The notes: generated by a model from the sequence alone, not told the origin. A DNA stretch of 64,000 nucleotides from Candidatus Multivoradales bacterium (GCA_965223855.1 CBDCXM010000009.1:2400001-2464000); one strand, 5' to 3'; positions 1 to 64,000 are shown, numbered from the stretch's first letter. Numbers and translations: made by a program.

Positions 1-1
1 C

Positions 2-361
2 TCCTACAACAAGGGGATGCCGATTCTTGCCGCCAGCCAGGCGGACGATGTCGCTCTGGAGTTCGCGAACCTGAAGCACGGCCTGCTCACCTACGCTCTG
101 ATCCGCGAGGGTCTCGAGGGTGCCCTTGCCGATCGCCGTCCGCGAGATCGTTCGATCTCACTCGCCGAGTGGCTCTCCTGGGGTGTCGAGCGTGTGCCGA
201 GCCTCGCCGAGGAAGCCCGGCGCGGTGTCGTGGACGTGGCTCGGTGGCGCGGCAGCGAGCTGGTTTCCGGCAGGAGGCCGGTGGTGGCCCAGCAGCCGGC
301 CTTGTTCGACTTCCGGCGGCGCCGCGACCCGGTGCCGCTGGCGAGAGCGGGGAACGAGTAG
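2..361 (+). CDS. Caspase-like (peptidase C14) domain protein, C-terminal part (5' partial)
   Basis: Frame is open from the window edge (SYNKGMPILAASQADDVALE...HGLLTYAL...ISLAEWL...QQP). This matches the C-terminal subdomain pattern of bacterial caspase-like proteins; the catalytic dyad lies outside the window. Confidence 0.7.
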   Translation, partial: SYNKGMPILAASQADDVALEFANLKHGLLTYALIREGLEGALADRRPRDRSISLAEWLSWGVERVPSLAEEARRGVVDVARWRGSELVSGRRPVVAQQPALFDFRRRRDPVPLARAGNE

Positions 362-459
362 ACCTGCCGACGGTTGGCACGACCCGTCGATACCGGCGAG
401 GGCGCGGCTCTGTAACGGTTCCGCGGCGTCGGGCGCCGATCTCGAGGAAGGAGAAGCGC

Positions 460-531
460 ATGATCGAAACCACGGACCAACGTCCGCCCCTAGAGTCTGT
501 CCGGCCGTTCCTCCTCGGGCGGTTGGGGTAG
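460..531 (+). CDS. Possible 23-aa small ORF (MIETTDQRPPLESVRPFLLGRLG)
   Basis: Strong SD-like GAGGAAGGAG a few nt upstream of ATG 460; no homology recognised. Confidence 0.25.
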   Translation: MIETTDQRPPLESVRPFLLGRLG

Positions 532-563
532 CGTGCTGGTGTGATGGCTGACGGAGAAAAACG

Positions 564-1343
564 GTGACCGGCCCGGTACCCCTGACCCCCATCGTGCCCC
601 CCGACTGGGTCGGCGCTTCCGGGGCGGTGACGAGTGACGACAAGGACTACGCGACCCTCAAGGGGGTCACCGCTCCAGACTCGATCATGAGCCAGGAGAC
701 TCGCGACCTGCTGGGCAACGAGTTCGATCAGCAGATCGCCGGCTCGGGCGGGATCGAATCGATCGTGGCGCGAGAGACGATCGACGGCAACCTGACCGTG
801 CAGATCAGTGGCCGCGTGCAGCCCGGCACCCTGGCGCGAACCAAGAAGGCCGCGGGCCCCGACAAGCCTCTGGCACCGAGTTTCAACAACAAGACCGGTT
901 CGCTCTTCAAGGCCGACGAGCTCGGAGGCCTGTCGGCCGACGACTGGGAGCGCGCGCATCTGTGGGGCCCCGGCTTCGGCGACGAGGCGGCGGCGGGTCT
1001 TTGGTACGCCAGTGAGGAGGTCAATCAGGACCTTCAGAACAAGGTCGTCGAGGGCTTCATCCGCACGCTGGCCGAGCAGGCGGAAGAGAACGGCGGCCAT
1101 GTCGACGTGACGGTCACCGGGGAGCGCTTCGACAGTGACGAGCTGCCATCCGAGCACAGCCGCGGCGAGTTCCTAAAGGCGATCCGCTACGACGTCACCC
1201 TGGTCGACGGCGACGGCAACCAGACGCCGCTCTATGCGGAGTTCGAGCTCAACCCGCCTCCCGACGGCAGTGCCAGCCACTTCGGATGCGATCAGCAGAC
1301 CGCGGTGATCATGGACGACCTGTCCAGGCAGTTCGACGACTAG
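564..1343 (+). CDS. Polymorphic-toxin-type nuclease domain protein (Ntox4-like)
   Basis: GTG start with GGAG SD. Motif WERAHLWGPGFGDEAAAGLWYASEEVNQDLQN resembles the RAHLWGPGFGDE...VN signature of 'polymorphic toxin type 4' / His-Me-like nuclease domains. Confidence 0.6.
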   Translation: MTGPVPLTPIVPPDWVGASGAVTSDDKDYATLKGVTAPDSIMSQETRDLLGNEFDQQIAGSGGIESIVARETIDGNLTVQISGRVQPGTLARTKKAAGPDKPLAPSFNNKTGSLFKADELGGLSADDWERAHLWGPGFGDEAAAGLWYASEEVNQDLQNKVVEGFIRTLAEQAEENGGHVDVTVTGERFDSDELPSEHSRGEFLKAIRYDVTLVDGDGNQTPLYAEFELNPPPDGSASHFGCDQQTAVIMDDLSRQFDD

Positions 1344-1382
1344 CGCCGCGGGCCGCAGTCGCTCCGAGTGTCCTCGTCGGGC

Positions 1383-2030
1383 TCAGGAGCCCCGTCCGGA
1401 GGAGTCCGCCCGATCCCGGGACCGCCGGTAGTAGGCACGAGACTTGGCACGGCTCCCGCAGTCGGCCATGTCGCACCAGCGCCGGCCCCGGTTCTTGGAG
1501 GTGTCGAAGAACATCCACGAGCAGGTCGGACAGAAGCCGATCCGGCGACGTACCTCGGTGGGAGCGGTGAGCAGCTCGCCGGCGTCGAAGAGGACCGGGT
1601 GGACGAGCTCTTCGAGCGTCTTCGGAGGGCGCCACCTCCACCGCAGAGAGCGGTGGTCGATCCGCCGATAGTCGGCCGCTTCTCGAACGCGGCTCTCCAA
1701 CGCCGCCACGGCCTCGGCCGAGGGGCTTCTGCCCTTCGCGAGTGGTTCGAGCGCGGCGGCGATATCGGATCGCGCCTGGTGAACCAGGGCGAGGAGGCGC
1801 CGGCTGCGGGCTTCGCCGGCGAACTCCGCTGCGAGCCTCGCAGCCGTGGCGTCGTCGAGGAGGCCTGCGAGCTGATTCCATCGCAGCCAGTTTCCGGGCG
1901 AGTCCATCCAATCGTGTTCACGGGCCCCGCCGGGCCAGCTCACCGTGTTCACGAAATCGAGACTCGGTCGACCTCCCACCAGCTTGTAGCGGCCTCCTGA
2001 GGAGCCGGCGTCCAGATGCGGCTCGGTCAT
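1383..2030 (-). CDS. ABATE + CGNR zinc-finger putative transcriptional regulator
   Basis: N-terminal GGRPSLDFVNT; C-terminal CPTCSWMFFDTSKNRGRRWCDMADCGSRAK. Confidence 0.92.
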   Translation of the reverse strand: MTEPHLDAGSSGGRYKLVGGRPSLDFVNTVSWPGGAREHDWMDSPGNWLRWNQLAGLLDDATAARLAAEFAGEARSRRLLALVHQARSDIAAALEPLAKGRSPSAEAVAALESRVREAADYRRIDHRSLRWRWRPPKTLEELVHPVLFDAGELLTAPTEVRRRIGFCPTCSWMFFDTSKNRGRRWCDMADCGSRAKSRAYYRRSRDRADSSGRGS

Positions 2031-2039
2031 GGCCCGATC

Positions 2040-2100
2040 TTACCTCCTAAGTGATCTTGACTGGTGCGATACTAACCATCATAATGGGTTTGAACGGTAA
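2040..2100. promoter_or_regulatory. Two tandem imperfect palindromes ACC-N18-GGT, candidate operator
   Basis: TTACC-N18-GGTGC (2040-2067) and TAACC-N18-GGTAA (2073-2100), both with TTGAnnGGT in the right arm; they overlap the -35 and -10 boxes. Confidence 0.5.
2057..2085 (+). promoter_or_regulatory. Sigma70-type promoter for the serine hydrolase gene
   Basis: TTGACT (2057-2062), 17-nt spacer, CATAAT (2080-2085), within an AT-rich divergent intergenic region. Confidence 0.7.
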
Positions 2101-2116
2101 GAATTGGAGGTCAGAC

Positions 2117-4177
2117 ATGAGCCCTATCTGGAGCAGGAAGCTTCGAACACTGGTTCCCGCAGTGGCGGTTGGAGCGCTGCTGACGACGCCTGCTGTGGCC
2201 AACAACGGCGCTGTCGCCCTCGCGCGCCCGGTCCGGAGTGTCGTGATCGACGGCGACCTGGCGGATTGGGACGGCACCCACCGCGTCTACCCGATCGAGC
2301 GGGTCGGTGGGGAAGACGCCGTCGGTCCCCCCGATGCCGCCGCTTCCTTTCGGGTCGCCTACAACGCAGAAGAGGGTGCGCTCTATGTCGGCCTGGAGGT
2401 GGAGGATGACTCCTACGTCCCGTCGAGTGCCCTCGGTGTCGAGGACTGGACGGGGAGGGATGGGCACCTGCTCTACGTCGACCGCGAGCACCGGCCGCGG
2501 GGTTCCGGGAACGTGCTCTACCTCCTGAGCGAGCGGCAGCGGGACCTCGTCGCTGCGCAGGCCGGGTGGGACCCCGCAAACGGCGGCGGAAGCTGGGAGA
2601 TAGTGGAGGCGTCTGTGGGCCGGAAGGGTACGAGGACCGTCTTCGAATGGAGGCTGTTGCTCGGGGGCGACATCGCCGCCGGACGCACCATCGGCCTCGA
2701 CCACATCGTGGTCGATCGCGACGCCGATGAGGAGGAGGCCACGTTGCTGGTCTGGGGCGAGGGCTTCGGCAAGAGCTCCAACTCCTACCGGCTTGGCGAC
2801 GTGGTCCTGCTGGGCGCGGGGCAGGAGGTAGGAGAACTCACCGGCTCGGTGGAGTGGGCCGTGGCGTCCGACCGCCCCCTGCCTTCGCACGTCCGAGTTA
2901 CCCGCATCGACGAGCCGGCCTTGTGGGTGCAGGTCGATGTCGGGTCGGACGGCCGGTACCGCGCCGAGCTGCCTGCCGGGCGCTATCGCGTCTCGCCGGC
3001 CTTCTCGCTGAGCGAGCCGTTCCGGGTCGACTTCGGCAACCTTCCCCTGCGCATCGATCAGAGCTTCGCCATCGAGGCCGAGGTCGAGGCGAACAGAGCG
3101 AATGAGGCTCCGCCTCTCGCCTTTCGCACGTTCGAGCGTCCGGACTTCCTTTTCTCCGAGCATCCCCTCCTGCCCGGTCTCGAGCCGGACGATCTGGTGG
3201 CGCTCGACACGTTCATCGATGCCTTCCGCCGGTACTACGACATCCCGGGTGTCTCGGTCGCCGTGGTCCACCACGGCGAGCGGGTCTATCACCGCACCTT
3301 CGGAGTCAGGAATTCACTGACCGGAGCCAGGATCGAGAGCGACACGCTGTTCGAGGGGGCCTCCATCACCAAGGCGATGTTCGCGATGGCCGTGTTGCGA
3401 CAGGTCGAGCGCGAGCTGCTGGATCTCGACCGACCGCTGGTCGAGTATCTGCCGTTCGAGCTGATCGCCGGCGACCCGCGCTCCGCCGGCCTGACGGCTC
3501 GTCACGTGCTGACCCATCACTCCGGCCTGCCGAACTGGGCGTGGGGCGGGCCGGGAGGCTGGCGCGACGGCACTCCGATCGACCTGCTGTTCGCTCCGGG
3601 CAGCGAGTACCACTACTCCGGCGAGGCCTTCAACTACCTCGGTCGGGTGCTCGAGGCGATCACCGGCTCGGACCTGGAGTCGCTACTGACCGCAGAGGTG
3701 TCGAGACCGATGGGACTCGAGAACAGCTTCTACGCCCTCGATGACGCTCGCGCCACGGAGGCCTCGTTGGGCCATTTTTCGCATCATCCGGTTTGGCGGC
3801 GGCGGGCCTCCGAGGTGAGCCCGGCCTCGAGTCTCCATAGCGAAGCGGGCGACTTCGCCAACTTTCTCCTCGGGCTCGTCGAGGGCCGGGGCCTCGGGCC
3901 GGAAATGTTCGAGGCCATGCTCAGGCCTGCTGCGGCTGTTCCCGACGACTGGCGCGTCTATCCGGATGCCTGGCCGCAGTCGATCGGTCTGGGGGTGTTC
4001 CTCAGAGAGACCCCCTACGGCCTCCTTGTCGAGCATGGCGGCAACAACGACGACTTCGACAGCAAGTTCGCGGTCGTGCCGGAGGCCGGCTTCGGCTACG
4101 TCGTCTTCACGAACAGCAACGTGGGCGATGAGCTGATCCGCGCTCTCGAGCTCTACCTGCTCCACGGGAAAAGCTAG
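2117..4177 (+). CDS. Secreted serine hydrolase (beta-lactamase/peptidase S12 family) with N-terminal CBM9/DOMON-like domain
   Basis: GGAGG SD before ATG 2117; signal peptide; IDGDLADW...LYVGLEVEDD (CBM9-like); SxxK in GASITK, LTHHSG, YHYSG and HGG motifs. Confidence 0.85.
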   Translation: MSPIWSRKLRTLVPAVAVGALLTTPAVANNGAVALARPVRSVVIDGDLADWDGTHRVYPIERVGGEDAVGPPDAAASFRVAYNAEEGALYVGLEVEDDSYVPSSALGVEDWTGRDGHLLYVDREHRPRGSGNVLYLLSERQRDLVAAQAGWDPANGGGSWEIVEASVGRKGTRTVFEWRLLLGGDIAAGRTIGLDHIVVDRDADEEEATLLVWGEGFGKSSNSYRLGDVVLLGAGQEVGELTGSVEWAVASDRPLPSHVRVTRIDEPALWVQVDVGSDGRYRAELPAGRYRVSPAFSLSEPFRVDFGNLPLRIDQSFAIEAEVEANRANEAPPLAFRTFERPDFLFSEHPLLPGLEPDDLVALDTFIDAFRRYYDIPGVSVAVVHHGERVYHRTFGVRNSLTGARIESDTLFEGASITKAMFAMAVLRQVERELLDLDRPLVEYLPFELIAGDPRSAGLTARHVLTHHSGLPNWAWGGPGGWRDGTPIDLLFAPGSEYHYSGEAFNYLGRVLEAITGSDLESLLTAEVSRPMGLENSFYALDDARATEASLGHFSHHPVWRRRASEVSPASSLHSEAGDFANFLLGLVEGRGLGPEMFEAMLRPAAAVPDDWRVYPDAWPQSIGLGVFLRETPYGLLVEHGGNNDDFDSKFAVVPEAGFGYVVFTNSNVGDELIRALELYLLHGKS

Positions 4178-4536
4178 TGGAGACACTGCGCTGGCTATTG
4201 TTCGAGGAGGCGTCGATCCGCTACGTGGCACGCCTGCACGAGGGGCGAGTGGAGACGGCCTCCAGGCCGGAGCGGAGCGGCGCCAGCAGCGCCGAGTCGG
4301 ACAAGTACGAAGAGCTCATCGTCAACCCGACGCTCATGACGCTGCTGCGTCAGAGGGGCGAGATCGACTGCGGTGGCCTCGACTTCGTCGTCATCCGCTA
4401 CGGCAGCTTCTTCCAGTTGGTGATGCCGACGGAGTCCGGCCACGTCTCGGTCGCGGTGGAGAGCGACGGCGATCCCCTGACGATCGCGGAGCTGGTCAGG
4501 ACGGCGATCGGGCGCTCTAGATCCCGGCGACCTTGA
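4177..4536 (+). CDS. Hypothetical protein (possibly roadblock/profilin-like fold)
   Basis: GTG overlaps the upstream TAG; globular alpha/beta pattern; fold is a guess. Confidence 0.6.
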   Translation: METLRWLLFEEASIRYVARLHEGRVETASRPERSGASSAESDKYEELIVNPTLMTLLRQRGEIDCGGLDFVVIRYGSFFQLVMPTESGHVSVAVESDGDPLTIAELVRTAIGRSRSRRP

Positions 4537-5293
4537 TCGCCGACACCGGTGTCTTCGTCGTCTTCCAGCTCGAGGCGAGGCTGGACCCGCCGTCCCACCA
4601 CTTCAGCAGGTTCCCGCCGGTCGTCTCGTCGGCGTCCGCGGACACGACCCACCATTGGTTCGTCACGCCGCCGAGGCCGAGGTTGAGGCCGGTTCCCTGC
4701 GGTGAGGTCAGGCGGATCTTGTTGCCCTCAGTGTTGTCGATGAAGCCCGCGGCGCCGTCTTCGTCGAGGAAGACGACGTCGTTGTAGATCTGGACGTAGA
4801 TCTCCTCAGCCTTCGCCAGGTGACCGTTGAGGACGACCTCCCAGCTCTTGCCCTCGTCGCTGCTCGCCTTGATGACGTTGCCGCCGTCGACGATCTCGTC
4901 GGTCAGGATGTAGATCGGGTAGCTGCCGAGTGCGGCGACTCGAAGGGCCGTCCCGGCGAGGCCGATCTGGCTGTGATGGCCCTGGTTGTCGGCGAGGTGG
5001 AGCGACTGATCGGGCGCCAGGTAGGCACAACCGCCGGCGCGGCGACCCACCACCTGCTCGGCGCCGAGACTCGGATCGAGGCTCACCCAGTGGGATTTGT
5101 TGCTCGGGAAGCCCGAAAGGTACTTGATGACGTTGCCGTCGGGGCCCGATTCGGTGCTCACGACCCACACCGTGCCGTCCTGCGCGCAGTTGAGATCGAG
5201 GGCAAAACCGGTGTCCGAGACCGGCTGTACATTTCCGTCGGAATCGAGCCAGAAGACCTGCTGATCCTGGTTGATGGCGAAGGCTACGTTCAT
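4517..5293 (-). CDS. Tectonin-like beta-propeller repeat protein, no signal peptide
   Basis: Three ~85-aa repeats (WVVSTESGPDGNVIK / IYILTDEIVDGGNVIK / WVVSADADETTGGNLLK); AAGGGGG SD. Confidence 0.65.
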   Translation of the reverse strand: MNVAFAINQDQQVFWLDSDGNVQPVSDTGFALDLNCAQDGTVWVVSTESGPDGNVIKYLSGFPSNKSHWVSLDPSLGAEQVVGRRAGGCAYLAPDQSLHLADNQGHHSQIGLAGTALRVAALGSYPIYILTDEIVDGGNVIKASSDEGKSWEVVLNGHLAKAEEIYVQIYNDVVFLDEDGAAGFIDNTEGNKIRLTSPQGTGLNLGLGGVTNQWWVVSADADETTGGNLLKWWDGGSSLASSWKTTKTPVSAIKVAGI

Positions 5294-5373
5294 GGCGATC
5301 CCCCTTCTCTCAGTGTTCCCTTAGTCTAGCCGCGCTGATCCCGATATCGGTGGACTTCAAGTAGGGTGGCGGG

Positions 5374-5748
5374 ATGACCGACCCGCAGCATCCCGATGTC
5401 TACCTCGCGGCCCTTCCCGAGGACTGGCGCGCGCGGACTCTCCTCGAGCTGCGTTCTATCGTGCTCGAAGCCGGGCCCGACCTCGCCGAGGGGATCGAGT
5501 ACGGCATGCTCGCCTACGCGCTGGGAGAAAGGCGGGTGTTTCATCTCCACGCCCAGAGCGGCTATGTCAGTCTGTACGTCGGCGACATCGCCAAGGTCGA
5601 TCCCGGCGGGAAGCTGCTGGCCGGCCTCGACCTCGGCAAGGGGTGCATCCGTTTCCGGAAGAGCAACCCGGTCGCGGAGACCGGGGTCGCCCCGTTCGTC
5701 GAGGCAACGCTGAGGCGCGCTCGCGCCGGGCTGGACATCGACTGCTAA
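5374..5748 (+). CDS. DUF1801/YdhG-like protein
   Basis: YLAALP...LRSIV...EGIEYGMLAY...YVSLY...GKGCIRF pattern. Confidence 0.85.
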   Translation: MTDPQHPDVYLAALPEDWRARTLLELRSIVLEAGPDLAEGIEYGMLAYALGERRVFHLHAQSGYVSLYVGDIAKVDPGGKLLAGLDLGKGCIRFRKSNPVAETGVAPFVEATLRRARAGLDIDC

Positions 5749-5964
5749 AAGGCGAAGGAGTGCCGGGAAGGCGCCTCGGAATCGCAGTTTTCTCAATCCA
5801 AGCCCCGCGCGTAGGCCCCGGAGGAAACCCTGGAGCCGAAGTTTGAGTATCCTTCCCAGGGGCAGTCACCCTGCCGAGACGGCGCCGACCGCCCTTCCTA
5901 GACCCTGTCCGCACCCACGACCCCGGTCCACATAGATCACCCCGCACTCACGGAGACCGTCCGC

Positions 5965-6504
5965 ATGCACAGAAAGTTCGCAACCCTCGCCCTCGCCCCG
6001 GCAGTTGCCGTCCTCGTACTTGCTGGAGGCAGCGCGCCTCTCGGCGCGCAGGCGGCGACCATCAACATCGCCGTCGTCGACCTGGATCTCGTGGTCGCCC
6101 GATCGGCAGCCGGCAAGGCGCTTCAGGCTCGCCTGGAAGCCTTCGAGCAGGAGGTGCGCGGTGAAGTCGACAGGCTGAACCAGGAGGCCCAGGCCATTCG
6201 CCAACGGGTCGCCGAGGGGGCTCAGTCGCTGAGCGAGGAGCAGCTCGGTGAGCTCCAGAAGGACTACGAGGACAAGCTCCTCGCGCTAAGAAGGCTGCGC
6301 GACGACAAGCAGCGCGAAGGGCAGAAGATCAGGGACGAGAGCCTGCGGCAGATCGAGAAGGACCTGGAACCCATCTTCGCGCAGGTGCGCGACGAAGGGG
6401 CCTACGACCTGATTCTCAACAACGTGCCGGGCGTGGTCGTGATGGCCGGACCGCGGGTGGACATCAGCGAGCTGATTCTCCAGCGGTTCGACGCGGCGCA
6501 GTAG
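5965..6504 (+). CDS. skp: OmpH/Skp periplasmic chaperone
   Basis: Signal peptide, IAVVD...SAAGK, long coiled coil, GAYDLIL...VDISELI. Confidence 0.88.
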   Translation: MHRKFATLALAPAVAVLVLAGGSAPLGAQAATINIAVVDLDLVVARSAAGKALQARLEAFEQEVRGEVDRLNQEAQAIRQRVAEGAQSLSEEQLGELQKDYEDKLLALRRLRDDKQREGQKIRDESLRQIEKDLEPIFAQVRDEGAYDLILNNVPGVVVMAGPRVDISELILQRFDAAQ

Positions 6505-6621
6505 CGGTCGGGGGCGAGGTCCGGCTCGCCCCGGCGCTTGCGCGTGGTGGGGCCGGCGAGAGCCCCTGTTCCGGAACTTCGTCGCACGAGCCGTCGATGA
6601 GGGGTGGCAGCGCTGCCCGGG

Positions 6622-7464
6622 TCAGTTCGAGGCGCCGGGGTCGGACACCGACTTCAGGAAGCCTGCGAGCAGCTCGCTGACCTCCTGCGGCCGATCGATC
6701 GTCGAAAGGTGGCCGGCGTGCGGCACGATCTCGAGTCGCGCGCCGGGAATGCCGTCGGCCATCACGCGGGCGCGCGGCACCGGTTGGGCGTGATCGTGCT
6801 CTCCGACGATCACGAGGGTCGGCAGATCGATTTCGCCGAGGCGCCCGGCTACCGAGTCGCGCCGGAAGATCGCGCGGCCGAAGCGGATGAGAGCGTGGCG
6901 GTCGTTGGCCATCATGCGCTCCCTCCACAGCGCCATCTCGTCGTCGCGCTCCGGATCGCGGAGGGTGTCGGGCGAGAACATGATCCGTTGCACGCTCGTC
7001 ATCAGCGGGCCGTAGCCGAGGATCCGGAGGACCTGGAACATGGCGCCGTACTTGAGTCTGCGGGCCGGCGGCTCGAGCTCGGCGGAAGTGGCCATCAGGA
7101 CCAGGCTCCGTAGCAGCTCGGGTCGCTCGAGGGCGATCCGCAGGCCGACGAAGCCGCCGGTCGAGAGGCCGATGAAGTGACACGGCGCGGCGCCGGTGTG
7201 CTCGATGAAGCCGATCGCATCGTCGACCATGTCCCGGAGCTCGTATCGGCTCTCGCCGCCGTCATGCAGCCGACTCCTCCCGTGCTCGCGGTGGTCGTAG
7301 GCGAGCACGCGATAGTCGCGCGAGAGCCGCTCGATCTGGTGGTCGAACTGGCGGTGATCGACCAGATAACTGTGCGAAAGGACGACCGTCTCGTTGCCGT
7401 CGCCGCGCTCGGCATAGGCGAGGTCGACGCCGTCGAGGGAGAGCGTGGAAGGTTGATGGCTCAT
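6622..7464 (-). CDS. Alpha/beta hydrolase (enol-lactonase-like)
   Basis: Nucleophile elbow GLSTGG, YDHREHGRS, PTLVIVGEHD, AGH; start taken at MSHQ. Confidence 0.9.
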   Translation of the reverse strand: MSHQPSTLSLDGVDLAYAERGDGNETVVLSHSYLVDHRQFDHQIERLSRDYRVLAYDHREHGRSRLHDGGESRYELRDMVDDAIGFIEHTGAAPCHFIGLSTGGFVGLRIALERPELLRSLVLMATSAELEPPARRLKYGAMFQVLRILGYGPLMTSVQRIMFSPDTLRDPERDDEMALWRERMMANDRHALIRFGRAIFRRDSVAGRLGEIDLPTLVIVGEHDHAQPVPRARVMADGIPGARLEIVPHAGHLSTIDRPQEVSELLAGFLKSVSDPGASN

Positions 7465-7602
7465 GCGGTTTCCCGGGTGGAGTTCCCTTCGAGGATACCG
7501 CTTCGATGGAGAGCGACAGGAGTCGGTGGAGAAGGAATGTCCTGCGAAGACCTGGAGTTTTCGATTGCGGACCGCTCGATGCGTCCGTGGAGGCATCCCC
7601 CG

Positions 7603-8271
7603 ATGCGACTCGCAGCCTGTCTGACTCTCGCCGCCCTGACTTCTTCAGCCGCCTGGCCGGCCGAGGAGGATCCACACTGGTATCTGGAGGGGCAGTTCGG
7701 CACCGCGGCGCTCGACACCCGGCTCGGCGTCTCGCGCTTCAAGTTCTTCGATGACGACTCCTCGGTGGCCGGCATCGAGGTCGGCTACTCGTTCGGTGAG
7801 CACTTCGCTCTCCAGGGCGGATACCACGACCTGGGGAGCTACCTCGGCGACGGTGCTCTGTGTCCCGACCGCTCCGAGGTTTGCATCGAGCCGCTGGTGC
7901 GCGCCTTCGGCGGCATCTTTATCGACCTCGACGATGCGGCGCTCCAGCGGTGCGCAGACGTCGGCTGCGACTTCGTCGCGGTGGCGCTGACCGCCGAGTC
8001 CACTGCGTGGTCGCTCGCGGCGATGCCGCGCCTGCCGCTCTCCGAGCGGTTGGCCGTGCGCGGCCGGGTCGGCGTCATGGTCTGGGAGACCGAGATCTCC
8101 GCCGGCTTCGGCCTCGGGCGCTTCGACAGCTTCTCGGGTGAGGATCTCGTGGCCGGAGTCGGTCTCGAGATCGGGCTTGTGGATCGACTCGAGGCGATCG
8201 TCGAGTACCGGACGACCGACTTCGATCTCGACCTGGTGACCGGCGGCGTCGTCTGGCGCCTGCCTCGCTAG
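7603..8271 (+). CDS. OmpA-like outer-membrane beta-barrel protein
   Basis: GGAGG SD; signal peptide; WYLEGQFG, VGYSF...ALQGGYHDLG, GVGLEI and a terminal amphipathic strand GVVWRL. Confidence 0.8.
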   Translation: MRLAACLTLAALTSSAAWPAEEDPHWYLEGQFGTAALDTRLGVSRFKFFDDDSSVAGIEVGYSFGEHFALQGGYHDLGSYLGDGALCPDRSEVCIEPLVRAFGGIFIDLDDAALQRCADVGCDFVAVALTAESTAWSLAAMPRLPLSERLAVRGRVGVMVWETEISAGFGLGRFDSFSGEDLVAGVGLEIGLVDRLEAIVEYRTTDFDLDLVTGGVVWRLPR

Positions 8272-8364
8272 GTCGCGCAAACCTCGACCGCTCGTTCGCC
8301 CCTGCTTCGAAGGCGTGGCTTGAAGTGGGCCCGTCGAGGTGCCTCTCCTGATAGAAGAGGCGCG

Positions 8365-9756
8365 ATGACCGCGAAGAAGGCAGGTGAGGGGGGCGGTACG
8401 GGGAGCGCGACCGGGACGGGGAGCAGACGGCCGTCGGACGCCGCATGGCTCCTGTGTCTCGGGTTGTGCTTTGCCGGATTCCTGCTCTCCTGGGCGATCT
8501 GGGCTCCCGGGTTCATGAGCCCCGATTCCCATCATCAGTGGAGTCAGGTGAAGTCGGGTGAGTACGTCGACGATCACCCGACCATCATGGTGCTGCTGTG
8601 GCGAGCGATCCGTCTGTTTCACGATGGGCCGACCGGCCTGTTCTTTCTTCATCTGAGCGTCTTCTGGCTGGCGCTGATGTCGTTGAGCCGGCTCCTCGGG
8701 CCGAGGGGCGGCGCCTGGCCCTTTGCGGCATTGATGGTCGGTTTCGCTCCTCCTGTGTTCGGCAGTCTGGGTGCCATCTGGAAGGACATCGGCCTGGGGA
8801 TCGCGCTGCTGGCGGCACTCGCCCTGACAGGGCGCCTCTACCAGCGCTTCTCGTGGCGCCATCTGGCGCTGGCGGCGATGCTGCTCTTCTACGCCCAGAA
8901 TGTTCGACACAACGCGCCTCCGGCGGTCTTGCCGTTCTGGATCGCGCTCGCGCTCGTCGTGCTGCGGCACCTCGGAAGGCCGGCATCACCCTGGCGAGTC
9001 GGGTTCGCCGGCGTAGCGATGCTGGCCGTCGCTTCGATCGGATACAAGTCCTTCGAGACAGTGGTTCTCCGGCCCGAGAAGACCTACTTCGTCCAGAATC
9101 TGATGCTCCACGATCTCGCCGCGCTCTCGACGGCCAAGGGAGAGCTGCTGATTCCCGAACCACACCGTGGACAGGACTGCACCGTGGCGAGCGTCGCCGA
9201 GACCTATCGCGGCGATGGGCGCTGCTACGACACCTTCTTCTACGGCAAGAACGCACTACAACGGGTCCCCACGGGCGAGGCGACCGAGTCGCTGAGGCGG
9301 ATCTGGTGGCGGGAGGTGAGAGCCCGGCCGGGCGTCTACCTGAAGCATCGCTGGCGCTTCTTCGTCGGCACGCTCGGCTGGGGCCAGGGGCCCTGCCGGG
9401 CGCATCAGATCCTCCACCTTCCGACCCCTCCCCCCTCTCCCGGCATCGGCGTGAGCCCGGTGCGGGCGGCGCAGTGGTCCTTCCTTCATTTCGAGAAGTG
9501 GGGGCTCTTCTTCGAGCCCTGGTTCTATCTGGCGGCCTCTTCGCTCCTCTTCGCGCTCGGGCTGAAACTCGAGGACGGCGTCGGCCGCGCCGTGATGCTG
9601 ACGGCCTCGTCGTCCTCGGTTCTCTACCTGCTGCCGTACTTCTTCGTTACCGTCTGCTGCGACTTCAGGTACAGCTGGTGGGCGGCGCTCTCCAGCCTGA
9701 TGGCAGGGCTGTTCTACCTTTCGAGTCGACCCTGGGCGCGGGGGCGTGCGAGATGA
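8365..9756 (+). CDS. Polytopic membrane protein, GT-C-like glycosyltransferase
   Basis: PGFMSPDS...QW...DDHP motif in the first loop, IWKD, RHN and DFRY motifs, many TM helices and a large periplasmic loop. Confidence 0.65.
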   Translation: MTAKKAGEGGGTGSATGTGSRRPSDAAWLLCLGLCFAGFLLSWAIWAPGFMSPDSHHQWSQVKSGEYVDDHPTIMVLLWRAIRLFHDGPTGLFFLHLSVFWLALMSLSRLLGPRGGAWPFAALMVGFAPPVFGSLGAIWKDIGLGIALLAALALTGRLYQRFSWRHLALAAMLLFYAQNVRHNAPPAVLPFWIALALVVLRHLGRPASPWRVGFAGVAMLAVASIGYKSFETVVLRPEKTYFVQNLMLHDLAALSTAKGELLIPEPHRGQDCTVASVAETYRGDGRCYDTFFYGKNALQRVPTGEATESLRRIWWREVRARPGVYLKHRWRFFVGTLGWGQGPCRAHQILHLPTPPPSPGIGVSPVRAAQWSFLHFEKWGLFFEPWFYLAASSLLFALGLKLEDGVGRAVMLTASSSSVLYLLPYFFVTVCCDFRYSWWAALSSLMAGLFYLSSRPWARGRAR

Positions 9757-11099
9757 AGTCGGTCCCTGCACGCCGTCTCCTTCCCGCCGCCGGCCTCGTG
9801 CTCGCGCTCGTTCTGCTGTTCGCTGTTCCGCCTGGCCTCTTCCGCCGGCCGAGCCTTCGGATCGACGAGCAGCAGCTCGAGGAGCCGCGCTGGGAGTTTC
9901 CGGAGGCGAGGACCTACGAGGTCGAGTTCGTCTGGCAGCCGACGATCTGGCAACGGCCGCAGCTCGAGTTCTGGGTCGACGATTGCCTGCGCTCGATCGT
10001 CATCAACGACGTCGACCTTTCCGCCCTGCTCGGGTACTGCGACTTCGTCGGCTCGCGGAAGCTCGACCTCGGCCCTCTGCTGGTCGATGGACGTGCCCAT
10101 CTGCGAGTCCAGGTCGAGAATCTCGGCGGTCCGGGCGGCATGACCGTCCACGGGGTGGCGAACGAGTTTCTCGCCACCTGGAGATACCTGGTGAGCTTCG
10201 GTCTCCTGCTCTGGTGGCTCCACCGTCCGGGTGAGGAACCCGGGGCCGGCGAGCCCGACACCGGAGCCTGGAGACGGCGCACGAGAGGCGTCGGGGCGGC
10301 CCTGGCGGCGGCAGCGGTCGTAGCCGGATTCTTCTGGCTGGGGTCTCGCTCGGACGGCGCCCGGGACGGCTCGCACTCCCGGTCCGAGGGCGAGAGAGCA
10401 CCGCCTTCGATCGCCGAGGACAAGGAGCTCAACCCGCGGATTCTCGTCGCCGGCGGAGAGTTCCTCATGGGCAGCCCGGAGGGTGTCGCCTATGAAGACG
10501 AGCGTCCTGTCCGCCGGGTGCGGATCTCGAGCTTCCGAATGCAGCGCTACGAGGTCACCAACGAGGAGTACCTGCGCTTCCGCCCCGGCCATCGCTTCCT
10601 CCCCGGGCAGGAGCGCTACCCGGCGGTGAACGTGACCTGGGAGGACGCCCGCGCCTACGCACGATGGCTCGGCGGCAGTCTGCCGACCGAGGCGCAGTGG
10701 GAGTTTGCCGCTCGGGGGCCACGGGGGCGCAAGTACCCCTGGGGCGACGAGCCACCCGATTGCTCGAGAGCGAACTTCAACGACTGCGGCTGGCGGCTCG
10801 CCCCTGTCGGCGGCCGACCGGCCGGAGCCACGAGGGGCGGGATCGAAGACCTGGCTGGTAATGTCTGGGAGTGGTGCACCGACTGGTACGCCGACCGGTA
10901 TCCGTCGCCCGGTTCGCCCGAAGCGGTAACGGATCCGACCGGTGCGCCCTCGGGCTGGGAGCGGGTGATGCGGGGCGGCTCCCTCATCGGCGGTCCCGGT
11001 CACCTGAGAGGCGCCTATCGCGGCTCCTACAACCCGGGCTTCCTGGGGCACGACATCGGCTTCCGGGTGGTTTGGCCGGAGGAGCGGGAGTCTCCGTGA
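9753..11099 (+). CDS. Membrane-anchored FGE-sulfatase (SUMF1/PvdO-like) domain protein
   Basis: ATGA overlap with the upstream gene; FLMGS, YEVTN, LPTEAQWEFAARG, DLAGNVWEW, RVMRGGS, GFR motifs; N-terminal TM segments and a beta-sandwich. Confidence 0.85.
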   Translation: MKSVPARRLLPAAGLVLALVLLFAVPPGLFRRPSLRIDEQQLEEPRWEFPEARTYEVEFVWQPTIWQRPQLEFWVDDCLRSIVINDVDLSALLGYCDFVGSRKLDLGPLLVDGRAHLRVQVENLGGPGGMTVHGVANEFLATWRYLVSFGLLLWWLHRPGEEPGAGEPDTGAWRRRTRGVGAALAAAAVVAGFFWLGSRSDGARDGSHSRSEGERAPPSIAEDKELNPRILVAGGEFLMGSPEGVAYEDERPVRRVRISSFRMQRYEVTNEEYLRFRPGHRFLPGQERYPAVNVTWEDARAYARWLGGSLPTEAQWEFAARGPRGRKYPWGDEPPDCSRANFNDCGWRLAPVGGRPAGATRGGIEDLAGNVWEWCTDWYADRYPSPGSPEAVTDPTGAPSGWERVMRGGSLIGGPGHLRGAYRGSYNPGFLGHDIGFRVVWPEERESP

Positions 11100-11130
11100 G
11101 TCTCGGCCCGGCGTGGGCCCACCAGGGGCC

Positions 11131-12978
11131 ATGAACGTCCTCGGACTCATCTTCCACCGGGACTTTCCCCACCCTGCCGCCTGCCTGCTGCGCGACGGCG
11201 ATCTGGTGGCGCTGGGGGAGGAAGAGCGTTTCGTCCGGGTGAAGGGGGCAAAGGGGTTCTTCCCCGGGCGCGCGATCCGCTACTGCCTGGACGAAGGCGG
11301 CCTCTCACTCGCCGACGTCGACCAGATCGCCTTCGGCTGGGACGCGAGCAAGTATCGCTGGCGCTATCCGCTCTTCCTGGCGCGCAGTTTCCTGAGCCAT
11401 CGCCTCTTCGGGAGGAGGGCACGGCCGCGTCGGAGTTCCGGAGAGCGTGGCGCCGGTGGCGGACCGCGACAGGGCTCTGCCGTCCTGGACGGTCTCCGCG
11501 ACCTCCTCGCCACCCACCCTCGGAGTCTCGGGCAGAGCCTCGCCTTCGGCTTCCGTGAAGCGGGATTTCACGGCGAGTTGCCGCCGATCTCCTTTCTCGA
11601 TCATCACGAGTGCCACGCGGCGACCGCCTACTACTGCTCGGGCTTCGACGAGAGCGCTGTACTCGTCTTCGATGGGCACGGCGAGGAGAACACGGTCACG
11701 ATCTGGAAGGGCGAAGGCGACCGGTTGACCCGACTTCGCAGGGTGGTCATCCCGCACTCCCTCGGCTGGTTCTACGCCATGTTCACCGAGTACCTGGGAT
11801 GGGACCCGAACGAGGGTGAGGTCAAGCTCATGGGGTTGGCTCCGTTCGGCGAACCGAACGCCGAGCTTCGCGAGGTGGTCGATTCGATTCTGCGGCTCAC
11901 CCCGGAGGCGATCGAGGTCGATGCCGACTACCTCTTCTACCGTCCGCGCAGCTACGGGCGCTTCTTCAGCGATCTGCTGGTCGAGAGGTTGGGGCCGCCG
12001 CGCGGGCGGGACGACGAGGTCACCGACCGCCATCGCGACATCGCTGCCGCGGTGCAGGCGCGACTCGAGCAGGCCGGCGTCCACCTGGCACGGATCGCAC
12101 TCGAGGCGGCCGGCTCGGCCAACCTCTGCCTGGCGGGCGGAGTGGCGCTCAACTGCAAGATGAACGGCCACCTGCACGCCCTGGGGCTCGCCGAGAAGCT
12201 CTTCGTGCAACCGGTCTCGTACGACGCCGGTGTCGCGCTGGGTGCCGCGCAACTCGTCGCCCGTCGCGGCGGAGACGAGGTGCGCTCACGGATGCGCCAC
12301 GTTCAGTACGGCCCGGCCTTCGGCGCCGACGAGATCGAGACGGTGCTGCGGCGGAACCGCATCGACTTCCGGCGCAGCAGCGACGTGGCGGCGGAGACTG
12401 CGGAGTTCCTCGCGCAGGGCAGGATCGTCGCCTGGTTCCAGGGGCGGATGGAGGTCGGGCCTCGCTCCCTCGGCGCTCGCTCGATCCTCGCCGATCCACG
12501 GGACCCCGCCATGAAGGACCGGGTCAACGACTCGGTCAAGTTCCGTGAGGCGTGGCGACCGTTCGCTCTCTCGCTGCTGGAGGAGTTCAAGGACGAGTAT
12601 CTCGAGAAACCCGCCGACTCGCCCTTCATGATCCTCGCCTTCGAGGTTGCGAAGGCCCGGCGTGGCGAACTGTCGAGCGCGATGCACTGGGTCGATCACA
12701 CGACGAGGCCCCAGACGGTGTCTCGCGAGACCCAACCGCTCTTCTGGGCGCTGATCGATCGGTTTCGCCGGCTCAGCGGCGTTCCGGGCGTGCTCAACAC
12801 CTCGTTCAATGTCAAGGGTGAGCCCGTGGTGTGCAGCCCTGACGATGCGCTCCGCTGCTTCTTCGGCACCGGGCTCGAAGTCCTGGTGATGGGCGACTTC
12901 GTCGTCGAGAAGGCGGCCCAGAGCCGGGGGACCGCTAGCCGGCGGCGCGACGCCGGTCTGCCGTCGACTTCATCGTGA
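11131..12978 (+). CDS. O-carbamoyltransferase (NodU/CmcH/TobZ family)
   Basis: EEERFVRVK, HHECHA, DGHGE, SLGWFY, EVKLMGLAPFG, AGGVALNCKMN, GRMEVGPRSLGARS, KFREAWRPF, NTSFN. Confidence 0.95.
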   Translation: MNVLGLIFHRDFPHPAACLLRDGDLVALGEEERFVRVKGAKGFFPGRAIRYCLDEGGLSLADVDQIAFGWDASKYRWRYPLFLARSFLSHRLFGRRARPRRSSGERGAGGGPRQGSAVLDGLRDLLATHPRSLGQSLAFGFREAGFHGELPPISFLDHHECHAATAYYCSGFDESAVLVFDGHGEENTVTIWKGEGDRLTRLRRVVIPHSLGWFYAMFTEYLGWDPNEGEVKLMGLAPFGEPNAELREVVDSILRLTPEAIEVDADYLFYRPRSYGRFFSDLLVERLGPPRGRDDEVTDRHRDIAAAVQARLEQAGVHLARIALEAAGSANLCLAGGVALNCKMNGHLHALGLAEKLFVQPVSYDAGVALGAAQLVARRGGDEVRSRMRHVQYGPAFGADEIETVLRRNRIDFRRSSDVAAETAEFLAQGRIVAWFQGRMEVGPRSLGARSILADPRDPAMKDRVNDSVKFREAWRPFALSLLEEFKDEYLEKPADSPFMILAFEVAKARRGELSSAMHWVDHTTRPQTVSRETQPLFWALIDRFRRLSGVPGVLNTSFNVKGEPVVCSPDDALRCFFGTGLEVLVMGDFVVEKAAQSRGTASRRRDAGLPSTSS

Positions 12979-13765
12979 CGAAGTCGAAGCGCGGGGCGAG
13001 GGCGGCGAGCAGCGAGTCGAGCTTGCGCTCGTTGCGGACGCGTCCATAGTTGAGGATGAAGCGGTCGACGAGCGACGACCGGGAGCCTCCGGGTTCGCCG
13101 TGGCTCCGGTAGAACTCCCAGGGGTGGAAGTAGAGGAACGCCGGCCGGCCGGCGGCGATGAACCGTCGCAGGAGAGGGCTCGGAAGGAGCCGGAAGTAGA
13201 AGCCGCCGACCCACGGCCATCGCGGGAAGCCGATCCTCGGGAGCGGGATCTCGACGAGCCGCGATCGGTGAACGAAAGGACGGACGGGGAAGTTGCGGTC
13301 GCCGTAGAGACCGGTCTCGAACTGGCAGAAGCTGCTGTCGTACTCATAGCCCTCGGCCAGCAGCAGATCGAGGAACTCGAGATGCCGGCCATAGGGCACC
13401 GACCAGGACGGGCAGCGGAAACCGACCACTGCTCTCCCGGTCGCTTCCTCGAGGACCGCTTTCGACCGCCGCACCTCGTCGCGCCACGCCGCTTCGTCGA
13501 GCGTGGAGAAGAGTGGGTGCGAGCAGCTGTGCGAGGCGATCTCGTGGCCTCCGTCTGCGATCGCCCGGAGCGTCTCGGGGCCGAAGTCGTCTGAGACGAC
13601 GAAGAAGGTCGCCCGCGCGCGGTGGCGCTCGAGCAGCTCGATCAGGTCGTGAATCCTGGCGATGTCTCGATCGAGATCGCGATGGAGCTCGACCCCGGTC
13701 AGCAGATGCGCCCGACCCCACCACTCGGTGTCGAAGGTCAGGGCGAGAGGATGTTTCTCATCCAT
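12935..13765 (-). CDS. Polysaccharide deacetylase family protein (CE4-like, DUF3473 type)
   Basis: LTFDTEWW, ATFFV, HEIASHSCSH, GFRCPSWS, YDSS, GGFYFR, YFHPWE. Confidence 0.9.
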   Translation of the reverse strand: MDEKHPLALTFDTEWWGRAHLLTGVELHRDLDRDIARIHDLIELLERHRARATFFVVSDDFGPETLRAIADGGHEIASHSCSHPLFSTLDEAAWRDEVRRSKAVLEEATGRAVVGFRCPSWSVPYGRHLEFLDLLLAEGYEYDSSFCQFETGLYGDRNFPVRPFVHRSRLVEIPLPRIGFPRWPWVGGFYFRLLPSPLLRRFIAAGRPAFLYFHPWEFYRSHGEPGGSRSSLVDRFILNYGRVRNERKLDSLLAALAPRFDFVTMKSTADRRRAAG

Positions 13766-14126
13766 CGCTCGGGAGAGCGTCCCTGTCGGGCGGGGAGCCG
13801 TCTTCCGCCGTCGTCAGGGCGATGTGACGCACGAGCCGGGTGAGCTCGGCCTCCAGCCGCCGGGTCTTGCGGTAGAAGTAGAACGCCGCTGCCGGAAAGG
13901 CGAGCGCGAGGGTGTAGAGGACCAGGTCGGCGCCTCGCCCGACCCCCAGCGCGTGTGCGACGCTGGTCGTGATCTCGGGTCGCCACACGGCGATCGCCGC
14001 TGCGAACCAGAGCAGGGAGCGGGAGAGGGCGATCCACCGCGGTCGCTCGCCGAGCAGAAACCTCGCCGTGCTCGTGACGAAGAAGAGACCGGCGAGCGGG
14101 ATCACGACGATCTGGAAAAGCAACAT
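13758..14126 (-). CDS. DUF2304 family membrane protein (Rv3632/GacJ-like)
   Basis: Three TM helices, ALGVGRGADLVLY, C-terminal ELTRLVRHIAL; start overlaps the GT2 stop (TGATG). Confidence 0.85.
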   Translation of the reverse strand: MLLFQIVVIPLAGLFFVTSTARFLLGERPRWIALSRSLLWFAAAIAVWRPEITTSVAHALGVGRGADLVLYTLALAFPAAAFYFYRKTRRLEAELTRLVRHIALTTAEDGSPPDRDALPSDG

Positions 14127-14818
14127 CAGCGCAGCTTCTCGAGAAGGACCTCGATCGCGATGCGAAACGCGTTGCTGGAGCGCTGCCCCTTGGCGATCGA
14201 GTACTCGGAGTAGCGGATCGTCACCGGAACCTCGACGTAACGCCACCGGTTCCGGGCAATCTGCTCCAGGATGTCGGAGGCGTGCGCCATCCGGTCCATT
14301 CCGATCGACAGTGTGCCGGCCGCTTCGCGGGAGAGGGCGCGAAAGCCGTTGTGGGCGTCGGTGATTCGCAGACCCGTGATGGCGCGGGTGAAGAGGACGC
14401 CGCACTTGAGGACGAGCCGGCGGGCCATCGGGACGCGGCTGTGGCGATCGAGAAATCTGGTGCCGATGGCCACGTCGCAGTGGCCGGCAGCGACCGGTGC
14501 GACGAGGTCCTCGATCTGTGTGGGATCGTGCTGCCCGTCGGCGTCGAAGGTCACGATGATGTCCGCCCCGAGATTCAAGGCGTGCCGGATTCCCGTTTCC
14601 AATGCTGCGCCCTGGCCGCGATTGACCACATGCCGCAGCCGGCTCGCGCCCAGTCCCTCGAGTTGCCGCCAGGTGCCGTCGGAGGAGCCGTCGTCCACCA
14701 CGACCACTCGCCAACCGCGCGACAGCACCTCCCGAACGACGGCACGAATCACCCGGGCCTCGTTGAAGGCGGCGATGACCACTTCGACGTGGGGGCGGGA
14801 TTCTGGATGGGCGGCCAT
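14126..14818 (-). CDS. GT2 glycosyltransferase, polyprenyl-phosphate sugar synthase type (DPM1/PpgS/GacI-like)
   Basis: VIAAFNE, VVVDDGSSDGT, NRGQGAAL, TFDADGQH, TDAHNGFRA. Confidence 0.92.
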   Translation of the reverse strand: MAAHPESRPHVEVVIAAFNEARVIRAVVREVLSRGWRVVVVDDGSSDGTWRQLEGLGASRLRHVVNRGQGAALETGIRHALNLGADIIVTFDADGQHDPTQIEDLVAPVAAGHCDVAIGTRFLDRHSRVPMARRLVLKCGVLFTRAITGLRITDAHNGFRALSREAAGTLSIGMDRMAHASDILEQIARNRWRYVEVPVTIRYSEYSIAKGQRSSNAFRIAIEVLLEKLR

Positions 14819-14958
14819 CGGCGGTGGGCGAGCGGGAAGACGCTCGGCGTCACTATCCTGTCAGCGTAGCTTGCTGCTGTAACCCCCGGGCGAGCAGGAA
14901 GTCGATCGGGGAATTCGAAGGATCGCCTCCTGCCCGCCATCCAATCTCGCGGGGGCCC

Positions 14959-15873
14959 ATGGAACCAGCAGCTCGCTCATCGCCGACGGCGACCGTCGTC
15001 CTGTCGACCTACAACCAGCCCGCCTGGCTGGAGCTGGCTCTCGACGGCTACGCCCTTCAAAGCGAGCGCGACTTCGAGTTGATCGTCGCCGACGACGGTT
15101 CCGGGCGGGAAACGGCTGCCGTCGTCGACGCCTTCCGCCGGCGAAGCGGGCTGCCGGTGCTGCACCAGTGGCAGGAAGATCGCGGATTCAGAAAGTGCCG
15201 CGCCCTCAACCGCGCGATCGCCGCAAGTCGCGGCGAGTACCTGATCTTCAGCGACGGGGATTGCGTCCCGCCCCCGGACTTCGTCGCCACTCATCTGTGG
15301 CATGCGCGAAGCGGACGGTTTCTCTCCGGCAGCTACTACAAGCTCGCCGCGTCGGTCAGTGCGCGGATCGCCCGGAGCGGGCCGGACCCGGAACCGCCGT
15401 CGATTCGCAACCTGCTCGCCCTCGGCTGCGCGCCCGGGCTGGCGCTTCTGAAGGCGGCGGCGTTGCCACCCGTCCTCGAGTGGGCGCTCGACCGGGTGGC
15501 AGCGATCAAGCGGATCACCTGGAATGGTCACAACTCCTCGGCGTGGAAGCGGGACCTGGTACGGGTCAACGGATTCGACGAGCGGATGGGCTACTGGGGT
15601 GAGGATCGTGAGTTGGGCTTGCGCCTGCGCCATGCCGGGGTCCGGCCGCTGCAGCTCCGTCATCGCTGCTGCTGCCTCCACCTGCATCACGAGCGGCCGT
15701 ACCGCGACCCGGCGCTCCAGACCCGCAACCGCGAGCTGCTTCGCGAGGTGGTCTCCCATAGACGGAGCTGGACGCTCCACGGCCTCGCCCCGGGGCCTCC
15801 GCGGCCGCAGATTCCGATCCCGCACCCGGTGGGCGCGAAGGATTTTCGTCCGGCCGGCATCTCACAGAGTTGA
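14959..15873 (+). CDS. GT2 glycosyltransferase
   Basis: STYNQ, VADDGS, WQEDRGFRK, FSDGDC, WNGHNSS, VNGFDE, GEDREL. Confidence 0.9.
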   Translation: MEPAARSSPTATVVLSTYNQPAWLELALDGYALQSERDFELIVADDGSGRETAAVVDAFRRRSGLPVLHQWQEDRGFRKCRALNRAIAASRGEYLIFSDGDCVPPPDFVATHLWHARSGRFLSGSYYKLAASVSARIARSGPDPEPPSIRNLLALGCAPGLALLKAAALPPVLEWALDRVAAIKRITWNGHNSSAWKRDLVRVNGFDERMGYWGEDRELGLRLRHAGVRPLQLRHRCCCLHLHHERPYRDPALQTRNRELLREVVSHRRSWTLHGLAPGPPRPQIPIPHPVGAKDFRPAGISQS

Positions 15874-15991
15874 GGAACGCCGTGACGTTCAGCGTCACCC
15901 GGACGACGGCGGGGGTTCCATTCTCCAGTACAGACCGCGGTTCTCGGTTGGATGCAGAGTCGCTGAGCCGCAAAGCCTCGGGAGGGCTCGA

Positions 15992-17308
15992 GTGGTGGAA
16001 CGAAGCTTCAGGAAGTCATTACGGATGCTGGTGCTGTCGGCGCTTGCGGTGCCGATGGCCATAGGCGCTCAGGAAGGGCCCATCACTCTCGAGTTCAGTC
16101 TCTCGAACCCGGGAGCCCGCAGCATGGGCCTCGGTGGCGCCTTTGCCGCCCTGGCCGATGATGCGACCGCAGCCTTCGCGAACCCGGCCGGGCTCGTTCA
16201 GCTGATCGAACCGGAGTTTTCGATCGAGGGGCGCTTCACGTCGGTGGACACTGAGTTCGTGGAGGGGGGACGGGCGGTCGGGGAGCCGACAGGGTTCGGG
16301 ATCGACACAATTGCGGGGGTGAGGACCGGCGTCTCGACCAACGAGAGCTCGGATGCCTCGTTCGCCTCGCTGGTCTTTCCCGCAAGGCGCGCGGCTGTTG
16401 CCCTGTACCGGCACGTCTGGGCGGATTTCGATCTCACGAGACGGGTGGACGGGCTCTTCGGCGACGTGGAGGGAGAGCTCGATCGCTCCGAGGACGTCCT
16501 CGCGAGGACGCGGGTGCGTGTCGTTCACACAGGCCTCGCGCTGGCGCTCGAGGTGACCGATCGCTTCAGCATCGGCATCGCAGCCGTCTCGTTCGATGCC
16601 GACATGGACTCGCGTTCCGTCGAGTACGGACAGGAGGACGACGGATTCTTCGAGCCGAATCCGTTCACGCCTGAGCTGGTCGATACGCTCTACTCGTACC
16701 GGTCGACGACGAGCGACTGGGTCGGGCACGTCGGGATTCTGCTGCGCCCCTCCGATCGATGGTCGCTGGGCGCGTACTACCGTGAGGGGCCGACCCTCGA
16801 GCTCCGGGTGGTGGAGACCGTGGGCCCGGCCGATGACGAAGTCCCTGCGGGGACGATCGAACTCGATACGACGACCCCCCTCGAGCTACCGGACGTCTAC
16901 GGCGTGGGGATCGCGGTGCACAGCGCCGACGGTCGCTGGACGACGAGCGTCGAGTGGGCCCACGTACGCTACTCGGCGATCGTCCGCAGCCTCGACACCG
17001 CCGTCTTCGACCCGGACCAGATCGCGATCGAGGACGGAAGCGAGCTCCACTTCGGGATCGAGCGCATTCTGAGCCGGGCTCGTCCCATCGTCGGGCTCCG
17101 CCTCGGTGCATGGCTCGATCCCGACCATCGCGTCGGTTCCGGTTTCGACGCCGACGTGTTCGAGAGCGCCATCTTCCGCGCCGGCGACGACCTCTGGCAC
17201 GGCACCGGCGGACTCGGACTGGTGTTCGAGAGCTTCCAGCTGGACTTCGGCTTCGATCTGTCGGAGCGGGGGCATACCGCCTCGATCTCGGTCGTCTATC
17301 GGTTCTGA
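15992..17308 (+). CDS. FadL/OmpP1-like outer-membrane beta-barrel
   Basis: GGAGG SD before GTG (alternative starts 15995, 16025); NPGARSMGLGGAFAALADDATAAFANPAGL hatch motif; C-terminal SVVYRF. Confidence 0.85.
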   Translation: MVERSFRKSLRMLVLSALAVPMAIGAQEGPITLEFSLSNPGARSMGLGGAFAALADDATAAFANPAGLVQLIEPEFSIEGRFTSVDTEFVEGGRAVGEPTGFGIDTIAGVRTGVSTNESSDASFASLVFPARRAAVALYRHVWADFDLTRRVDGLFGDVEGELDRSEDVLARTRVRVVHTGLALALEVTDRFSIGIAAVSFDADMDSRSVEYGQEDDGFFEPNPFTPELVDTLYSYRSTTSDWVGHVGILLRPSDRWSLGAYYREGPTLELRVVETVGPADDEVPAGTIELDTTTPLELPDVYGVGIAVHSADGRWTTSVEWAHVRYSAIVRSLDTAVFDPDQIAIEDGSELHFGIERILSRARPIVGLRLGAWLDPDHRVGSGFDADVFESAIFRAGDDLWHGTGGLGLVFESFQLDFGFDLSERGHTASISVVYRF

Positions 17309-19671
17309 TGAACCCGCGTCGACTCGCGGCGGCGGCCGTCGCGATTCTGCTCTTCGCTGCCGCACCGCCGGCGGCCGCGGGGCCGTGGTTCGAGGAGTAC
17401 CACGAGGCGGAGCGCGCCGTGGCCTCCCGGCGCTGGGAGCTCGCCGTGGAGCATCTGCGTGCCGCACTGGCGGATCGTCCCGACTCCGCGGCTCGTGCGC
17501 GGACCTATGGCATGCGCTTCGTCGACTACTTCCCGTACCTCCAGCTCGGGATTGCCTACCGCGGCCTGGGCAGACCCGGCGCAGCTCTCCAGGCGTTCGA
17601 GTCCGAGCTCAGTCAGGGGGCGATCCAGCAGGTACCCGCGCGCCTGCGCGAGCTGCAGACGCTGATCGAAGCGGTGGAGAAGGAAGTGGCGAGCGCGCGT
17701 CTCGAGGAATCGACGCGCGGCGAGCGGCTGATCGCCGAAGGGCTCTCCCGCGCTGCGCGTCAGGAGGAGGCGGGAGATCTCGATGCTGCGGCGGACTCGC
17801 TGGACCGGGTGCTCGCGCTGGCTCCTGAGTCGGAGGAGGCACTCGCCGCGGCCGAACGCGTGCGTGCTGCGCGAGCCGAGCGGCAACGCCGGATCGATGC
17901 CCGAGAGCGTGCCGGCAGGCTGCGCCTCCGAGGCGGAGAGGAGCTTTCGCGTGGCGATCCGCGGGCCGCGGCGGCCAGCTTCGGCGAGGCCGAGCAACTG
18001 TTCCCGACGGACGAGGGCGCCAGGGGGCTCGAAGAGGCGAGGTCGGCGCTGGCCGGGCAGTTGCGGCGCTCGGCGGCTCCCGATCCGATTCCCGGACGAC
18101 TCGACCGGGCGCGCGCGTTCGAGGCGGAAGGGCGATGGCTCGAGGCGATTCGCGAGGTGCAGTCGGTGCTCGCCCTGCAGCCGGGGCACGAGGAAGCGCT
18201 CGAGTTCGAGGAGCGTCTTGCCAGGCTGCGCGCCGACGACGAGGCGGAGAGGGAGTCGGGCCGGCAGGTCTCCGCCCTTCTCGAAACGCTCCGAACTCTT
18301 CGATCGGCCGGCGACCTTGCCGGCACGCTCAGGGCGGCCAACCGGATCCTGGTGCTCGATCCGGGCCACGGCGAAGCGCTCACGGCTGTGGCCGAGGCTC
18401 ACTCCCGGCTGGGAGAGCAACTCCTGGTCGTCGACGGCGAAGCTCCCGTAATCGTGATCGACGGCGCCGGCGCGCCCGGAGAGGAGTGGATCGTGAGCGA
18501 AGGCTCAGGATGGCTCGCCGGCCGGGTCCTCGATGCGACGCCGGTCGAGTTGGTCGCAAGCATCGATGGTCAGGATCACCCGGTCGAGGTTTCGGAAGTG
18601 CGGATGGGAGGGATCTGGGTGAGCGACTTCCGAGTCGCTGCGGTGCTCGATCCCGGCGTGTCGACGGTGCGAGTCGAGGCGCGAGACCTGTCCGGCCGGG
18701 AGACGACCCTCGAACGCGAGGTCGAGTACCGCCGGTCGCTGCTGCGGTCGCGAGGCCTCTTCGGGATCGCGGCCCTGTGCCTCGCGCTCGCGGGAAGCGG
18801 AGCACTGGCGTGGCGCTTCCTGCGGCGCAGGGCCCTCCTGAGAAGGCGCTTCAATCCGTACGTCGCCGGCGCCCCGATTCTCGACGGGGAGCGCTACTAC
18901 GGGCGTCGGAAGCTGCTCGACTACGTGCTACGTAGAATCTCGAACAACAGCGTCATGCTCTACGGTGAGCGCAGGATCGGCAAGACGTCGTTCCAGCATC
19001 AGCTCAAGCGCTGCCTCGGAGAGCTCGACGATCCCGACCACGAGTTCTTCCCCGTCTTCGTCGATCTGCAGGGAATTCCGCAGGAGCGCTTCTTCGCGAC
19101 GCTGGCGACCGAGGTGTTTCACGAGCTGGGGCCGCGTCTCGGTGGGCTCGAGCCCGATCCCTCACTCGCCACCGGCGAGTACGGCTACCGGACCTTCGTG
19201 CGAGACCTGCAGAAGACCTTGGCGGCCCTTCAGGAGCGCAACACCAAGAAGGTCAAGCTCGTGCTCCTGATCGACGAAGTCGACGAGCTCAACGACTACG
19301 ACCCGCGAGTGAACCAGCGGCTGCGCAGCCTCTTCATGCGCTCGTTCTCCGACCGCCTGGTGGCGGTGGTCTCGGGGGTGACGATCAAGAAGCAGTGGGA
19401 GCGCGAGGGGAGCCCCTGGTACAACTTCTTCCAGGAGGTCGAGGTCGAGCCGCTGGGGGCCGGCGAGGCGCGAGCGCTCATCGAAGCTCCGGTGGCCGGA
19501 ATCTTCCGCTTCGAGGAGGCGGCAGCGCTCGAGATCGTCGAGCGGACGCGGAGCAAGCCCTACCTGATTCAGCGCCTCTGCTCGAGTCTCATCGACCGGA
19601 TGCACGAGGAAGGGCGGAGGACGGTCGGCATCGACGACGTCGAGGCCGCCTGCGCGGCGGAGGGTCTCTGA
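17308..19671 (+). CDS. Signal peptide-TPR-Ig-like-TM-STAND-type ATPase
   Basis: TGATG coupling; signal peptide; TPR repeats; beta-sandwich; TM helix GLFGIAALCLALAGSGALAW; then FNPYVAGAP, YYGR, Walker A GERRIGKT, Walker B LLIDEVD, KPYLIQ. Confidence 0.85.
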   Translation: MNPRRLAAAAVAILLFAAAPPAAAGPWFEEYHEAERAVASRRWELAVEHLRAALADRPDSAARARTYGMRFVDYFPYLQLGIAYRGLGRPGAALQAFESELSQGAIQQVPARLRELQTLIEAVEKEVASARLEESTRGERLIAEGLSRAARQEEAGDLDAAADSLDRVLALAPESEEALAAAERVRAARAERQRRIDARERAGRLRLRGGEELSRGDPRAAAASFGEAEQLFPTDEGARGLEEARSALAGQLRRSAAPDPIPGRLDRARAFEAEGRWLEAIREVQSVLALQPGHEEALEFEERLARLRADDEAERESGRQVSALLETLRTLRSAGDLAGTLRAANRILVLDPGHGEALTAVAEAHSRLGEQLLVVDGEAPVIVIDGAGAPGEEWIVSEGSGWLAGRVLDATPVELVASIDGQDHPVEVSEVRMGGIWVSDFRVAAVLDPGVSTVRVEARDLSGRETTLEREVEYRRSLLRSRGLFGIAALCLALAGSGALAWRFLRRRALLRRRFNPYVAGAPILDGERYYGRRKLLDYVLRRISNNSVMLYGERRIGKTSFQHQLKRCLGELDDPDHEFFPVFVDLQGIPQERFFATLATEVFHELGPRLGGLEPDPSLATGEYGYRTFVRDLQKTLAALQERNTKKVKLVLLIDEVDELNDYDPRVNQRLRSLFMRSFSDRLVAVVSGVTIKKQWEREGSPWYNFFQEVEVEPLGAGEARALIEAPVAGIFRFEEAAALEIVERTRSKPYLIQRLCSSLIDRMHEEGRRTVGIDDVEAACAAEGL

Positions 19672-19672
19672 C

Positions 19673-21640
19673 ATGGCCGTCACTCCCTACGTCGTCGGCC
19701 AGTGGGTACGAGGAGACGCCTTCTACGGGCGCCGCTCGCTCCTGCGCGACATCCTCACGGGGCCACGCAATGGAATCTGGCTGCTCGGGACCCGGCGAGT
19801 CGGCAAGACTTCGGCTCTCAAGGAACTCGATCGGCTGGCGCGCGAGTCTCCCGGCTCCGACTACTTCCCGGTCTTCTGGGATTTCCAGGGGGTCGAAGGG
19901 CCTCACGAACTCAGGGAGAGCTTTCGGGACTCCCTGCTCGATGTGTCGCCTGACCTCGAGGAGCTCGGTATCGATCTCGAAGCGGTCGATCGCAGCGACC
20001 TTTTCGAGTCGATCAACAGGCTCCGAAGGGCGCTCGGCGAGCGAGATCGGCGGCTCCTGCTGCTGGGGGACGAGGCTGAGGAACTGGTGGCGATCCACGA
20101 GCGGGCGCCCCAGTTCCTCACCCGCCTGCGACGGGTGCTGCAGTCGTCCGAGGGGGTCAGGGCAGTGCTCGCCTCGACGATCCGGCTGTGGCGCCTCGCC
20201 GAGAGGGACACCAGCACTTCACCTTTTCTCCACGGTTTCACTCCGGCGAGGGTCGTCGGCCGCCTGTCGGACGATGCCGCGCTCAGCCTGGTTCGTCAGG
20301 ACCAGCTCGCTCCCGAAGCGCGGCCCGAGATCGACGGCGAGGCGGCCGAGCGCATTCGAGCCGCCTGCAACAACCATCCCTTCCTCCTGCAACTCGTCGC
20401 CGAGCGCCACCTCGAGAGCGGCGATCTCACCGCGGCGATCGAGGAGGTCGAGGCCGACTCCATGGCCGGCTTCTTCTTCCAGTCCGATCTGTCGATGCTG
20501 GAGTCCGGGGAGCGTTCCGGGTTGCGTTGGCTCGCCTGCCGCGAGGAACCCGCTTCGGAGGAGGAGTTGGGCCGGGCGATCGCCCCCTCGTCTTCCGCCA
20601 GCCGGTCCGGAGTGCACCGCTTGGAACTGTTGGGGTTCGTGGCGCGAGACGCCGCCGGAGGTCTCGAGATCGCGAATCGCTACTTCCGGCGCTGGCTTCT
20701 GGACTCGGAGGACTCTCCCGACACGGGAGCCGGCCGGGCGACGTCGGAGAGAGTTCTCGTCGGCGACCGCACTCTTGTCGGCGGTCGCTACGACCTGCTG
20801 GAGAAGCTCGGCGACGGCTCCACGGGAGAGGTCTTCAAGGCTCGCGACACCCTCCTCGACAGTATCGTTGCGGTCAAGCTGCTACGTCGCGACTACGGTG
20901 GGGAGAAGGCGGCTCTGGAGCGGCTGCGCCGCGAGGTGCTCCTGGCGCGCGACCTCAGTCATCCGAACCTCCTGAAGGTCTACCACCTCGGAGCCGACGG
21001 CGACCGGCGCTACGTGACGATGCGCTACATCGACGGCGAGAATCTCGCGAAGAAGCTGGCCTCGGAAGCGCGCCCTCCCCTCGCGTGGGGGCTCTCCGTC
21101 GCCCGCAAGCTCGCCTCCGCCCTCGCGGCCCTGCATCGGTGCGAGGTCCTGCATCGCGATCTCAAACCCTCCAACGTGCTGATCGACCGCTCCGGCGAAC
21201 CTCACATCTCCGACTTCGGCCTCGCCAGGCTCCCGTGGAGCCCTGGAGTGACGCGCGACGGCGGCTTCGTCGGAACCCCGGCCTACGCCTCGCCCGAGCA
21301 GGCGATGGGAGGCAAGCCGGACGCGCGCTCCGATCTCTACGCGTTGGGCCTCGTCCTCTTCGAGCTCTTCACCGGCCAGCGGGCGTTCGAGGCGGGCTCG
21401 GGACAGGATCTTCTCGAGCTGCAGGTCCACGCACCGGTGCCGCGACCGTCGGGAATCGCGCCGGACATTCCCGAGGAACTCTCGGCGATTGTCCTGCGAT
21501 GTCTCGAGAAGAAGCCGCTGGATCGGTACGAAAGTGCCGAGGCACTCGAGGCAAACCTCGAGAGAGTGCGGCTGCCTGCGATCTCCGACAGCCAGCCCGC
21601 CACGCCCGATGGCCGCAGCTCGTCGCCGGCCCGGAGTTAG
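19673..21640 (+). CDS. STAND-type ATPase fused to a Hanks-type Ser/Thr kinase
   Basis: TPYVVG...FYGR, Walker A GTRRVGKT, Walker B LLGDEAE, HPFLLQ; kinase motifs LGDGSTGEV, VAVK, HRDLKPSN, DFG, GTPAYASPEQ. Confidence 0.9.
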   Translation: MAVTPYVVGQWVRGDAFYGRRSLLRDILTGPRNGIWLLGTRRVGKTSALKELDRLARESPGSDYFPVFWDFQGVEGPHELRESFRDSLLDVSPDLEELGIDLEAVDRSDLFESINRLRRALGERDRRLLLLGDEAEELVAIHERAPQFLTRLRRVLQSSEGVRAVLASTIRLWRLAERDTSTSPFLHGFTPARVVGRLSDDAALSLVRQDQLAPEARPEIDGEAAERIRAACNNHPFLLQLVAERHLESGDLTAAIEEVEADSMAGFFFQSDLSMLESGERSGLRWLACREEPASEEELGRAIAPSSSASRSGVHRLELLGFVARDAAGGLEIANRYFRRWLLDSEDSPDTGAGRATSERVLVGDRTLVGGRYDLLEKLGDGSTGEVFKARDTLLDSIVAVKLLRRDYGGEKAALERLRREVLLARDLSHPNLLKVYHLGADGDRRYVTMRYIDGENLAKKLASEARPPLAWGLSVARKLASALAALHRCEVLHRDLKPSNVLIDRSGEPHISDFGLARLPWSPGVTRDGGFVGTPAYASPEQAMGGKPDARSDLYALGLVLFELFTGQRAFEAGSGQDLLELQVHAPVPRPSGIAPDIPEELSAIVLRCLEKKPLDRYESAEALEANLERVRLPAISDSQPATPDGRSSSPARS

Positions 21641-21713
21641 CCCGTCGACCGAAGGGTCGCGCCCTCCGGATCCGAGAGCCCCGGAGTAAGCGAGCCGAGT
21701 CGTCCGTGGCAGG

Positions 21714-21740
21714 AAAAGCGGGGCCCCGTGAGGGGCCCCG
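21714..21740 (-). terminator. Intrinsic terminator of the TonB-dependent receptor gene
   Basis: 9-bp stem CGGGGCCCC/GGGGCCCCG with a 4-nt loop, followed by TTTT on the minus strand, about 25 nt after the stop. Confidence 0.7.
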
Positions 21741-21764
21741 TGAGATCGCGTTCGACGGAGGTGG

Positions 21765-24707
21765 CTACCGGCTGGCGTCGAGGTCGACTTCGAGCCGCAC
21801 GTAGCCGACCATTCCCGGAAGATCGTGGAACGGGCTCATGCTGACGACGCCGCACGAATCGCAGACGCTCGGATCCTCGTCCAGCAGGTTGTTGATGCCG
21901 AACGCCAGAGTGCTCGACTCGTAGCCGGGCAGATCCCACCGAACCAGGAGGTCGGTGTAGAGGATCGACGCGAGCACACTACCCGAGTCCTGGATCATCG
22001 AGTCTTCCCAGCGGAAGGTGAGGCCGGCGTACCAGTTGTCCTTCGTGCGATCGACCCGCGCTCTCGCCCGCCACTCGGCGAACGCGCGCTGGAAGGTCTC
22101 GTTGGTGATCGTGCCGGTCCGGTCGGTGCTGGTGAGAGAGCCGTCCGGATTGCGGGTCAGCTCCGTGTAGTTGTCGAGGTAGGTGGCACTGAGGCTGGCG
22201 CCCCAGGCTCCGCCGCTCGTCCAGCCGAAGGCGAGGTCGGCGCCCGAGGCTTCGATCCCGCCGATGTTCTGAAGCTGGTTGTCGACCAGGTTGATGAGGC
22301 CGCTCGAAGCACGCTCGACCGCGTCGCAGAAGAACGGGTCCAGCGTGGCGACGCAGGCGTCGATCACCTCACCCGGGTCACGGCCCTGAATGGCGTTGTC
22401 GATCTGGAGGTCGTAGAAATCGACCGACAGCGACCAACCCGCCTGTGAGGTCCGCGTGGGGCTGTAGACGAAGCCGAACGAGTAGCCGTCCGAGGTCTCC
22501 GGCACCAGCCGCTCGTTGCCGGCTGAGATCGCGGAGAGTTGCGGGTTGCGCTGGGCGAAGCTGGTCGGCACGCCGAGGGCGGCGCAGTTGGCGACGATGT
22601 TGGCCGGCTGCGGCGTGTCGCGGCCACCGTTGGCGCTTCCGATCACGCCCAGCACGTCGGCGCAGGGGTCGAGGAAGGTGAAGTCCTCGCGCGCCGCGCC
22701 GCCGAAGAGCTCGCCGATGCCCGGTGCCCGGATCCCGGTGGAGATCGACCCGCGCAGCGAGAGCTCCGCGGTCGGGCGGTAGAGCACGCCGAGCTTGTAG
22801 GTGTCCTCCCCGCCGAAGGTGCTGTAGTCGGAGTAGCGAGTGGCGACGTTGAGCTCCAGATACTCCGCCATGGGGCTGTCGATCAGCAGCGGAAAGTTGA
22901 GCTCCAGGTAGGCCTCGGTGACGTCGAAGCCGCCCGCGGTCGGCGCAGACGGGATGCCGGCGGTCTCGCCGCTGGCGGCGATCGGGTCGGGCTGAAAGGA
23001 GCCCTTCTGATCGCGATACTCGACGCCGGCGGCGAAGCCGACCCGGGCCTGGTTGCTGAGCTCGAACAGGTCGCCGGTGATGTCGGCGTTGAGGGTCGTC
23101 ATCTCCTGGTCGCTGAAGTCACGCTGGGTGTAGGTGATGAAGTCGAGCATCTCCTGCGTGATCGAGCCGGTGCCGTTGGGTCCCTGGCCGCCGAAGAAGT
23201 TGAACGGCACGCAGTTCGGAACCAGAGCGCAGATCGCCGGATCGCCGAGAGCCAGCGCGATCTTGGCGATGTTGTGAGAGTTGAACTTCTGCTGAAAGCC
23301 GCTGTTCTCGCCATAGGAGGCGGTGATGTCCCAGCTGAAGTTGCGCGAACCGCTCGTGAACTCGCCGTCGATGCTGGCGCTGGTGAAGTAGGTGTCGACG
23401 TCCTGCTCGAAGATGCGCGGCCCCGACTCGAGCGGCCGGCGGCCGAAGAACTCGAGGTTGCCGTTGGCCACCGAGAGGTCGATACCGAACGGGTTGAACG
23501 GGTTGTCGCGGTGGATGAGGATGTTCTCGGCGATCCGGTTGCCGCAGCCGTTGCCCAGGCACAGCGGCTCCGGTGCCGCACGGGTCGACGACTGGCGGTT
23601 GGTGTAGGACGCCTTGAGATTGAGAGTCGTGGCTTCGCTCAAGGCGTGGCTGAGCGACGTGTGGAGATTGACCCTCTGATTGGGGGTCTTCAGGTAGTTG
23701 AAGTCGAAGCCGTTGTAGTTGAAACGGTCGGCGCTGGTGAAGGTGTGGAAGTCGCCGCTGCCGGGATCGTCGGGGTTGAAGACCGGGATGTTGGCGACGC
23801 CGTCGTTGAGGACCCCGTCGTTGAGTGTGATGCTCGCGAAGTCGAAGTTCGGCCCGAGGATGAAGCGCCCCTGAGGCGTGAACGAGGAGCACAGGGTTCC
23901 CGGAACGTCGCAACTGGTCGCGAACGGGTTGGGGAAAGCCGACTGGGCGCGATCTGTGGTCGTGACGGCGCCCTCCTGGTAGTAGGAGGCGCTGAACATG
24001 AGGTGGGTGTCCTCGTTGCCGGTGCCCCACAGTCCGCTGACCTCGGTGCCCTCGCCGTCTCCTTCGCTGACGAAGCGCCCGGTCTGAGCGCCGATCTGCA
24101 TGCCCTGGAAGCCGGTGCGGGTGATGATGTTGACGACACCACCGATAGCGTCGGACCCGTAGATGGCGGAGGCGCCGTCCTGCAGGACCTCCACCTTCTC
24201 GATCATGTTGGCCGGCAGAGTGTTGAGATCGACCGAGTTGGAGACGCCGGAAGCCGAGGCGCCCGGGATCCAACGCTTGCCGTCGACCAGCACGAGGGTG
24301 CGCTTGGCGCCGACGTTCCTCAGGGAGAGCTGGATCGCTCCGGCGCCGATGCCGTTGCCGTCCTGCGGGAAGCCGGAGTTGCCGGGGACGTTGAAGCGGG
24401 CGTTGATCGCCGAGCCCATGCTCGGGATCTGCTGGAGCGTCTGACCGATGTTGGTGAGGCCCGACTGCTTGATCTCGAGTTCACCGACCTCGACCAACGG
24501 AGCGCGCTGGTAGAGCGGGCTGGTGGCGATTCTCGACCCGGTGACGACGATGGTGTCGCTGACGGTGTCGTCGGCGTCCGCCTCCGTGTCTTCACCTTCC
24601 TCGACCTGGTTCTCCTCGGTCGAGGATGCCTCTTCGTCCTCCTGAGCCACGGCCGGGCCGAAGGCGACGGCGAGACCGAGGAGGCACAACAGAAAAGTCC
24701 TGCGCAT
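21765..24707 (-). CDS. TonB-dependent receptor
   Basis: Signal peptide, TonB-box region DTIVVTGSRI, plug motifs RTLVLVDGKR and VEVLQDGASAIYGSDAIGGVVNII, C-terminal GINNLLDEDP. Confidence 0.95.
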   Translation of the reverse strand: MRRTFLLCLLGLAVAFGPAVAQEDEEASSTEENQVEEGEDTEADADDTVSDTIVVTGSRIATSPLYQRAPLVEVGELEIKQSGLTNIGQTLQQIPSMGSAINARFNVPGNSGFPQDGNGIGAGAIQLSLRNVGAKRTLVLVDGKRWIPGASASGVSNSVDLNTLPANMIEKVEVLQDGASAIYGSDAIGGVVNIITRTGFQGMQIGAQTGRFVSEGDGEGTEVSGLWGTGNEDTHLMFSASYYQEGAVTTTDRAQSAFPNPFATSCDVPGTLCSSFTPQGRFILGPNFDFASITLNDGVLNDGVANIPVFNPDDPGSGDFHTFTSADRFNYNGFDFNYLKTPNQRVNLHTSLSHALSEATTLNLKASYTNRQSSTRAAPEPLCLGNGCGNRIAENILIHRDNPFNPFGIDLSVANGNLEFFGRRPLESGPRIFEQDVDTYFTSASIDGEFTSGSRNFSWDITASYGENSGFQQKFNSHNIAKIALALGDPAICALVPNCVPFNFFGGQGPNGTGSITQEMLDFITYTQRDFSDQEMTTLNADITGDLFELSNQARVGFAAGVEYRDQKGSFQPDPIAASGETAGIPSAPTAGGFDVTEAYLELNFPLLIDSPMAEYLELNVATRYSDYSTFGGEDTYKLGVLYRPTAELSLRGSISTGIRAPGIGELFGGAAREDFTFLDPCADVLGVIGSANGGRDTPQPANIVANCAALGVPTSFAQRNPQLSAISAGNERLVPETSDGYSFGFVYSPTRTSQAGWSLSVDFYDLQIDNAIQGRDPGEVIDACVATLDPFFCDAVERASSGLINLVDNQLQNIGGIEASGADLAFGWTSGGAWGASLSATYLDNYTELTRNPDGSLTSTDRTGTITNETFQRAFAEWRARARVDRTKDNWYAGLTFRWEDSMIQDSGSVLASILYTDLLVRWDLPGYESSTLAFGINNLLDEDPSVCDSCGVVSMSPFHDLPGMVGYVRLEVDLDASR

Positions 24708-24844
24708 AGTGGTTCCCCCTTGCGTTGGTCGCAAGCCGCTCCCGACCAGACGACGCGCTGAAACCACTCGGATCTGCGCCATCGGCGCCGACTCGGTTTG
24801 CGAGATTCGTTGCGAGCACCGTAGCAACGCCGGAGTGTCGTGAT

Positions 24845-24860
24845 TGTGAAATACGTCACT
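24845..24860. promoter_or_regulatory. CRP/FNR-family-like binding box
   Basis: TGTGA-AATACG-TCACT, one mismatch to TGTGA-N6-TCACA, in the divergent intergenic region. Confidence 0.5.
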
Positions 24861-25084
24861 CTCTGCCCTTGTGCAGGGTTTTCCCGGCCTATGAGCCCGG
24901 CAACGTCGAGCTGCGGCAACGCCGGAAGGGCACCACCCGAAAGGGCGTCGTCGTCGTCGACCGGATGTGCTCTTCTTCGGGACGGACGAGCGGGCGCTCG
25001 GGCCGCTCGGCCCGGCGACGGAGCGCGACCCCGGCCGGGAGTGCGCGAAGGGAGTTCGCAGGGAGTGCGAAAGGAGACGGGCCG

Positions 25085-26812
25085 TTGACGACCAGGAGAG
25101 CCTCCTACTTTCACCGAGGCGGCAGCGTGCCCCTCGACGGTCGGACGATCGCCGTCTTCCTCGAAGAAGTGGTGCGGCGCTATCCCGACAACGAGGCGCT
25201 GGTGTCCTGCTGGCAGGGACGGCGACTGACCTACCTCGAGTTGCGCAGCGAGGTCCTGCGTCTGGCGCGCGGTCTCCTGCGGATGGGCGTGGGCAAGGGC
25301 GATCGCGTCGGTGTCTGGGCGACCGACAACATCGAATGGGTGGTGATCCAGCTGGCGACCGCGGTCGTCGGGGCGGTCCTGGTCAACGTCAATCCTGCGT
25401 ACCGGAGCGCGGAGCTCGAGCACGCGCTCGCCGCGGGACGGGTCCAGACACTCTTCCTGATGCCGGCCTTCAGGAAGTCCGAGTACGTGGAGATGGTGCG
25501 GCAGCTGTGCCCGGAGCTCGAGTCGGCGAGACCGGGGGAACTGTCAAACGGGGCGCTGCCGGAGCTTCGCAATGTGGTCGTCTTCGATCCGGTGGATCCG
25601 CAGGCCACCCGGCGCCCTGCGCCGGGCTTCTTCGTATGGGGTGATGTGCTGGAGCTCGGCCTCGGATTGGCACCGGGTGCCCTGGCCGAGCGCAGCGGGC
25701 AGCTCGACTGCGATGATCCGATCAACATCCAGTTCACCTCGGGCACGACCGGGTTTCCGAAACCGGTGGTCCTGACCCACCACAACATCCTCAACAACGG
25801 CTTTCACGTCGCCGAAGCGTTGGCGACTACCGAGGAGGATCGCCTGTGCGTGCCGGTGCCCTTCTACCACTGCTTCGGCATGGTGGTGTCGAACCTCGGC
25901 TGCCTCACGCACGGAGCGGCGCTCGTGATCCCGGAAGCTCACTTCGACGCCGGTGCCATCCTCTCCGCCGTCGAAACGGAACGATGCACGCTCCTGCACG
26001 GTGTGCCGACGATGTTCCTCGCGGAGCTCGAGCACGAGGACTTCGCCGCCTATGACCTGTCGAGCCTGAGGGCCGGCATCATGGCCGGCGCGCCCTGCCC
26101 ACCCGAGCTGATGCGCAGGGTGAGGGAAGAGATAGGGATCACCGACATCCGTATCGGCTACGGACAGACCGAGTGTTCACCGGTCAGTCACTGCACTCTG
26201 GCTGGAGACTCGGTGGAGCGCAGCACGACCACGGTCGGCACCAACCTGCCGCACCAGGAGGTCAAGATCGTCGATCCGGAAACGGGCACCACCGTGCCTC
26301 TCGGCGAGGCAGGGGAGATCTGCTTCCGCGGCTACCACGTCATGCGCGGCTACTACGGCATGCCCGATGCGACCGCCGAGGCGATCGACGTCGCAGGCTG
26401 GCTTCACTCCGGCGATATCGGGGTGATGGACGGGGACGGCTACGTCTCGATCACCGGGAGGATCAAGGAGATGGTGATCCGCGGTGGCGAGAACATCTAC
26501 CCGGCGGAGATCGAGCATTTCCTCTGCCGCCACCCGAAGGTGGCTCAAGCGGCGGTCTTCGGGGTCTCGGACGAGAAGTGGGGCGAGGATCTGGCCGCCT
26601 GGGTGCGCCTCCATCCCGGTGAGACCGCTACCGAGGACGAACTCCGCCAGTTCGTCCGTGAGGGGATGGCGCACTACAAGGTGCCGGCGCTGGTGCGGGT
26701 CGTCGAGGAGTTTCCGATGACCGTGACCGGGAAGGTGCAGAAGTTCCGGATCCGCGAGATCGAGGAGGCTCGGAGAGCGGAGGCGACGCTTCGGGATGAG
26801 GGGTCGCGCTAG
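25085..26812 (+). CDS. AMP-binding acyl-CoA synthetase (fatty acid-CoA ligase-like)
   Basis: AAGGAG SD before TTG; QFTSGTTGFPK, YGQTECSP, WLHSGD, RIKEMVIRGGENIYP, TGKVQK. Confidence 0.93.
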   Translation: MTTRRASYFHRGGSVPLDGRTIAVFLEEVVRRYPDNEALVSCWQGRRLTYLELRSEVLRLARGLLRMGVGKGDRVGVWATDNIEWVVIQLATAVVGAVLVNVNPAYRSAELEHALAAGRVQTLFLMPAFRKSEYVEMVRQLCPELESARPGELSNGALPELRNVVVFDPVDPQATRRPAPGFFVWGDVLELGLGLAPGALAERSGQLDCDDPINIQFTSGTTGFPKPVVLTHHNILNNGFHVAEALATTEEDRLCVPVPFYHCFGMVVSNLGCLTHGAALVIPEAHFDAGAILSAVETERCTLLHGVPTMFLAELEHEDFAAYDLSSLRAGIMAGAPCPPELMRRVREEIGITDIRIGYGQTECSPVSHCTLAGDSVERSTTTVGTNLPHQEVKIVDPETGTTVPLGEAGEICFRGYHVMRGYYGMPDATAEAIDVAGWLHSGDIGVMDGDGYVSITGRIKEMVIRGGENIYPAEIEHFLCRHPKVAQAAVFGVSDEKWGEDLAAWVRLHPGETATEDELRQFVREGMAHYKVPALVRVVEEFPMTVTGKVQKFRIREIEEARRAEATLRDEGSR

Positions 26813-27028
26813 CCGCCTCCGGCAGGCGGGGTGTGAATCCCGGGATCCTTGCAGCGCGTGGCAAGGCGCCGTGTCAGCTGCTGCCAGACGTCGGACAAGG
26901 CGTGCTCTTCTCCCGGTCGAGGGTCGAGCAGGGCCAGCCCTGCACACAGTTGGCCACTCTCGGCGAGTGTCGAGGCGAGATTGAGCCTTGCCGCGAGGCG
27001 ATTCGGGTCGAGGTCGAAGGGGTCGCCG

Positions 27029-28492
27029 TTACTGCGACTCGATGCGTTCCAGACGCGCGACCGCTAGCTTGGCCTCGGGGTTGCCCTGCGCGGCCGCGAG
27101 GCGGTACCAGGCGAGTGCGACCCCGAGATTGGCTTCGACGGCGAGGCCGTTTTCATACATCCGGCCGAGGCGGTACTGGGCCTTGGCGTAGCCGGTCCTG
27201 GCCGCCTTCTCGAACAGCTCGCGTGCCGCGGGATAGTCGGACTTCGCGGCGTCGTCGCGCTCGAGGCGCAGGGCGCGGGCGTAGCGGGTTCGTGCCTTGG
27301 TCCGGTCGGGCAGACCGACCTCGGACCAGTTCCGGACCTCCGAGAGTGCGCGCTGGGCCTCGGTCATGACTCGCGCCTCCGGAGGGGAAGCTTCACGAGG
27401 CTCGTCCTCGTCCGCGGCGGCGACCTCCTCCCCGGCAGCTTCCGGTTCGGCAGTCGGAGGCGACGCTGATCGCGAGTAGCGGCGGCCGCAGTCGTCGATC
27501 GCCCCGCCGGCGAGCTTTCGTTCGACGTACTCGCTCAGGGTGCAGTGGGCGACCGAGTCGAGCTCGTTGCGCCGCCCCCAGACCCACTCGCTGGCGGGAG
27601 TGGAGCCGGCCTCCGCCGGTGGGCCGGAAGCGGTCAGAGTCCCGGAGCGGGTGGTCCCGACGGTACGACCCCACTCGTCGTAGTGCAGGTCGGCACCGTC
27701 GGTCGCATTCTCCGGAGGCTCCGCGATCGCCAGCCACTCGTTGATCAGGAGGTTTCTTTCCGCCGGGCTCGTGGTGCCGCCCGCCGCGGCCAGCGGGAGC
27801 GGTGGCGCGTCGGTCGCCTCGTAGACGAAGGTGAAGCGGGGCAGGTTGATGACGAAGATGAGGCTGTCCGGAGGGTGCAGGACGACGGTCTTGCGATCGC
27901 CGCCGTCGCTCTCGACGACGTAGCGCAGGCTGGTCGAACCGTCCGTGGCGGGCTGCGGTGTCCAGGTCGTGTGAACCGCGGCTTCGACCCTCTGGGTCGA
28001 GTCTCCCGCTCCGCACGCCTGCGATGCAGAGGACGAGGCGGCGATCTTGCCCACCTGGTCGGCGGAGCCCTCGAAGACCATCAGATCGACGAAGGCCTGA
28101 ACTTCTACGGTGGCGCCTGCTTCGGCATCTTCGCCCGCTGCGGCGCAGTCCTGGGCGAGCTGCACCGATCCGCTCATCATGAACGGCTCGCCGGGGACGA
28201 TTCGAGCGGGCATCTGGAACTGCCAGCTTTCGCTCGTGCCGCCTTCGCCGCCGCTCGTGAACGTCGCCCCGTCGAGCGGCTGCCAGCCGTCGCCGAAGGC
28301 GCCGGTCAGGACGAGGGCCGGCCGGTCCGGGAGAGTCGTGGCGGCCTGTGCGACCGCGGCCTGCATCCGAACCAGGGCCTCGAAGAGGACCCATGCAGTC
28401 AGGGCCGGGCCCTTCAGCGGGAGACGCCTCCACGCCGCCGTTCGCCGTGCGGCCGCCGTCGGTCTCCGGGAGTCAGTCTCGATGGTGACCAC
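27029..28492 (-). CDS. Exported hypothetical protein with C-terminal Sel1-like repeats
   Basis: C-terminal ARELFEKAARTGYAKAQYRLGRMYENGLAVEANLGVALAWYRLAAAQG; start position uncertain. Confidence 0.75.
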   Translation of the reverse strand: MVTIETDSRRPTAAARRTAAWRRLPLKGPALTAWVLFEALVRMQAAVAQAATTLPDRPALVLTGAFGDGWQPLDGATFTSGGEGGTSESWQFQMPARIVPGEPFMMSGSVQLAQDCAAAGEDAEAGATVEVQAFVDLMVFEGSADQVGKIAASSSASQACGAGDSTQRVEAAVHTTWTPQPATDGSTSLRYVVESDGGDRKTVVLHPPDSLIFVINLPRFTFVYEATDAPPLPLAAAGGTTSPAERNLLINEWLAIAEPPENATDGADLHYDEWGRTVGTTRSGTLTASGPPAEAGSTPASEWVWGRRNELDSVAHCTLSEYVERKLAGGAIDDCGRRYSRSASPPTAEPEAAGEEVAAADEDEPREASPPEARVMTEAQRALSEVRNWSEVGLPDRTKARTRYARALRLERDDAAKSDYPAARELFEKAARTGYAKAQYRLGRMYENGLAVEANLGVALAWYRLAAAQGNPEAKLAVARLERIESQ

Positions 28493-28714
28493 GGCAGGCG
28501 TCGCCCGTTCTGGTTCTGAGTGCAGCCACGGGTCGGCAGTATATCCAGCGGTTTCGATGCACCCCGGTGTTCACGGATGGTCACCGCTCGCCAGGCACCC
28601 ATCCGCAGGGGAGGCGGCCCGAGGTCGTGCAACCGGCGAGCATCGTGGCCCGTCGGATCCCGGCAGCTGTCCCGCTCCGGTTCTCCGGGCTGCAGGTGTC
28701 CCTTCGGAGCCCGG

Positions 28715-28751
28715 AAGAAAGAACGGGGTGAGCGCCGAGCGCTCACCCCGT
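28715..28751 (-). terminator. Intrinsic terminator after the metallopeptidase gene
   Basis: 13-bp perfect stem ACGGGGTGAGCGC/GCGCTCACCCCGT followed by TCTTTCTT on the minus strand. Confidence 0.75.
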
Positions 28752-28775
28752 CATCACAGGCTTCCTGCCGGAGAC

Positions 28776-29984
28776 TTATGGCAGGCAGACGCGGTCCTGT
28801 GGTTTGCCGTTGCTGCAGTTGCCCGAGCAGCAGTCGCCGTCGGACAGACAGGAATCGCCGACCACGGTGCAGGAACCGCCGGTGCACGAAGTGGTCTCGA
28901 TCTCGCAGCTGGTCGAGCAGACGAGGAAGCCTCCGGAGAAGCCGAAGTCGCCGCAATCGAGTCCGCCGAAGTCCGATCCGTCGCACTCTTCGACGCCCTC
29001 GCGGACGCCATCGCCGCAGACGGCACCGTTGCCGCCGCTGTTCCAGCCGAGGTCGAGCATCAGCTCCAGGGCGAGGCCCGGATCCTGAATCGGCTGATCG
29101 GCGACGAACGGCTCCATCAGCTCGTCGGGCGTGAGGGTCGTGTCCCAGTGGGAGACCGAAGAGCCCTGTTCGAGCGGATTGGGAGCGTACATGAGCACAT
29201 GCCCGGACGGGTGCACGCCGGCACTGAGGCCGCCTGAAGCGGCCACCACGTTCGCGCCGACCCAGTGGAGGTCGCCGGTGTCGGTGGCGGACTGACGCCG
29301 CCGGTTGTTGTTCATCTGCGGCCAGGTCTGGCCGCGGCTGTGGTCCTCGAGGTTCGTCATGTAGACGTCGTTGCGGTTGAGGAACTTCCCTCCGGTCGAG
29401 TTGTCGACGAAGGTCGAGAAGCCGATGCCGTGACCGATCTCGTGAGCGACCACGTCGACGAGGTCGATGTCGTTGCCGGCGTTGCCGTCGAGACCGAGGT
29501 ACCAGGTCAGGCCGGTGAGGCAGTTGGGATCGTCGTCGTCGATGTCGCTGTTGAAGGTCGCGCCCATGTCGGCGTTGCTCGGGTCCAGATCGACTCCGGC
29601 GAGGCTGTTGGCGAGAGCCTGGTGGTACCAGGTGTTGCTCAACGGCGCGTTGGCGAAATCGCGATGGACCGTGTTGGTTCCCGCGGCTCCGACGACGCCC
29701 GAGGTCGGGCTGCACGAGAGGGGATCGAAGTTGGCGTCGATCAGGATCGTGACGTCGCTGTCGAGAACCGTGCCCCAGATGTCGGCGGCGAACTGGAAGG
29801 CGATCAGGCGTTGCTCTCCGAGTGTCGTGCCCGTGTTGTTTCCGACCGGAGAAACCGGAGTCGGATCGTTGAAGCCTTCTCCGGGACCGTCCTGATTCAC
29901 GACGACGATGTTCGCGCCGAAGGCGGGAGCTGAGGCGACGGCGAGGGCCGTCACGAGACAGAAGAGGCCGGCAGTCCTACTCAT
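28776..29984 (-). CDS. Secreted zinc metallopeptidase with Cys-rich C-terminal modules
   Basis: Signal peptide; HEIGHGIGF; SHW...ELMEP Met-turn; CGDGVREGVEECDG (Myxococcus-type Cys-rich repeat) and CLSDGDCCSGNC. Confidence 0.85.
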   Translation of the reverse strand: MSRTAGLFCLVTALAVASAPAFGANIVVVNQDGPGEGFNDPTPVSPVGNNTGTTLGEQRLIAFQFAADIWGTVLDSDVTILIDANFDPLSCSPTSGVVGAAGTNTVHRDFANAPLSNTWYHQALANSLAGVDLDPSNADMGATFNSDIDDDDPNCLTGLTWYLGLDGNAGNDIDLVDVVAHEIGHGIGFSTFVDNSTGGKFLNRNDVYMTNLEDHSRGQTWPQMNNNRRRQSATDTGDLHWVGANVVAASGGLSAGVHPSGHVLMYAPNPLEQGSSVSHWDTTLTPDELMEPFVADQPIQDPGLALELMLDLGWNSGGNGAVCGDGVREGVEECDGSDFGGLDCGDFGFSGGFLVCSTSCEIETTSCTGGSCTVVGDSCLSDGDCCSGNCSNGKPQDRVCLP

Positions 29985-30390
29985 GGTCCGGCTCCTCGTT
30001 ACTGTCGAGGTGGGTGATGCAGTCGATGACCAGGGGCTCACCCTGGGAGGAGTCGGCGAAAACCGCAGACCGCATGCGGCCGCGCAGGTTGACCATCACA
30101 CCACTCGCCGGGCTTGCCGTCTCGAAGAGCCCCTCGGACGAGCGACTCAGCAGGTTGCGGGTCCGGGCGTCGAGGGCGATGGTGGAACCACCCGCCACAC
30201 GGCGGCCGGTTCGCGGGTCGAGGGTGATCTGTCTTGCGCTGGAGAACTCGGGCAGCGAGGTCGTGACCTCGCCGGTCTCGGCGGCGGCGGTCGGCTCGGC
30301 CTCGGTCTCCGCCGTCGCGGCGAGGGCCAGGACGGGCAGGACCGACAGGACGAGAGCCGTCGCCAAGGTACGAAGGTACGTTGGGTGCAT
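29977..30390 (-). CDS. Small secreted protein (resembles the 'post-PEP-CTERM-1' type domain)
   Basis: GGAGGAG SD, signal peptide, LDPRTG...SRSSEGL...GVMVNLRGRM...C; 8-nt overlap with the peptidase gene. Confidence 0.7.
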   Translation of the reverse strand: MHPTYLRTLATALVLSVLPVLALAATAETEAEPTAAAETGEVTTSLPEFSSARQITLDPRTGRRVAGGSTIALDARTRNLLSRSSEGLFETASPASGVMVNLRGRMRSAVFADSSQGEPLVIDCITHLDSNEEPDHE

Positions 30391-30667
30391 CTACTCCTCC
30401 ATGGAAAGTAGCGAACGAGGGGGCAGCTCGCCAAATGAAATAGTGGGGTGACTATATATCACGATCCCCGGCGAGTCTGTGACCTGAACCACCGATTCAG
30501 GCCTCGGCGTCCGTCGTGGATCGCGAGCTGAAGAGAGGCAGCCGGCGCGAGACCGGAGGTACGGGGGCATCTTCCGCGCCCTTCGGGAGGTACGAGCTCG
30601 TCCTACCCTCCGGGGCGGCCTCAGGCGATAGCCTGAGACAGTAGGCTCGGCGGCGGAGGCCACGAGA

Positions 30668-31195
30668 ATGCAGCTGACCGAGTTTCTGGACACGCTCGAC
30701 GCGCACGGTCGTGCGATGGAGATCGATGCTCTCGTCGCCAGGATGAGAGGGCTCGCACTGCGACGCCAGGACGTCGCCTCGGTAGTCGCCTTCGACGACT
30801 CGTGCTACCGGAGGAACGTCCTTCGCGTCGGCCGGGGCTACGCCGCCCTCGTGCTGTGCTGGCGCTCGGGGCAGGAGAGCCCGATCCACGATCATCGCGG
30901 CTCTGCGTGCGGTGTCTACGTCATCGAGGGCGCCATCACGGAGACCCGGTTCGAACTCGATGCCGACGGGGTTCCCCGCGAGACGACCTCAGGCACGCTC
31001 GGTCAGGGGGAGGTGTGCGGGTCGTTCGACAGTGACATCCACGTCATCCGCAACGCCCAGGCGAGCGGCCGCGATCTGATCACGCTCCACGTCTACACGC
31101 CGCCGATGAGCGGCTACCACATCTACGAGCGCGGCTCCTCGAAGGTCACGCTGCGCCGGGATCTCGAGACGCTGGCGGCACAGGCCGCACTCTAG
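30668..31195 (+). CDS. Cysteine dioxygenase family protein
   Basis: YRRN, LCWRSGQESPIHDH, IHVI, TLHVYTPP (3-His cupin). Confidence 0.9.
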   Translation: MQLTEFLDTLDAHGRAMEIDALVARMRGLALRRQDVASVVAFDDSCYRRNVLRVGRGYAALVLCWRSGQESPIHDHRGSACGVYVIEGAITETRFELDADGVPRETTSGTLGQGEVCGSFDSDIHVIRNAQASGRDLITLHVYTPPMSGYHIYERGSSKVTLRRDLETLAAQAAL

Positions 31196-31295
31196 GGCTT
31201 CCTTCTCCCGCTGCTGGCGCAGGCGACCGCTTCCGGTCTCGCCCGGGGAAAGGGCGACACCGGAAGCGGCGATACCTGGAGCGCGACGTCGAACG

Positions 31296-33746
31296 TCAGG
31301 GGATCGTGTTGCTCCAGACGCTGGTGTCGCCCGACTCGAAGCCGTCGGCGAAGATCTCGGTGTCACCGAGTGCCGCGACCTCCCAGAAACCGCGCCCGTG
31401 AGTCGCGATCTTGAGAGTGTTGCCGGAGGAGCGCGCCATCCCGAAGACGGCGACCACCGGCAGGCCCGTGCCGTAGGGGGTCCAACTGGCGCCGGCGTCG
31501 GTCGAGACGTAGACGCCGATGTCGGTGCCGGCGTAGATCGTGTCCGTGTCGTCGGGTTCGATCAGCACTACGTTGACCGGCACCTGGGGCAACCCCCCCG
31601 AAGCATCGGTCCAGATCGGCGGGCCGCCGTCGAGGTTCTCGGTCTTCCAGACGCTGGAGACGCCGAACGCCGACAGCGAGAGGAAGGCGGTGTTCGAGTC
31701 GGTCGGGTCGATCGCCACCCGCGCCACCGGCACGTCGGGGATGGTGTTCGACGGGTCGAGGTTGGTGAGTGTCGACGATCCGGTCGTCGTGCCCCAGACG
31801 CCACCGTTGGTCTGTCCGACCACTCTCACGTCATCGTCCTGTGGAGCGATCCCGATCGCGGTGATGGCGACTCCGCTGGTGATCGGGTTCTGGCTGACGA
31901 CGGTGTGGTTGACGCCCAGATTGTCGGAGCGGTAGAGCCGGTCCGAGGCGTAGTAGATCGTGTTCGGGTTGCCGGGGCCGCGCTCGAGCGGCGCGTAGAA
32001 GCGGATCGTGCCGTTGCAGGTGATGCCGTTCGTCGTGCCACCGCCCTGGCAGCCACGGAACGCCCAGCCGCCGTCGGTCGCCTGAGCGACGTTGCCGACC
32101 GTGCCGTATCCCTGGAGGGTCGTGGCGTTGAAGTAGGTGTGGTACATCCGCACGTTGGTGGTGTCCGGAGCGTTCTGATCGACCACGGTGTAGCCGCCGT
32201 CGCCGAAGTCCGCGCGGAACCAGCTCTCGTCGGGGCGATAGAAGTTGGTGCCGTTGTCCTGCGTCCCGCCGATCGCGAAGTGAGGATCGGTCGGGTGAGT
32301 GTCGATGTCCATGAACTGGGTGGCGGTGAACTGGCTGTTATTGAGGCTCGTCCAGTTGTTGCCGCCGTCGTCCGAACGGTAGATGCCGCCGTCGGTGCCG
32401 AGGTAGAGCCGGCTGAGATCGGACGGCGCGACGGCGATGGCGTGGGTGTCGACGTGGACGCCGGCGTTGCTCTCGGTGAACGACGTGCCGCCGTTGGTCG
32501 AGAAGGCGAAGACGACCGCGGGGGCGCCGCCGAGATAGACGTTGTCGGCATTCGTCGGATCGACCGCGATCGCGATGTCGTAGAAGCACTGGGGCGTGCA
32601 GAAGTTGTTGTCGATCCGCTGTGTCCAGGTGGCGCCGCCGTCGGTCGAGCGCAGCACCCGCCCGCCGCCGTTGCCGGTGGCGGCGTAGAAGGTGGCGTCG
32701 GGACCGGCGGTGTGCTGCACCGCGAACTCGGCTGTGCGGTCGCTCGTCCCGCCGCTGAAGACCTCGACCTGGGTGAAGGTCGGGCTGGGGGAGAGCGCGT
32801 TCGTCGAATGGTAGATGCCGGGATCTACCGAGACGGTGTTGGCGACGAGGATGTCGGGATCGAGCGGGTCGAGCGCGATGTCCCGCACGCTGGTGTCGGC
32901 ATCACTCGCCAGCCCGGTCAGCTTGGTGAAGGTCGGGGCGCCGGAGGTGGCGTTGGTGGAGCGGTAGATACCGCGGGAGGGCAGCGGCCCCGAAGTGGCG
33001 ACGATTCCGCCGACTCCCGACGTGGTGGCGACGAAGATCGTGCCCGGGTCGGTCGGGTGGACGAGGATCTTGCTGATCCCGCGTCCGGTAAAGACGTCGC
33101 TGGCACCGCCGTCCTGGTTGAAGGGACCCGAGATGACCGGGGAGTTGGTGTTGGCGGAGTCGATGCGGTAGACGCCGACGCCGAAGAAGCTGTCCGCCGA
33201 GAAATTGTGCTCACCCGTGCCGACGTAGACGGTGCTGGGGTCGGACGGTGCGATGGCAATGGCACCGATGGCGAGCGACGCTTCGCTGTCGAAGAGGCGC
33301 GTCCAGTTGGTACCGCCGTCGGTCGACTTGTAGAGGCCGCCCTGAGCGGTGCCGACGTACACGAGATCTTCGTCGCTCGGATCGACGGCGATCGAGATCG
33401 TCCGCCCGGAGGCGGTCGTCGTCGGCGGTTGGGAGACCTGTGCATTGGGGATCGGGTCCGGGCCGAGTTCGGTCCAGGTCGCTCCGAATGCGAGCGGCCG
33501 CGGCAGATCGAGCGCCGCTTTGAGCTGCAGCACGGCGTTCGGCCGGGCGAAGCGGTCGAAGGCGCGGAACTCGTGGATGCCGCGTCGCATCGCGATGTCC
33601 TCCGCCCGCTCGGTCAGAAACGCCTCCTTGTCGAGGCCGGTGACGGAGGAGTGCGGGACTTTCGACGATTGGGCTGAAGAGGTTCCGGCGAGCACCGAGA
33701 ACCCCAGAACGGAGACGAGAGCGAGAAGGGCGAGACAACGTTTCAT
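31296..33746 (-). CDS. Secreted BNR/Asp-box (Vps10/GH74-like) double beta-propeller protein with IFADGFE tail
   Basis: Signal peptide; repeated SxDGGxxW boxes; GGTQDNGT; ATHGRGFW; ends IFADGFESGDTSVWSNTIP. Confidence 0.88.
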   Translation of the reverse strand: MKRCLALLALVSVLGFSVLAGTSSAQSSKVPHSSVTGLDKEAFLTERAEDIAMRRGIHEFRAFDRFARPNAVLQLKAALDLPRPLAFGATWTELGPDPIPNAQVSQPPTTTASGRTISIAVDPSDEDLVYVGTAQGGLYKSTDGGTNWTRLFDSEASLAIGAIAIAPSDPSTVYVGTGEHNFSADSFFGVGVYRIDSANTNSPVISGPFNQDGGASDVFTGRGISKILVHPTDPGTIFVATTSGVGGIVATSGPLPSRGIYRSTNATSGAPTFTKLTGLASDADTSVRDIALDPLDPDILVANTVSVDPGIYHSTNALSPSPTFTQVEVFSGGTSDRTAEFAVQHTAGPDATFYAATGNGGGRVLRSTDGGATWTQRIDNNFCTPQCFYDIAIAVDPTNADNVYLGGAPAVVFAFSTNGGTSFTESNAGVHVDTHAIAVAPSDLSRLYLGTDGGIYRSDDGGNNWTSLNNSQFTATQFMDIDTHPTDPHFAIGGTQDNGTNFYRPDESWFRADFGDGGYTVVDQNAPDTTNVRMYHTYFNATTLQGYGTVGNVAQATDGGWAFRGCQGGGTTNGITCNGTIRFYAPLERGPGNPNTIYYASDRLYRSDNLGVNHTVVSQNPITSGVAITAIGIAPQDDDVRVVGQTNGGVWGTTTGSSTLTNLDPSNTIPDVPVARVAIDPTDSNTAFLSLSAFGVSSVWKTENLDGGPPIWTDASGGLPQVPVNVVLIEPDDTDTIYAGTDIGVYVSTDAGASWTPYGTGLPVVAVFGMARSSGNTLKIATHGRGFWEVAALGDTEIFADGFESGDTSVWSNTIP
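31311..31355 (-). repeat. C-terminal tag copy 1: IFADGFESGDTSVWS
   Basis: Direct translation; shared with four unrelated genes. Confidence 0.9.
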
Positions 33747-33900
33747 GACGGCTTCTCCTGTGGTGGAGAGGGTTGCGTGGAGCCCCCGGGCGGGGGCGCT
33801 GACAGCGGGTGGGCTCGGGCTACGCGCTTATGCGAGTGTCCGCCTCCCTCGTAGCCATGTCAAGGGAGCGGTCGCAGCGGGCTCCGAGCTCCAAGCCCGG

Positions 33901-35724
33901 TCATCGTTCGTCAGCCCGCCGCGTCCGCGTGTTGGAGTCGGTCCTCCCGTCCTCGTAGAGGCCGGTCACGCCCGTGACGGCTCCCGACTCGTCGGTCTCG
34001 AAACGCAGCCGGAAGAAGTCGGCGCTCCGCAGGACGAAGGTGTCGGGTGCGAGGGCGAAGAGCTCGGCGTAGTCCTCCGGTCGTGTGGCATCGCGGCCGT
34101 AGAAGAGGCGGCCGTCTCTGAGTTCCACCCGGCGGACTTCGTACTCGCCGGCGAACCTCTCGAGTCGCGCCGGGTCGACCTCGACGGGCCGATGGAGTGC
34201 ACGCAGCCACGCATGGAACCAATCGAGCTCACCCTCGCGCTCGCCCGATCCGAGCGCCGCCTCCAGGCTGCGGAGGGCCGCTTCGCCGCCGAAATGATCG
34301 AGAGAGAACCGCACTTCCTCCCGGATCGCTTCGATCGATTCGGGGAAGAGCTCCCGTCGCCACGCGAAGACCTCCAGCGCCTCCTGTGGCGACCGCTCCC
34401 GAGCGACGATGGTCGCGGCCCAGCGGAAGGACTCCTCGTCCTCCAGGCCTTCGAGAGCCCCCGAATCTCCCACCTCGCGCCAGTACTTGCGGCCGGCCTC
34501 GACCCCTGCGGCGGCGAGGGTATTGAGCCACTGCTGCCAGGGAGCATCCCAGGCGCGGTAGCCGAGGTAGTCGAACGGCGACGACCGATCTCCGGTCAGA
34601 AGGGCAACGACGTCTGCCGCGATGCCCTCGAGCCGCTGGCTGTTGCCCATCAGGACGACCGCGACGCGAGGCTCGAGGAAGGCGATCGAGTAGTTGGCGC
34701 TGCCGACGTCGTTGCCGGTATGGAAGATGGCGGGACCGAACGGAGTTTCGACGTACCCCCATCCCAGGGTCCAGCCGAGCCCGGTCGCTTCGTGCTCCGA
34801 CGTCGTCTCGACAGCGAGGGGGCCGAACATCCGACGATGGCGCACCTGGACCTGGCGGGACACCAGGCCTCGCCGGGCAGTGTCCGACAGTCCCTCGCCC
34901 GTCAGGACCGCGCGGAGGAACCGTGCGTAGTCGACGGCCGTCGTCTGTAGCGATCCCGCGGCCTGCGGTTCGTCGCGACGTTCCCGTCGGAGCGGTCGCC
35001 CCGCGAGGTCGTGATCTTCGGCGTAGTCGGTTTCGAACCGCTCCTGCCAGACCATGCTCGACCGCTTCATGCCGAGGGGCGCGAAGACCTCCTCCTGGGC
35101 AAGCTCCTCGAAGCCCTTGCCGGTGTGCTCTTCGATCGCCAGCTGCAGGAAGGCGAAGCCCTCACCCGAGTAGCTGTGGCGCTCTCCCGGCTCGTAGAGA
35201 AAGCTCAGCCGGTCTTCAGGCGTGAACCAGCGCCAGTTCGGCCAGCCGGTGGTGTGCGTCAGGACGTGGCGGGCGGTGAGCGCCCGATGCCGCTCGTCGC
35301 CCTCGAGATCGGTGTAGAAATCGTAGGTCGGCAGCGAGGCAGGCAGAAGTTCGGCCAGCGGGCGGTCGAGGTCGAGCCTTCCCTGATCGACGAGCCTCAT
35401 GGCGAGGTACGCGGTGATCGTCTTGCTGAACGAGAGCCCGGCGAACGACGTCGCCTCGGTGAGCGGACGGTGGTCCCTCACGTCGCGGACGCCGTAGTTC
35501 TCCTGGAGGACGAGCTCGCCGTCGTGGAGGACGGCGATCGCCATGCCGGGCAAGCGGACGGCTTCCATCCAACCCGCGATCCGGGTCTCGATCTCCGCGG
35601 CCGAGACCGTCGAGCCGTCGAGCCGGACGAGGTCGGGCTCGTCTTCGGCGTCGACCGGCCGGGCTGGAAGAGAAACGGTGAGAAGGACGATTGCGATTCC
35701 GCGCCACCAGGGTCGGGCTGCCAT
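33901..35724 (-). CDS. Secreted serine hydrolase (beta-lactamase family) with C-terminal helical and beta extension
   Basis: Signal peptide; SxxK in GLSFSK, LTHTTG, SYSGEG, FHTG. Confidence 0.88.
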   Translation of the reverse strand: MAARPWWRGIAIVLLTVSLPARPVDAEDEPDLVRLDGSTVSAAEIETRIAGWMEAVRLPGMAIAVLHDGELVLQENYGVRDVRDHRPLTEATSFAGLSFSKTITAYLAMRLVDQGRLDLDRPLAELLPASLPTYDFYTDLEGDERHRALTARHVLTHTTGWPNWRWFTPEDRLSFLYEPGERHSYSGEGFAFLQLAIEEHTGKGFEELAQEEVFAPLGMKRSSMVWQERFETDYAEDHDLAGRPLRRERRDEPQAAGSLQTTAVDYARFLRAVLTGEGLSDTARRGLVSRQVQVRHRRMFGPLAVETTSEHEATGLGWTLGWGYVETPFGPAIFHTGNDVGSANYSIAFLEPRVAVVLMGNSQRLEGIAADVVALLTGDRSSPFDYLGYRAWDAPWQQWLNTLAAAGVEAGRKYWREVGDSGALEGLEDEESFRWAATIVARERSPQEALEVFAWRRELFPESIEAIREEVRFSLDHFGGEAALRSLEAALGSGEREGELDWFHAWLRALHRPVEVDPARLERFAGEYEVRRVELRDGRLFYGRDATRPEDYAELFALAPDTFVLRSADFFRLRFETDESGAVTGVTGLYEDGRTDSNTRTRRADER

Positions 35725-35829
35725 GGCCCGAGGATATCCAAGCGCCTCCCCGAACGCGGTCTCCTGGAATCCGGGCGACGCGGCCGGCGTTGCGAACCTC
35801 GAGGTCTCTCCATACCCTGGGAGGTGATG

Positions 35830-37371
35830 ATGCGTCGGCGACTCTTCGTGGTGTCCGCTCTTGTGCTTGCCGTCTCGTTCACTGTGGCGGGTGCCTTCGG
35901 CCCGTCCCCGACGGGCCCGCACGACGCCCTGGTCGAGGGACTCGAGAAGCCGGATCCTGAGGCCTATTGGCTACCTCGCCACAGGGCGGCTCTGCTCGAG
36001 GATCCACTGCTGTTCCCGCGTCGGGCGTCGGCGACGGACGCCGCCGGGGCACCGCTGCGGTTCCGCAACAAGAGGCGTGTCAGCACCGACCTGCTCGAGC
36101 CGCCCTCCGCGGTACTGCCGACCGCCCAGGCGGAGGCGCAGACGGAGCCGTATGTCGCCGTCAATCCCGAGAATCCCCTCCACCTGGTGGCCGGTTGGCA
36201 GGAGGATCGCTTCTCGGACGGCGGTGCCCGTGCACTGGGCGTCGCGGTTTCGCTCGACGGCGGTCGGCGCTGGACCGATGCGCTCGTACCCGGGTTGACG
36301 ATCGCCTCCGGCGGCACCTGGTCGCGGGCGTCGGATCCGTGGCCTGCTTTCGGACCGGGAGGCGTCGTCTACTTCAACAGCCTGCTCTTCGAGCCCGGCC
36401 TTCCCAACGACAACGCGATCGCGGTCAGCATCTCCGAGGACGGCGGTTTCACCTGGGGGCCGCCGGTGGAGGTGGTCAGGGATCCTCTCGACTTTCACGA
36501 CAAGAACTCGATGGTGGTCGACACGGTCTCGACCGGTCCCCACCGGGGCAACGCGTATGTCGCCTGGGACATCAACCTGTTCCGCGGCGGCCGGTACGTC
36601 GCTCAGCGGCTGGTGGTGGCGCGATCGACGGACGGCGGCCGCAGCTGGAGCCGGCCGCGGAGGGTGGCGCAGGGGCCGACCAACATCGGCGTCGTCCTGC
36701 GCGTCGGCTCCGACGGCACGGTCTACGCCGTCTGGGCGGCGGCGTTGCCGGGTGCGCCGACTCTGTCGCTGCGTTTCGCCAGCAGCACCAACGGCGGCCG
36801 GCGCTTCAGCAGCCCGCGCAAGATCGCCGACATGCTGCCGATCGGCGTCGAAGGGTGGCGATCCGGAGCGATCCTCCCTTCGCTGGCGATCGATCCGCTG
36901 ACCCAAGACCTCTACGTTGCCTGGGCCGATGCCCGGTTCACCGGTACCGACCAGGCGACGGTCGTGGTGTCGCGCGACGGCGGTGCCAGCTGGACGGCGC
37001 CGATGCGGGTGAGCCGCGGTCCCGACGCCAGTCCGGCGATGACGGTCAGCGTGACGACCAACGGTGCGGGCGAAGCTCTGGTCGGCTACTACACGATTCG
37101 CAACGTCGTCGGGCGCCCGACCTTCGCCGACTACTTCGTCACCCGGTCGCGCAACCGCGGAGAATCGTTCGGGCCGCGCGTGCGGGTGAGCCGACCGTCG
37201 TTCGATGCCGGTCAGGCGGCGAGGGCCGCCCAGGGGGCCTTCTTCCTCGGTGACTACGTCGGCCTCACCGGTACGGACGACGGTTTCGTCGCGGTCTTCA
37301 CGGCTGCGTTCGCGCCCTCCCGGCTGGGACCGGGGCGGCAGGCCGACGTGTTCGCCGTGGTTTCGCGCTGA
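35830..37371 (+). CDS. Secreted sialidase-family (BNR repeat) protein
   Basis: GGAGGT SD; signal peptide; multiple SxDGGxxW Asp-boxes; SDPW, HDKN and GDY motifs. Confidence 0.85.
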   Translation: MRRRLFVVSALVLAVSFTVAGAFGPSPTGPHDALVEGLEKPDPEAYWLPRHRAALLEDPLLFPRRASATDAAGAPLRFRNKRRVSTDLLEPPSAVLPTAQAEAQTEPYVAVNPENPLHLVAGWQEDRFSDGGARALGVAVSLDGGRRWTDALVPGLTIASGGTWSRASDPWPAFGPGGVVYFNSLLFEPGLPNDNAIAVSISEDGGFTWGPPVEVVRDPLDFHDKNSMVVDTVSTGPHRGNAYVAWDINLFRGGRYVAQRLVVARSTDGGRSWSRPRRVAQGPTNIGVVLRVGSDGTVYAVWAAALPGAPTLSLRFASSTNGGRRFSSPRKIADMLPIGVEGWRSGAILPSLAIDPLTQDLYVAWADARFTGTDQATVVVSRDGGASWTAPMRVSRGPDASPAMTVSVTTNGAGEALVGYYTIRNVVGRPTFADYFVTRSRNRGESFGPRVRVSRPSFDAGQAARAAQGAFFLGDYVGLTGTDDGFVAVFTAAFAPSRLGPGRQADVFAVVSR

Positions 37372-37556
37372 CTGCCGGCCCGACGAGGGGGCGCGCTCGC
37401 CCGGGCCCGGTGTCGGTCCGCACTCAGGGGGCCGGCCTGCGATATCTTGCGATCGTGAATCTTCGGCAGTGGGGGAGCGGAAGGTCTCGCGCGACGGTGG
37501 CCCAGCGGTGACGGGTACGCGCGCGACACCGATCGAGAGCTCTCGAGGAGGCTGAG

Positions 37557-40460
37557 GTGGAGGCGGCGGGATCGAACTGGTCACGACTGTGCCGACGCCT
37601 GGGGGTGACCGTCTACCGAGGCGAGGGCCGGGCGGCACTACTGCTCTTCTTCTCGTTCTTCCTCTGCCTGACATTCCAGTACGCCGCCAAGACGGTCCGT
37701 CAGGCGACCTTCGTCGACAGCCTCGGTGCCGCGCAGCTTCCGTGGGTCTATCTCATGGTGGCCGTCGTCTCCTACCCGGCGGCGTGGCTGATCGCTCACT
37801 TCTCCCGTGTCGCTTCGCTCCGGAAGGTGGCGATCTCGTCCTTCTCGATCGTCGCGCTCAGCCTGCTCGGCTTCTGGTGGCTGTTCGGCCTCGGGTCCAA
37901 CTGGGTGCCGGTGGCGTTCTACGTCTGGGTGTCGGTGGCGATCGCCGTGACGATGACCCAACTCTGGGGACTGGCGAGCGAGACCTTCGACGCCCGGCAG
38001 GCGAAGCGACTGTTCGGTTTCCTCGGTGGCGGTGCCCTGCTGGGCGGGATCGCCGGCGGCCTGGTGGCGCGCTTCGCCGCCGCGCAGGCGGCGCCGCGCG
38101 ATGCACTTCTGGTGGCGGCGGCGCTGCTCGTGGCGATCGCGCTCCTGCTCCCGCTGCTCGACAGGAAGCCGGTCGCGTCGCGATCCGCCGGACACGTGGT
38201 CGCCCGAGAGTCGAAGCGCAAGGGGTGGTCGCTGCTTCGACGCTCGCCCTACGTGCGCCTCATCGCCGCCGTCATGCTGCTGACCGTGGTGGTGTCGCAG
38301 GTCGTCGATCTGCAGTTCAACTGGGCGGTCGAGGTTTCCACCGGCAGCCTCGAGGATCGCACTGCGTTCTTCGGCAACTTCTTCAGCCTCATGGGCGTGG
38401 CGGCTCTGTTCTTCCAACTCTTCCTGACGACCCGCATTCACAAGGCTCTCGGCGTCGGCGTGGCGTTGAGAGTCCTTCCCGCCTCACTGGGTGCCGGCAC
38501 GCTGGCGCTGCTGATCACCGCTTCCGCGTTGCCGGGCAGCCTGCTGATCGCGGTCCTCGGGCTCAAGCTGATCGAGAGCGGCATGCGCTACTCGATCGAC
38601 GATTCGTCGCGCGAGCTCCTCTTCCTGCCGTTGACGCGCGACGATCGCGTCGAGGCCAAGGCGTTCGTCGACATCGTCGTCAAGCGCGGCGCGAAGGGGG
38701 TCGCGGCGATCGTGCTGCTCCCGGTCACCCTGGGCTGGCTCACACCCGTGAGTCTCGGCTGGCTTTCGCTGGCCGCCGTCGTCGTCTGGCTGTGGCTGGT
38801 CTCGCGGGTGGTCCGGGGATACGTCCGCAGCTTCCGTCGCGGCCTCGAGCGTCGCGAGATCGACCGTGGGGCGTTCATCGACCTCTCGGACGGCACGACA
38901 CTGGCACTGCTGGTGGAGTCGCTCGGCAGTCTCGACGGCCGCCAGGTCGTGCACAGCATCGACCTTCTCGCGGACCAGGGACACGCCAGGCTCGTGCCGC
39001 CGCTGCTGCTGTTCCACGACGATCCCGAGGTTCGTCTGAGGACTCTCCGCGTGCTGGCAGCCGAGGGGAGGAGCGACGCTCTGCCGCTGGTCGAGCGGCG
39101 GCTCGCTGACGACAGCCCGGAAGTGAGGGCCGAGGCGACCCGCGTGCTCGCGGAGATGAGGCACGAGGACGCCTGCGAGATGATGCTGCCGCGACTCGGC
39201 TCGCACGAGGTCGGGGTCAAGGCGGCGGCGATCGCCTGCCTGGCAACGCACGGTGACGGCGAGATGGCCTCGACCGCCGAGGAGACGCTCGAAGACCTGA
39301 TCTCCGAGGCGGAGGCCGAGGCGAGGATCGAGGCGGCGCGAGTCATCGGCGCTCTCTCCGAACAGCGCTTCGCCGGCCGGCTGGTCCTGCTGCTCTACGA
39401 CCCGGAGCCGGAGGTCGTGAGGGCAGCGATCGGAGCGATCCGGCGACGTTGCGAGCGCGACGGCCCCAACCCCCTCTACCTGCCGACGCTGATCTCGCTG
39501 CTGGCGAACCGGCGGCTCAAGCACGACGCACGGCAGGCGCTGGCGGCCTACGGAGCCGATGCCGTTCCGGCGCTCGTTCACATGATGGAAGAGCCGGACG
39601 AGCCGATCTGGGTCCGTCGGGCCATCCCGAAGACGATCGCGAGGATCGAAGATCCCGGCGCGCGGGAGGCGCTCCTTCAAGGGCTGGGGGTGCATACGGA
39701 CCCCTTCCTGCGACGAAAGCTCCTCGAGGCGCTCGCCTCGACCGGAAAGGCTCCTCTCGACTCGGTCGCCGCCCAGAGGGTTCGCAGCGAGATTCGCGTC
39801 GAGGCGAGGCGCTACCTTCTGATGCTGGCCGATCTCTACACTCTCGACCCCGGAGCCGCGGAGGAAGTGCATGCGCTGAGGATCGCCTCGCCGGTGCGGC
39901 TGCTCGATCGTCTCCTCGCGGAGCGGGCCGAGGACCACCGCCGCAATCTGTTCTTCCTGCTCTCCTTCCTCTACGAGCGGGAGTCGATCTGGAACGCGTT
40001 CCGCGGGCTCGGCGAGCCGTCGCTGCGGCCCAGTGCGCTCGAGTACCTCGACTACACCCTGGGCGGCGATGAACATCGTGACGTGCTCGCCGCGATCGGC
40101 GACGCGCCTCTGGTGGAGAAGTTGGGCCGCTCCGAGCGGACCTTCGGCATCGCGCGGGGCTCGAGGTCGGTGGTCGTCGCCAAGCACCTGTCCCCGCAGG
40201 ACGATGCGAAGGTCGATGCGCCCTTCCTGACGGTCGGGGCGATTCACGCGGTGGTCTCCGACCAGCTCATCGATCTGCTCCCGGTCGTCGAGTCGCTCCT
40301 CTCGACCGCCACCGACGACTTCGTGCTCGAGACCGCAACCTGGGCGCTCGGGACAGGAATGGCGCAGGGTCGTGCCGTCCGCATGCGGCAGGAAGGACCA
40401 CGGGAACCTCCGGGGACAGCCCCGGGGCGAGCCAGGCGGGAGGGCAGAGACCGGACATGA
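37557..40460 (+). CDS. NTT (Npt1/Npt2, TLC ATP/ADP translocase-like) MFS transporter fused to HEAT repeats
   Basis: About 12 TM helices with KTVRQATFV, FYVWV, QLWGLASETFDARQAKRLFG, RYSIDDSSRELLFLPL, KAFVD; followed by HEAT repeats (DDPEVR, DSPEVR, DPEPEVVR). Confidence 0.88.
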   Translation: MEAAGSNWSRLCRRLGVTVYRGEGRAALLLFFSFFLCLTFQYAAKTVRQATFVDSLGAAQLPWVYLMVAVVSYPAAWLIAHFSRVASLRKVAISSFSIVALSLLGFWWLFGLGSNWVPVAFYVWVSVAIAVTMTQLWGLASETFDARQAKRLFGFLGGGALLGGIAGGLVARFAAAQAAPRDALLVAAALLVAIALLLPLLDRKPVASRSAGHVVARESKRKGWSLLRRSPYVRLIAAVMLLTVVVSQVVDLQFNWAVEVSTGSLEDRTAFFGNFFSLMGVAALFFQLFLTTRIHKALGVGVALRVLPASLGAGTLALLITASALPGSLLIAVLGLKLIESGMRYSIDDSSRELLFLPLTRDDRVEAKAFVDIVVKRGAKGVAAIVLLPVTLGWLTPVSLGWLSLAAVVVWLWLVSRVVRGYVRSFRRGLERREIDRGAFIDLSDGTTLALLVESLGSLDGRQVVHSIDLLADQGHARLVPPLLLFHDDPEVRLRTLRVLAAEGRSDALPLVERRLADDSPEVRAEATRVLAEMRHEDACEMMLPRLGSHEVGVKAAAIACLATHGDGEMASTAEETLEDLISEAEAEARIEAARVIGALSEQRFAGRLVLLLYDPEPEVVRAAIGAIRRRCERDGPNPLYLPTLISLLANRRLKHDARQALAAYGADAVPALVHMMEEPDEPIWVRRAIPKTIARIEDPGAREALLQGLGVHTDPFLRRKLLEALASTGKAPLDSVAAQRVRSEIRVEARRYLLMLADLYTLDPGAAEEVHALRIASPVRLLDRLLAERAEDHRRNLFFLLSFLYERESIWNAFRGLGEPSLRPSALEYLDYTLGGDEHRDVLAAIGDAPLVEKLGRSERTFGIARGSRSVVVAKHLSPQDDAKVDAPFLTVGAIHAVVSDQLIDLLPVVESLLSTATDDFVLETATWALGTGMAQGRAVRMRQEGPREPPGTAPGRARREGRDRT

Positions 40461-40489
40461 GAGAGTCGAGTCGGCGAGTGGAGGTCGGA

Positions 40490-40933
40490 ATGACTGAGTT
40501 GGCGCGCATCGAGCGAGTCCTGCTGCTCCAGCGAGTGAAGCTGCTGGCTTCGTGCAGTGCGGACCAGATTCTGCGTATCTCCGGCATCACCAGCGAGGGC
40601 ACCTTCGAGGCGGGGGAGGTGATCTACGAGGCGGGCGAGCCGGCGAGGGCGCTCTATTTCGTCGAGCGCGGTACCGTGAGGCTCACGCCGGCGCGCCCCG
40701 GCGAGACCCTCGTGGGTCCGGCCCAGACGTTCGGGGTCGTGGAGATCCTGAGTGGTCGGATGCGCACCCGCACCGCGATGGCGGAGTCGGAGACCCGCGT
40801 CCTGGCGGTCAGTGCGGAAGACTTCTTCGATCTGCTCTCGAACAACATCGAGATCGTCAAGGCGCTCTTCCGCCAGCTCCTCGGTGAGCGGGCCGCGGAT
40901 ACCGACGCCGGAGAGACAGGGAGTAGCCGATGA
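40490..40933 (+). CDS. Stand-alone cyclic-nucleotide-binding domain protein
   Basis: IERVLLLQRV, GEVIYEAGEP..ALYFVERGTV, FGVVEIL...RTRTA; no HTH. Alternative start 40457 overlaps the upstream stop (ATGA). Confidence 0.88.
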   Translation: MTELARIERVLLLQRVKLLASCSADQILRISGITSEGTFEAGEVIYEAGEPARALYFVERGTVRLTPARPGETLVGPAQTFGVVEILSGRMRTRTAMAESETRVLAVSAEDFFDLLSNNIEIVKALFRQLLGERAADTDAGETGSSR

Positions 40934-43047
40934 GACGAGTGACCGCGAGCGCTCTCGCCCTGATCTTCGTCGGGGCGATGGGCGCGAGCTCTCCGGCCGC
41001 CGCCAAGCGGGTGGTCGCGATCGGCGACGTCCATGGCAGCTTCGATGAGTTCACCGCCATCCTCCGTGCCGCCGAGCTGATCGACGAGGAGGGGCGCTGG
41101 AGTGGTGGTGAGTCGATCTTCGTGCAGACGGGGGATCTGCTTGACCGGGGGGTCGGAGTGCGGGCGGTGATGGATCTGCTGATGGCCCTCGAACCTCAGG
41201 CTGCCGCGGCCGGGGGGCGGATCGTCGGGCTGCTGGGCAATCACGAGGTGATGAACATGGTGGGCGTGCGGCGCGATGTCGCGATGCAGGGACAGTCGCC
41301 GGGTCCCGTCTACGCGACGTTCGCCGATAGCGACTCGAAGCGGCGACAACGGGAGGCGGCCGACGCCTGGAAGCGTTGGCAGGCCCGCTTCCCCGACTGC
41401 GCTCCGGGCAGCAGGAGGGAGTGGCTCGCCGCCCACCCGGAGGGGTACGTCGAGTACGCGACCGCCTTCACGGCGGAGGGGGCCTACGGCAGGTGGCTGC
41501 GTGAGCGCTCCGCGGTCGCCAGGGTCGGCGGGTCGATCTTCGCCCACGGTGGTCTCAGCCCTGAGCTGGCCGCGAGTGGAAAGGGCGGTTCCATCGAGGC
41601 GATCAACGATGCGGTGGCCGCCGAGCTGGCGCGCTGGGACGAGGATTTCGCCTTTCTGGTGGAGGCCGGCGTGGCGCTCGAGTTCAGCGAGTTGACCGAG
41701 GTCTCGTGCGCGCTCGAGCAGGTGCTCGCTCCCTCCGCGGCGGATCCCGGCAGCGGTGCCGATCGGGAGAGGTTCGCCGAGATCGACTCCCGATTCCCGT
41801 CTCCCTCCGGTTGGCTGTCGTTCTCCGGGGACGGTCCCCTCTGGTTTCGCGGCTATGCGAAGTGGGGAGACGAGAAGAGCGGTAGCGTCGATCGGCTGCT
41901 CGCCGCCTACGGGGCCGAGCGATTGGTCGCTGGGCACACGCCGCAGCCGGGGACCGTCGCCTCGCGCTTCGGAGGGAAGGTGTTTCTGATCGACACCGCT
42001 GTCGTCTACGGGGCGGAGGCGAAGGGGCGTCCGGCCGCCCTGGAGCTGATCGATGGCCGGGCATCGGCGATCTATCTCGACGGCACGGTGAGGCTCGACA
42101 TCGACGAGAGCACGCCTGACGCGGGATCGCCGACCGTCGAAGCCGTGCCGTTCCGCTGGTTGGGCGAAGAGGGAGAGGCGTTGCCGTTCGACGATGCCGA
42201 GGCCGTGCGGCAGTTCCTTTCGACTGCCGAGATCGTCTCGATCAGGGCACTTCCCGACGGCGTGACCAAACCGCGGCGGATGGCGATGGAGTCCGGAGGA
42301 GTGCGCGCCAGGGCGGTCTTCCGCTACGTCCACATCGAATCGCTGCGCAAGCGACTGTCGTCCGGCGAGTTCGTCATGTACTTCCGCGACAGCTACGTCA
42401 ACGAGGTGGCCGCCTACGAGCTGGCAGCGCTTTTCGGACTCGACAACATCCCGCCCGTCGTGCTGCGCGAGGTGAGCGGCCAGGAGGGATCGGTGCAGGC
42501 CTGGCTGGAACACTCGATGCGCGAGACCGACCGACGCCAAAGGGGACTCAAACCTCCGAATCAGCGCTACTACAACAACCAGTTCTACCAGATGCGGGTG
42601 TTCGACAACCTGATCCACAACATCGACCGCAACCAGGGCAACTTCCTGTTCGACGAGAACTGGAAGCTGTGGATGATCGATCACACGAGAGCCTTCGCGC
42701 GAGAGAAGAAGAAGCTCTGGGCGCCGGACGAGGTGATCGGTCTCACCCCGGAACTGTGGCGACGGTTGCAGGAAGTCAAGGACGAGGAGATCGTCGCGGC
42801 CCTCGATGCCTACCTCCCCGGACCCGAGCTGCGAGCCCTGCTCGCAAGACGGGAGCTGCTCGTCGAACTCATCCGTCGGAGAATCGCCGAGAGGGGCGAG
42901 GGACGTGTGCTCTTCGATCTCGATCCGGCGAAGCCGGAGGTCGTGGTCACGATCGAGGAACCGCCGCCGTTGCCGGAGGCGGATGTCGAGACCGGAGCCG
43001 AGGCTCAGGCGGGGGGCGAAGCGGAGGACAGTGAGGACGTGAACTAG
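40930..43047 (+). CDS. Secreted Shelph-like metallophosphoesterase fused to an atypical (Fam20C/PI4K-like) kinase domain
   Basis: Signal peptide ending PAAA; GDVHG, GDLLDRG, GNHE, HGG, GHT, IDT; C-terminal NEVAAYEL, GSVQAW, FDNLIHNIDRNQGN, IDHTRAF. Confidence 0.85.
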   Translation: MRRVTASALALIFVGAMGASSPAAAKRVVAIGDVHGSFDEFTAILRAAELIDEEGRWSGGESIFVQTGDLLDRGVGVRAVMDLLMALEPQAAAAGGRIVGLLGNHEVMNMVGVRRDVAMQGQSPGPVYATFADSDSKRRQREAADAWKRWQARFPDCAPGSRREWLAAHPEGYVEYATAFTAEGAYGRWLRERSAVARVGGSIFAHGGLSPELAASGKGGSIEAINDAVAAELARWDEDFAFLVEAGVALEFSELTEVSCALEQVLAPSAADPGSGADRERFAEIDSRFPSPSGWLSFSGDGPLWFRGYAKWGDEKSGSVDRLLAAYGAERLVAGHTPQPGTVASRFGGKVFLIDTAVVYGAEAKGRPAALELIDGRASAIYLDGTVRLDIDESTPDAGSPTVEAVPFRWLGEEGEALPFDDAEAVRQFLSTAEIVSIRALPDGVTKPRRMAMESGGVRARAVFRYVHIESLRKRLSSGEFVMYFRDSYVNEVAAYELAALFGLDNIPPVVLREVSGQEGSVQAWLEHSMRETDRRQRGLKPPNQRYYNNQFYQMRVFDNLIHNIDRNQGNFLFDENWKLWMIDHTRAFAREKKKLWAPDEVIGLTPELWRRLQEVKDEEIVAALDAYLPGPELRALLARRELLVELIRRRIAERGEGRVLFDLDPAKPEVVVTIEEPPPLPEADVETGAEAQAGGEAEDSEDVN

Positions 43048-44336
43048 CGGTCGGGCCGGCGGGACCGTCGGGGCAGCGCCTCGGCGCCGACCACGACCGG
43101 CCAGGCCGACACGGTTCCGGTCTCGAAGCCGTCGTCGAAGATGGCGCTGATCGAGAAGACTGCGAGCGTGTTGGGGAAGAACCCGGTCACGTAGAGGTGT
43201 CGGGCATCCGGGGAGCTGCGGACATCCGCCGGTGACGAGATTCCCGTGACACCGTCGACCCCCTCGCAGGTCAGCTTCGCCAGCTCGAGGCGTCCTGCCG
43301 CGGCGTCGATGCGAACCGCAGCGATGGCCTGATGAATACCCAGCGTGGCGAAGAGAGTCCTGTCGCTCGTGAAGCCCAGCTTGGCTGCTGGATCGGCCGC
43401 GTTGGGGGTACAGCCTCCCTGGGAGGGCGGATTGGGCAACTCGGCGAGCAGCTTCAGATCGCCGGTGGTCGGGTCGCGTGCGAGGAGAGTCAGCCAGTCG
43501 AATCCTTCGAGGAACGTCTGACTCGCGGCCACCACGAAGTGGCCGTCCGGACTGACGGCTACATCGGTGACCAGGTCGAGCCAGCCCGAGCTTGCGACCG
43601 CGTCTCCGAACGCCAGCGAGCCATCGGCCCCGCGCGCGAAGTGAATCACGCTGTCGTCGAGTACCGAAGCGACGTAGAGCGAACTGCCGTCCGGGGAGAG
43701 GTTCAGCCCGAGCGGAGCAGAGAGCCCGGTCACCCCGTCGACGCCGTCGACGACCGCCTCGAGGTACGTCAGCCTTCCCGAGGCCGAGCGTTCGAAGACC
43801 GCCACGGCGGAATCGCTGAGACCGGCCACGTAGAGGTGCCGGTCGTCAGGCGAGAGCACCAGATCCCGAGCACCGTCGAGTCCGTCGACGCCCCCGATCC
43901 CGTCGATCAGGGTCTGGTCGAGTTGGAGCAGCCCGGTCGACGGGTCGCGCTGCCACACACTCACCTGGTCCGACTGTGCCGAGGCGGCGTAGATTTGCAG
44001 GCCGTCGGAGGACACGGCGAGAGCGGCGACCAGCGCCAACGACGTGTCGAACGCCCGCTGGACGAAGGTGAGCAGCCCGGTCGACGGGTCCCGCTCGAAC
44101 ACCACCAGGGAGCGGCCGCTGGTGGCGGCGACGACAACGTGCCGTCCGTCGGGAGTGACCGCGACCTCGATCGGCTGCTGCAGGCCGGTGATTCCCGACG
44201 TTCCGTCCTCGAGGACCTGCAGGAAGCGGAGTGCGGCAGAGCCGCTCGCCGGAGCCGCCGCAGCGAGCAGGAAGCCGAGCAGCAGCGCAGGGACGAGGCG
44301 GCGGAGACCGTATCGGGCACGAGTGGGCGGGAGCAT
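43044..44336 (-). CDS. Secreted lactonase-family 7-bladed beta-propeller protein with IFDDGFE tail
   Basis: Signal peptide; repeats SPDxxHLYV...VFxRDPxTGxL and DGVDGVxGL. Confidence 0.85.
   Translation of the reverse strand: MLPPTRARYGLRRLVPALLLGFLLAAAAPASGSAALRFLQVLEDGTSGITGLQQPIEVAVTPDGRHVVVAATSGRSLVVFERDPSTGLLTFVQRAFDTSLALVAALAVSSDGLQIYAASAQSDQVSVWQRDPSTGLLQLDQTLIDGIGGVDGLDGARDLVLSPDDRHLYVAGLSDSAVAVFERSASGRLTYLEAVVDGVDGVTGLSAPLGLNLSPDGSSLYVASVLDDSVIHFARGADGSLAFGDAVASSGWLDLVTDVAVSPDGHFVVAASQTFLEGFDWLTLLARDPTTGDLKLLAELPNPPSQGGCTPNAADPAAKLGFTSDRTLFATLGIHQAIAAVRIDAAAGRLELAKLTCEGVDGVTGISSPADVRSSPDARHLYVTGFFPNTLAVFSISAIFDDGFETGTVSAWPVVVGAEALPRRSRRPDR
43101..43142 (-). repeat. C-terminal tag copy 2: IFDDGFETGTVSAW
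   Basis: Direct translation; followed by an 18-aa extension. Confidence 0.85.
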
Positions 44337-44473
44337 GGTGGAGCAGATTCAGAGTCCGAGCCGGATCGCGAGGACTCTCCGGGTGAGTGCCTGCTGCGAG
44401 GCGAGAGGTTCAGAAGCTGGCGGTGCTCTCGGAGCAGCGACTATGCTGCTGCGAAACGTCGAGGGAGGTTGCC

Positions 44474-45325
44474 ATGGTGACAGTTCAACGGTGGATCCGC
44501 AGGGTTCTGAGCCCGGCCCGCGACCAGGCGCCGATCGGCTTCGCGCTGCTGCTGATGCTGCCGGCCGGCGGCGCTGTGGCCGACGAACGAGCTCTCGATC
44601 TTGCCGGCGCGCGGCTCGTCGATCTCACCTGGACGCTGGGCGAGGAGACCCTCTACTGGCCGACTTCGCCGTCGCGCTTCGAGCTGCAGGTGCTGGCGCA
44701 CGGTGAGACCGAGGCCGGCTTCTTCTACGCGGCGAACTCCTTCTGCACGCCCGAGCATGGCGGGACGCACCTCGACGCACCGATCCACTTCGCCAGGGAC
44801 CGTTGGACAGCGGAGGAGATCCCGGTCGAGCGACTGGCCGGCCCGCTGGTGGTGATCGACGTCAGCGAGGCGGCGGCTGAAGCGGAGGAGTACCTGCTCT
44901 CATCGGAAGACGTGAACCGCTACGAGGAGGCTCACGGCCGGATCGCTCCCGGTTCGATCGTCATGCTCCGCACCGGCTGGGACCGCTTCTGGCCCGAGGC
45001 CCGCGCCTATCTGGGCGATGACACGCCGGGCGACGCATCGAAGCTCAGGTTCCCCTCCTACGGCGTTGCCGCGGTGCAGCTCCTCGTCGAGCGGGGCGTC
45101 GCCGCGCTGGGTGTCGACACCGCCAGCATCGACCCCGGAAGCTCGACCGACTTCCCCGTCCATCGGCTGGCGAACGAGGCGAATCTCTACGGCCTCGAGA
45201 ACGTAGCCCGGCTGGGAGAGGTACCCGCCAGCGGCGCCTGGGTCTTCGCCCTGCCGACCAAGATCGAGGGCGGCTCGGGCGCGCCGGTCAGGATCGTCGC
45301 CGTGGTCGGCCGATCCACGCAGTAG
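44474..45325 (+). CDS. Cyclase family (kynurenine formamidase-like) metallohydrolase, probably exported
   Basis: EHGGTHLDAPIHF, LRTGW, GVDTASID, GLEN, GGSGAPVR; GGAGG SD. Confidence 0.9.
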   Translation: MVTVQRWIRRVLSPARDQAPIGFALLLMLPAGGAVADERALDLAGARLVDLTWTLGEETLYWPTSPSRFELQVLAHGETEAGFFYAANSFCTPEHGGTHLDAPIHFARDRWTAEEIPVERLAGPLVVIDVSEAAAEAEEYLLSSEDVNRYEEAHGRIAPGSIVMLRTGWDRFWPEARAYLGDDTPGDASKLRFPSYGVAAVQLLVERGVAALGVDTASIDPGSSTDFPVHRLANEANLYGLENVARLGEVPASGAWVFALPTKIEGGSGAPVRIVAVVGRSTQ

Positions 45326-45588
45326 GCGGCGAGACGGTTCCACCTGGTGGGTGACGGCGCATAGGCCGTCGAGTGGCCGGCTTGCTCGCTTGCCGAGGCC
45401 CGCAGCTTTGCCTTCGGCTTGTCCCGGTCGGGCCGGAGGAGGCCGTTGACCGGTTGCCGCCTTCGCGCATACCGATCGATCGCCTGGCCCGATAGCGGCC
45501 GGCTCACCGTTCTACTTTACAGAGCAACCTGTCGCGATACGCCCAAGGCTGCTAGTCTTCATGAACCACTTACTGGAAAGGAAGTTCG

Positions 45589-47688
45589 ATGCGGCCGCGG
45601 GGTAACCGGCGGCTCGCCGTTGTGGCGTGCCTGTGTTGGGGATTTGCCTGGAGCGTGGAAGCCGACTCCAGGGGGAGTTCCAGGCAGGGGGTCTTCGACC
45701 GGGACGGCCAGGCGGTGACCTGGTATGACGGCAGCTACGCGCTGCTCATCGGAGTCAGCGAGTACCGCCACTGGCCGGACCTCGACAGCATTCCCGGCGA
45801 ACTGAGGAAGTTGGCGGCCGCGCTCGAACGAAACGGCTTCGAGGTCTTCACTCATCTGGATCCGACCTCGGATGAGCTGCGGTCCGCCTATCGCGACTTC
45901 ATCAACGCCCACGGACGCCAACCGCATCACCGATTGGTGCTCTTCTTTTCCGGGCACGGCTACACACGAGAAGCCACCGTAGGAAGACTGGGCTACATCG
46001 TTCCCTCGGATGCGCCGAGGCCCGAGGACGATCTCGACGGATTCCTCGCCGCCGCCATGTCGATGGAGGAGGTTTCGACGCTCAGCACCGGTTTCGATGC
46101 GAAGCATGCTCTCTTCGCATTCGACAGTTGCTTTTCCGGCTCGATCTTCGGCTCGCGAGCCGTCAGCCGCCCTCGGTACATCGACAAGAAGACCTCCAAG
46201 CCGGTTCGGATGTTCATCGCCGCCGGCAACGCAGATCAGGAGGTGCCGGCGCAAAGTGTCTTCACGCCGCTCCTTTCCCAGGGTCTGGAAGGGGCCGCCG
46301 ACCTCGACTCGGACGGCTACGTCACCGGCGAGGAGCTCGGGTACTACCTCAACACGCAGGTGAACGGTCGCGACGACATAGATCAGACGCCGCAGTGGGG
46401 CAAGAGCAACCATCCGGCTTTCAAAGAGGGCGACTTCGTTTTTCAGGTGACTCGCGAGCGTCTGACCGCCCAGGCCGCTCAGGTTCGCCTCGCTCGTCAT
46501 CTCGGTGACGTGATCACCCCTGATCTTCTGACCGGCATCGTGGACGCGTTGGCTCCCGAGCACTCCGGACCGCGCCAGGATCAGCTCCTCGATCGGATCG
46601 GGAGGCTGTCGAACGACCGGCGGAGTCAGATGGAGGTGGCTCGCTTCTACGGGCGTCATCGCGAGGAGATCCTGCGCGTCGTTGCGTCCACGCGTTCGTC
46701 GGCGAGTTCGGAGCGCTCCACCGGCTCGAGTTCCCAGTACGAGCGTTCTCGCCTCCGTCGCTCGAGAATCGCGCCCGATGCGCCCGCCACGACGGCGTCG
46801 CCGCTCGCCATCGACCCGGTGCTCCGGGCCGAGAAGGAGATCGCGAGCCTTCCGGCGGGCCGGCGGGGGCAGGCTGTCGCCGACCTCGTCCGCCAGATCC
46901 TCCCCGACCTTGCGCCGGCGGACCTGCGATCGGTAGGGGTTCTCGTCTGGGCGCTAGGGAGGTTCGGCAGCGAGGCGCTGGGGACGTCGGCGGCGATCGC
47001 TCTGGAGTCGGAGTTGCTGGCGCCGCTGCGCGAGACGAGGCCTCCCGGCGGCCTCGAAGGTTGGGTAGCGGTGCCGGGTGGCACCTTCGTCATGGGAGGC
47101 GGCTACTCAGGGCAGCGTGAACGCGAGGTCGAGGTCAGCGGATTCTGCATCCTCGACCACGAGGTCACGAACGACGAGTTCCGTCGACTCGTCCCTCACC
47201 ACGCGGGCGAGGCAGATTTGCCGGCTGTCGGCGTCACCTGGTACCAGGCCCGCGCATACGCCGCGTGGTTGGGAGGGCGGCTGCCGACCGAGGCCGAGTG
47301 GGAGTACGCAGCCCGAGGGGGCTGTGCCGCCCGCTTCTGCGACGCCGCCGGAGCCGAGGTGCACCCCCGAGAGATCGCCTGGTACCGGGACAATGCACGA
47401 GGCTCCCTGCACCCGGTGAGGCAGTTGGAGCCAAGCCCGAGGGGGCTCTACGACATGCTCGGCAACGCCGCCGAGTGGGTCGAAGACTTCCATGGCGAGT
47501 ATCCGACCGAGACTCGTCGCGACCCCGTGGGGGCCGCGAGCGGTGGCGAGCGCGTGGTCCGCGGCGGGTCGTATGTCGACTCGGCCGTTGACCTGATGCC
47601 CGAGAACCGGAGCGGCAGCACCGATGCGAGGTACTACCTCGGCTTCAGGGTGGTGATCCCAGGAAGGGAGACGTGTGGTGCGTTGTAG
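45589..47688 (+). CDS. Secreted caspase-like (C14) peptidase fused to an FGE-sulfatase domain
   Basis: Signal peptide; YALLIG, FFSGHG and DSCFSG dyad; C-terminal LPTEAEWEYAARG, DMLGNAAEW, RGGS, GFR. Confidence 0.88.
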   Translation: MRPRGNRRLAVVACLCWGFAWSVEADSRGSSRQGVFDRDGQAVTWYDGSYALLIGVSEYRHWPDLDSIPGELRKLAAALERNGFEVFTHLDPTSDELRSAYRDFINAHGRQPHHRLVLFFSGHGYTREATVGRLGYIVPSDAPRPEDDLDGFLAAAMSMEEVSTLSTGFDAKHALFAFDSCFSGSIFGSRAVSRPRYIDKKTSKPVRMFIAAGNADQEVPAQSVFTPLLSQGLEGAADLDSDGYVTGEELGYYLNTQVNGRDDIDQTPQWGKSNHPAFKEGDFVFQVTRERLTAQAAQVRLARHLGDVITPDLLTGIVDALAPEHSGPRQDQLLDRIGRLSNDRRSQMEVARFYGRHREEILRVVASTRSSASSERSTGSSSQYERSRLRRSRIAPDAPATTASPLAIDPVLRAEKEIASLPAGRRGQAVADLVRQILPDLAPADLRSVGVLVWALGRFGSEALGTSAAIALESELLAPLRETRPPGGLEGWVAVPGGTFVMGGGYSGQREREVEVSGFCILDHEVTNDEFRRLVPHHAGEADLPAVGVTWYQARAYAAWLGGRLPTEAEWEYAARGGCAARFCDAAGAEVHPREIAWYRDNARGSLHPVRQLEPSPRGLYDMLGNAAEWVEDFHGEYPTETRRDPVGAASGGERVVRGGSYVDSAVDLMPENRSGSTDARYYLGFRVVIPGRETCGAL

Positions 47689-47758
47689 AGACGGCATGCC
47701 CTCGGACGGCCCGGGCCGTTCGGGGAGCCAGGTTCCAGCCCGACAGGAGGTCGAAGAT

Positions 47759-49327
47759 ATGAGTTCTCGGATCGCTGCGACGTTGACATTGGTGCTGGCC
47801 CTTCTGGCCGCACCTGCGATGGCCCAGAAGGTGACGTTCAAAACCGTGCCTTCGGGTGCGAAGATCTATGTCGAGTCGTCGACCGGATCGAGGAAGCTGC
47901 TCGGTACCGGTACGGCGACCTACAGGCTCCAGAAGAAGCAGCCGAACCGCATCGTGGTCGTCAAGGCCGGGTACGAGTCGCTCGTTCGAGACTTCCCTGT
48001 GATCAAGGGCAGCCGCCGTTCCAAGGCTCCGATCACGCTCGCGCTGGTCAATCGAGTGGTCCAGGTGTCCACGCGGCCCGCAGGAGGGGAGCTGTTCATG
48101 AATGGGGGCAGCCTGGGCACGGCCCCCGTCAATGTCGTCGTGCCGATCGACACGGTCGTGACCGTAGACGCCAAGCTTCCTGGCTACCGTGCGGTCAGCC
48201 GCCGCTACGGCCATCGCGGACCGTCCACGGCTCAATGGCCCCTGACCGACGAGATCGTGTTCCAGACCCGGGTGGTCCAGGTTCGGTCGGATCCGATTCA
48301 CGCGACGCTCGTCGTCGATGGCCAGCCGTTGCGGAAGAACCCCGCGGAGATCGTAATTCCGGACAACCAGTGTGTGCGAGTCGAGGCAACCCGGGCGGGG
48401 TATCGCGGTGACGAGCGGCTCTACTGCAACCAGCCCTCGTCGGATCCTCCTCCTCCGGACGATGTGCTCGAGCTGCAACGAGTGCTCATGCTGCGGGTCA
48501 AACCGGGAGATGCGGTGATCAAGGTGGACGGCGAGTTGATGGGCCAGGGGAGCCTCAGCCTGGTTCTTCCCGAAGAGGGCTGTCGGACGGTCGAGGTCGA
48601 GAAGGAGGGCTACGTGCCCTTCACGGAGTCCTACTGCAATCAGCTTCACGTGCAGGCCCCCCCGACCTCGATGAACATCGAGCTGCGAGACCGGATCGTG
48701 GACATCACTACCGAGCCGAGCCTGGCCGAGATCAGGGTCGACGGCCAGCTCATGCGTGAGGGCAAGTACCGCATGCGGGTCAAGAGGGGCGTCTGCAGGA
48801 ACATCTACATCAGCATGGCCGAGTTCACGAGCTTGAGACGTCAGGTCTGCAACCACCCCGACGAGATCGACTTCGAGCACAACCTGCACTTCACTCTGTC
48901 CAGAGACGAGGCCTACGACTACGCCCGTCCTGCAGAGGATCTCGCCAATCGGAACATCACCGTTCAGGTGCAGGATCCGGACGTCACCTACGATCAGGCC
49001 TGGAAGGTCCTCAGTCGTTCGATTCTCGACGGCTTCGACGTCCTGGAGGTGACCGACAAGGAGACCGGCTATCTGAGGACTGCATGGGAGGTCACCTACT
49101 TCGCCGGCAGCACGGTGCGAACTCGGGTGGTCGCGAAGCTGGGCGCCGAGGATCCGATCACTTTCGTCGTGAAGATCCTGAGCGAGTATGCGGACGGCAA
49201 GAACGTCTCGGCGAGTGACGATCAGGCCTACCGGCCGTGGGACCAGCTCCTTCGCAAGTACGACCCGTTGATGGAGACCGTGCAGAATCGGGTCAGGGGC
49301 ATGACGCTGATGACGATGGAGGAGTGA
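47759..49327 (+). CDS. Secreted PEGA-repeat protein
   Basis: AGGAGG SD; signal peptide; five PEGA-like repeats (PxxAxxxxxG...xGY); distinct C-terminal alpha/beta domain. Confidence 0.85.
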   Translation: MSSRIAATLTLVLALLAAPAMAQKVTFKTVPSGAKIYVESSTGSRKLLGTGTATYRLQKKQPNRIVVVKAGYESLVRDFPVIKGSRRSKAPITLALVNRVVQVSTRPAGGELFMNGGSLGTAPVNVVVPIDTVVTVDAKLPGYRAVSRRYGHRGPSTAQWPLTDEIVFQTRVVQVRSDPIHATLVVDGQPLRKNPAEIVIPDNQCVRVEATRAGYRGDERLYCNQPSSDPPPPDDVLELQRVLMLRVKPGDAVIKVDGELMGQGSLSLVLPEEGCRTVEVEKEGYVPFTESYCNQLHVQAPPTSMNIELRDRIVDITTEPSLAEIRVDGQLMREGKYRMRVKRGVCRNIYISMAEFTSLRRQVCNHPDEIDFEHNLHFTLSRDEAYDYARPAEDLANRNITVQVQDPDVTYDQAWKVLSRSILDGFDVLEVTDKETGYLRTAWEVTYFAGSTVRTRVVAKLGAEDPITFVVKILSEYADGKNVSASDDQAYRPWDQLLRKYDPLMETVQNRVRGMTLMTMEE

Positions 49328-49334
49328 CCGAGCG

Positions 49335-50129
49335 CTACCAGCTCTCTTTGACGGCCACCCAGACGCCGTCGAGGAGCTCGAGCTTGATCTCGCCGGTCAC
49401 GGGCTCTCCCTCCATCGTCGCGCTGACGTCGAGGTAGGCGACGTCGCCGACCCGTCTGCCGCCCGTCACTTCGACGGCGGTCGGAGCCATCAGTCGCAGG
49501 AACTCGAGGTTCTCCTGCTGCTCCTCCTCGGGCATCGAACGGAACATCTCCGCCTGCTCGGCGGGGAGCAGAGAGAGGATGAGGTCGGTGTCGTCACCTG
49601 CGAGCGCCTCCGACCAGGCCAGGTAGGCGGCCCCTGCCTCTCCACCGCCGGCCGGCAGCACCTCGCCGGGGAGCTCTGAAGGGAGGGTGGCCGCGAAGTC
49701 GAAGTGGAACGAGACCGCCGAGTCGAAGACCTCGAAGTCGGCGCTCACGGTGCCGGCGTACTCCTCGGGGCCGAAGGTGGTGAAGGCGACCTCGAAGGTC
49801 TGGCCGGAGGAGTTGCCGCTCTGGAAGCAGTAGTTGGTCATCTGCGTCTCGCCGGCGTCATCGACGGTGAACTGAACGGAGCGGTTGCCGAACTCTCCCG
49901 GGCACATGTCGTCGACTTCCAGATAGGGGATTTCCTGCTCGGAGAGGGTGACGAGGACGACCGTCTGTCCCTCCTCCCAGGGGTGCTCCTGTTCGTGGAC
50001 CGTCACGTGGGGCATGGCGATCGACTCGCCGTCCGCCTCCACCGAGCCGGTGGCCTCACCGGCGGAAAGGCCGTCCGGGCAGGCGAATGCAAGCAGCGTG
50101 GCGATGGAGAGTTGCAGGACTCTTTGCAT
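49335..50129 (-). CDS. Exported acidic hypothetical protein
   Basis: AAGGAG SD; signal peptide; C-terminal NTF2/DUF4878-like pattern (AYLAW..AL..D...G.I.L....GVW). Confidence 0.75.
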   Translation of the reverse strand: MQRVLQLSIATLLAFACPDGLSAGEATGSVEADGESIAMPHVTVHEQEHPWEEGQTVVLVTLSEQEIPYLEVDDMCPGEFGNRSVQFTVDDAGETQMTNYCFQSGNSSGQTFEVAFTTFGPEEYAGTVSADFEVFDSAVSFHFDFAATLPSELPGEVLPAGGGEAGAAYLAWSEALAGDDTDLILSLLPAEQAEMFRSMPEEEQQENLEFLRLMAPTAVEVTGGRRVGDVAYLDVSATMEGEPVTGEIKLELLDGVWVAVKESW

Positions 50130-50246
50130 CGAGGTACTCCTTCTCGTTGACCGTCTGAGTACGGGACGGCGAGTGTAGCCTGCCGGTGGACGGATGCCGC
50201 AGCCCTGCTACGCTGAGAGCCGGACCTCTCGGCGAAGGAGCGACTC

Positions 50247-51158
50247 ATGAAGACTCTCGAACGATGGTTGCCGGCGAGCGTGCCGCCGACTTCACTTCTG
50301 GTCCTGCTGATGGTGCCGGTGATGGCGACCTGCTCGGCGCTCGTCTGCCAGCCGCCGCGCGAGCTGTCGCCCTCGGAGCTGCGGCTGCTCTACGACTTCG
50401 AGGCGTCGGCTGCGCCGACGATTCTGTGCGAAGGTGATCCCCTTCGCGTTCGGTGGGAGATGAGCGCGACTGAGTTATGGGGTGACGGCCGCGACCTCTG
50501 CCCGACGCTCGAGGACTGCCCCGGCAGCCCGGACTACACGCCGCTCGCCAGCGTCGAGATCACCAGTTCTCCCGCCGGGCTGCTGGCCGCCGATCCCGTG
50601 CCCGCGGACGAGCTCGCCGGGGAGCGATCGGTGACCCCGACCGCATCGGGCGTCGTCAGGGCCGCGGCGACGCTGACCGATCGCAGGCGGGCGAGCACCG
50701 ACGCCAGGGACCTTCCCTTCGAGGTTCTCGACGCCGGCGTCGTCGACTACCGCCAGGTGCTCGTCGGGACCGGCGTCTGCCTCGAGGGCTCGCCACGTAG
50801 GCCCGGCTGGCTGGCGCCGTCGATCGATCGCGACACGCTCCTCGGCGAGAGTGTCGATCCGGTGTCTCTGTGCAACCTGACGCCGTTCGAGCAGATCCGC
50901 CTCCAGGTGCAATGGGACTCGGGGCCCGACACGGAGGGGATGGTGGCGCGCGGCGACTGCTATCCGTTCCTCGACGTGAGCGGCCTCGATCGGAGAGTGA
51001 GACGCGTCGTGCCCACCGTGGTCGATCCGACCGCTCTCGTGGGGACCGACTGCCCACCGCCTGCCGACGGCACGGTGGTCGGTGAGCCGCCGCGCCCCGA
51101 CCGGCCGCCGAGGGACTACCTGCTCGAGATCGAAGTCCGCTGCCGGATCGACCCCTAG
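50247..51158 (+). CDS. Exported Cys-containing hypothetical protein (possible lipoprotein)
   Basis: AAGGAG SD; hydrophobic N-terminal segment ending MATC; scattered cysteines. Confidence 0.65.
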   Translation: MKTLERWLPASVPPTSLLVLLMVPVMATCSALVCQPPRELSPSELRLLYDFEASAAPTILCEGDPLRVRWEMSATELWGDGRDLCPTLEDCPGSPDYTPLASVEITSSPAGLLAADPVPADELAGERSVTPTASGVVRAAATLTDRRRASTDARDLPFEVLDAGVVDYRQVLVGTGVCLEGSPRRPGWLAPSIDRDTLLGESVDPVSLCNLTPFEQIRLQVQWDSGPDTEGMVARGDCYPFLDVSGLDRRVRRVVPTVVDPTALVGTDCPPPADGTVVGEPPRPDRPPRDYLLEIEVRCRIDP

Positions 51159-51171
51159 CCTTCTCTGCGAC

Positions 51172-52656
51172 ATGGCACAACGCTGCAGGTGGGGTGCTGG
51201 TGCCGGCGGCGGTTGGGGGGCTCTTGCTGGCGCGTTGCTGTGCTGCCTGATCGCTGCTGCGTCGACAGCCGGCCGGTCGTCCGCCGACCGGTCGCCCGCC
51301 GGAGAGGGGCGCCCCAACTTCGTCCTCCTCATGACCGACGATCAGGCGTGGGACGCGGTGGGGCTGCTCGATCCCCTGGTGGACACACCGAACCTGGATC
51401 TCCTGGCCGCCTCCGGCGCACGGTTCGAGAATGCCTTCGTCTCGACCTCGATCTGCCCGGCGAGCCGGGCTTCGATCCTCACGGGGCTCTACTTTCCGGC
51501 CCACGGCTACACCTTCGACCAGCCTCCGCTGACGACTGCCGATCTCGCCGTGACGTGGCCGGCGCTGCTGCGAGCGAGTGGTTACCGGGTGGCGCTCATC
51601 GGCAAGAACGGCCTCGGCCTCGACGACCCGGCGCTCGACCAGCTCTTCGACGAATGGGAGACCTATCCTCGCGAGTACTTCCTCGACGACGGAGGTCGGG
51701 AGGTCCATCTCACCGATCTCCTCGCCGAGAAGGCGAGCGGGTTTGTCGCCCGCCAGGATGCCGATCAGCCGTTCGCACTCATCGTCTGGTTCCACGCCCC
51801 GCACGCTGTCGGAGGCTTTGCTGCCGAGCCGTTCGTGCCGCCGCGGCGCTACGAATCGCTCTACGACGGGATCGTCTTTCCTCGTCGGCCCGGTTCGAGC
51901 CCGGAGCAGTGGTTCGACCGCCCCGGCTTCTTCGACCGGGGGCTCAACCGCCAGCGGCGCGACCTGTGGTGGAGCGACGGGCGGTACCAGCACAACTCGC
52001 GCCGCTACCACGCCATGGTCCGTGGTGTCGACGATGCGGTCGGTGCCGTGATGAGCTCTCTGGCGAAGCACGGTCTCGCGGGCGACACGGTCATGATCTT
52101 CACCTCGGACAACGGCTTCTACCGCGGTGAGCGCCTCTTCGGCGGCAAATGGCTGGGGCACGACCCATCGAGCCGGGTACCCCTGTACGTCCGGCTCGCA
52201 CCTTCGAAGCCCCGCGTCTTCGACGAGCTCGTAGTCAACGTCGATCTGGCGCCGACGATCCTCGAACTGGCGGGCGAGGCCGCTCCGAGTGCCATGCAGG
52301 GGAGGAGCCTCGTGCCGCTGATGGTCGACGAGGAGGCGTCGTGGCGCGAGGACCTCTTCCTCGAACACAGCTACTCGCCGGCCGGGATGCCCGGGATTCC
52401 GCGCTTCTTCGGTGTCAGAAGTGAGCTGTGGAAGTACCTCTACTTCCCCGACCACGGGTACGAGGAGCTCTTCGACCTCCGCTCCGATCCTGCCGAGCTC
52501 CGCGACCTCGCGGGCGATCCGGACTTCGAGGAGGTTCGCCGGGAACTGCGCAGACGGGCGGAAGAGCTGCGCTTCGAACTCGGCGGTGACATCTTCCAGG
52601 ACGGATTCGAGGCGGGGGATACCTCGAGCTGGACAACGGTCGTACCAAGGCCGTGA
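51172..52656 (+). CDS. Secreted type I sulfatase with IFQDGFE tail
   Basis: RPNFVLLMTDD, ICPASRASILTG, GK, APH, FTSDNG, GKW, VDLAPTIL, ELFDL..DP.E. Confidence 0.92.
   Translation: MAQRCRWGAGAGGGWGALAGALLCCLIAAASTAGRSSADRSPAGEGRPNFVLLMTDDQAWDAVGLLDPLVDTPNLDLLAASGARFENAFVSTSICPASRASILTGLYFPAHGYTFDQPPLTTADLAVTWPALLRASGYRVALIGKNGLGLDDPALDQLFDEWETYPREYFLDDGGREVHLTDLLAEKASGFVARQDADQPFALIVWFHAPHAVGGFAAEPFVPPRRYESLYDGIVFPRRPGSSPEQWFDRPGFFDRGLNRQRRDLWWSDGRYQHNSRRYHAMVRGVDDAVGAVMSSLAKHGLAGDTVMIFTSDNGFYRGERLFGGKWLGHDPSSRVPLYVRLAPSKPRVFDELVVNVDLAPTILELAGEAAPSAMQGRSLVPLMVDEEASWREDLFLEHSYSPAGMPGIPRFFGVRSELWKYLYFPDHGYEELFDLRSDPAELRDLAGDPDFEEVRRELRRRAEELRFELGGDIFQDGFEAGDTSSWTTVVPRP
52591..52656 (+). repeat. 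C-terminal tag copy 3: IFQDGFEAGDTSSWTTVVPRP
   Basis: Direct translation. Confidence 0.9.
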
Positions 52657-52672
52657 AAGGGCGGCTGGCTGT

Positions 52673-53830
52673 TCAGGGAGTGGCGTCGGCGGGGAGGGCC
52701 TCGGCTGGGGCTGTGGAGTCTCGGGCCGGGGCGGCACCGACCGAGACCGGCATCGAGATCCGCCGCGTGCCGCAAACGCTCGTCACCTCGACCGCGACCT
52801 CTCCGCCCTCGCCGTCCCAGTCGACGACGATCGACCGCATACCCTGTCCGGACACCAGTCTCGCGCCGGCAGGGAGCTCCCAGGAAAACGTACTCGCGGC
52901 GAAGGCGTTGCCAACCCGATAGACGACGCCGGTTTCCCCGGGGACGACCTCCCGGACTCCGTCGAGATGGGGGGAGTTGCCGTCCTGTACGCGAACGAAG
53001 TCGACCTCCAGCGTCTGGGGGAACGAGGTCGTAGCGTCCGGCGTTCCCGGCCAGTGTCCCCCAACGGCCACATTGAGGAGCAGGTGGAAACGCTCGTCGA
53101 AGGGCCACGGGTGCTCACCGAGGTCCGATGGAGTTCTGGTCGAGTAGAGGATGTCGTCGACCAGCCAGCGGATCACGCCGGGCTCGCGTTCGACGGCGAA
53201 GCGGTGGAAATCGTCGGCGAAGCTTCGTTCACCCGGAAGGGAGAAGCTGGTTCCGGTGAAGCGATGGTCGGGATGAGGAGTACCGAAGTGGAGGGTGCCG
53301 TGCACGGTCGACGGTTCCGAGCCGATGTTCTCCATGATGTCGATCTCTCCGCTCCGCGGCCAGCCGCCGAAAACCTCGTCCGTGGGTAGCATCCAGAAGG
53401 CGGGCCAGAGGCCCTGACCGCTCGTCATCCGAATCCGCGCTTCGACCCGGCCGAAGGTGAAGTCCCCGATCCCGCGAGTACGCAGTCGAGCCGAGGTGTA
53501 GTCGGAGCCGTGGTAGGGCTCGCTCTTCGCGATGATCCGCAGGCTGCCGCCCTCGACTTCGGCGTTCTCCGAACGGTAGTACTGGAGTTCGCCGTTGCCC
53601 CACCCGGCAGGGACGCCGTAGTCGGCTCCCGTCCCGATCATGAATTCCCACTTCGATGTGTCGACGGTCGTACCTTCGAACTCGTCGGCCCAGACGATCG
53701 AGGGGCACTGCCGGACAGCGCTCTGATCAATGGAGGCGGCCGTCGAGACCAGGGTCAAGATCGACACGACTACGACGAGCAGAGGTAGCCGTCGGTCGAG
53801 GGGGCGGTAGCGCGGAGGTTGGCAAGGCAC
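52673..53830 (-). CDS. GH16 glycoside hydrolase (laminarinase-like) with C-terminal PKD-like domain
   Basis: WADEF, WGNGELQYY, YTSARL, WPAFW, catalytic EIDIME, LLNVAVGG; start uncertain. Confidence 0.9.
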   Translation of the reverse strand: MPCQPPRYRPLDRRLPLLVVVVSILTLVSTAASIDQSAVRQCPSIVWADEFEGTTVDTSKWEFMIGTGADYGVPAGWGNGELQYYRSENAEVEGGSLRIIAKSEPYHGSDYTSARLRTRGIGDFTFGRVEARIRMTSGQGLWPAFWMLPTDEVFGGWPRSGEIDIMENIGSEPSTVHGTLHFGTPHPDHRFTGTSFSLPGERSFADDFHRFAVEREPGVIRWLVDDILYSTRTPSDLGEHPWPFDERFHLLLNVAVGGHWPGTPDATTSFPQTLEVDFVRVQDGNSPHLDGVREVVPGETGVVYRVGNAFAASTFSWELPAGARLVSGQGMRSIVVDWDGEGGEVAVEVTSVCGTRRISMPVSVGAAPARDSTAPAEALPADATP

Positions 53831-54045
53831 GGTTCGTCGCCGGGACGTCTGGACAGCTTGCGGTGGCGGATCCGGATCGTTGGAGGGCCTCGCCCCGCGG
53901 TGTCCGGAGCATCCTAGCCCCGTTCCGGAGCGGGCTCGCTTCAGGAGCGCATGCGGCTCGCTCGACCGGTGCCGGCCGGGTCTTCTCGCGGCCCTACGTG
54001 AAGGAATCGATTGTCTTCCGTCGCCGGGTCCGAGAGCCTTTCCGC

Positions 54046-54861
54046 ATGCCACGCTTCCTTCATCTCACGACCGCCTGGGCCGTGGTGACGCTTCTCTTCA
54101 CCGGGCCAGGGCGACTCTTGGCTTCGGGCGCGGGGCCGAGCCTCCTGGTCTTCACCCGGACGGAGGGCTTCGACCATCCGTCGATCGTGGACGGCGTCAC
54201 GATGTTCGTGGAGTTGGCGGCGGCCCACGGTTTCACGGTTTCGGTGACCGACGAGACCGGTGAGTTCACCGACACGGGACTCGGCGCCTACGACGTCGTC
54301 GTCTGGCTTTCGACGACGGGGGACGTTCTCGACCCTCCCGAGGAGGCGGCGTTTCGCGCCTTCATCGAGCAGGGAGGCGGCTATCTGGGGATTCATGCGG
54401 CGGCCGATTGCGAGTACGGGTGGCCCTGGTACGGCGAGGAGATCCTCGGCAACGGAGCGTGGTTCGACTCGCATCCCGCGATTCAGGAGGCTCGCCTGCT
54501 GCTCGAGGGGGACGGCTCGCCGGCCCCGGGGAGTTGGGAGGGGGACACGCTCTTCACCGACGAGTGGTACAACTTCCGAGCCAATCCTCGAGACGTGGTC
54601 CAGGTGGTGCAGACGCTCGATGAGAGTTCCTACTCGGGGGGCAACATGGGCCCCGATCATCCGATCGCCTGGGCGCGCACCGTCCTGCTCGGGAGGGTCT
54701 TCTACACCGGCCTGGGCCATCGCTCGGAGACCTTCGCCGATCCGCGGTTCCGGGCGCAGATCGTCGATGCCGTCGGCTGGCTCAGCGGCGCAGGGTCGAG
54801 CATCTTCTCCGACGGCTTTGAAAGCGGTGACACCTCGGCCTGGGGCGCGACGACTCCCTGA
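54046..54861 (+). CDS. Secreted ThuA-like domain protein with IFSDGFE tail
   Basis: LVFTRTEGFDHPSI, STTGDVL, GGYLGIHAAAD, DEWYNF, DHPIAW, FYTGLGH. Confidence 0.9.
   Translation: MPRFLHLTTAWAVVTLLFTGPGRLLASGAGPSLLVFTRTEGFDHPSIVDGVTMFVELAAAHGFTVSVTDETGEFTDTGLGAYDVVVWLSTTGDVLDPPEEAAFRAFIEQGGGYLGIHAAADCEYGWPWYGEEILGNGAWFDSHPAIQEARLLLEGDGSPAPGSWEGDTLFTDEWYNFRANPRDVVQVVQTLDESSYSGGNMGPDHPIAWARTVLLGRVFYTGLGHRSETFADPRFRAQIVDAVGWLSGAGSSIFSDGFESGDTSAWGATTP
54802..54861 (+). repeat. C-terminal tag copy 4: IFSDGFESGDTSAWGATTP
   Basis: Direct translation. Confidence 0.9.
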
Positions 54862-54930
54862 ACGGGTACACGGGTGCCGGGCCGCCCGTGCCTGATGCCC
54901 TGCTATCTTCGGGCGGTTCGATACACAGGG

Positions 54931-56190
54931 ATGATCTCGATGAAGCCGACAGGAAGACTCCTCGTTTCACTCCTCGTCGCGGCGACCGCTGCCGCCGCCT
55001 CCGAGCCCGCTCCGAGCCTCTTCACGCCGGTGGAAGGCCCCCTGGATCCGTCGTTGGCGAGCGTGGAGAGTCGACGAATCGCCGTCGAAGCAGCACTGCT
55101 GACGCCTGATCTCGACGAGGTGAGACTCGATCTGCCGGGTGTGGGGCCGGTCTTCGCCCGCCTGACGTCGTTCGAGGATCGGGGTGCCGGAGGGGTGACC
55201 TGGAGGGGCGTGCTGGCAGGAGAGGACGGAGGAGGGGTCACCCTCACCTCCCGACGCGGCTTCGTCGCGGGACTGGTGACCGGGCCGGTGGGAGTGTGGG
55301 AGATCCGAACGCTCGCCGACGGAGGGCAGGCGGTGGATCGGATCGACCAGGCGAGGTACCCCGTCTGTGGAACGCCGCAGCCGGCCCAGCCGGTTCCTTT
55401 TCTCGGCGACGTCGATCCCTGTCCTGCTCCGGTCGATCCGGTCGGCCAGGTCGATGTCCTGAGCCTCTACACGCCGCAGGCCCGCGACGCTTCGGGAGGC
55501 GTGCCGCAGATCGAGGCGCTGATCCAGGCGGCGGTCGACAACACCAACACCGCATTCCTCAACTCGGAGATGCCGATCCGCTTCCGTCTCGTCGGCACCG
55601 CGCTCGCCGATCACGACGACAGCGGCAACATCAGTACCGACCTCAACTGGCTGCGGAACGATTCGGAGGCGGCGGCTCTGAGGGACAGCGTTCGAGCGGA
55701 CCTGGTGTCGCTCATCACCCAGGACGGGGGCGGCTTCTGCGGCCTCGGCCAGCTGCCGCTCACCTGGGGGGCGGGGGGCAATCCGAACTCCGTCTTCCAG
55801 GTGACGGCGAGGGGTTGCGCCGTGGGGAATCTCTCCTACGCCCATGAGCACGGTCACAACATGGGGCTCGAGCACAACCCGCAGAACGCCAACCCCCCCG
55901 GGGCGGGCAGCTACCCCTACCGTTTCGGCCACTACGTCAACGGCTCCTACCGGACGGTGATGTCCTACTCGAGCCAGTGCACCAGCGGCTGTACGAGGGT
56001 GACGCAGTGGTCGAACCCCGAAGTCGTCTTCCTCGGCGAGCCGACCGGGCTCGAGGACCAGCGCGACAACCGGCGGGCGTCCGGGCTGACCGACGGTTGT
56101 GTGACCGACTACCGGCTCTCCGACCCGGCGATCTTCTCCGACGGCTTCGAGTCGGGCGACACCTCGGCCTGGTCGACTTCGCTGCCCTGA
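54931..56190 (+). CDS. Secreted reprolysin-like (M12B) zinc metallopeptidase with IFSDGFE tail
   Basis: Signal peptide, prodomain ending in a CG switch-like motif, HEHGHNMGLEH, Met-turn RTVMSY, WSNP. Confidence 0.9.
   Translation: MISMKPTGRLLVSLLVAATAAAASEPAPSLFTPVEGPLDPSLASVESRRIAVEAALLTPDLDEVRLDLPGVGPVFARLTSFEDRGAGGVTWRGVLAGEDGGGVTLTSRRGFVAGLVTGPVGVWEIRTLADGGQAVDRIDQARYPVCGTPQPAQPVPFLGDVDPCPAPVDPVGQVDVLSLYTPQARDASGGVPQIEALIQAAVDNTNTAFLNSEMPIRFRLVGTALADHDDSGNISTDLNWLRNDSEAAALRDSVRADLVSLITQDGGGFCGLGQLPLTWGAGGNPNSVFQVTARGCAVGNLSYAHEHGHNMGLEHNPQNANPPGAGSYPYRFGHYVNGSYRTVMSYSSQCTSGCTRVTQWSNPEVVFLGEPTGLEDQRDNRRASGLTDGCVTDYRLSDPAIFSDGFESGDTSAWSTSLP
56131..56190 (+). repeat. C-terminal tag copy 5: IFSDGFESGDTSAWSTSLP
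   Basis: Direct translation. Confidence 0.9.
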
Positions 56191-56260
56191 ACCTCCGCCG
56201 CTCGGGGCGCCGTTCTGCCAGCGGTTCCGACCGCGGTTCCGCAAGAAAGCGGCCGGCGAC

Positions 56261-56285
56261 GTAATCTTTCCCCGATTGCGCCGTC
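56261..56285 (+). promoter_or_regulatory. Candidate ECF-sigma autoregulatory promoter
   Basis: GTAAT-N16-CGTC ending 11 nt upstream of the sigma ATG, which lacks an SD. Confidence 0.5.
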
Positions 56286-56296
56286 GAACAGACTGT

Positions 56297-56902
56297 ATGG
56301 ACACTCTCGAACCCCGAACGTCCGATTCCTCCGAAGCCGGCGGAGCCAGCCGGGATCCCGGCGCTGGAGGCGAGGCCTCCGCGCCGGCGCGCTCGCTGGC
56401 GGCTCTCTACGAGGAGCACGCCCGCAATGTTCTGGCGGCCGCCTTCCGTGTTACCGGAAGTCGCCAGGATGCGGAAGATGTGCTGCAGACGGTCTTCCTC
56501 AGGCTTTCGCGTCGTTGGGACGGCCTCGAGCTGAGGGACTCCGTCGGCGGCTACCTGCACCGCGCCGCCGTCAACGGTTCGCTCGATCTGCTGCGCTCGC
56601 GTTCGCGAGCCGGCTCGGTGCCCCTCGACGACCTGGTCGTGGAGCTGCCCGAGACCGGCGAAGCGTCGGCCGAGCGGCAGCTCGAGGGACGGGAGTTCCG
56701 TCGCCGGCTGCGACAGGCACTCGTACGGTTGTCGGACAAGGCGGCGAGAGTCTTCGCGTTGCGGTACTTCGAAGGGCTCGGCAACACCGAGATCGCGACG
56801 ATGCTCGGGATGCCGAGGGTCTCGGTCGCGGTGACGCTGCACCGGGCGCGCAAACAACTACAGGTCGAACTGGCGCAGTTCGCTGAAGGTGAGGTCTCAT
56901 GA
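56297..56902 (+). CDS. ECF RNA polymerase sigma factor
   Basis: Region 2 DAEDVLQTVFL...YLHRAAVN; region 4 FALRYFEGLGNTEIATMLG...V..TLHRAR. Confidence 0.95.
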   Translation: MDTLEPRTSDSSEAGGASRDPGAGGEASAPARSLAALYEEHARNVLAAAFRVTGSRQDAEDVLQTVFLRLSRRWDGLELRDSVGGYLHRAAVNGSLDLLRSRSRAGSVPLDDLVVELPETGEASAERQLEGREFRRRLRQALVRLSDKAARVFALRYFEGLGNTEIATMLGMPRVSVAVTLHRARKQLQVELAQFAEGEVS

Positions 56903-59598
56903 TGAACAGGAAGCCGACGATGAAAGAGCAGATGGATCTGGCAGCGAGTCAGATTCGCGCGAGCGAACTCGCGGAAGAGGACGTGCGCGAGATCACCCGA
57001 AGGGTGTGGCAACGGGTCGAGGATGGTTCGGCCGAGACCGTCGAGGCGGCACAGGTCGAGACGATCCGCGGTTGCGACGACTATCAGCGGCTCATCCCCG
57101 CTTTCGTGAACGGCAGCCTCTCGCCTTCCCGGGCGCTGCTGCTCGAGGACCACGCGCGTCAGTGCGTCCCCTGCCGTCGGGCGCTCTCCGGCGCCCGTTC
57201 GGGGGGTGCCGCCTCGGGCGGCCGCTCCGCGGCGAACGATCGGTCCCGGCGAGCGCCTCGAACGCGCTGGCTCGCGGCGGCGGCCGTCGCCGTCGTCGCC
57301 CTCGGCAGCGGGCTGCTGCTCTGGCGTTCCGGTTCGGCCCTGCCCTACGGTGCGATCGTCGAATCGACCGGTGCGGGGCTCTATCGCGCCGCGTCCCTCG
57401 AGCCGGTCGCCGTGGGCGATGAGCTGGCGGTCGGTGAGCGGCTCCGCAGCGGGCCGGGTGAGAGTTCGTTCCTGCGTCTGGCCGACGGTTCGAGAGTCGA
57501 GGTCCGAGGGCGCTCGGAGCTCTCCGTCGAAGCGCGACGTGGCACCACCGTGCGAGTCGAGCGCGGCGACGTGATCGTCGAAGCGGCGCCGCAGGGAGCG
57601 GGGAGGCTCTTCGTGTCGACCGCCGATTGTCTGGTGTCGGTGAAAGGGACGATCTTCGCCGTCAGCCGCGGGACTCGCGGCTCGCAGGTGGCGGTGATCG
57701 AGGGCGAAGTTCAGGTCGATCACGCGGGCCGCGAAGAGGTGCTCTACGCCGGCGATCGCACGGCGACGTACGCCGGTTTTTCGCACGGCCGTTTCGACGA
57801 GGCGTTCGAGTGGAGCCGCAACGTCGACAGCTACCTGGCGCTGCTCAAGGAGGTGACCGAGCTGCGGCAGGCGCTGGCACGCGACCTTCCTCGACCGGAA
57901 CTGCGTTACTCGAGTCGGCTGCTCGATCTGGCGCCCGACGGGATGGCCTTCTACGTCGCCCTGCCGAACTTCGCCGAGACGGTCAGCGAAGCGAACCGCA
58001 TCGTGCAGGAGCGGGTCGCCCAGAGCCCGGTGCTCAACGAGTGGTGGGCTTCGCGGCAGAGCGCCGAGGCGCGCACGCATCTCGCGACGGTCTCCGCCCT
58101 TCTCGCCGAGGTCGGCGGGTACCTCGGCGACGAGATCGTCGTCGCGGCGGCCGCCGGCCCGGAATCAGGGTCGAGCGGGAATCCGATGAAGGAAGGGCCT
58201 CTGGTGCTCGCCGAGCTGGTCGATGCGGCCTCGATGCGGCAGTTCGTCGAGGGGCTGGGCGTCGGTCACGAGGGCGCGGAAGGGGTGGTCTTCCTCGACG
58301 AGGACTCGCTGCTCGAAGAGGGCACGGCGGCGCGGGGCGGGTCCGGTCTCGTGATGTGGCTCGGCGACGACACCCTGATCGCCGCTCCTGATGCCGCAGT
58401 CGTGCGGGCTGCGGTAGCACGAATGGAGTCGACCTCGCGGCCGGTGCCTGAGGGCTTCAAGCGTCATCTGGCGGACGCCTATGCCGAGGGTGCCGAGATT
58501 CTGGTCGGCGCCGACCTTCACGCACTGATGGAGGTCGCCGGTCGCGACATCGGTGAGGAGCGCGAGGCTCTCGACCAGCTCGGATTGCTCGACGCGAGCC
58601 ATCTGATCCTGCAGCAGCGGCGCGTGGGCGAGCGCACGCAGAGCGACGCCGTGCTGGCGTTCGACGGACCCCGTCGTGGCCTGGCGGCGGCGCTTGCCGC
58701 GCCGGCGCCGATGGGCTCGCTCGCCTACGTCTCCCCGGACGCCAAGGTCGCGGCGGCGGCGATCCTCACCAGCCCGGCCGAGCTCTTCGACCGGATGCTG
58801 GCCCTCGCCGCACGAGACTCCGAAGCTGTGGCCGAGCTGCAGCGGATCGAGGCCGAACTCGGCGTCGACCTGCGCGACGACGTCGCGGCGGCGCTGGGAG
58901 GCGAACTGGCGGTCGCGCTCGACGGCCCTCTGCTCCCGGAGCCGGCCTGGAAGGTCGTTGCCGAGGTCTACGATCCCGACAAGCTGGTCTGGGCGCTGCA
59001 GCAGCTCTTGGCGGCAGCCAACGACGAGCGGGCTGCTCGCGGCGAGGAGCCGATCGAGTGGCTCGAGGAGGAGGTCGGTGGCCGTCTCTACCACCGCGTC
59101 GCGGGAGATCGGACGTTCGAGATGACCTTCGACGAGGGATATCTGGTCGCCGGATCGAATCGCGGCGTCATCGAGCGCGCCATCCGCTTCCGGCAGTCGG
59201 GCTACTCGCTGACGACCTCGGCGCGCTTCTCGCGCCTGCTGCCGGCCGGCAGTCAGCCGAACTTCTCGGCTCTCTTCTACCAGGACGCTCTGGAGCTCCT
59301 GAAGCCGCTGGCCGACCGCATCGCCACGGGCGGGCTCACCGACGAGCAGGCTGCGGCGATCGAAGAGCTGCGGCAGAGCACCGAGCCGACGCTGGCCTAC
59401 GCTATCGGTGAAGACGATCGCATCGTGTTCGCCGTCGACGGGGTAGCGGACCTGCTGGCGGCCGGGATTCCGGCCCTTCTGGGATTCGGCGATCTCGGCG
59501 CCTTCGGCGTCGCCCTCGACGATGCCGAGACGGGAGCGAGCACAAGCGTGGAGGCGCGAGCGGGGCAGGGTGGAACCCTGGCTCGTCCGGCGGCGTAG
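56899..59598 (+). CDS. Anti-sigma factor: ZAS zinc finger, TM, FecR domain and large periplasmic domain
   Basis: ATGA coupling; HARQCVPC; TM helix; LADGSRVEV and VKGTIF...VIEGEV (FecR); ~580-aa C-terminal extension (DUF3352-like). Confidence 0.85.
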
Positions 59599-59605
59599 AG
59601 AAGGC

Positions 59606-60520
59606 ATGGCCCCGGTCCTCGAGCTCGAAGACCTGACCGTCCGGTTCGGTCGCCTGGAGGCGCTGTCGCACCTGAGCGGCAGCTTCTCCGCTCGGGCGTT
59701 GGGACTCCTCGGTCCAAACGGGGCCGGCAAGACGACGCTGATTCACACCCTGCTCGGCTTCCACTCCCCGGCCGGCGGCTCGGCGAAGCTGCTCGGGCAC
59801 GATGTCGCGACACAGGCACACCGGACCCGGTCGCTCATCGGCTACATGCCGGAGCGCGACAGCTTCATCGAGGGGATGAGTGCCGTTCGCCTGGTGAGGA
59901 TGATGGGGGAGCTCTCCGGCCTGCCGAGGGCCGCGGCGCTCGAGCGGGCCCACGAGGCGCTCTACTGCGTCGGCCTCGGGGAAGCTCGTTATCGCAACCT
60001 CGAAACCTATTCGCTCGGCATGAAGCAACGCGCGAAGCTGGCGCAGGCGATGGTTCACGGCCCGCGGCTGCTGTTTCTCGACGAGCCGACGAACGGCCTC
60101 GACCCGCCGGCGCGCGAGCAGATGGTGCGGCTGATTCGCGAGATCCGCGACAGTGGGGACGTGAGGATCGTCCTGTCGTCGCACCTGCTGCGGGACGTCG
60201 AAGAGTGCTGTGACGAGGTGCTGATCCTCAAGCAGGGACGGGTCGCCCACCACTGCAGTCTGGAGGCCGAGCGGCGCGAGAACCGCAAGTTCCTGCAGGT
60301 CCAGATCCGCGGAGACCGGGAGAGCTTCGTCGAGCGATTGACCGGCCTCGGATGCGAGTGTGCGATCGACGACAAGCAGCGGATCCGGCTGGTACTGCCG
60401 CCGCAGGTCGAGGTGCGAGCGCTCTATGAGACCGCCGGCTCGATCGGGGCGCAGATCCGTCACCTCGACTACAAGCGCGACTCGCTGCAGGACATTTTCC
60501 TGCAGGCGATGGAGAACTGA
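59606..60520 (+). CDS. ABC transporter ATP-binding protein
   Basis: [28 protein letters not shown]. Confidence 0.95.
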
Positions 60521-61403
60521 TGGCGGTGTACCAGCGAAGCTTCGAGCCCTGGAAGGGACCGCAGACTGCGGCGCGCTGGCGCTTTCTCGTGCCGGCTCGC
60601 TACGCTCTCGAGGATCTCTTCCGGTCGAAGCTCTTCCTCGTCTTCTTCACGTTCTGTTTCGTCCTTCCGCTGCTGGCTACGGCGGCGATCTACCTGCGGC
60701 ACAACACCGACTTCGTGGCGTTCCTGACCGCCGGCGGTGAGAACGTCGACGAGTGGATACCGATCGACGAGCTGTTCTTCGGCTTCTTCATGCGCGTCCA
60801 GGGGACGCTCGCCTTCCTGCTCGTCGTCTTCTCGGGGCCGCGGCTGGTGTCGCGCGACCTCGCGAACAACGGTCTCGCGCTCTATCTGTGCCGGCCGTTC
60901 AGCAAGACGCAGTATGTCGCCGCCAAGGCGACGGTGATCGCCGTTCTGCTCTCCGCGATCACCTGGATCCCGGGGCTCCTTCTCTGGGGCCTTCAGGTCG
61001 CCCTGGAAGGGTTCGGCTGGGCGGGCGAACACTGGCGCTCGGCGGTCGCGCTGGTGGTCGGCTCCTGGACCTGGATCGCGGTGCTGGCGCTGCTGTCGCT
61101 GGCGATCTCGGCGTGGGTGAAGTGGCGGCCTGTGGCAGGTTTCGTGCTGCTGCTGATCTACTTCGGCGGCTTCTTCTTCGCCCAGATCGTCTCCGCGCTC
61201 TTCCACACCGACGTGGGGCACCTGCTCGATCTGCATCACAACATCCGACGCGTCTGGACACAGCTCTTCGACACCTCCGCCCCGTTCTTCTTCACTCTCC
61301 CCGCCGGGGTGTCACCGGGCGCGGCCTGGGCGGCGCTCTTCGCGTTGGTGCTGGTAGCGACCTGGATGCTGGCGCGACGGATCCGCGCCTACGAGGTGGT
61401 GTC

Positions 61404-61407
<4 letters not shown>
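60520..61407 (+). CDS. ABC-2-type permease
   Basis: About 6 TM helices; [18 protein letters not shown]...YVAAK; TGATG coupling. Confidence 0.88.
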
Positions 61408-62401
<994 letters not shown>

Positions 62402-62405
<4 letters not shown>

Positions 62406-63232
62406 ACGCGAGCGCGACCGACTGGCGGCTCACGGCGAGGCAGCTATGGGGAACCTGCCGACTCGACCTGCGGCGGGCGCTGCTCTCACCCCGCTCGCTG
62501 GCGCTCTATCTCCTCGCCTTCGCCCCCGTGATGCTGGTGACGATCTGGGCGCTCCTTCCGTTCCCGGTGGAGGAGTTCTCGGGCCCGGCAGAGGGGGTGA
62601 AGGTCTTCACGGCGCTGTTCGAGTTCTACATCCGCGTGTCGATCTTCTTCAGCACTCTCTTCCTGTTCGTGAGCCTCTACCGATCGGAGATCCTCGAGCG
62701 GAGCCTCCACTACTACCTGCTCACGCCGGCGCGCCGCGAAGTGGTGGCGCTGGGCAAGTATCTGGCCGCCTGGATCGCCACCGCCGGCGTCTTCATGGTC
62801 AGCACGACGGTGATGTTCGTCCTCGTCGCTTCGCCGTGGGGGCCCGCCGCGCTCGGCAACTATCTCTTCTCCGGGCCCGGTCTCGTCAACCTGCTGGGCT
62901 ACCTCGGGGTCGTCGTTCTCGCCTGCGCCGGTTACGGAGCGCTCTTCCTCCTGGTCGGGACGCTCTTCCGAAACCCGGTGATCCCCGCGGCTCTCATCTG
63001 GGGGTGGGAAGCGATCAATCTGGCTCTGCCGCCGGTTCTCAAGCCGTTCAGCGTCATTCATCACCTGCAGTCGCTCTACCCGATTCCGGTGGCCCGGCCG
63101 GTCCTCGAGGTCGTCGTCTCTCCCGCGCCCGCCTGGCTCGCGGTGGTGGGCGCCATCGGCTTCACCGCGCTCGTCCTCTTTCTCGCCTCCTGGAAGGTGA
63201 GACGGATGGACCTGGCCTACGGCGGAGAGTAG
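62402..63232 (+). CDS. ABC-2-type permease
   Basis: About 6 TM helices; [18 protein letters not shown]...LGKY. Confidence 0.88.
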
Positions 63233-63249
63233 GCAGGCTGGGAGCGGCG

Positions 63250-63999
63250 TCAGCGCGCGTCAGGGCAGTCCGTCACCCAGTGCTCGGCGCCGAGCACGAG
63301 GTCCTGCCCGTCGAAGAACTCCTCGACCAGGTCACCGCTCTCGTAGCGGTTGCAGCAGAACTCCGACGGCGCAGGCGGTGCCGCAGCGTTGGCGATCAGC
63401 ATGTGCTGGCCGCTCGCCTCGAAGGCGGGGGAGAAGACGTTGTTGCGAATGGTGCAACGGGTCGCCTGACCGCCGCAGCGCAGGGTGTAGTGCCCCCACC
63501 GTTCGAAGTAGTTGTCTTCGATCAGGAGATCGACCTCGGAGTGGTTGGTGCCGAAGACGATGTCTGTGCGGCCGATGTCGGGGTTGTCGGGGTCGATGTA
63601 GTTGCCGCGTATCCGGACGTGGCCGCCGGCGAAGGTCGCCTCGCCGATCTGGAAGCCGTCGGCGTGCGAGGACGGCGTGCCGACCAGGGTGTGCATGTAG
63701 TTCTCCGAGATGACGACGCCGGAGAGGTCTCCCTGAATGAAGAAGAAGTCCTCGCAGCCGACGATTTCGTTGCGGTGGACCTGCGCCCGAGGTGCGCCGC
63801 TCTCGAAGTAGAACGCCTTGCTGGTCGAGGAGCAGTCGATGCGGCTGTACTCGAGTACGAAGTCGCGACTCCCCCCTTCCACCTTGATCGGGTAGAGGCC
63901 GCCGCAGTCGATCTCCGTGTTGCGGATCACGACATCGTCGGCCGCGATCCGCAGACAGCCGTCGACGACGACGTTCTCGATCAGGGTCGGCGCGGTGAT
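63250..63999 (-). CDS. Right-handed parallel beta-helix protein (5' partial)
   Basis: Frame open to the window edge (ITAPTLIENVVVDGCLRIAADDVVIRN...); repeated I.xN strands; SHADGFQ motif. Confidence 0.8.
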   Translation of the reverse strand: MTAPTLIENVVVDGCLRIAADDVVIRNTEIDCGGLYPIKVEGGSRDFVLEYSRIDCSSTSKAFYFESGAPRAQVHRNEIVGCEDFFFIQGDLSGVVISENYMHTLVGTPSSHADGFQIGEATFAGGHVRIRGNYIDPDNPDIGRTDIVFGTNHSEVDLLIEDNYFERWGHYTLRCGGQATRCTIRNNVFSPAFEASGQHMLIANAAAPPAPSEFCCNRYESGDLVEEFFDGQDLVLGAEHWVTDCPDAR

Positions 64000-64000
64000 C

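Follow-up and report, generated by a model that had tools for sequence, protein, structure and literature searches.

Several described sorting systems, including LPXTG/sortase, PEP-CTERM/exosortase, GlyGly-CTERM/rhombosortase and MYXO-CTERM, are marked by a conserved tail at the very end of unrelated proteins with signal peptides. The 19-residue tag described in this study resembles these tripartite signals in its location, in its patchy distribution among lineages and in its co-occurrence with one dedicated gene, but it differs by the absence of a membrane helix, a basic cluster and a processing enzyme, by the lack of a match in NCBIfam and by its additional presence at the N-terminus. T9SS C-terminal domains are likewise beta-rich labels at the C-terminus of various proteins secreted by diderm bacteria, and in relatives the complete domain of about 196 residues that includes the tag segment is found at this position. 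However, T9SS domains are complete sandwiches of about 70–100 residues with Pfam and TIGRFAM models, whereas the tag is much shorter, has no such model and is unstructured in the AF2 model of one carrier, the ThuA protein. In the cohesin–dockerin system, a short terminal module on many unrelated secreted enzymes binds a common non-covalent partner, as is predicted here. Dockerins, with their duplicated calcium-binding loops, have a length of about 70 residues, and both interacting domains are complete and independently folded. In contrast, our tag of 19 residues is part of the fold of its own presumed partner and without Pfam match, this partner is an incomplete jelly-roll that equally escapes Pfam, and no scaffold with multiple cohesins was seen.

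The completion of a truncated beta-fold by a short peptide constituting one of its strands is the basis of SpyTag/SpyCatcher and of split GFP with its strand 11, which are both man-made and in case of SpyTag covalent, whereas the pair described here would be natural, proteome-wide and non-covalent if its two components bind. CBM_4_9 and other ConA-like modules on enzymes belong to the same fold class and share an opening motif of the type GFE-x-G...W, but the module described here remains below Pfam thresholds and is split between two genes. In chaperone–usher pili, donor-strand complementation links like subunits that polymerise head to tail. Donor-strand complementation has also been described for the extracellular fibres of archaeal cannulae of the TasA superfamily (bioRxiv 10.1101/2024.12.30.630787). 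Fibres formed by donor-strand complementation contain a sheet with a missing strand that is completed non-covalently by another polypeptide outside the cytoplasm, as predicted here, but they are polymers of like subunits, whereas in our proposal many unrelated enzymes converge on one small monomeric acceptor and nothing indicates a polymer. The folds matched in our searches are jelly-rolls of lectins and lyases and not TasA.

The window, a stretch of 64,000 nucleotides from a Candidatus Multivoradales bacterium, contains five tagged genes (Table 1). A first-pass annotation had described a common C-terminal motif on five secreted proteins with unrelated cores. Translation of the open reading frames bears this out, with all five proteins ending in IFxDGFE[STA]G[DT][TV]SxW at the positions that had been assigned. 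As also described, four chains terminate 5–7 residues beyond the tryptophan with a proline; the lactonase-type protein extends for 18 residues to a terminal arginine. The cores belong to five different Pfam families, namely a BNR/Sortilin propeller, a Lactonase propeller, Sulfatase with SGSH_C, ThuA and Reprolysin M12B. Just beyond the end of the window, the tag of a gene encoding a beta-helix protein forms the N-terminus of the mature chain.

Table 1. Tagged genes and tag copies, numbered from the first nucleotide of the window.
Feature	Position	Strand	Remarks
BNR/Sortilin-type propeller gene, exported, tagged, 816 aa	31296..33746	-	ORF translation, Pfam
Tag IFADGFESGDTSVWSNTIP, 19 residues, stop directly after	31299..31355	-	BNR propeller gene; canonical 19-to-stop class
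Lactonase-type 7-bladed propeller gene, exported, tagged, 430 aa	43044..44336	-	ORF translation, Pfam
Variant tag IFDDGFETGTVSAWPVVVG, followed by 13 more residues	43086..43142	-	Lactonase-type gene; one of five long-tail copies
Sulfatase gene (Sulfatase + SGSH_C), exported	51172..52656	+	Likely start 51172; longest ORF from 51082
Tag IFQDGFEAGDTSSWTTVVP, followed by Arg-Pro and stop	52591..52647	+	Sulfatase gene
ThuA-domain protein gene, exported	54046..54861	+	Likely start 54046 (271 aa); longest ORF from 53656
Tag IFSDGFESGDTSAWGATTP	54802..54858	+	ThuA gene; last ~20 residues unpacked in AF2 model
M12B (reprolysin-like) metallopeptidase gene, exported	54931..56190	+	Likely start 54931; longest ORF from 54874
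Tag IFSDGFESGDTSAWSTSLP	56131..56187	+	M12B gene; tail used as partner chain in complex prediction
Beta-helix protein gene, 3' part (G000:C9:2463250-2464269)	63250..64000	-	Tag copy N-terminal, just past window end

When all six frames of the 4.52-Mb genome were scanned, we found 85 copies of the tag with the consensus [IVL]FxDGFESGDTSAWSxT[VIL]P, which comprises 19 residues. In 78 copies, the distance from the start of the tag to the stop is exactly 19 residues, in five the tails are longer (21–48 residues to the stop), and two reside directly behind an N-terminal signal peptide and hence open the mature chain, with 15 out of 15 residues being identical to a C-terminal copy. Six positions, among them F, E, G and W, are invariant over 78 copies, and in 78 of the 85 copies the tryptophan is followed by only five polar residues without any hydrophobic stretch. 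The reversed DNA pattern finds no match in all 41 related genomes as opposed to 84 matches of the forward pattern in the genome of the window (G000), which places the tag far above chance. The serine at position 8 is encoded by TCN in 38 and by AGY in 33 cases, and the identity between copies is 62% at third codon positions compared to 78% at the first two, thus indicating that the tags are not DNA repeats. In public data, the segment is present in at least 8161 representative protein clusters. Searches of the tails alone against Pfam and NCBIfam gave no match (in NCBIfam zero families for five tails of 30–35 residues at E-values up to 10), and literature searches returned no account of the tag or of split lectin docking, the string DGFESG being without match. 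The length of the tag varies in some lineages, as three tags examined in genome G033 stop at the tryptophan or at most four residues past it, and in many ThuA relatives the tag ends after GFE.

The carriers of the tag are diverse, with 57 BLAST families among 74 tagged genes and, in a sample of 38 carriers, Pfam families of many kinds in 25 and none in 13. A crude test for signal peptides, which accepts any alternative start and is thus too permissive to serve as more than a rough contrast, is positive for 74 of the 85 copies, and for 68 of 73 tagged genes compared to 1225 of 2614 in the background. Together with the C-terminal location of 83 of the 85 copies, these numbers uphold the description of the tag as a C-terminally restricted label on exported proteins. 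The earlier view that it has no transmembrane helix and, with its 19 residues, is too short for a T9SS C-terminal domain likewise holds. Moreover, the tag is located outside the folds of its cargo, since the Pfam matches of the ThuA protein and the sulfatase reach the ends of their profiles upstream of the tag and since AF2 predicts the core of the ThuA protein with pLDDT values above 90 but its tail with values of 53–57 and without a strand. The N-terminal copies could also be taken as the start of an ordinary lectin domain, which we have rejected because one such carrier is a beta-helix protein that shares only the tag with beta-helix proteins tagged at their C-terminus.

Within three genes on either side of the 74 tagged genes, in a crude set of 3122 genes, we found no recurrent single-copy candidate for a dedicated machine. 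One family of trypsin-like proteases has six open reading frames at four loci, all of them at a distance of no more than three genes from a tagged one. As the protease is, at each of the four loci, located directly upstream of a tagged gene of about 445 residues, and as the three of these partners that were scanned are FG-GAP_2 propellers, we read this arrangement as a family-specific operon rather than as sorting machine. Similarly, a transposase-like family of 18 copies, with nine members near tagged genes, is read as a mark of variable regions and not as machinery.

The likely origin of the tag became evident in tag-poor relatives, where the same 19 residues open a C-terminal jelly-roll domain of about 196 residues, which is carried by GSDH-like proteins and by a second, unrelated propeller-like class. 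AF2 predicts the complete domain with high confidence (pLDDT 95, pTM 0.90), and a Foldseek search with this model returned 476 PDB matches at E-values up to 0.001, with 2zzj as best (E 5.5e-7, TMq 0.70) and alginate lyases of PL7/PL14 and lectin-like domains next. The domain is thus predicted to be a jelly-roll of the concanavalin-A-like lectin/glucanase fold. No Pfam model reaches its threshold on the complete domains, the match to CBM_4_9 (PF02018) being confined to residues 1–44 of one out of four domains (E 0.079, 13.8 bits compared to a cut-off of 25.9). Within the segment 1–19 of the complete domains, F6, G9 and W14 are invariant and E7 is nearly so, and these conserved residues correspond to the invariant F, E, G and W of the tags. 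An unsplit form is found in genome G193, where a small secreted protein combines signal peptide, motif and the remainder of the domain in one chain. In at least four ThuA homologues, one of them named from Streptomyces, a complete ConA-like domain (PF06439) is joined to ThuA.

When the genome was searched with the complete domain, 38 matches were restricted to the part corresponding to the tag and a single one covered the remainder. Latter identifies a gene outside the window (G000:C9:733685-734308) encoding a secreted protein of 208 residues, of which about 184 extend beyond the signal peptide of 24 residues and which we term the body. In an hhalign comparison of 15 body proteins with 11 complete domains (probability 99.7%, E 3e-26), columns 26–212 of the body align with columns 20–196 of the domain, and the body therefore lacks columns 1–19, equivalent to the length of the tag. 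The mature chain starts exactly where the 19-residue segment ends. Judged from its sequence, the body is thus a putative acceptor devoid of one strand of its own fold. The 52 homologues in public data have 198–256 residues, belong to no Pfam family and are named 'hypothetical protein'. None of them contains the motif and in nearly all the signal peptide is directly followed by the sequence of strand 2, two being called without the full N-terminus. Searches of Pfam, NCBIfam and PDB sequences with the body family gave nothing significant. In G033, the genome with the shortened tags, the N-terminal strand of the body is unusual. In one related genome (G020), the body gene directly follows a tagged gene on the same strand.

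Tag and body co-occur across genomes. Of 22 genomes with at least ten tag hits, 20 contain a standalone body, compared to only one of 15 genomes with none, a contrast that overstates the statistics since related genomes are not independent. In line with a prediction made beforehand, a genome from another order with 70 tags (G194) contains a body (E 3.4e-48), while a member of the same family with no tags (G174) has none. In the tag-free genome G039, a match resembling the body is weak (E 0.0036). With a single protein and two body profiles as queries, neither G004 (11 tag hits, 77% complete) nor G035 (90 tag hits, 97% complete) yielded a standalone body, and in G035 a search with the complete-domain profile retrieved tags and one fused domain only.

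To relate the two parts in structural terms, the complex of the M12B tail and the body was predicted. The prediction reached an ipSAE of 0.85 compared to 0.03 for the best of three controls. Among solved complexes, 116 of 157 attain this mark, and among mismatched pairs two of 215, although halves of one fold tend to pass by their likeness to intact domains, so that the value describes fit and not binding. The runs have at least 89% of their contacts in common and the pLDDT of the partner is at least 73. In the predicted complex, tag residues 14–18 pair with the last strand of the body (202–207) at the vacant strand position, and the phenylalanine and tryptophan of the tag pack against body residues 31, 41–43 and 56–58. 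The predicted interface includes 32 of 184 residues and contains six of the nine most conserved residues of the body (hypergeometric p 0.001).

From the anatomy of the tag, the homology and register of the body, their co-occurrence in genomes and the predicted complex, we infer that tag and body bind in the cell, and we consider it probable that both are parts of a split lectin-like domain, with the tag docking on the body by strand complementation. In such a mechanism, the tag would be a first segment that has become detached from a jelly-roll of the concanavalin-A-like type, consisting of two short strands and a loop with Phe and Trp as anchors, and the domain would have been split in this lineage, such that about 80 exported proteins carry the segment and one gene encodes the remainder. 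Outside the cytoplasm, the tag would insert into the vacant position beside the last strand of the body, and by this non-covalent donor-strand complementation every cargo would be provided with a rebuilt, complete lectin-like module. The rebuilt module may bind glycans of the cell surface, the matrix or the substrate and in this way retain or target the enzymes. A difficulty of this proposal is that the products of about 80 cargo genes would depend on a single body gene. The first-pass annotation had left the reader of the tag unnamed, while considering strand addition to a surface scaffold beside a translocon or a transpeptidase. The body and the complex prediction favour strand addition, nothing was found to support either of the other two, and the two copies at the N-terminus of mature proteins speak against recognition of a free C-terminus by a machine.

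The same evidence for binding, provided by hhalign, complex prediction and co-occurrence, would also be expected if the interaction served export, with the body acting as periplasmic chaperone or pilot and the completed domain being recognized by an outer-membrane secretion system. The body, which has a Sec signal peptide but neither lipobox nor membrane helix nor any known anchor, would suit a soluble periplasmic factor. We regard this role as unlikely, as no secretion-system gene was found beside the body gene, whose recurrent neighbours are Sulfatase-family genes, and as the complete fused domains also occur in tandem arrays within giant proteins, which have the appearance of an adhesin or lectin module. 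Still less likely, in our view, the tag could be a sorting or processing signal for a translocon, protease or transpeptidase of the envelope, with the body co-occurring by shared ancestry only. Its strong C-terminal restriction and the many tags of G035 in the apparent absence of a body would be in line with such a signal. However, this explanation is at odds with the N-terminal copies on mature proteins, with a tag that contains neither membrane helix nor basic tail and matches no sorting model in NCBIfam or Pfam, and with neighbourhoods that revealed no recurrent machine, and it would leave the start of the body at domain column 20 unexplained.

It is improbable that the tag acts on its own as aromatic and acidic hairpin that binds calcium, glycans or other tags without a protein partner. 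Although its richness in Asp/Glu and Phe/Trp and the shorter forms found in G033 and many ThuA relatives would fit, the tail is unstructured in the monomer model, and its conserved residues pack into the jelly-roll core of the complete domain. Finally, functionless remnants of truncated C-terminal lectin domains, for which one might cite that homologous cargo of relatives, such as GSDH-like proteins, has the complete domain in this position, are highly improbable, because six positions invariant in 78 copies despite synonymous codon turnover, an end point common to these copies and a segment carried by 8161 representative clusters do not fit decay.

Returning to docking on the body as preferred explanation, the use of a detached strand for this purpose would be a principle without earlier description for bacterial secretomes. 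Somewhat tentatively, we extend the proposal to a natural split-protein system of proteome-wide reach, where one catcher might provide about 80 enzymes with a glycan-binding module after their export and the secretome might share one body by which it is held at the surface, the matrix or the substrate. The question of what reads the tail has in this way turned into a two-component binding problem. If tag and body bind, they would define a new way to organize secreted enzymes, with a domain split over two genes being rebuilt outside the cell and dozens of cargo proteins sharing one acceptor. The pair would then also be a ready natural peptide/protein combination for protein engineering, and docking would account for an orphan motif found in at least 8161 public protein clusters. 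For the biology of uncultured Acidobacteriota, it would offer a handle on how hydrolases, peptidases and sulfatases are retained close to the cells of these organisms.

The five ORFs singled out in the first-pass annotation translate as claimed, each ending in IFxDGFE[STA]G[DT][TV]SxW, and their cores are indeed non-homologous, with Pfam assigning a BNR/Sortilin propeller, a Lactonase propeller, a Sulfatase with SGSH_C, a ThuA domain and a Reprolysin-type M12B peptidase. The tag lacks a transmembrane helix, as had been stated, with neither a hydrophobic helix nor a basic cluster following the motif, while the short tail with a terminal Pro applies to four of the proteins (5–7 residues past the Trp) but not to the lactonase-type protein, which extends for 18 residues past the Trp. 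A six-frame scan of the window genome (4.52 Mb, 68% G+C, 9 contigs) located 85 copies, of which 78 begin exactly 19 residues ahead of a stop codon, five have longer tails (the stop follows at 21, 28, 31, 32 and 48 residues) and two directly follow an N-terminal signal peptide. The 78 canonical copies define the consensus [I50 V15 L8]-F77-x-D78-G78-F78-E78-S71-G78-D75-T70-S62-A63-W78-S65-x-T59-[V46 I14 L13]-P65, and searches with the tails alone, at E up to 10, returned no NCBIfam or Pfam family.

Relatives with few tags often carry the motif at an internal position, where it opens a C-terminal domain of about 196 residues, whose hosts are GSDH-like proteins and a second, unrelated propeller-like class. 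Eleven such complete domains align well and retain F6, G9 and W14 as invariant residues, as in the tags. AlphaFold2 predicts an all-beta structure (pLDDT 95, pTM 0.90) that Foldseek places among concanavalin-A-like jelly-rolls (PL20, PL7 and PL14 lyases and lectin-like domains); Pfam finds no family at threshold and only CBM_4_9 over residues 1–44 (E 0.079). Two genomes contain tandem complete copies, each with its own opening motif, and one copy was matched in a third, all in ORFs open for 1285–2292 residues.

When the window genome was searched with the complete domain, 38 matches covered only the first 15–79 query residues and crossed stop codons, these being the tags (one with a weak longer read-through), and a single match covered the rest of the domain, at query residues 85–192. 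This corresponds to a separate gene for a small secreted protein, here termed the body. In hhalign, 15 such small proteins of relatives match the 11 complete domains with a probability of 99.7% (E 3e-26). Since body columns 26–212 align with domain columns 20–196, the mature body begins at the very point at which the opening 19 residues of the complete domain end, and 19 residues is the length of the tag. A body profile run against 5.8 billion proteins collected 52 clusters of 198–256 residues, none with a Pfam family; where given, the name is 'hypothetical protein' and the organism Thermoanaerobaculia or Acidobacteriota. The motif occurs in none of the 52, nearly all of which proceed from the signal peptide at once into the strand-2 consensus NT[LV]AV..AA..G.FGLEV (two were called without the full N-terminus). 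The body family has no match in Pfam, NCBIfam or PDB sequences, and the body contains no recognisable anchor. Most bodies outside the window's genus (public homologues P0010–P0056) end in a conserved FESFRTLAP-stop, the one of the window genome in YVATR. A subfamily (L096 of the tag-free genome G039, and P0049) carries, ahead of strand 2, an N-terminal extension with CPDxDxDGxPGSIxGN, which looks like a calcium-binding loop.

The genes around the body gene encode three lipoprotein-like Sulfatase-family (PF00884) proteins, two multi-pass membrane proteins to which Pfam assigns no family, and a GT2 glycosyltransferase; a Sulfatase-family neighbour is found at 7 of 13 body loci examined, including those of the window genome and of G194, a genome of another order. 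The three PF00884 proteins share lipobox-like N-termini and LxALGYL C-termini; because, by eye, WTLP[AS][HM] replaces the sulfatase Cys/Ser-x-Pro-x-Arg motif, they may not be true sulfatases.

Coordinates of the body gene, of tag-related loci and of complete-domain copies (G000, window genome; G026, G036 and G037, related genomes)
Feature	Position	Strand	Remarks
Body gene	G000:C9:733685-734308		~1.67 Mb from the window; 208 residues, typical Sec signal peptide
PF00884 genes around body	G000:C9:728028-737243		three genes (L065)
N-terminal tag copy	window 63250-64000, on to G000:C9:2464269 (carrier gene)	-	beta-helix protein
N-terminal tag copy	G000:C9:748651-749562 (carrier gene)	+	protein without Pfam family
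Trypsin-like protease and tagged ~445-aa gene	G000:C8:224816-226942
Trypsin-like protease and tagged ~445-aa gene	G000:C8:408857-410785
Trypsin-like protease and tagged ~445-aa gene	G000:C9:357273-358421
Trypsin-like protease and tagged ~445-aa gene	G000:C9:767186-769333
Transposase-like genes (examples)	G000:C3:152543-153568; G000:C9:525703-526617
Complete domains, tandem	G036:C39:107063-108886
Complete domains, tandem	G037:C10:84515-85681
Complete domain, one copy	G026:C13:61478-62005

To model the proposed complex, the mature body (residues 25–208, 15-row alignment) was co-folded with the 32-residue tail of the M12B peptidase from the window (40-row alignment). The resulting complex score of 0.85 compares to 0.03 for the best of three controls, the score mark being attained by 116 of 157 solved complexes and 2 of 215 mismatched pairs. 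At least 89% of contacts are common to the runs, with a partner pLDDT of at least 73. In the prediction, the IFxDG strand (tag residues 14–18) is paired with the last body strand (residues 202–207), the tag Phe contacts residues 31, 41–43 and 202 and the Trp residues 56–58. This interface comprises 32 of 184 body residues and includes six of the nine most conserved ones (V31, G39, L43, E65, D202, R208; hypergeometric p 0.001). The model supports, short of demonstrating, binding of the tag to the body. As the two chains together make up a single fold, resemblance to intact jelly-rolls may account for the pass, which shows that the halves fit rather than that they meet in the cell.

Across 41 related genomes including that of the window, a DNA pattern for DGFExG[DN]xxxW is very unevenly distributed, with 28–108 matches in 18 genomes, 11–16 in three, 1–6 in six and none in 14, and the reversed pattern is absent from all 41. 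Of 301 genomes sampled from the phylum, all with a completeness of 90% or more, 284 lack the tag, and tag-rich genomes are confined to the window's order and to G194 from the same class. Combining a single-protein search, ORF inspection and profile searches, we found a standalone body in 20 of 22 genomes with at least 10 tag matches, 2 of 8 with 1–6 and 1 of 15 with none (Fisher test for 20/2 against 1/14, p 3e-7, a value that overstates the case because the genomes are kin). The tag-rich genomes without a standalone body are G004 (11 matches, 77% complete) and G035 (90 matches, 97% complete), the latter being the main exception, where three body queries detected no body and the complete-domain profile only tags and one fused domain. 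The lone tag-free genome with a body is G039, with a weak match (E 0.0036) and the unusual N-terminal extension, and the search pattern overlooks the variant motif of a complete fused domain in G007. Among the eight low-count genomes, G020 and G025 hold a standalone body, G020 and five others complete domains and G250 a weak partial match only; in G020, the body gene directly follows a tagged gene on the same strand. The body of G194 had been forecast beforehand (E 3.4e-48, a 223-residue ORF with signal peptide and strand 2), as had the absence of a body match in G174, a tag-free member of its family. In G193, a distant phylum member with three matches, signal peptide, motif and body reside on one small secreted chain that looks like an unsplit version. 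In G033, three tags were seen (L102, L106, L109), two of them with the Trp as the last residue and the third with four residues more; they lack the last mini-strand, and the N-terminal strand of the body in that genome (L093) is unusual, a possible single case of co-variation.

A tail profile matched 8161 representative clusters in public data (E up to 0.001). Among the best 150, the motif is present once at the very end in 97, in several copies with the last one terminal in 13, once elsewhere in 8 and in several copies, none terminal, in 32 (tandem complete domains). At 11 loci in four other genomes there are 12 motif copies, none of them more than 25 residues away from a stop. The 119 ThuA homologues comprise 56 with a full tag near the end, 32 with a short tail ending soon after GFE, 4 with the motif further inside and 27 with neither; a further four homologues carry a complete ConA-like domain (PF06439) as a fusion. 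The short tail (hydrophobic-F-x-[DNS]-GFE, 0–4 residues, stop; among P0111–P0174) lacks the Trp part and may be the 'DxIFxxGFE' tail that the first-pass annotation mentioned for other diderm proteomes.

We consider a split lectin-like domain, docking by strand complementation, the most likely mechanism and a reasonably probable one, in which the tag would complete the separately encoded body; the tag-rich genome G035, the lack of a recognisable anchor on the body and the need for one body gene to serve about 80 cargo genes weigh against it. The carriers are diverse, with 57 BLAST families among 74 tagged genes (crude gene set). Pfam was run on alternate tagged ORFs lying outside the window (38 of 78) and identified FG-GAP propellers, PKD/Big_5 with cytochrome-c peroxidase, Trypsin_2, DUF2961, DUF11, M28, DUF1501, BNR, beta-helix, SBBP, CHRD, GH39/GH5, HZS_alpha, Reprolysin and GSDH, and no family in 13. 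A rough, permissive signal-peptide test is positive for 74 of 85 tagged ORFs and, in the crude gene set, for 68 of 73 tagged genes compared with 1225 of 2614 others. That the tag/body complex acts as an export pilot appears unlikely. Slightly more doubtful is a sorting machine unrelated to the body: both N-terminal tags sit at the start of the mature chain, between signal peptide and a Pro-rich or unstructured linker, and the N-tagged beta-helix protein resembles a C-tagged one in the tag only (15 of 15 residues). Such placement at both ends is easier to reconcile with a docking segment than with a signal recognised through a free C-terminus.

The complete-domain model has short strands at residues 2–4 and 16–18, inside the 19-residue segment. 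That the tag acts as an autonomous hairpin we regard as improbable; in an AlphaFold2 model of the window ThuA protein (58 homologues), pLDDT exceeds 90 in the core and is 53–57 in the final ~20 residues, which form no strand. Since this tail is unfolded and the Pfam matches of the ThuA protein and the sulfatase run to the profile end upstream of the tag, the tag lies outside the cargo folds. As position 8 Ser codons are mixed (TCN 38 times, AGY 33 times) and copies are less identical at third codon positions (62%) than at positions 1 and 2 (78%), the tags are preserved as protein and are not DNA repeats; that they are functionless remnants is scarcely credible.

At four loci, a tagged gene directly follows one for a trypsin-like serine protease whose C-terminal region is P-domain-like; the protease is called as two ORFs at two of these loci, the tagged partners are FG-GAP_2 propellers in all three cases scanned, and the arrangement looks like a paralogous two-gene operon. 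An 18-copy transposase-like family, which we take to resemble the IS200/REP-associated tyrosine transposase type, has nine members that lie no more than three genes away from a tagged one (~2.5 expected, a rough estimate), and tagged genes may lie in variable regions.

A literature search on the tag and on split lectin docking found no description. The logic of tag and body resembles cohesin-dockerin docking without sharing its defining features, and those of tripartite sorting signals and T9SS domains are likewise absent from the tag. Donor-strand complementation in pili, and in cannulae or TasA-type fibres (bioRxiv 10.1101/2024.12.30.630787), is alike in principle: the body lacks a strand of its own fold, which the tag is predicted to supply in trans. 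Tag and body do not show the full set of its defining features. As the purpose of the split lectin-like domain, we favour that the rebuilt module would tether the secretome to a glycan.
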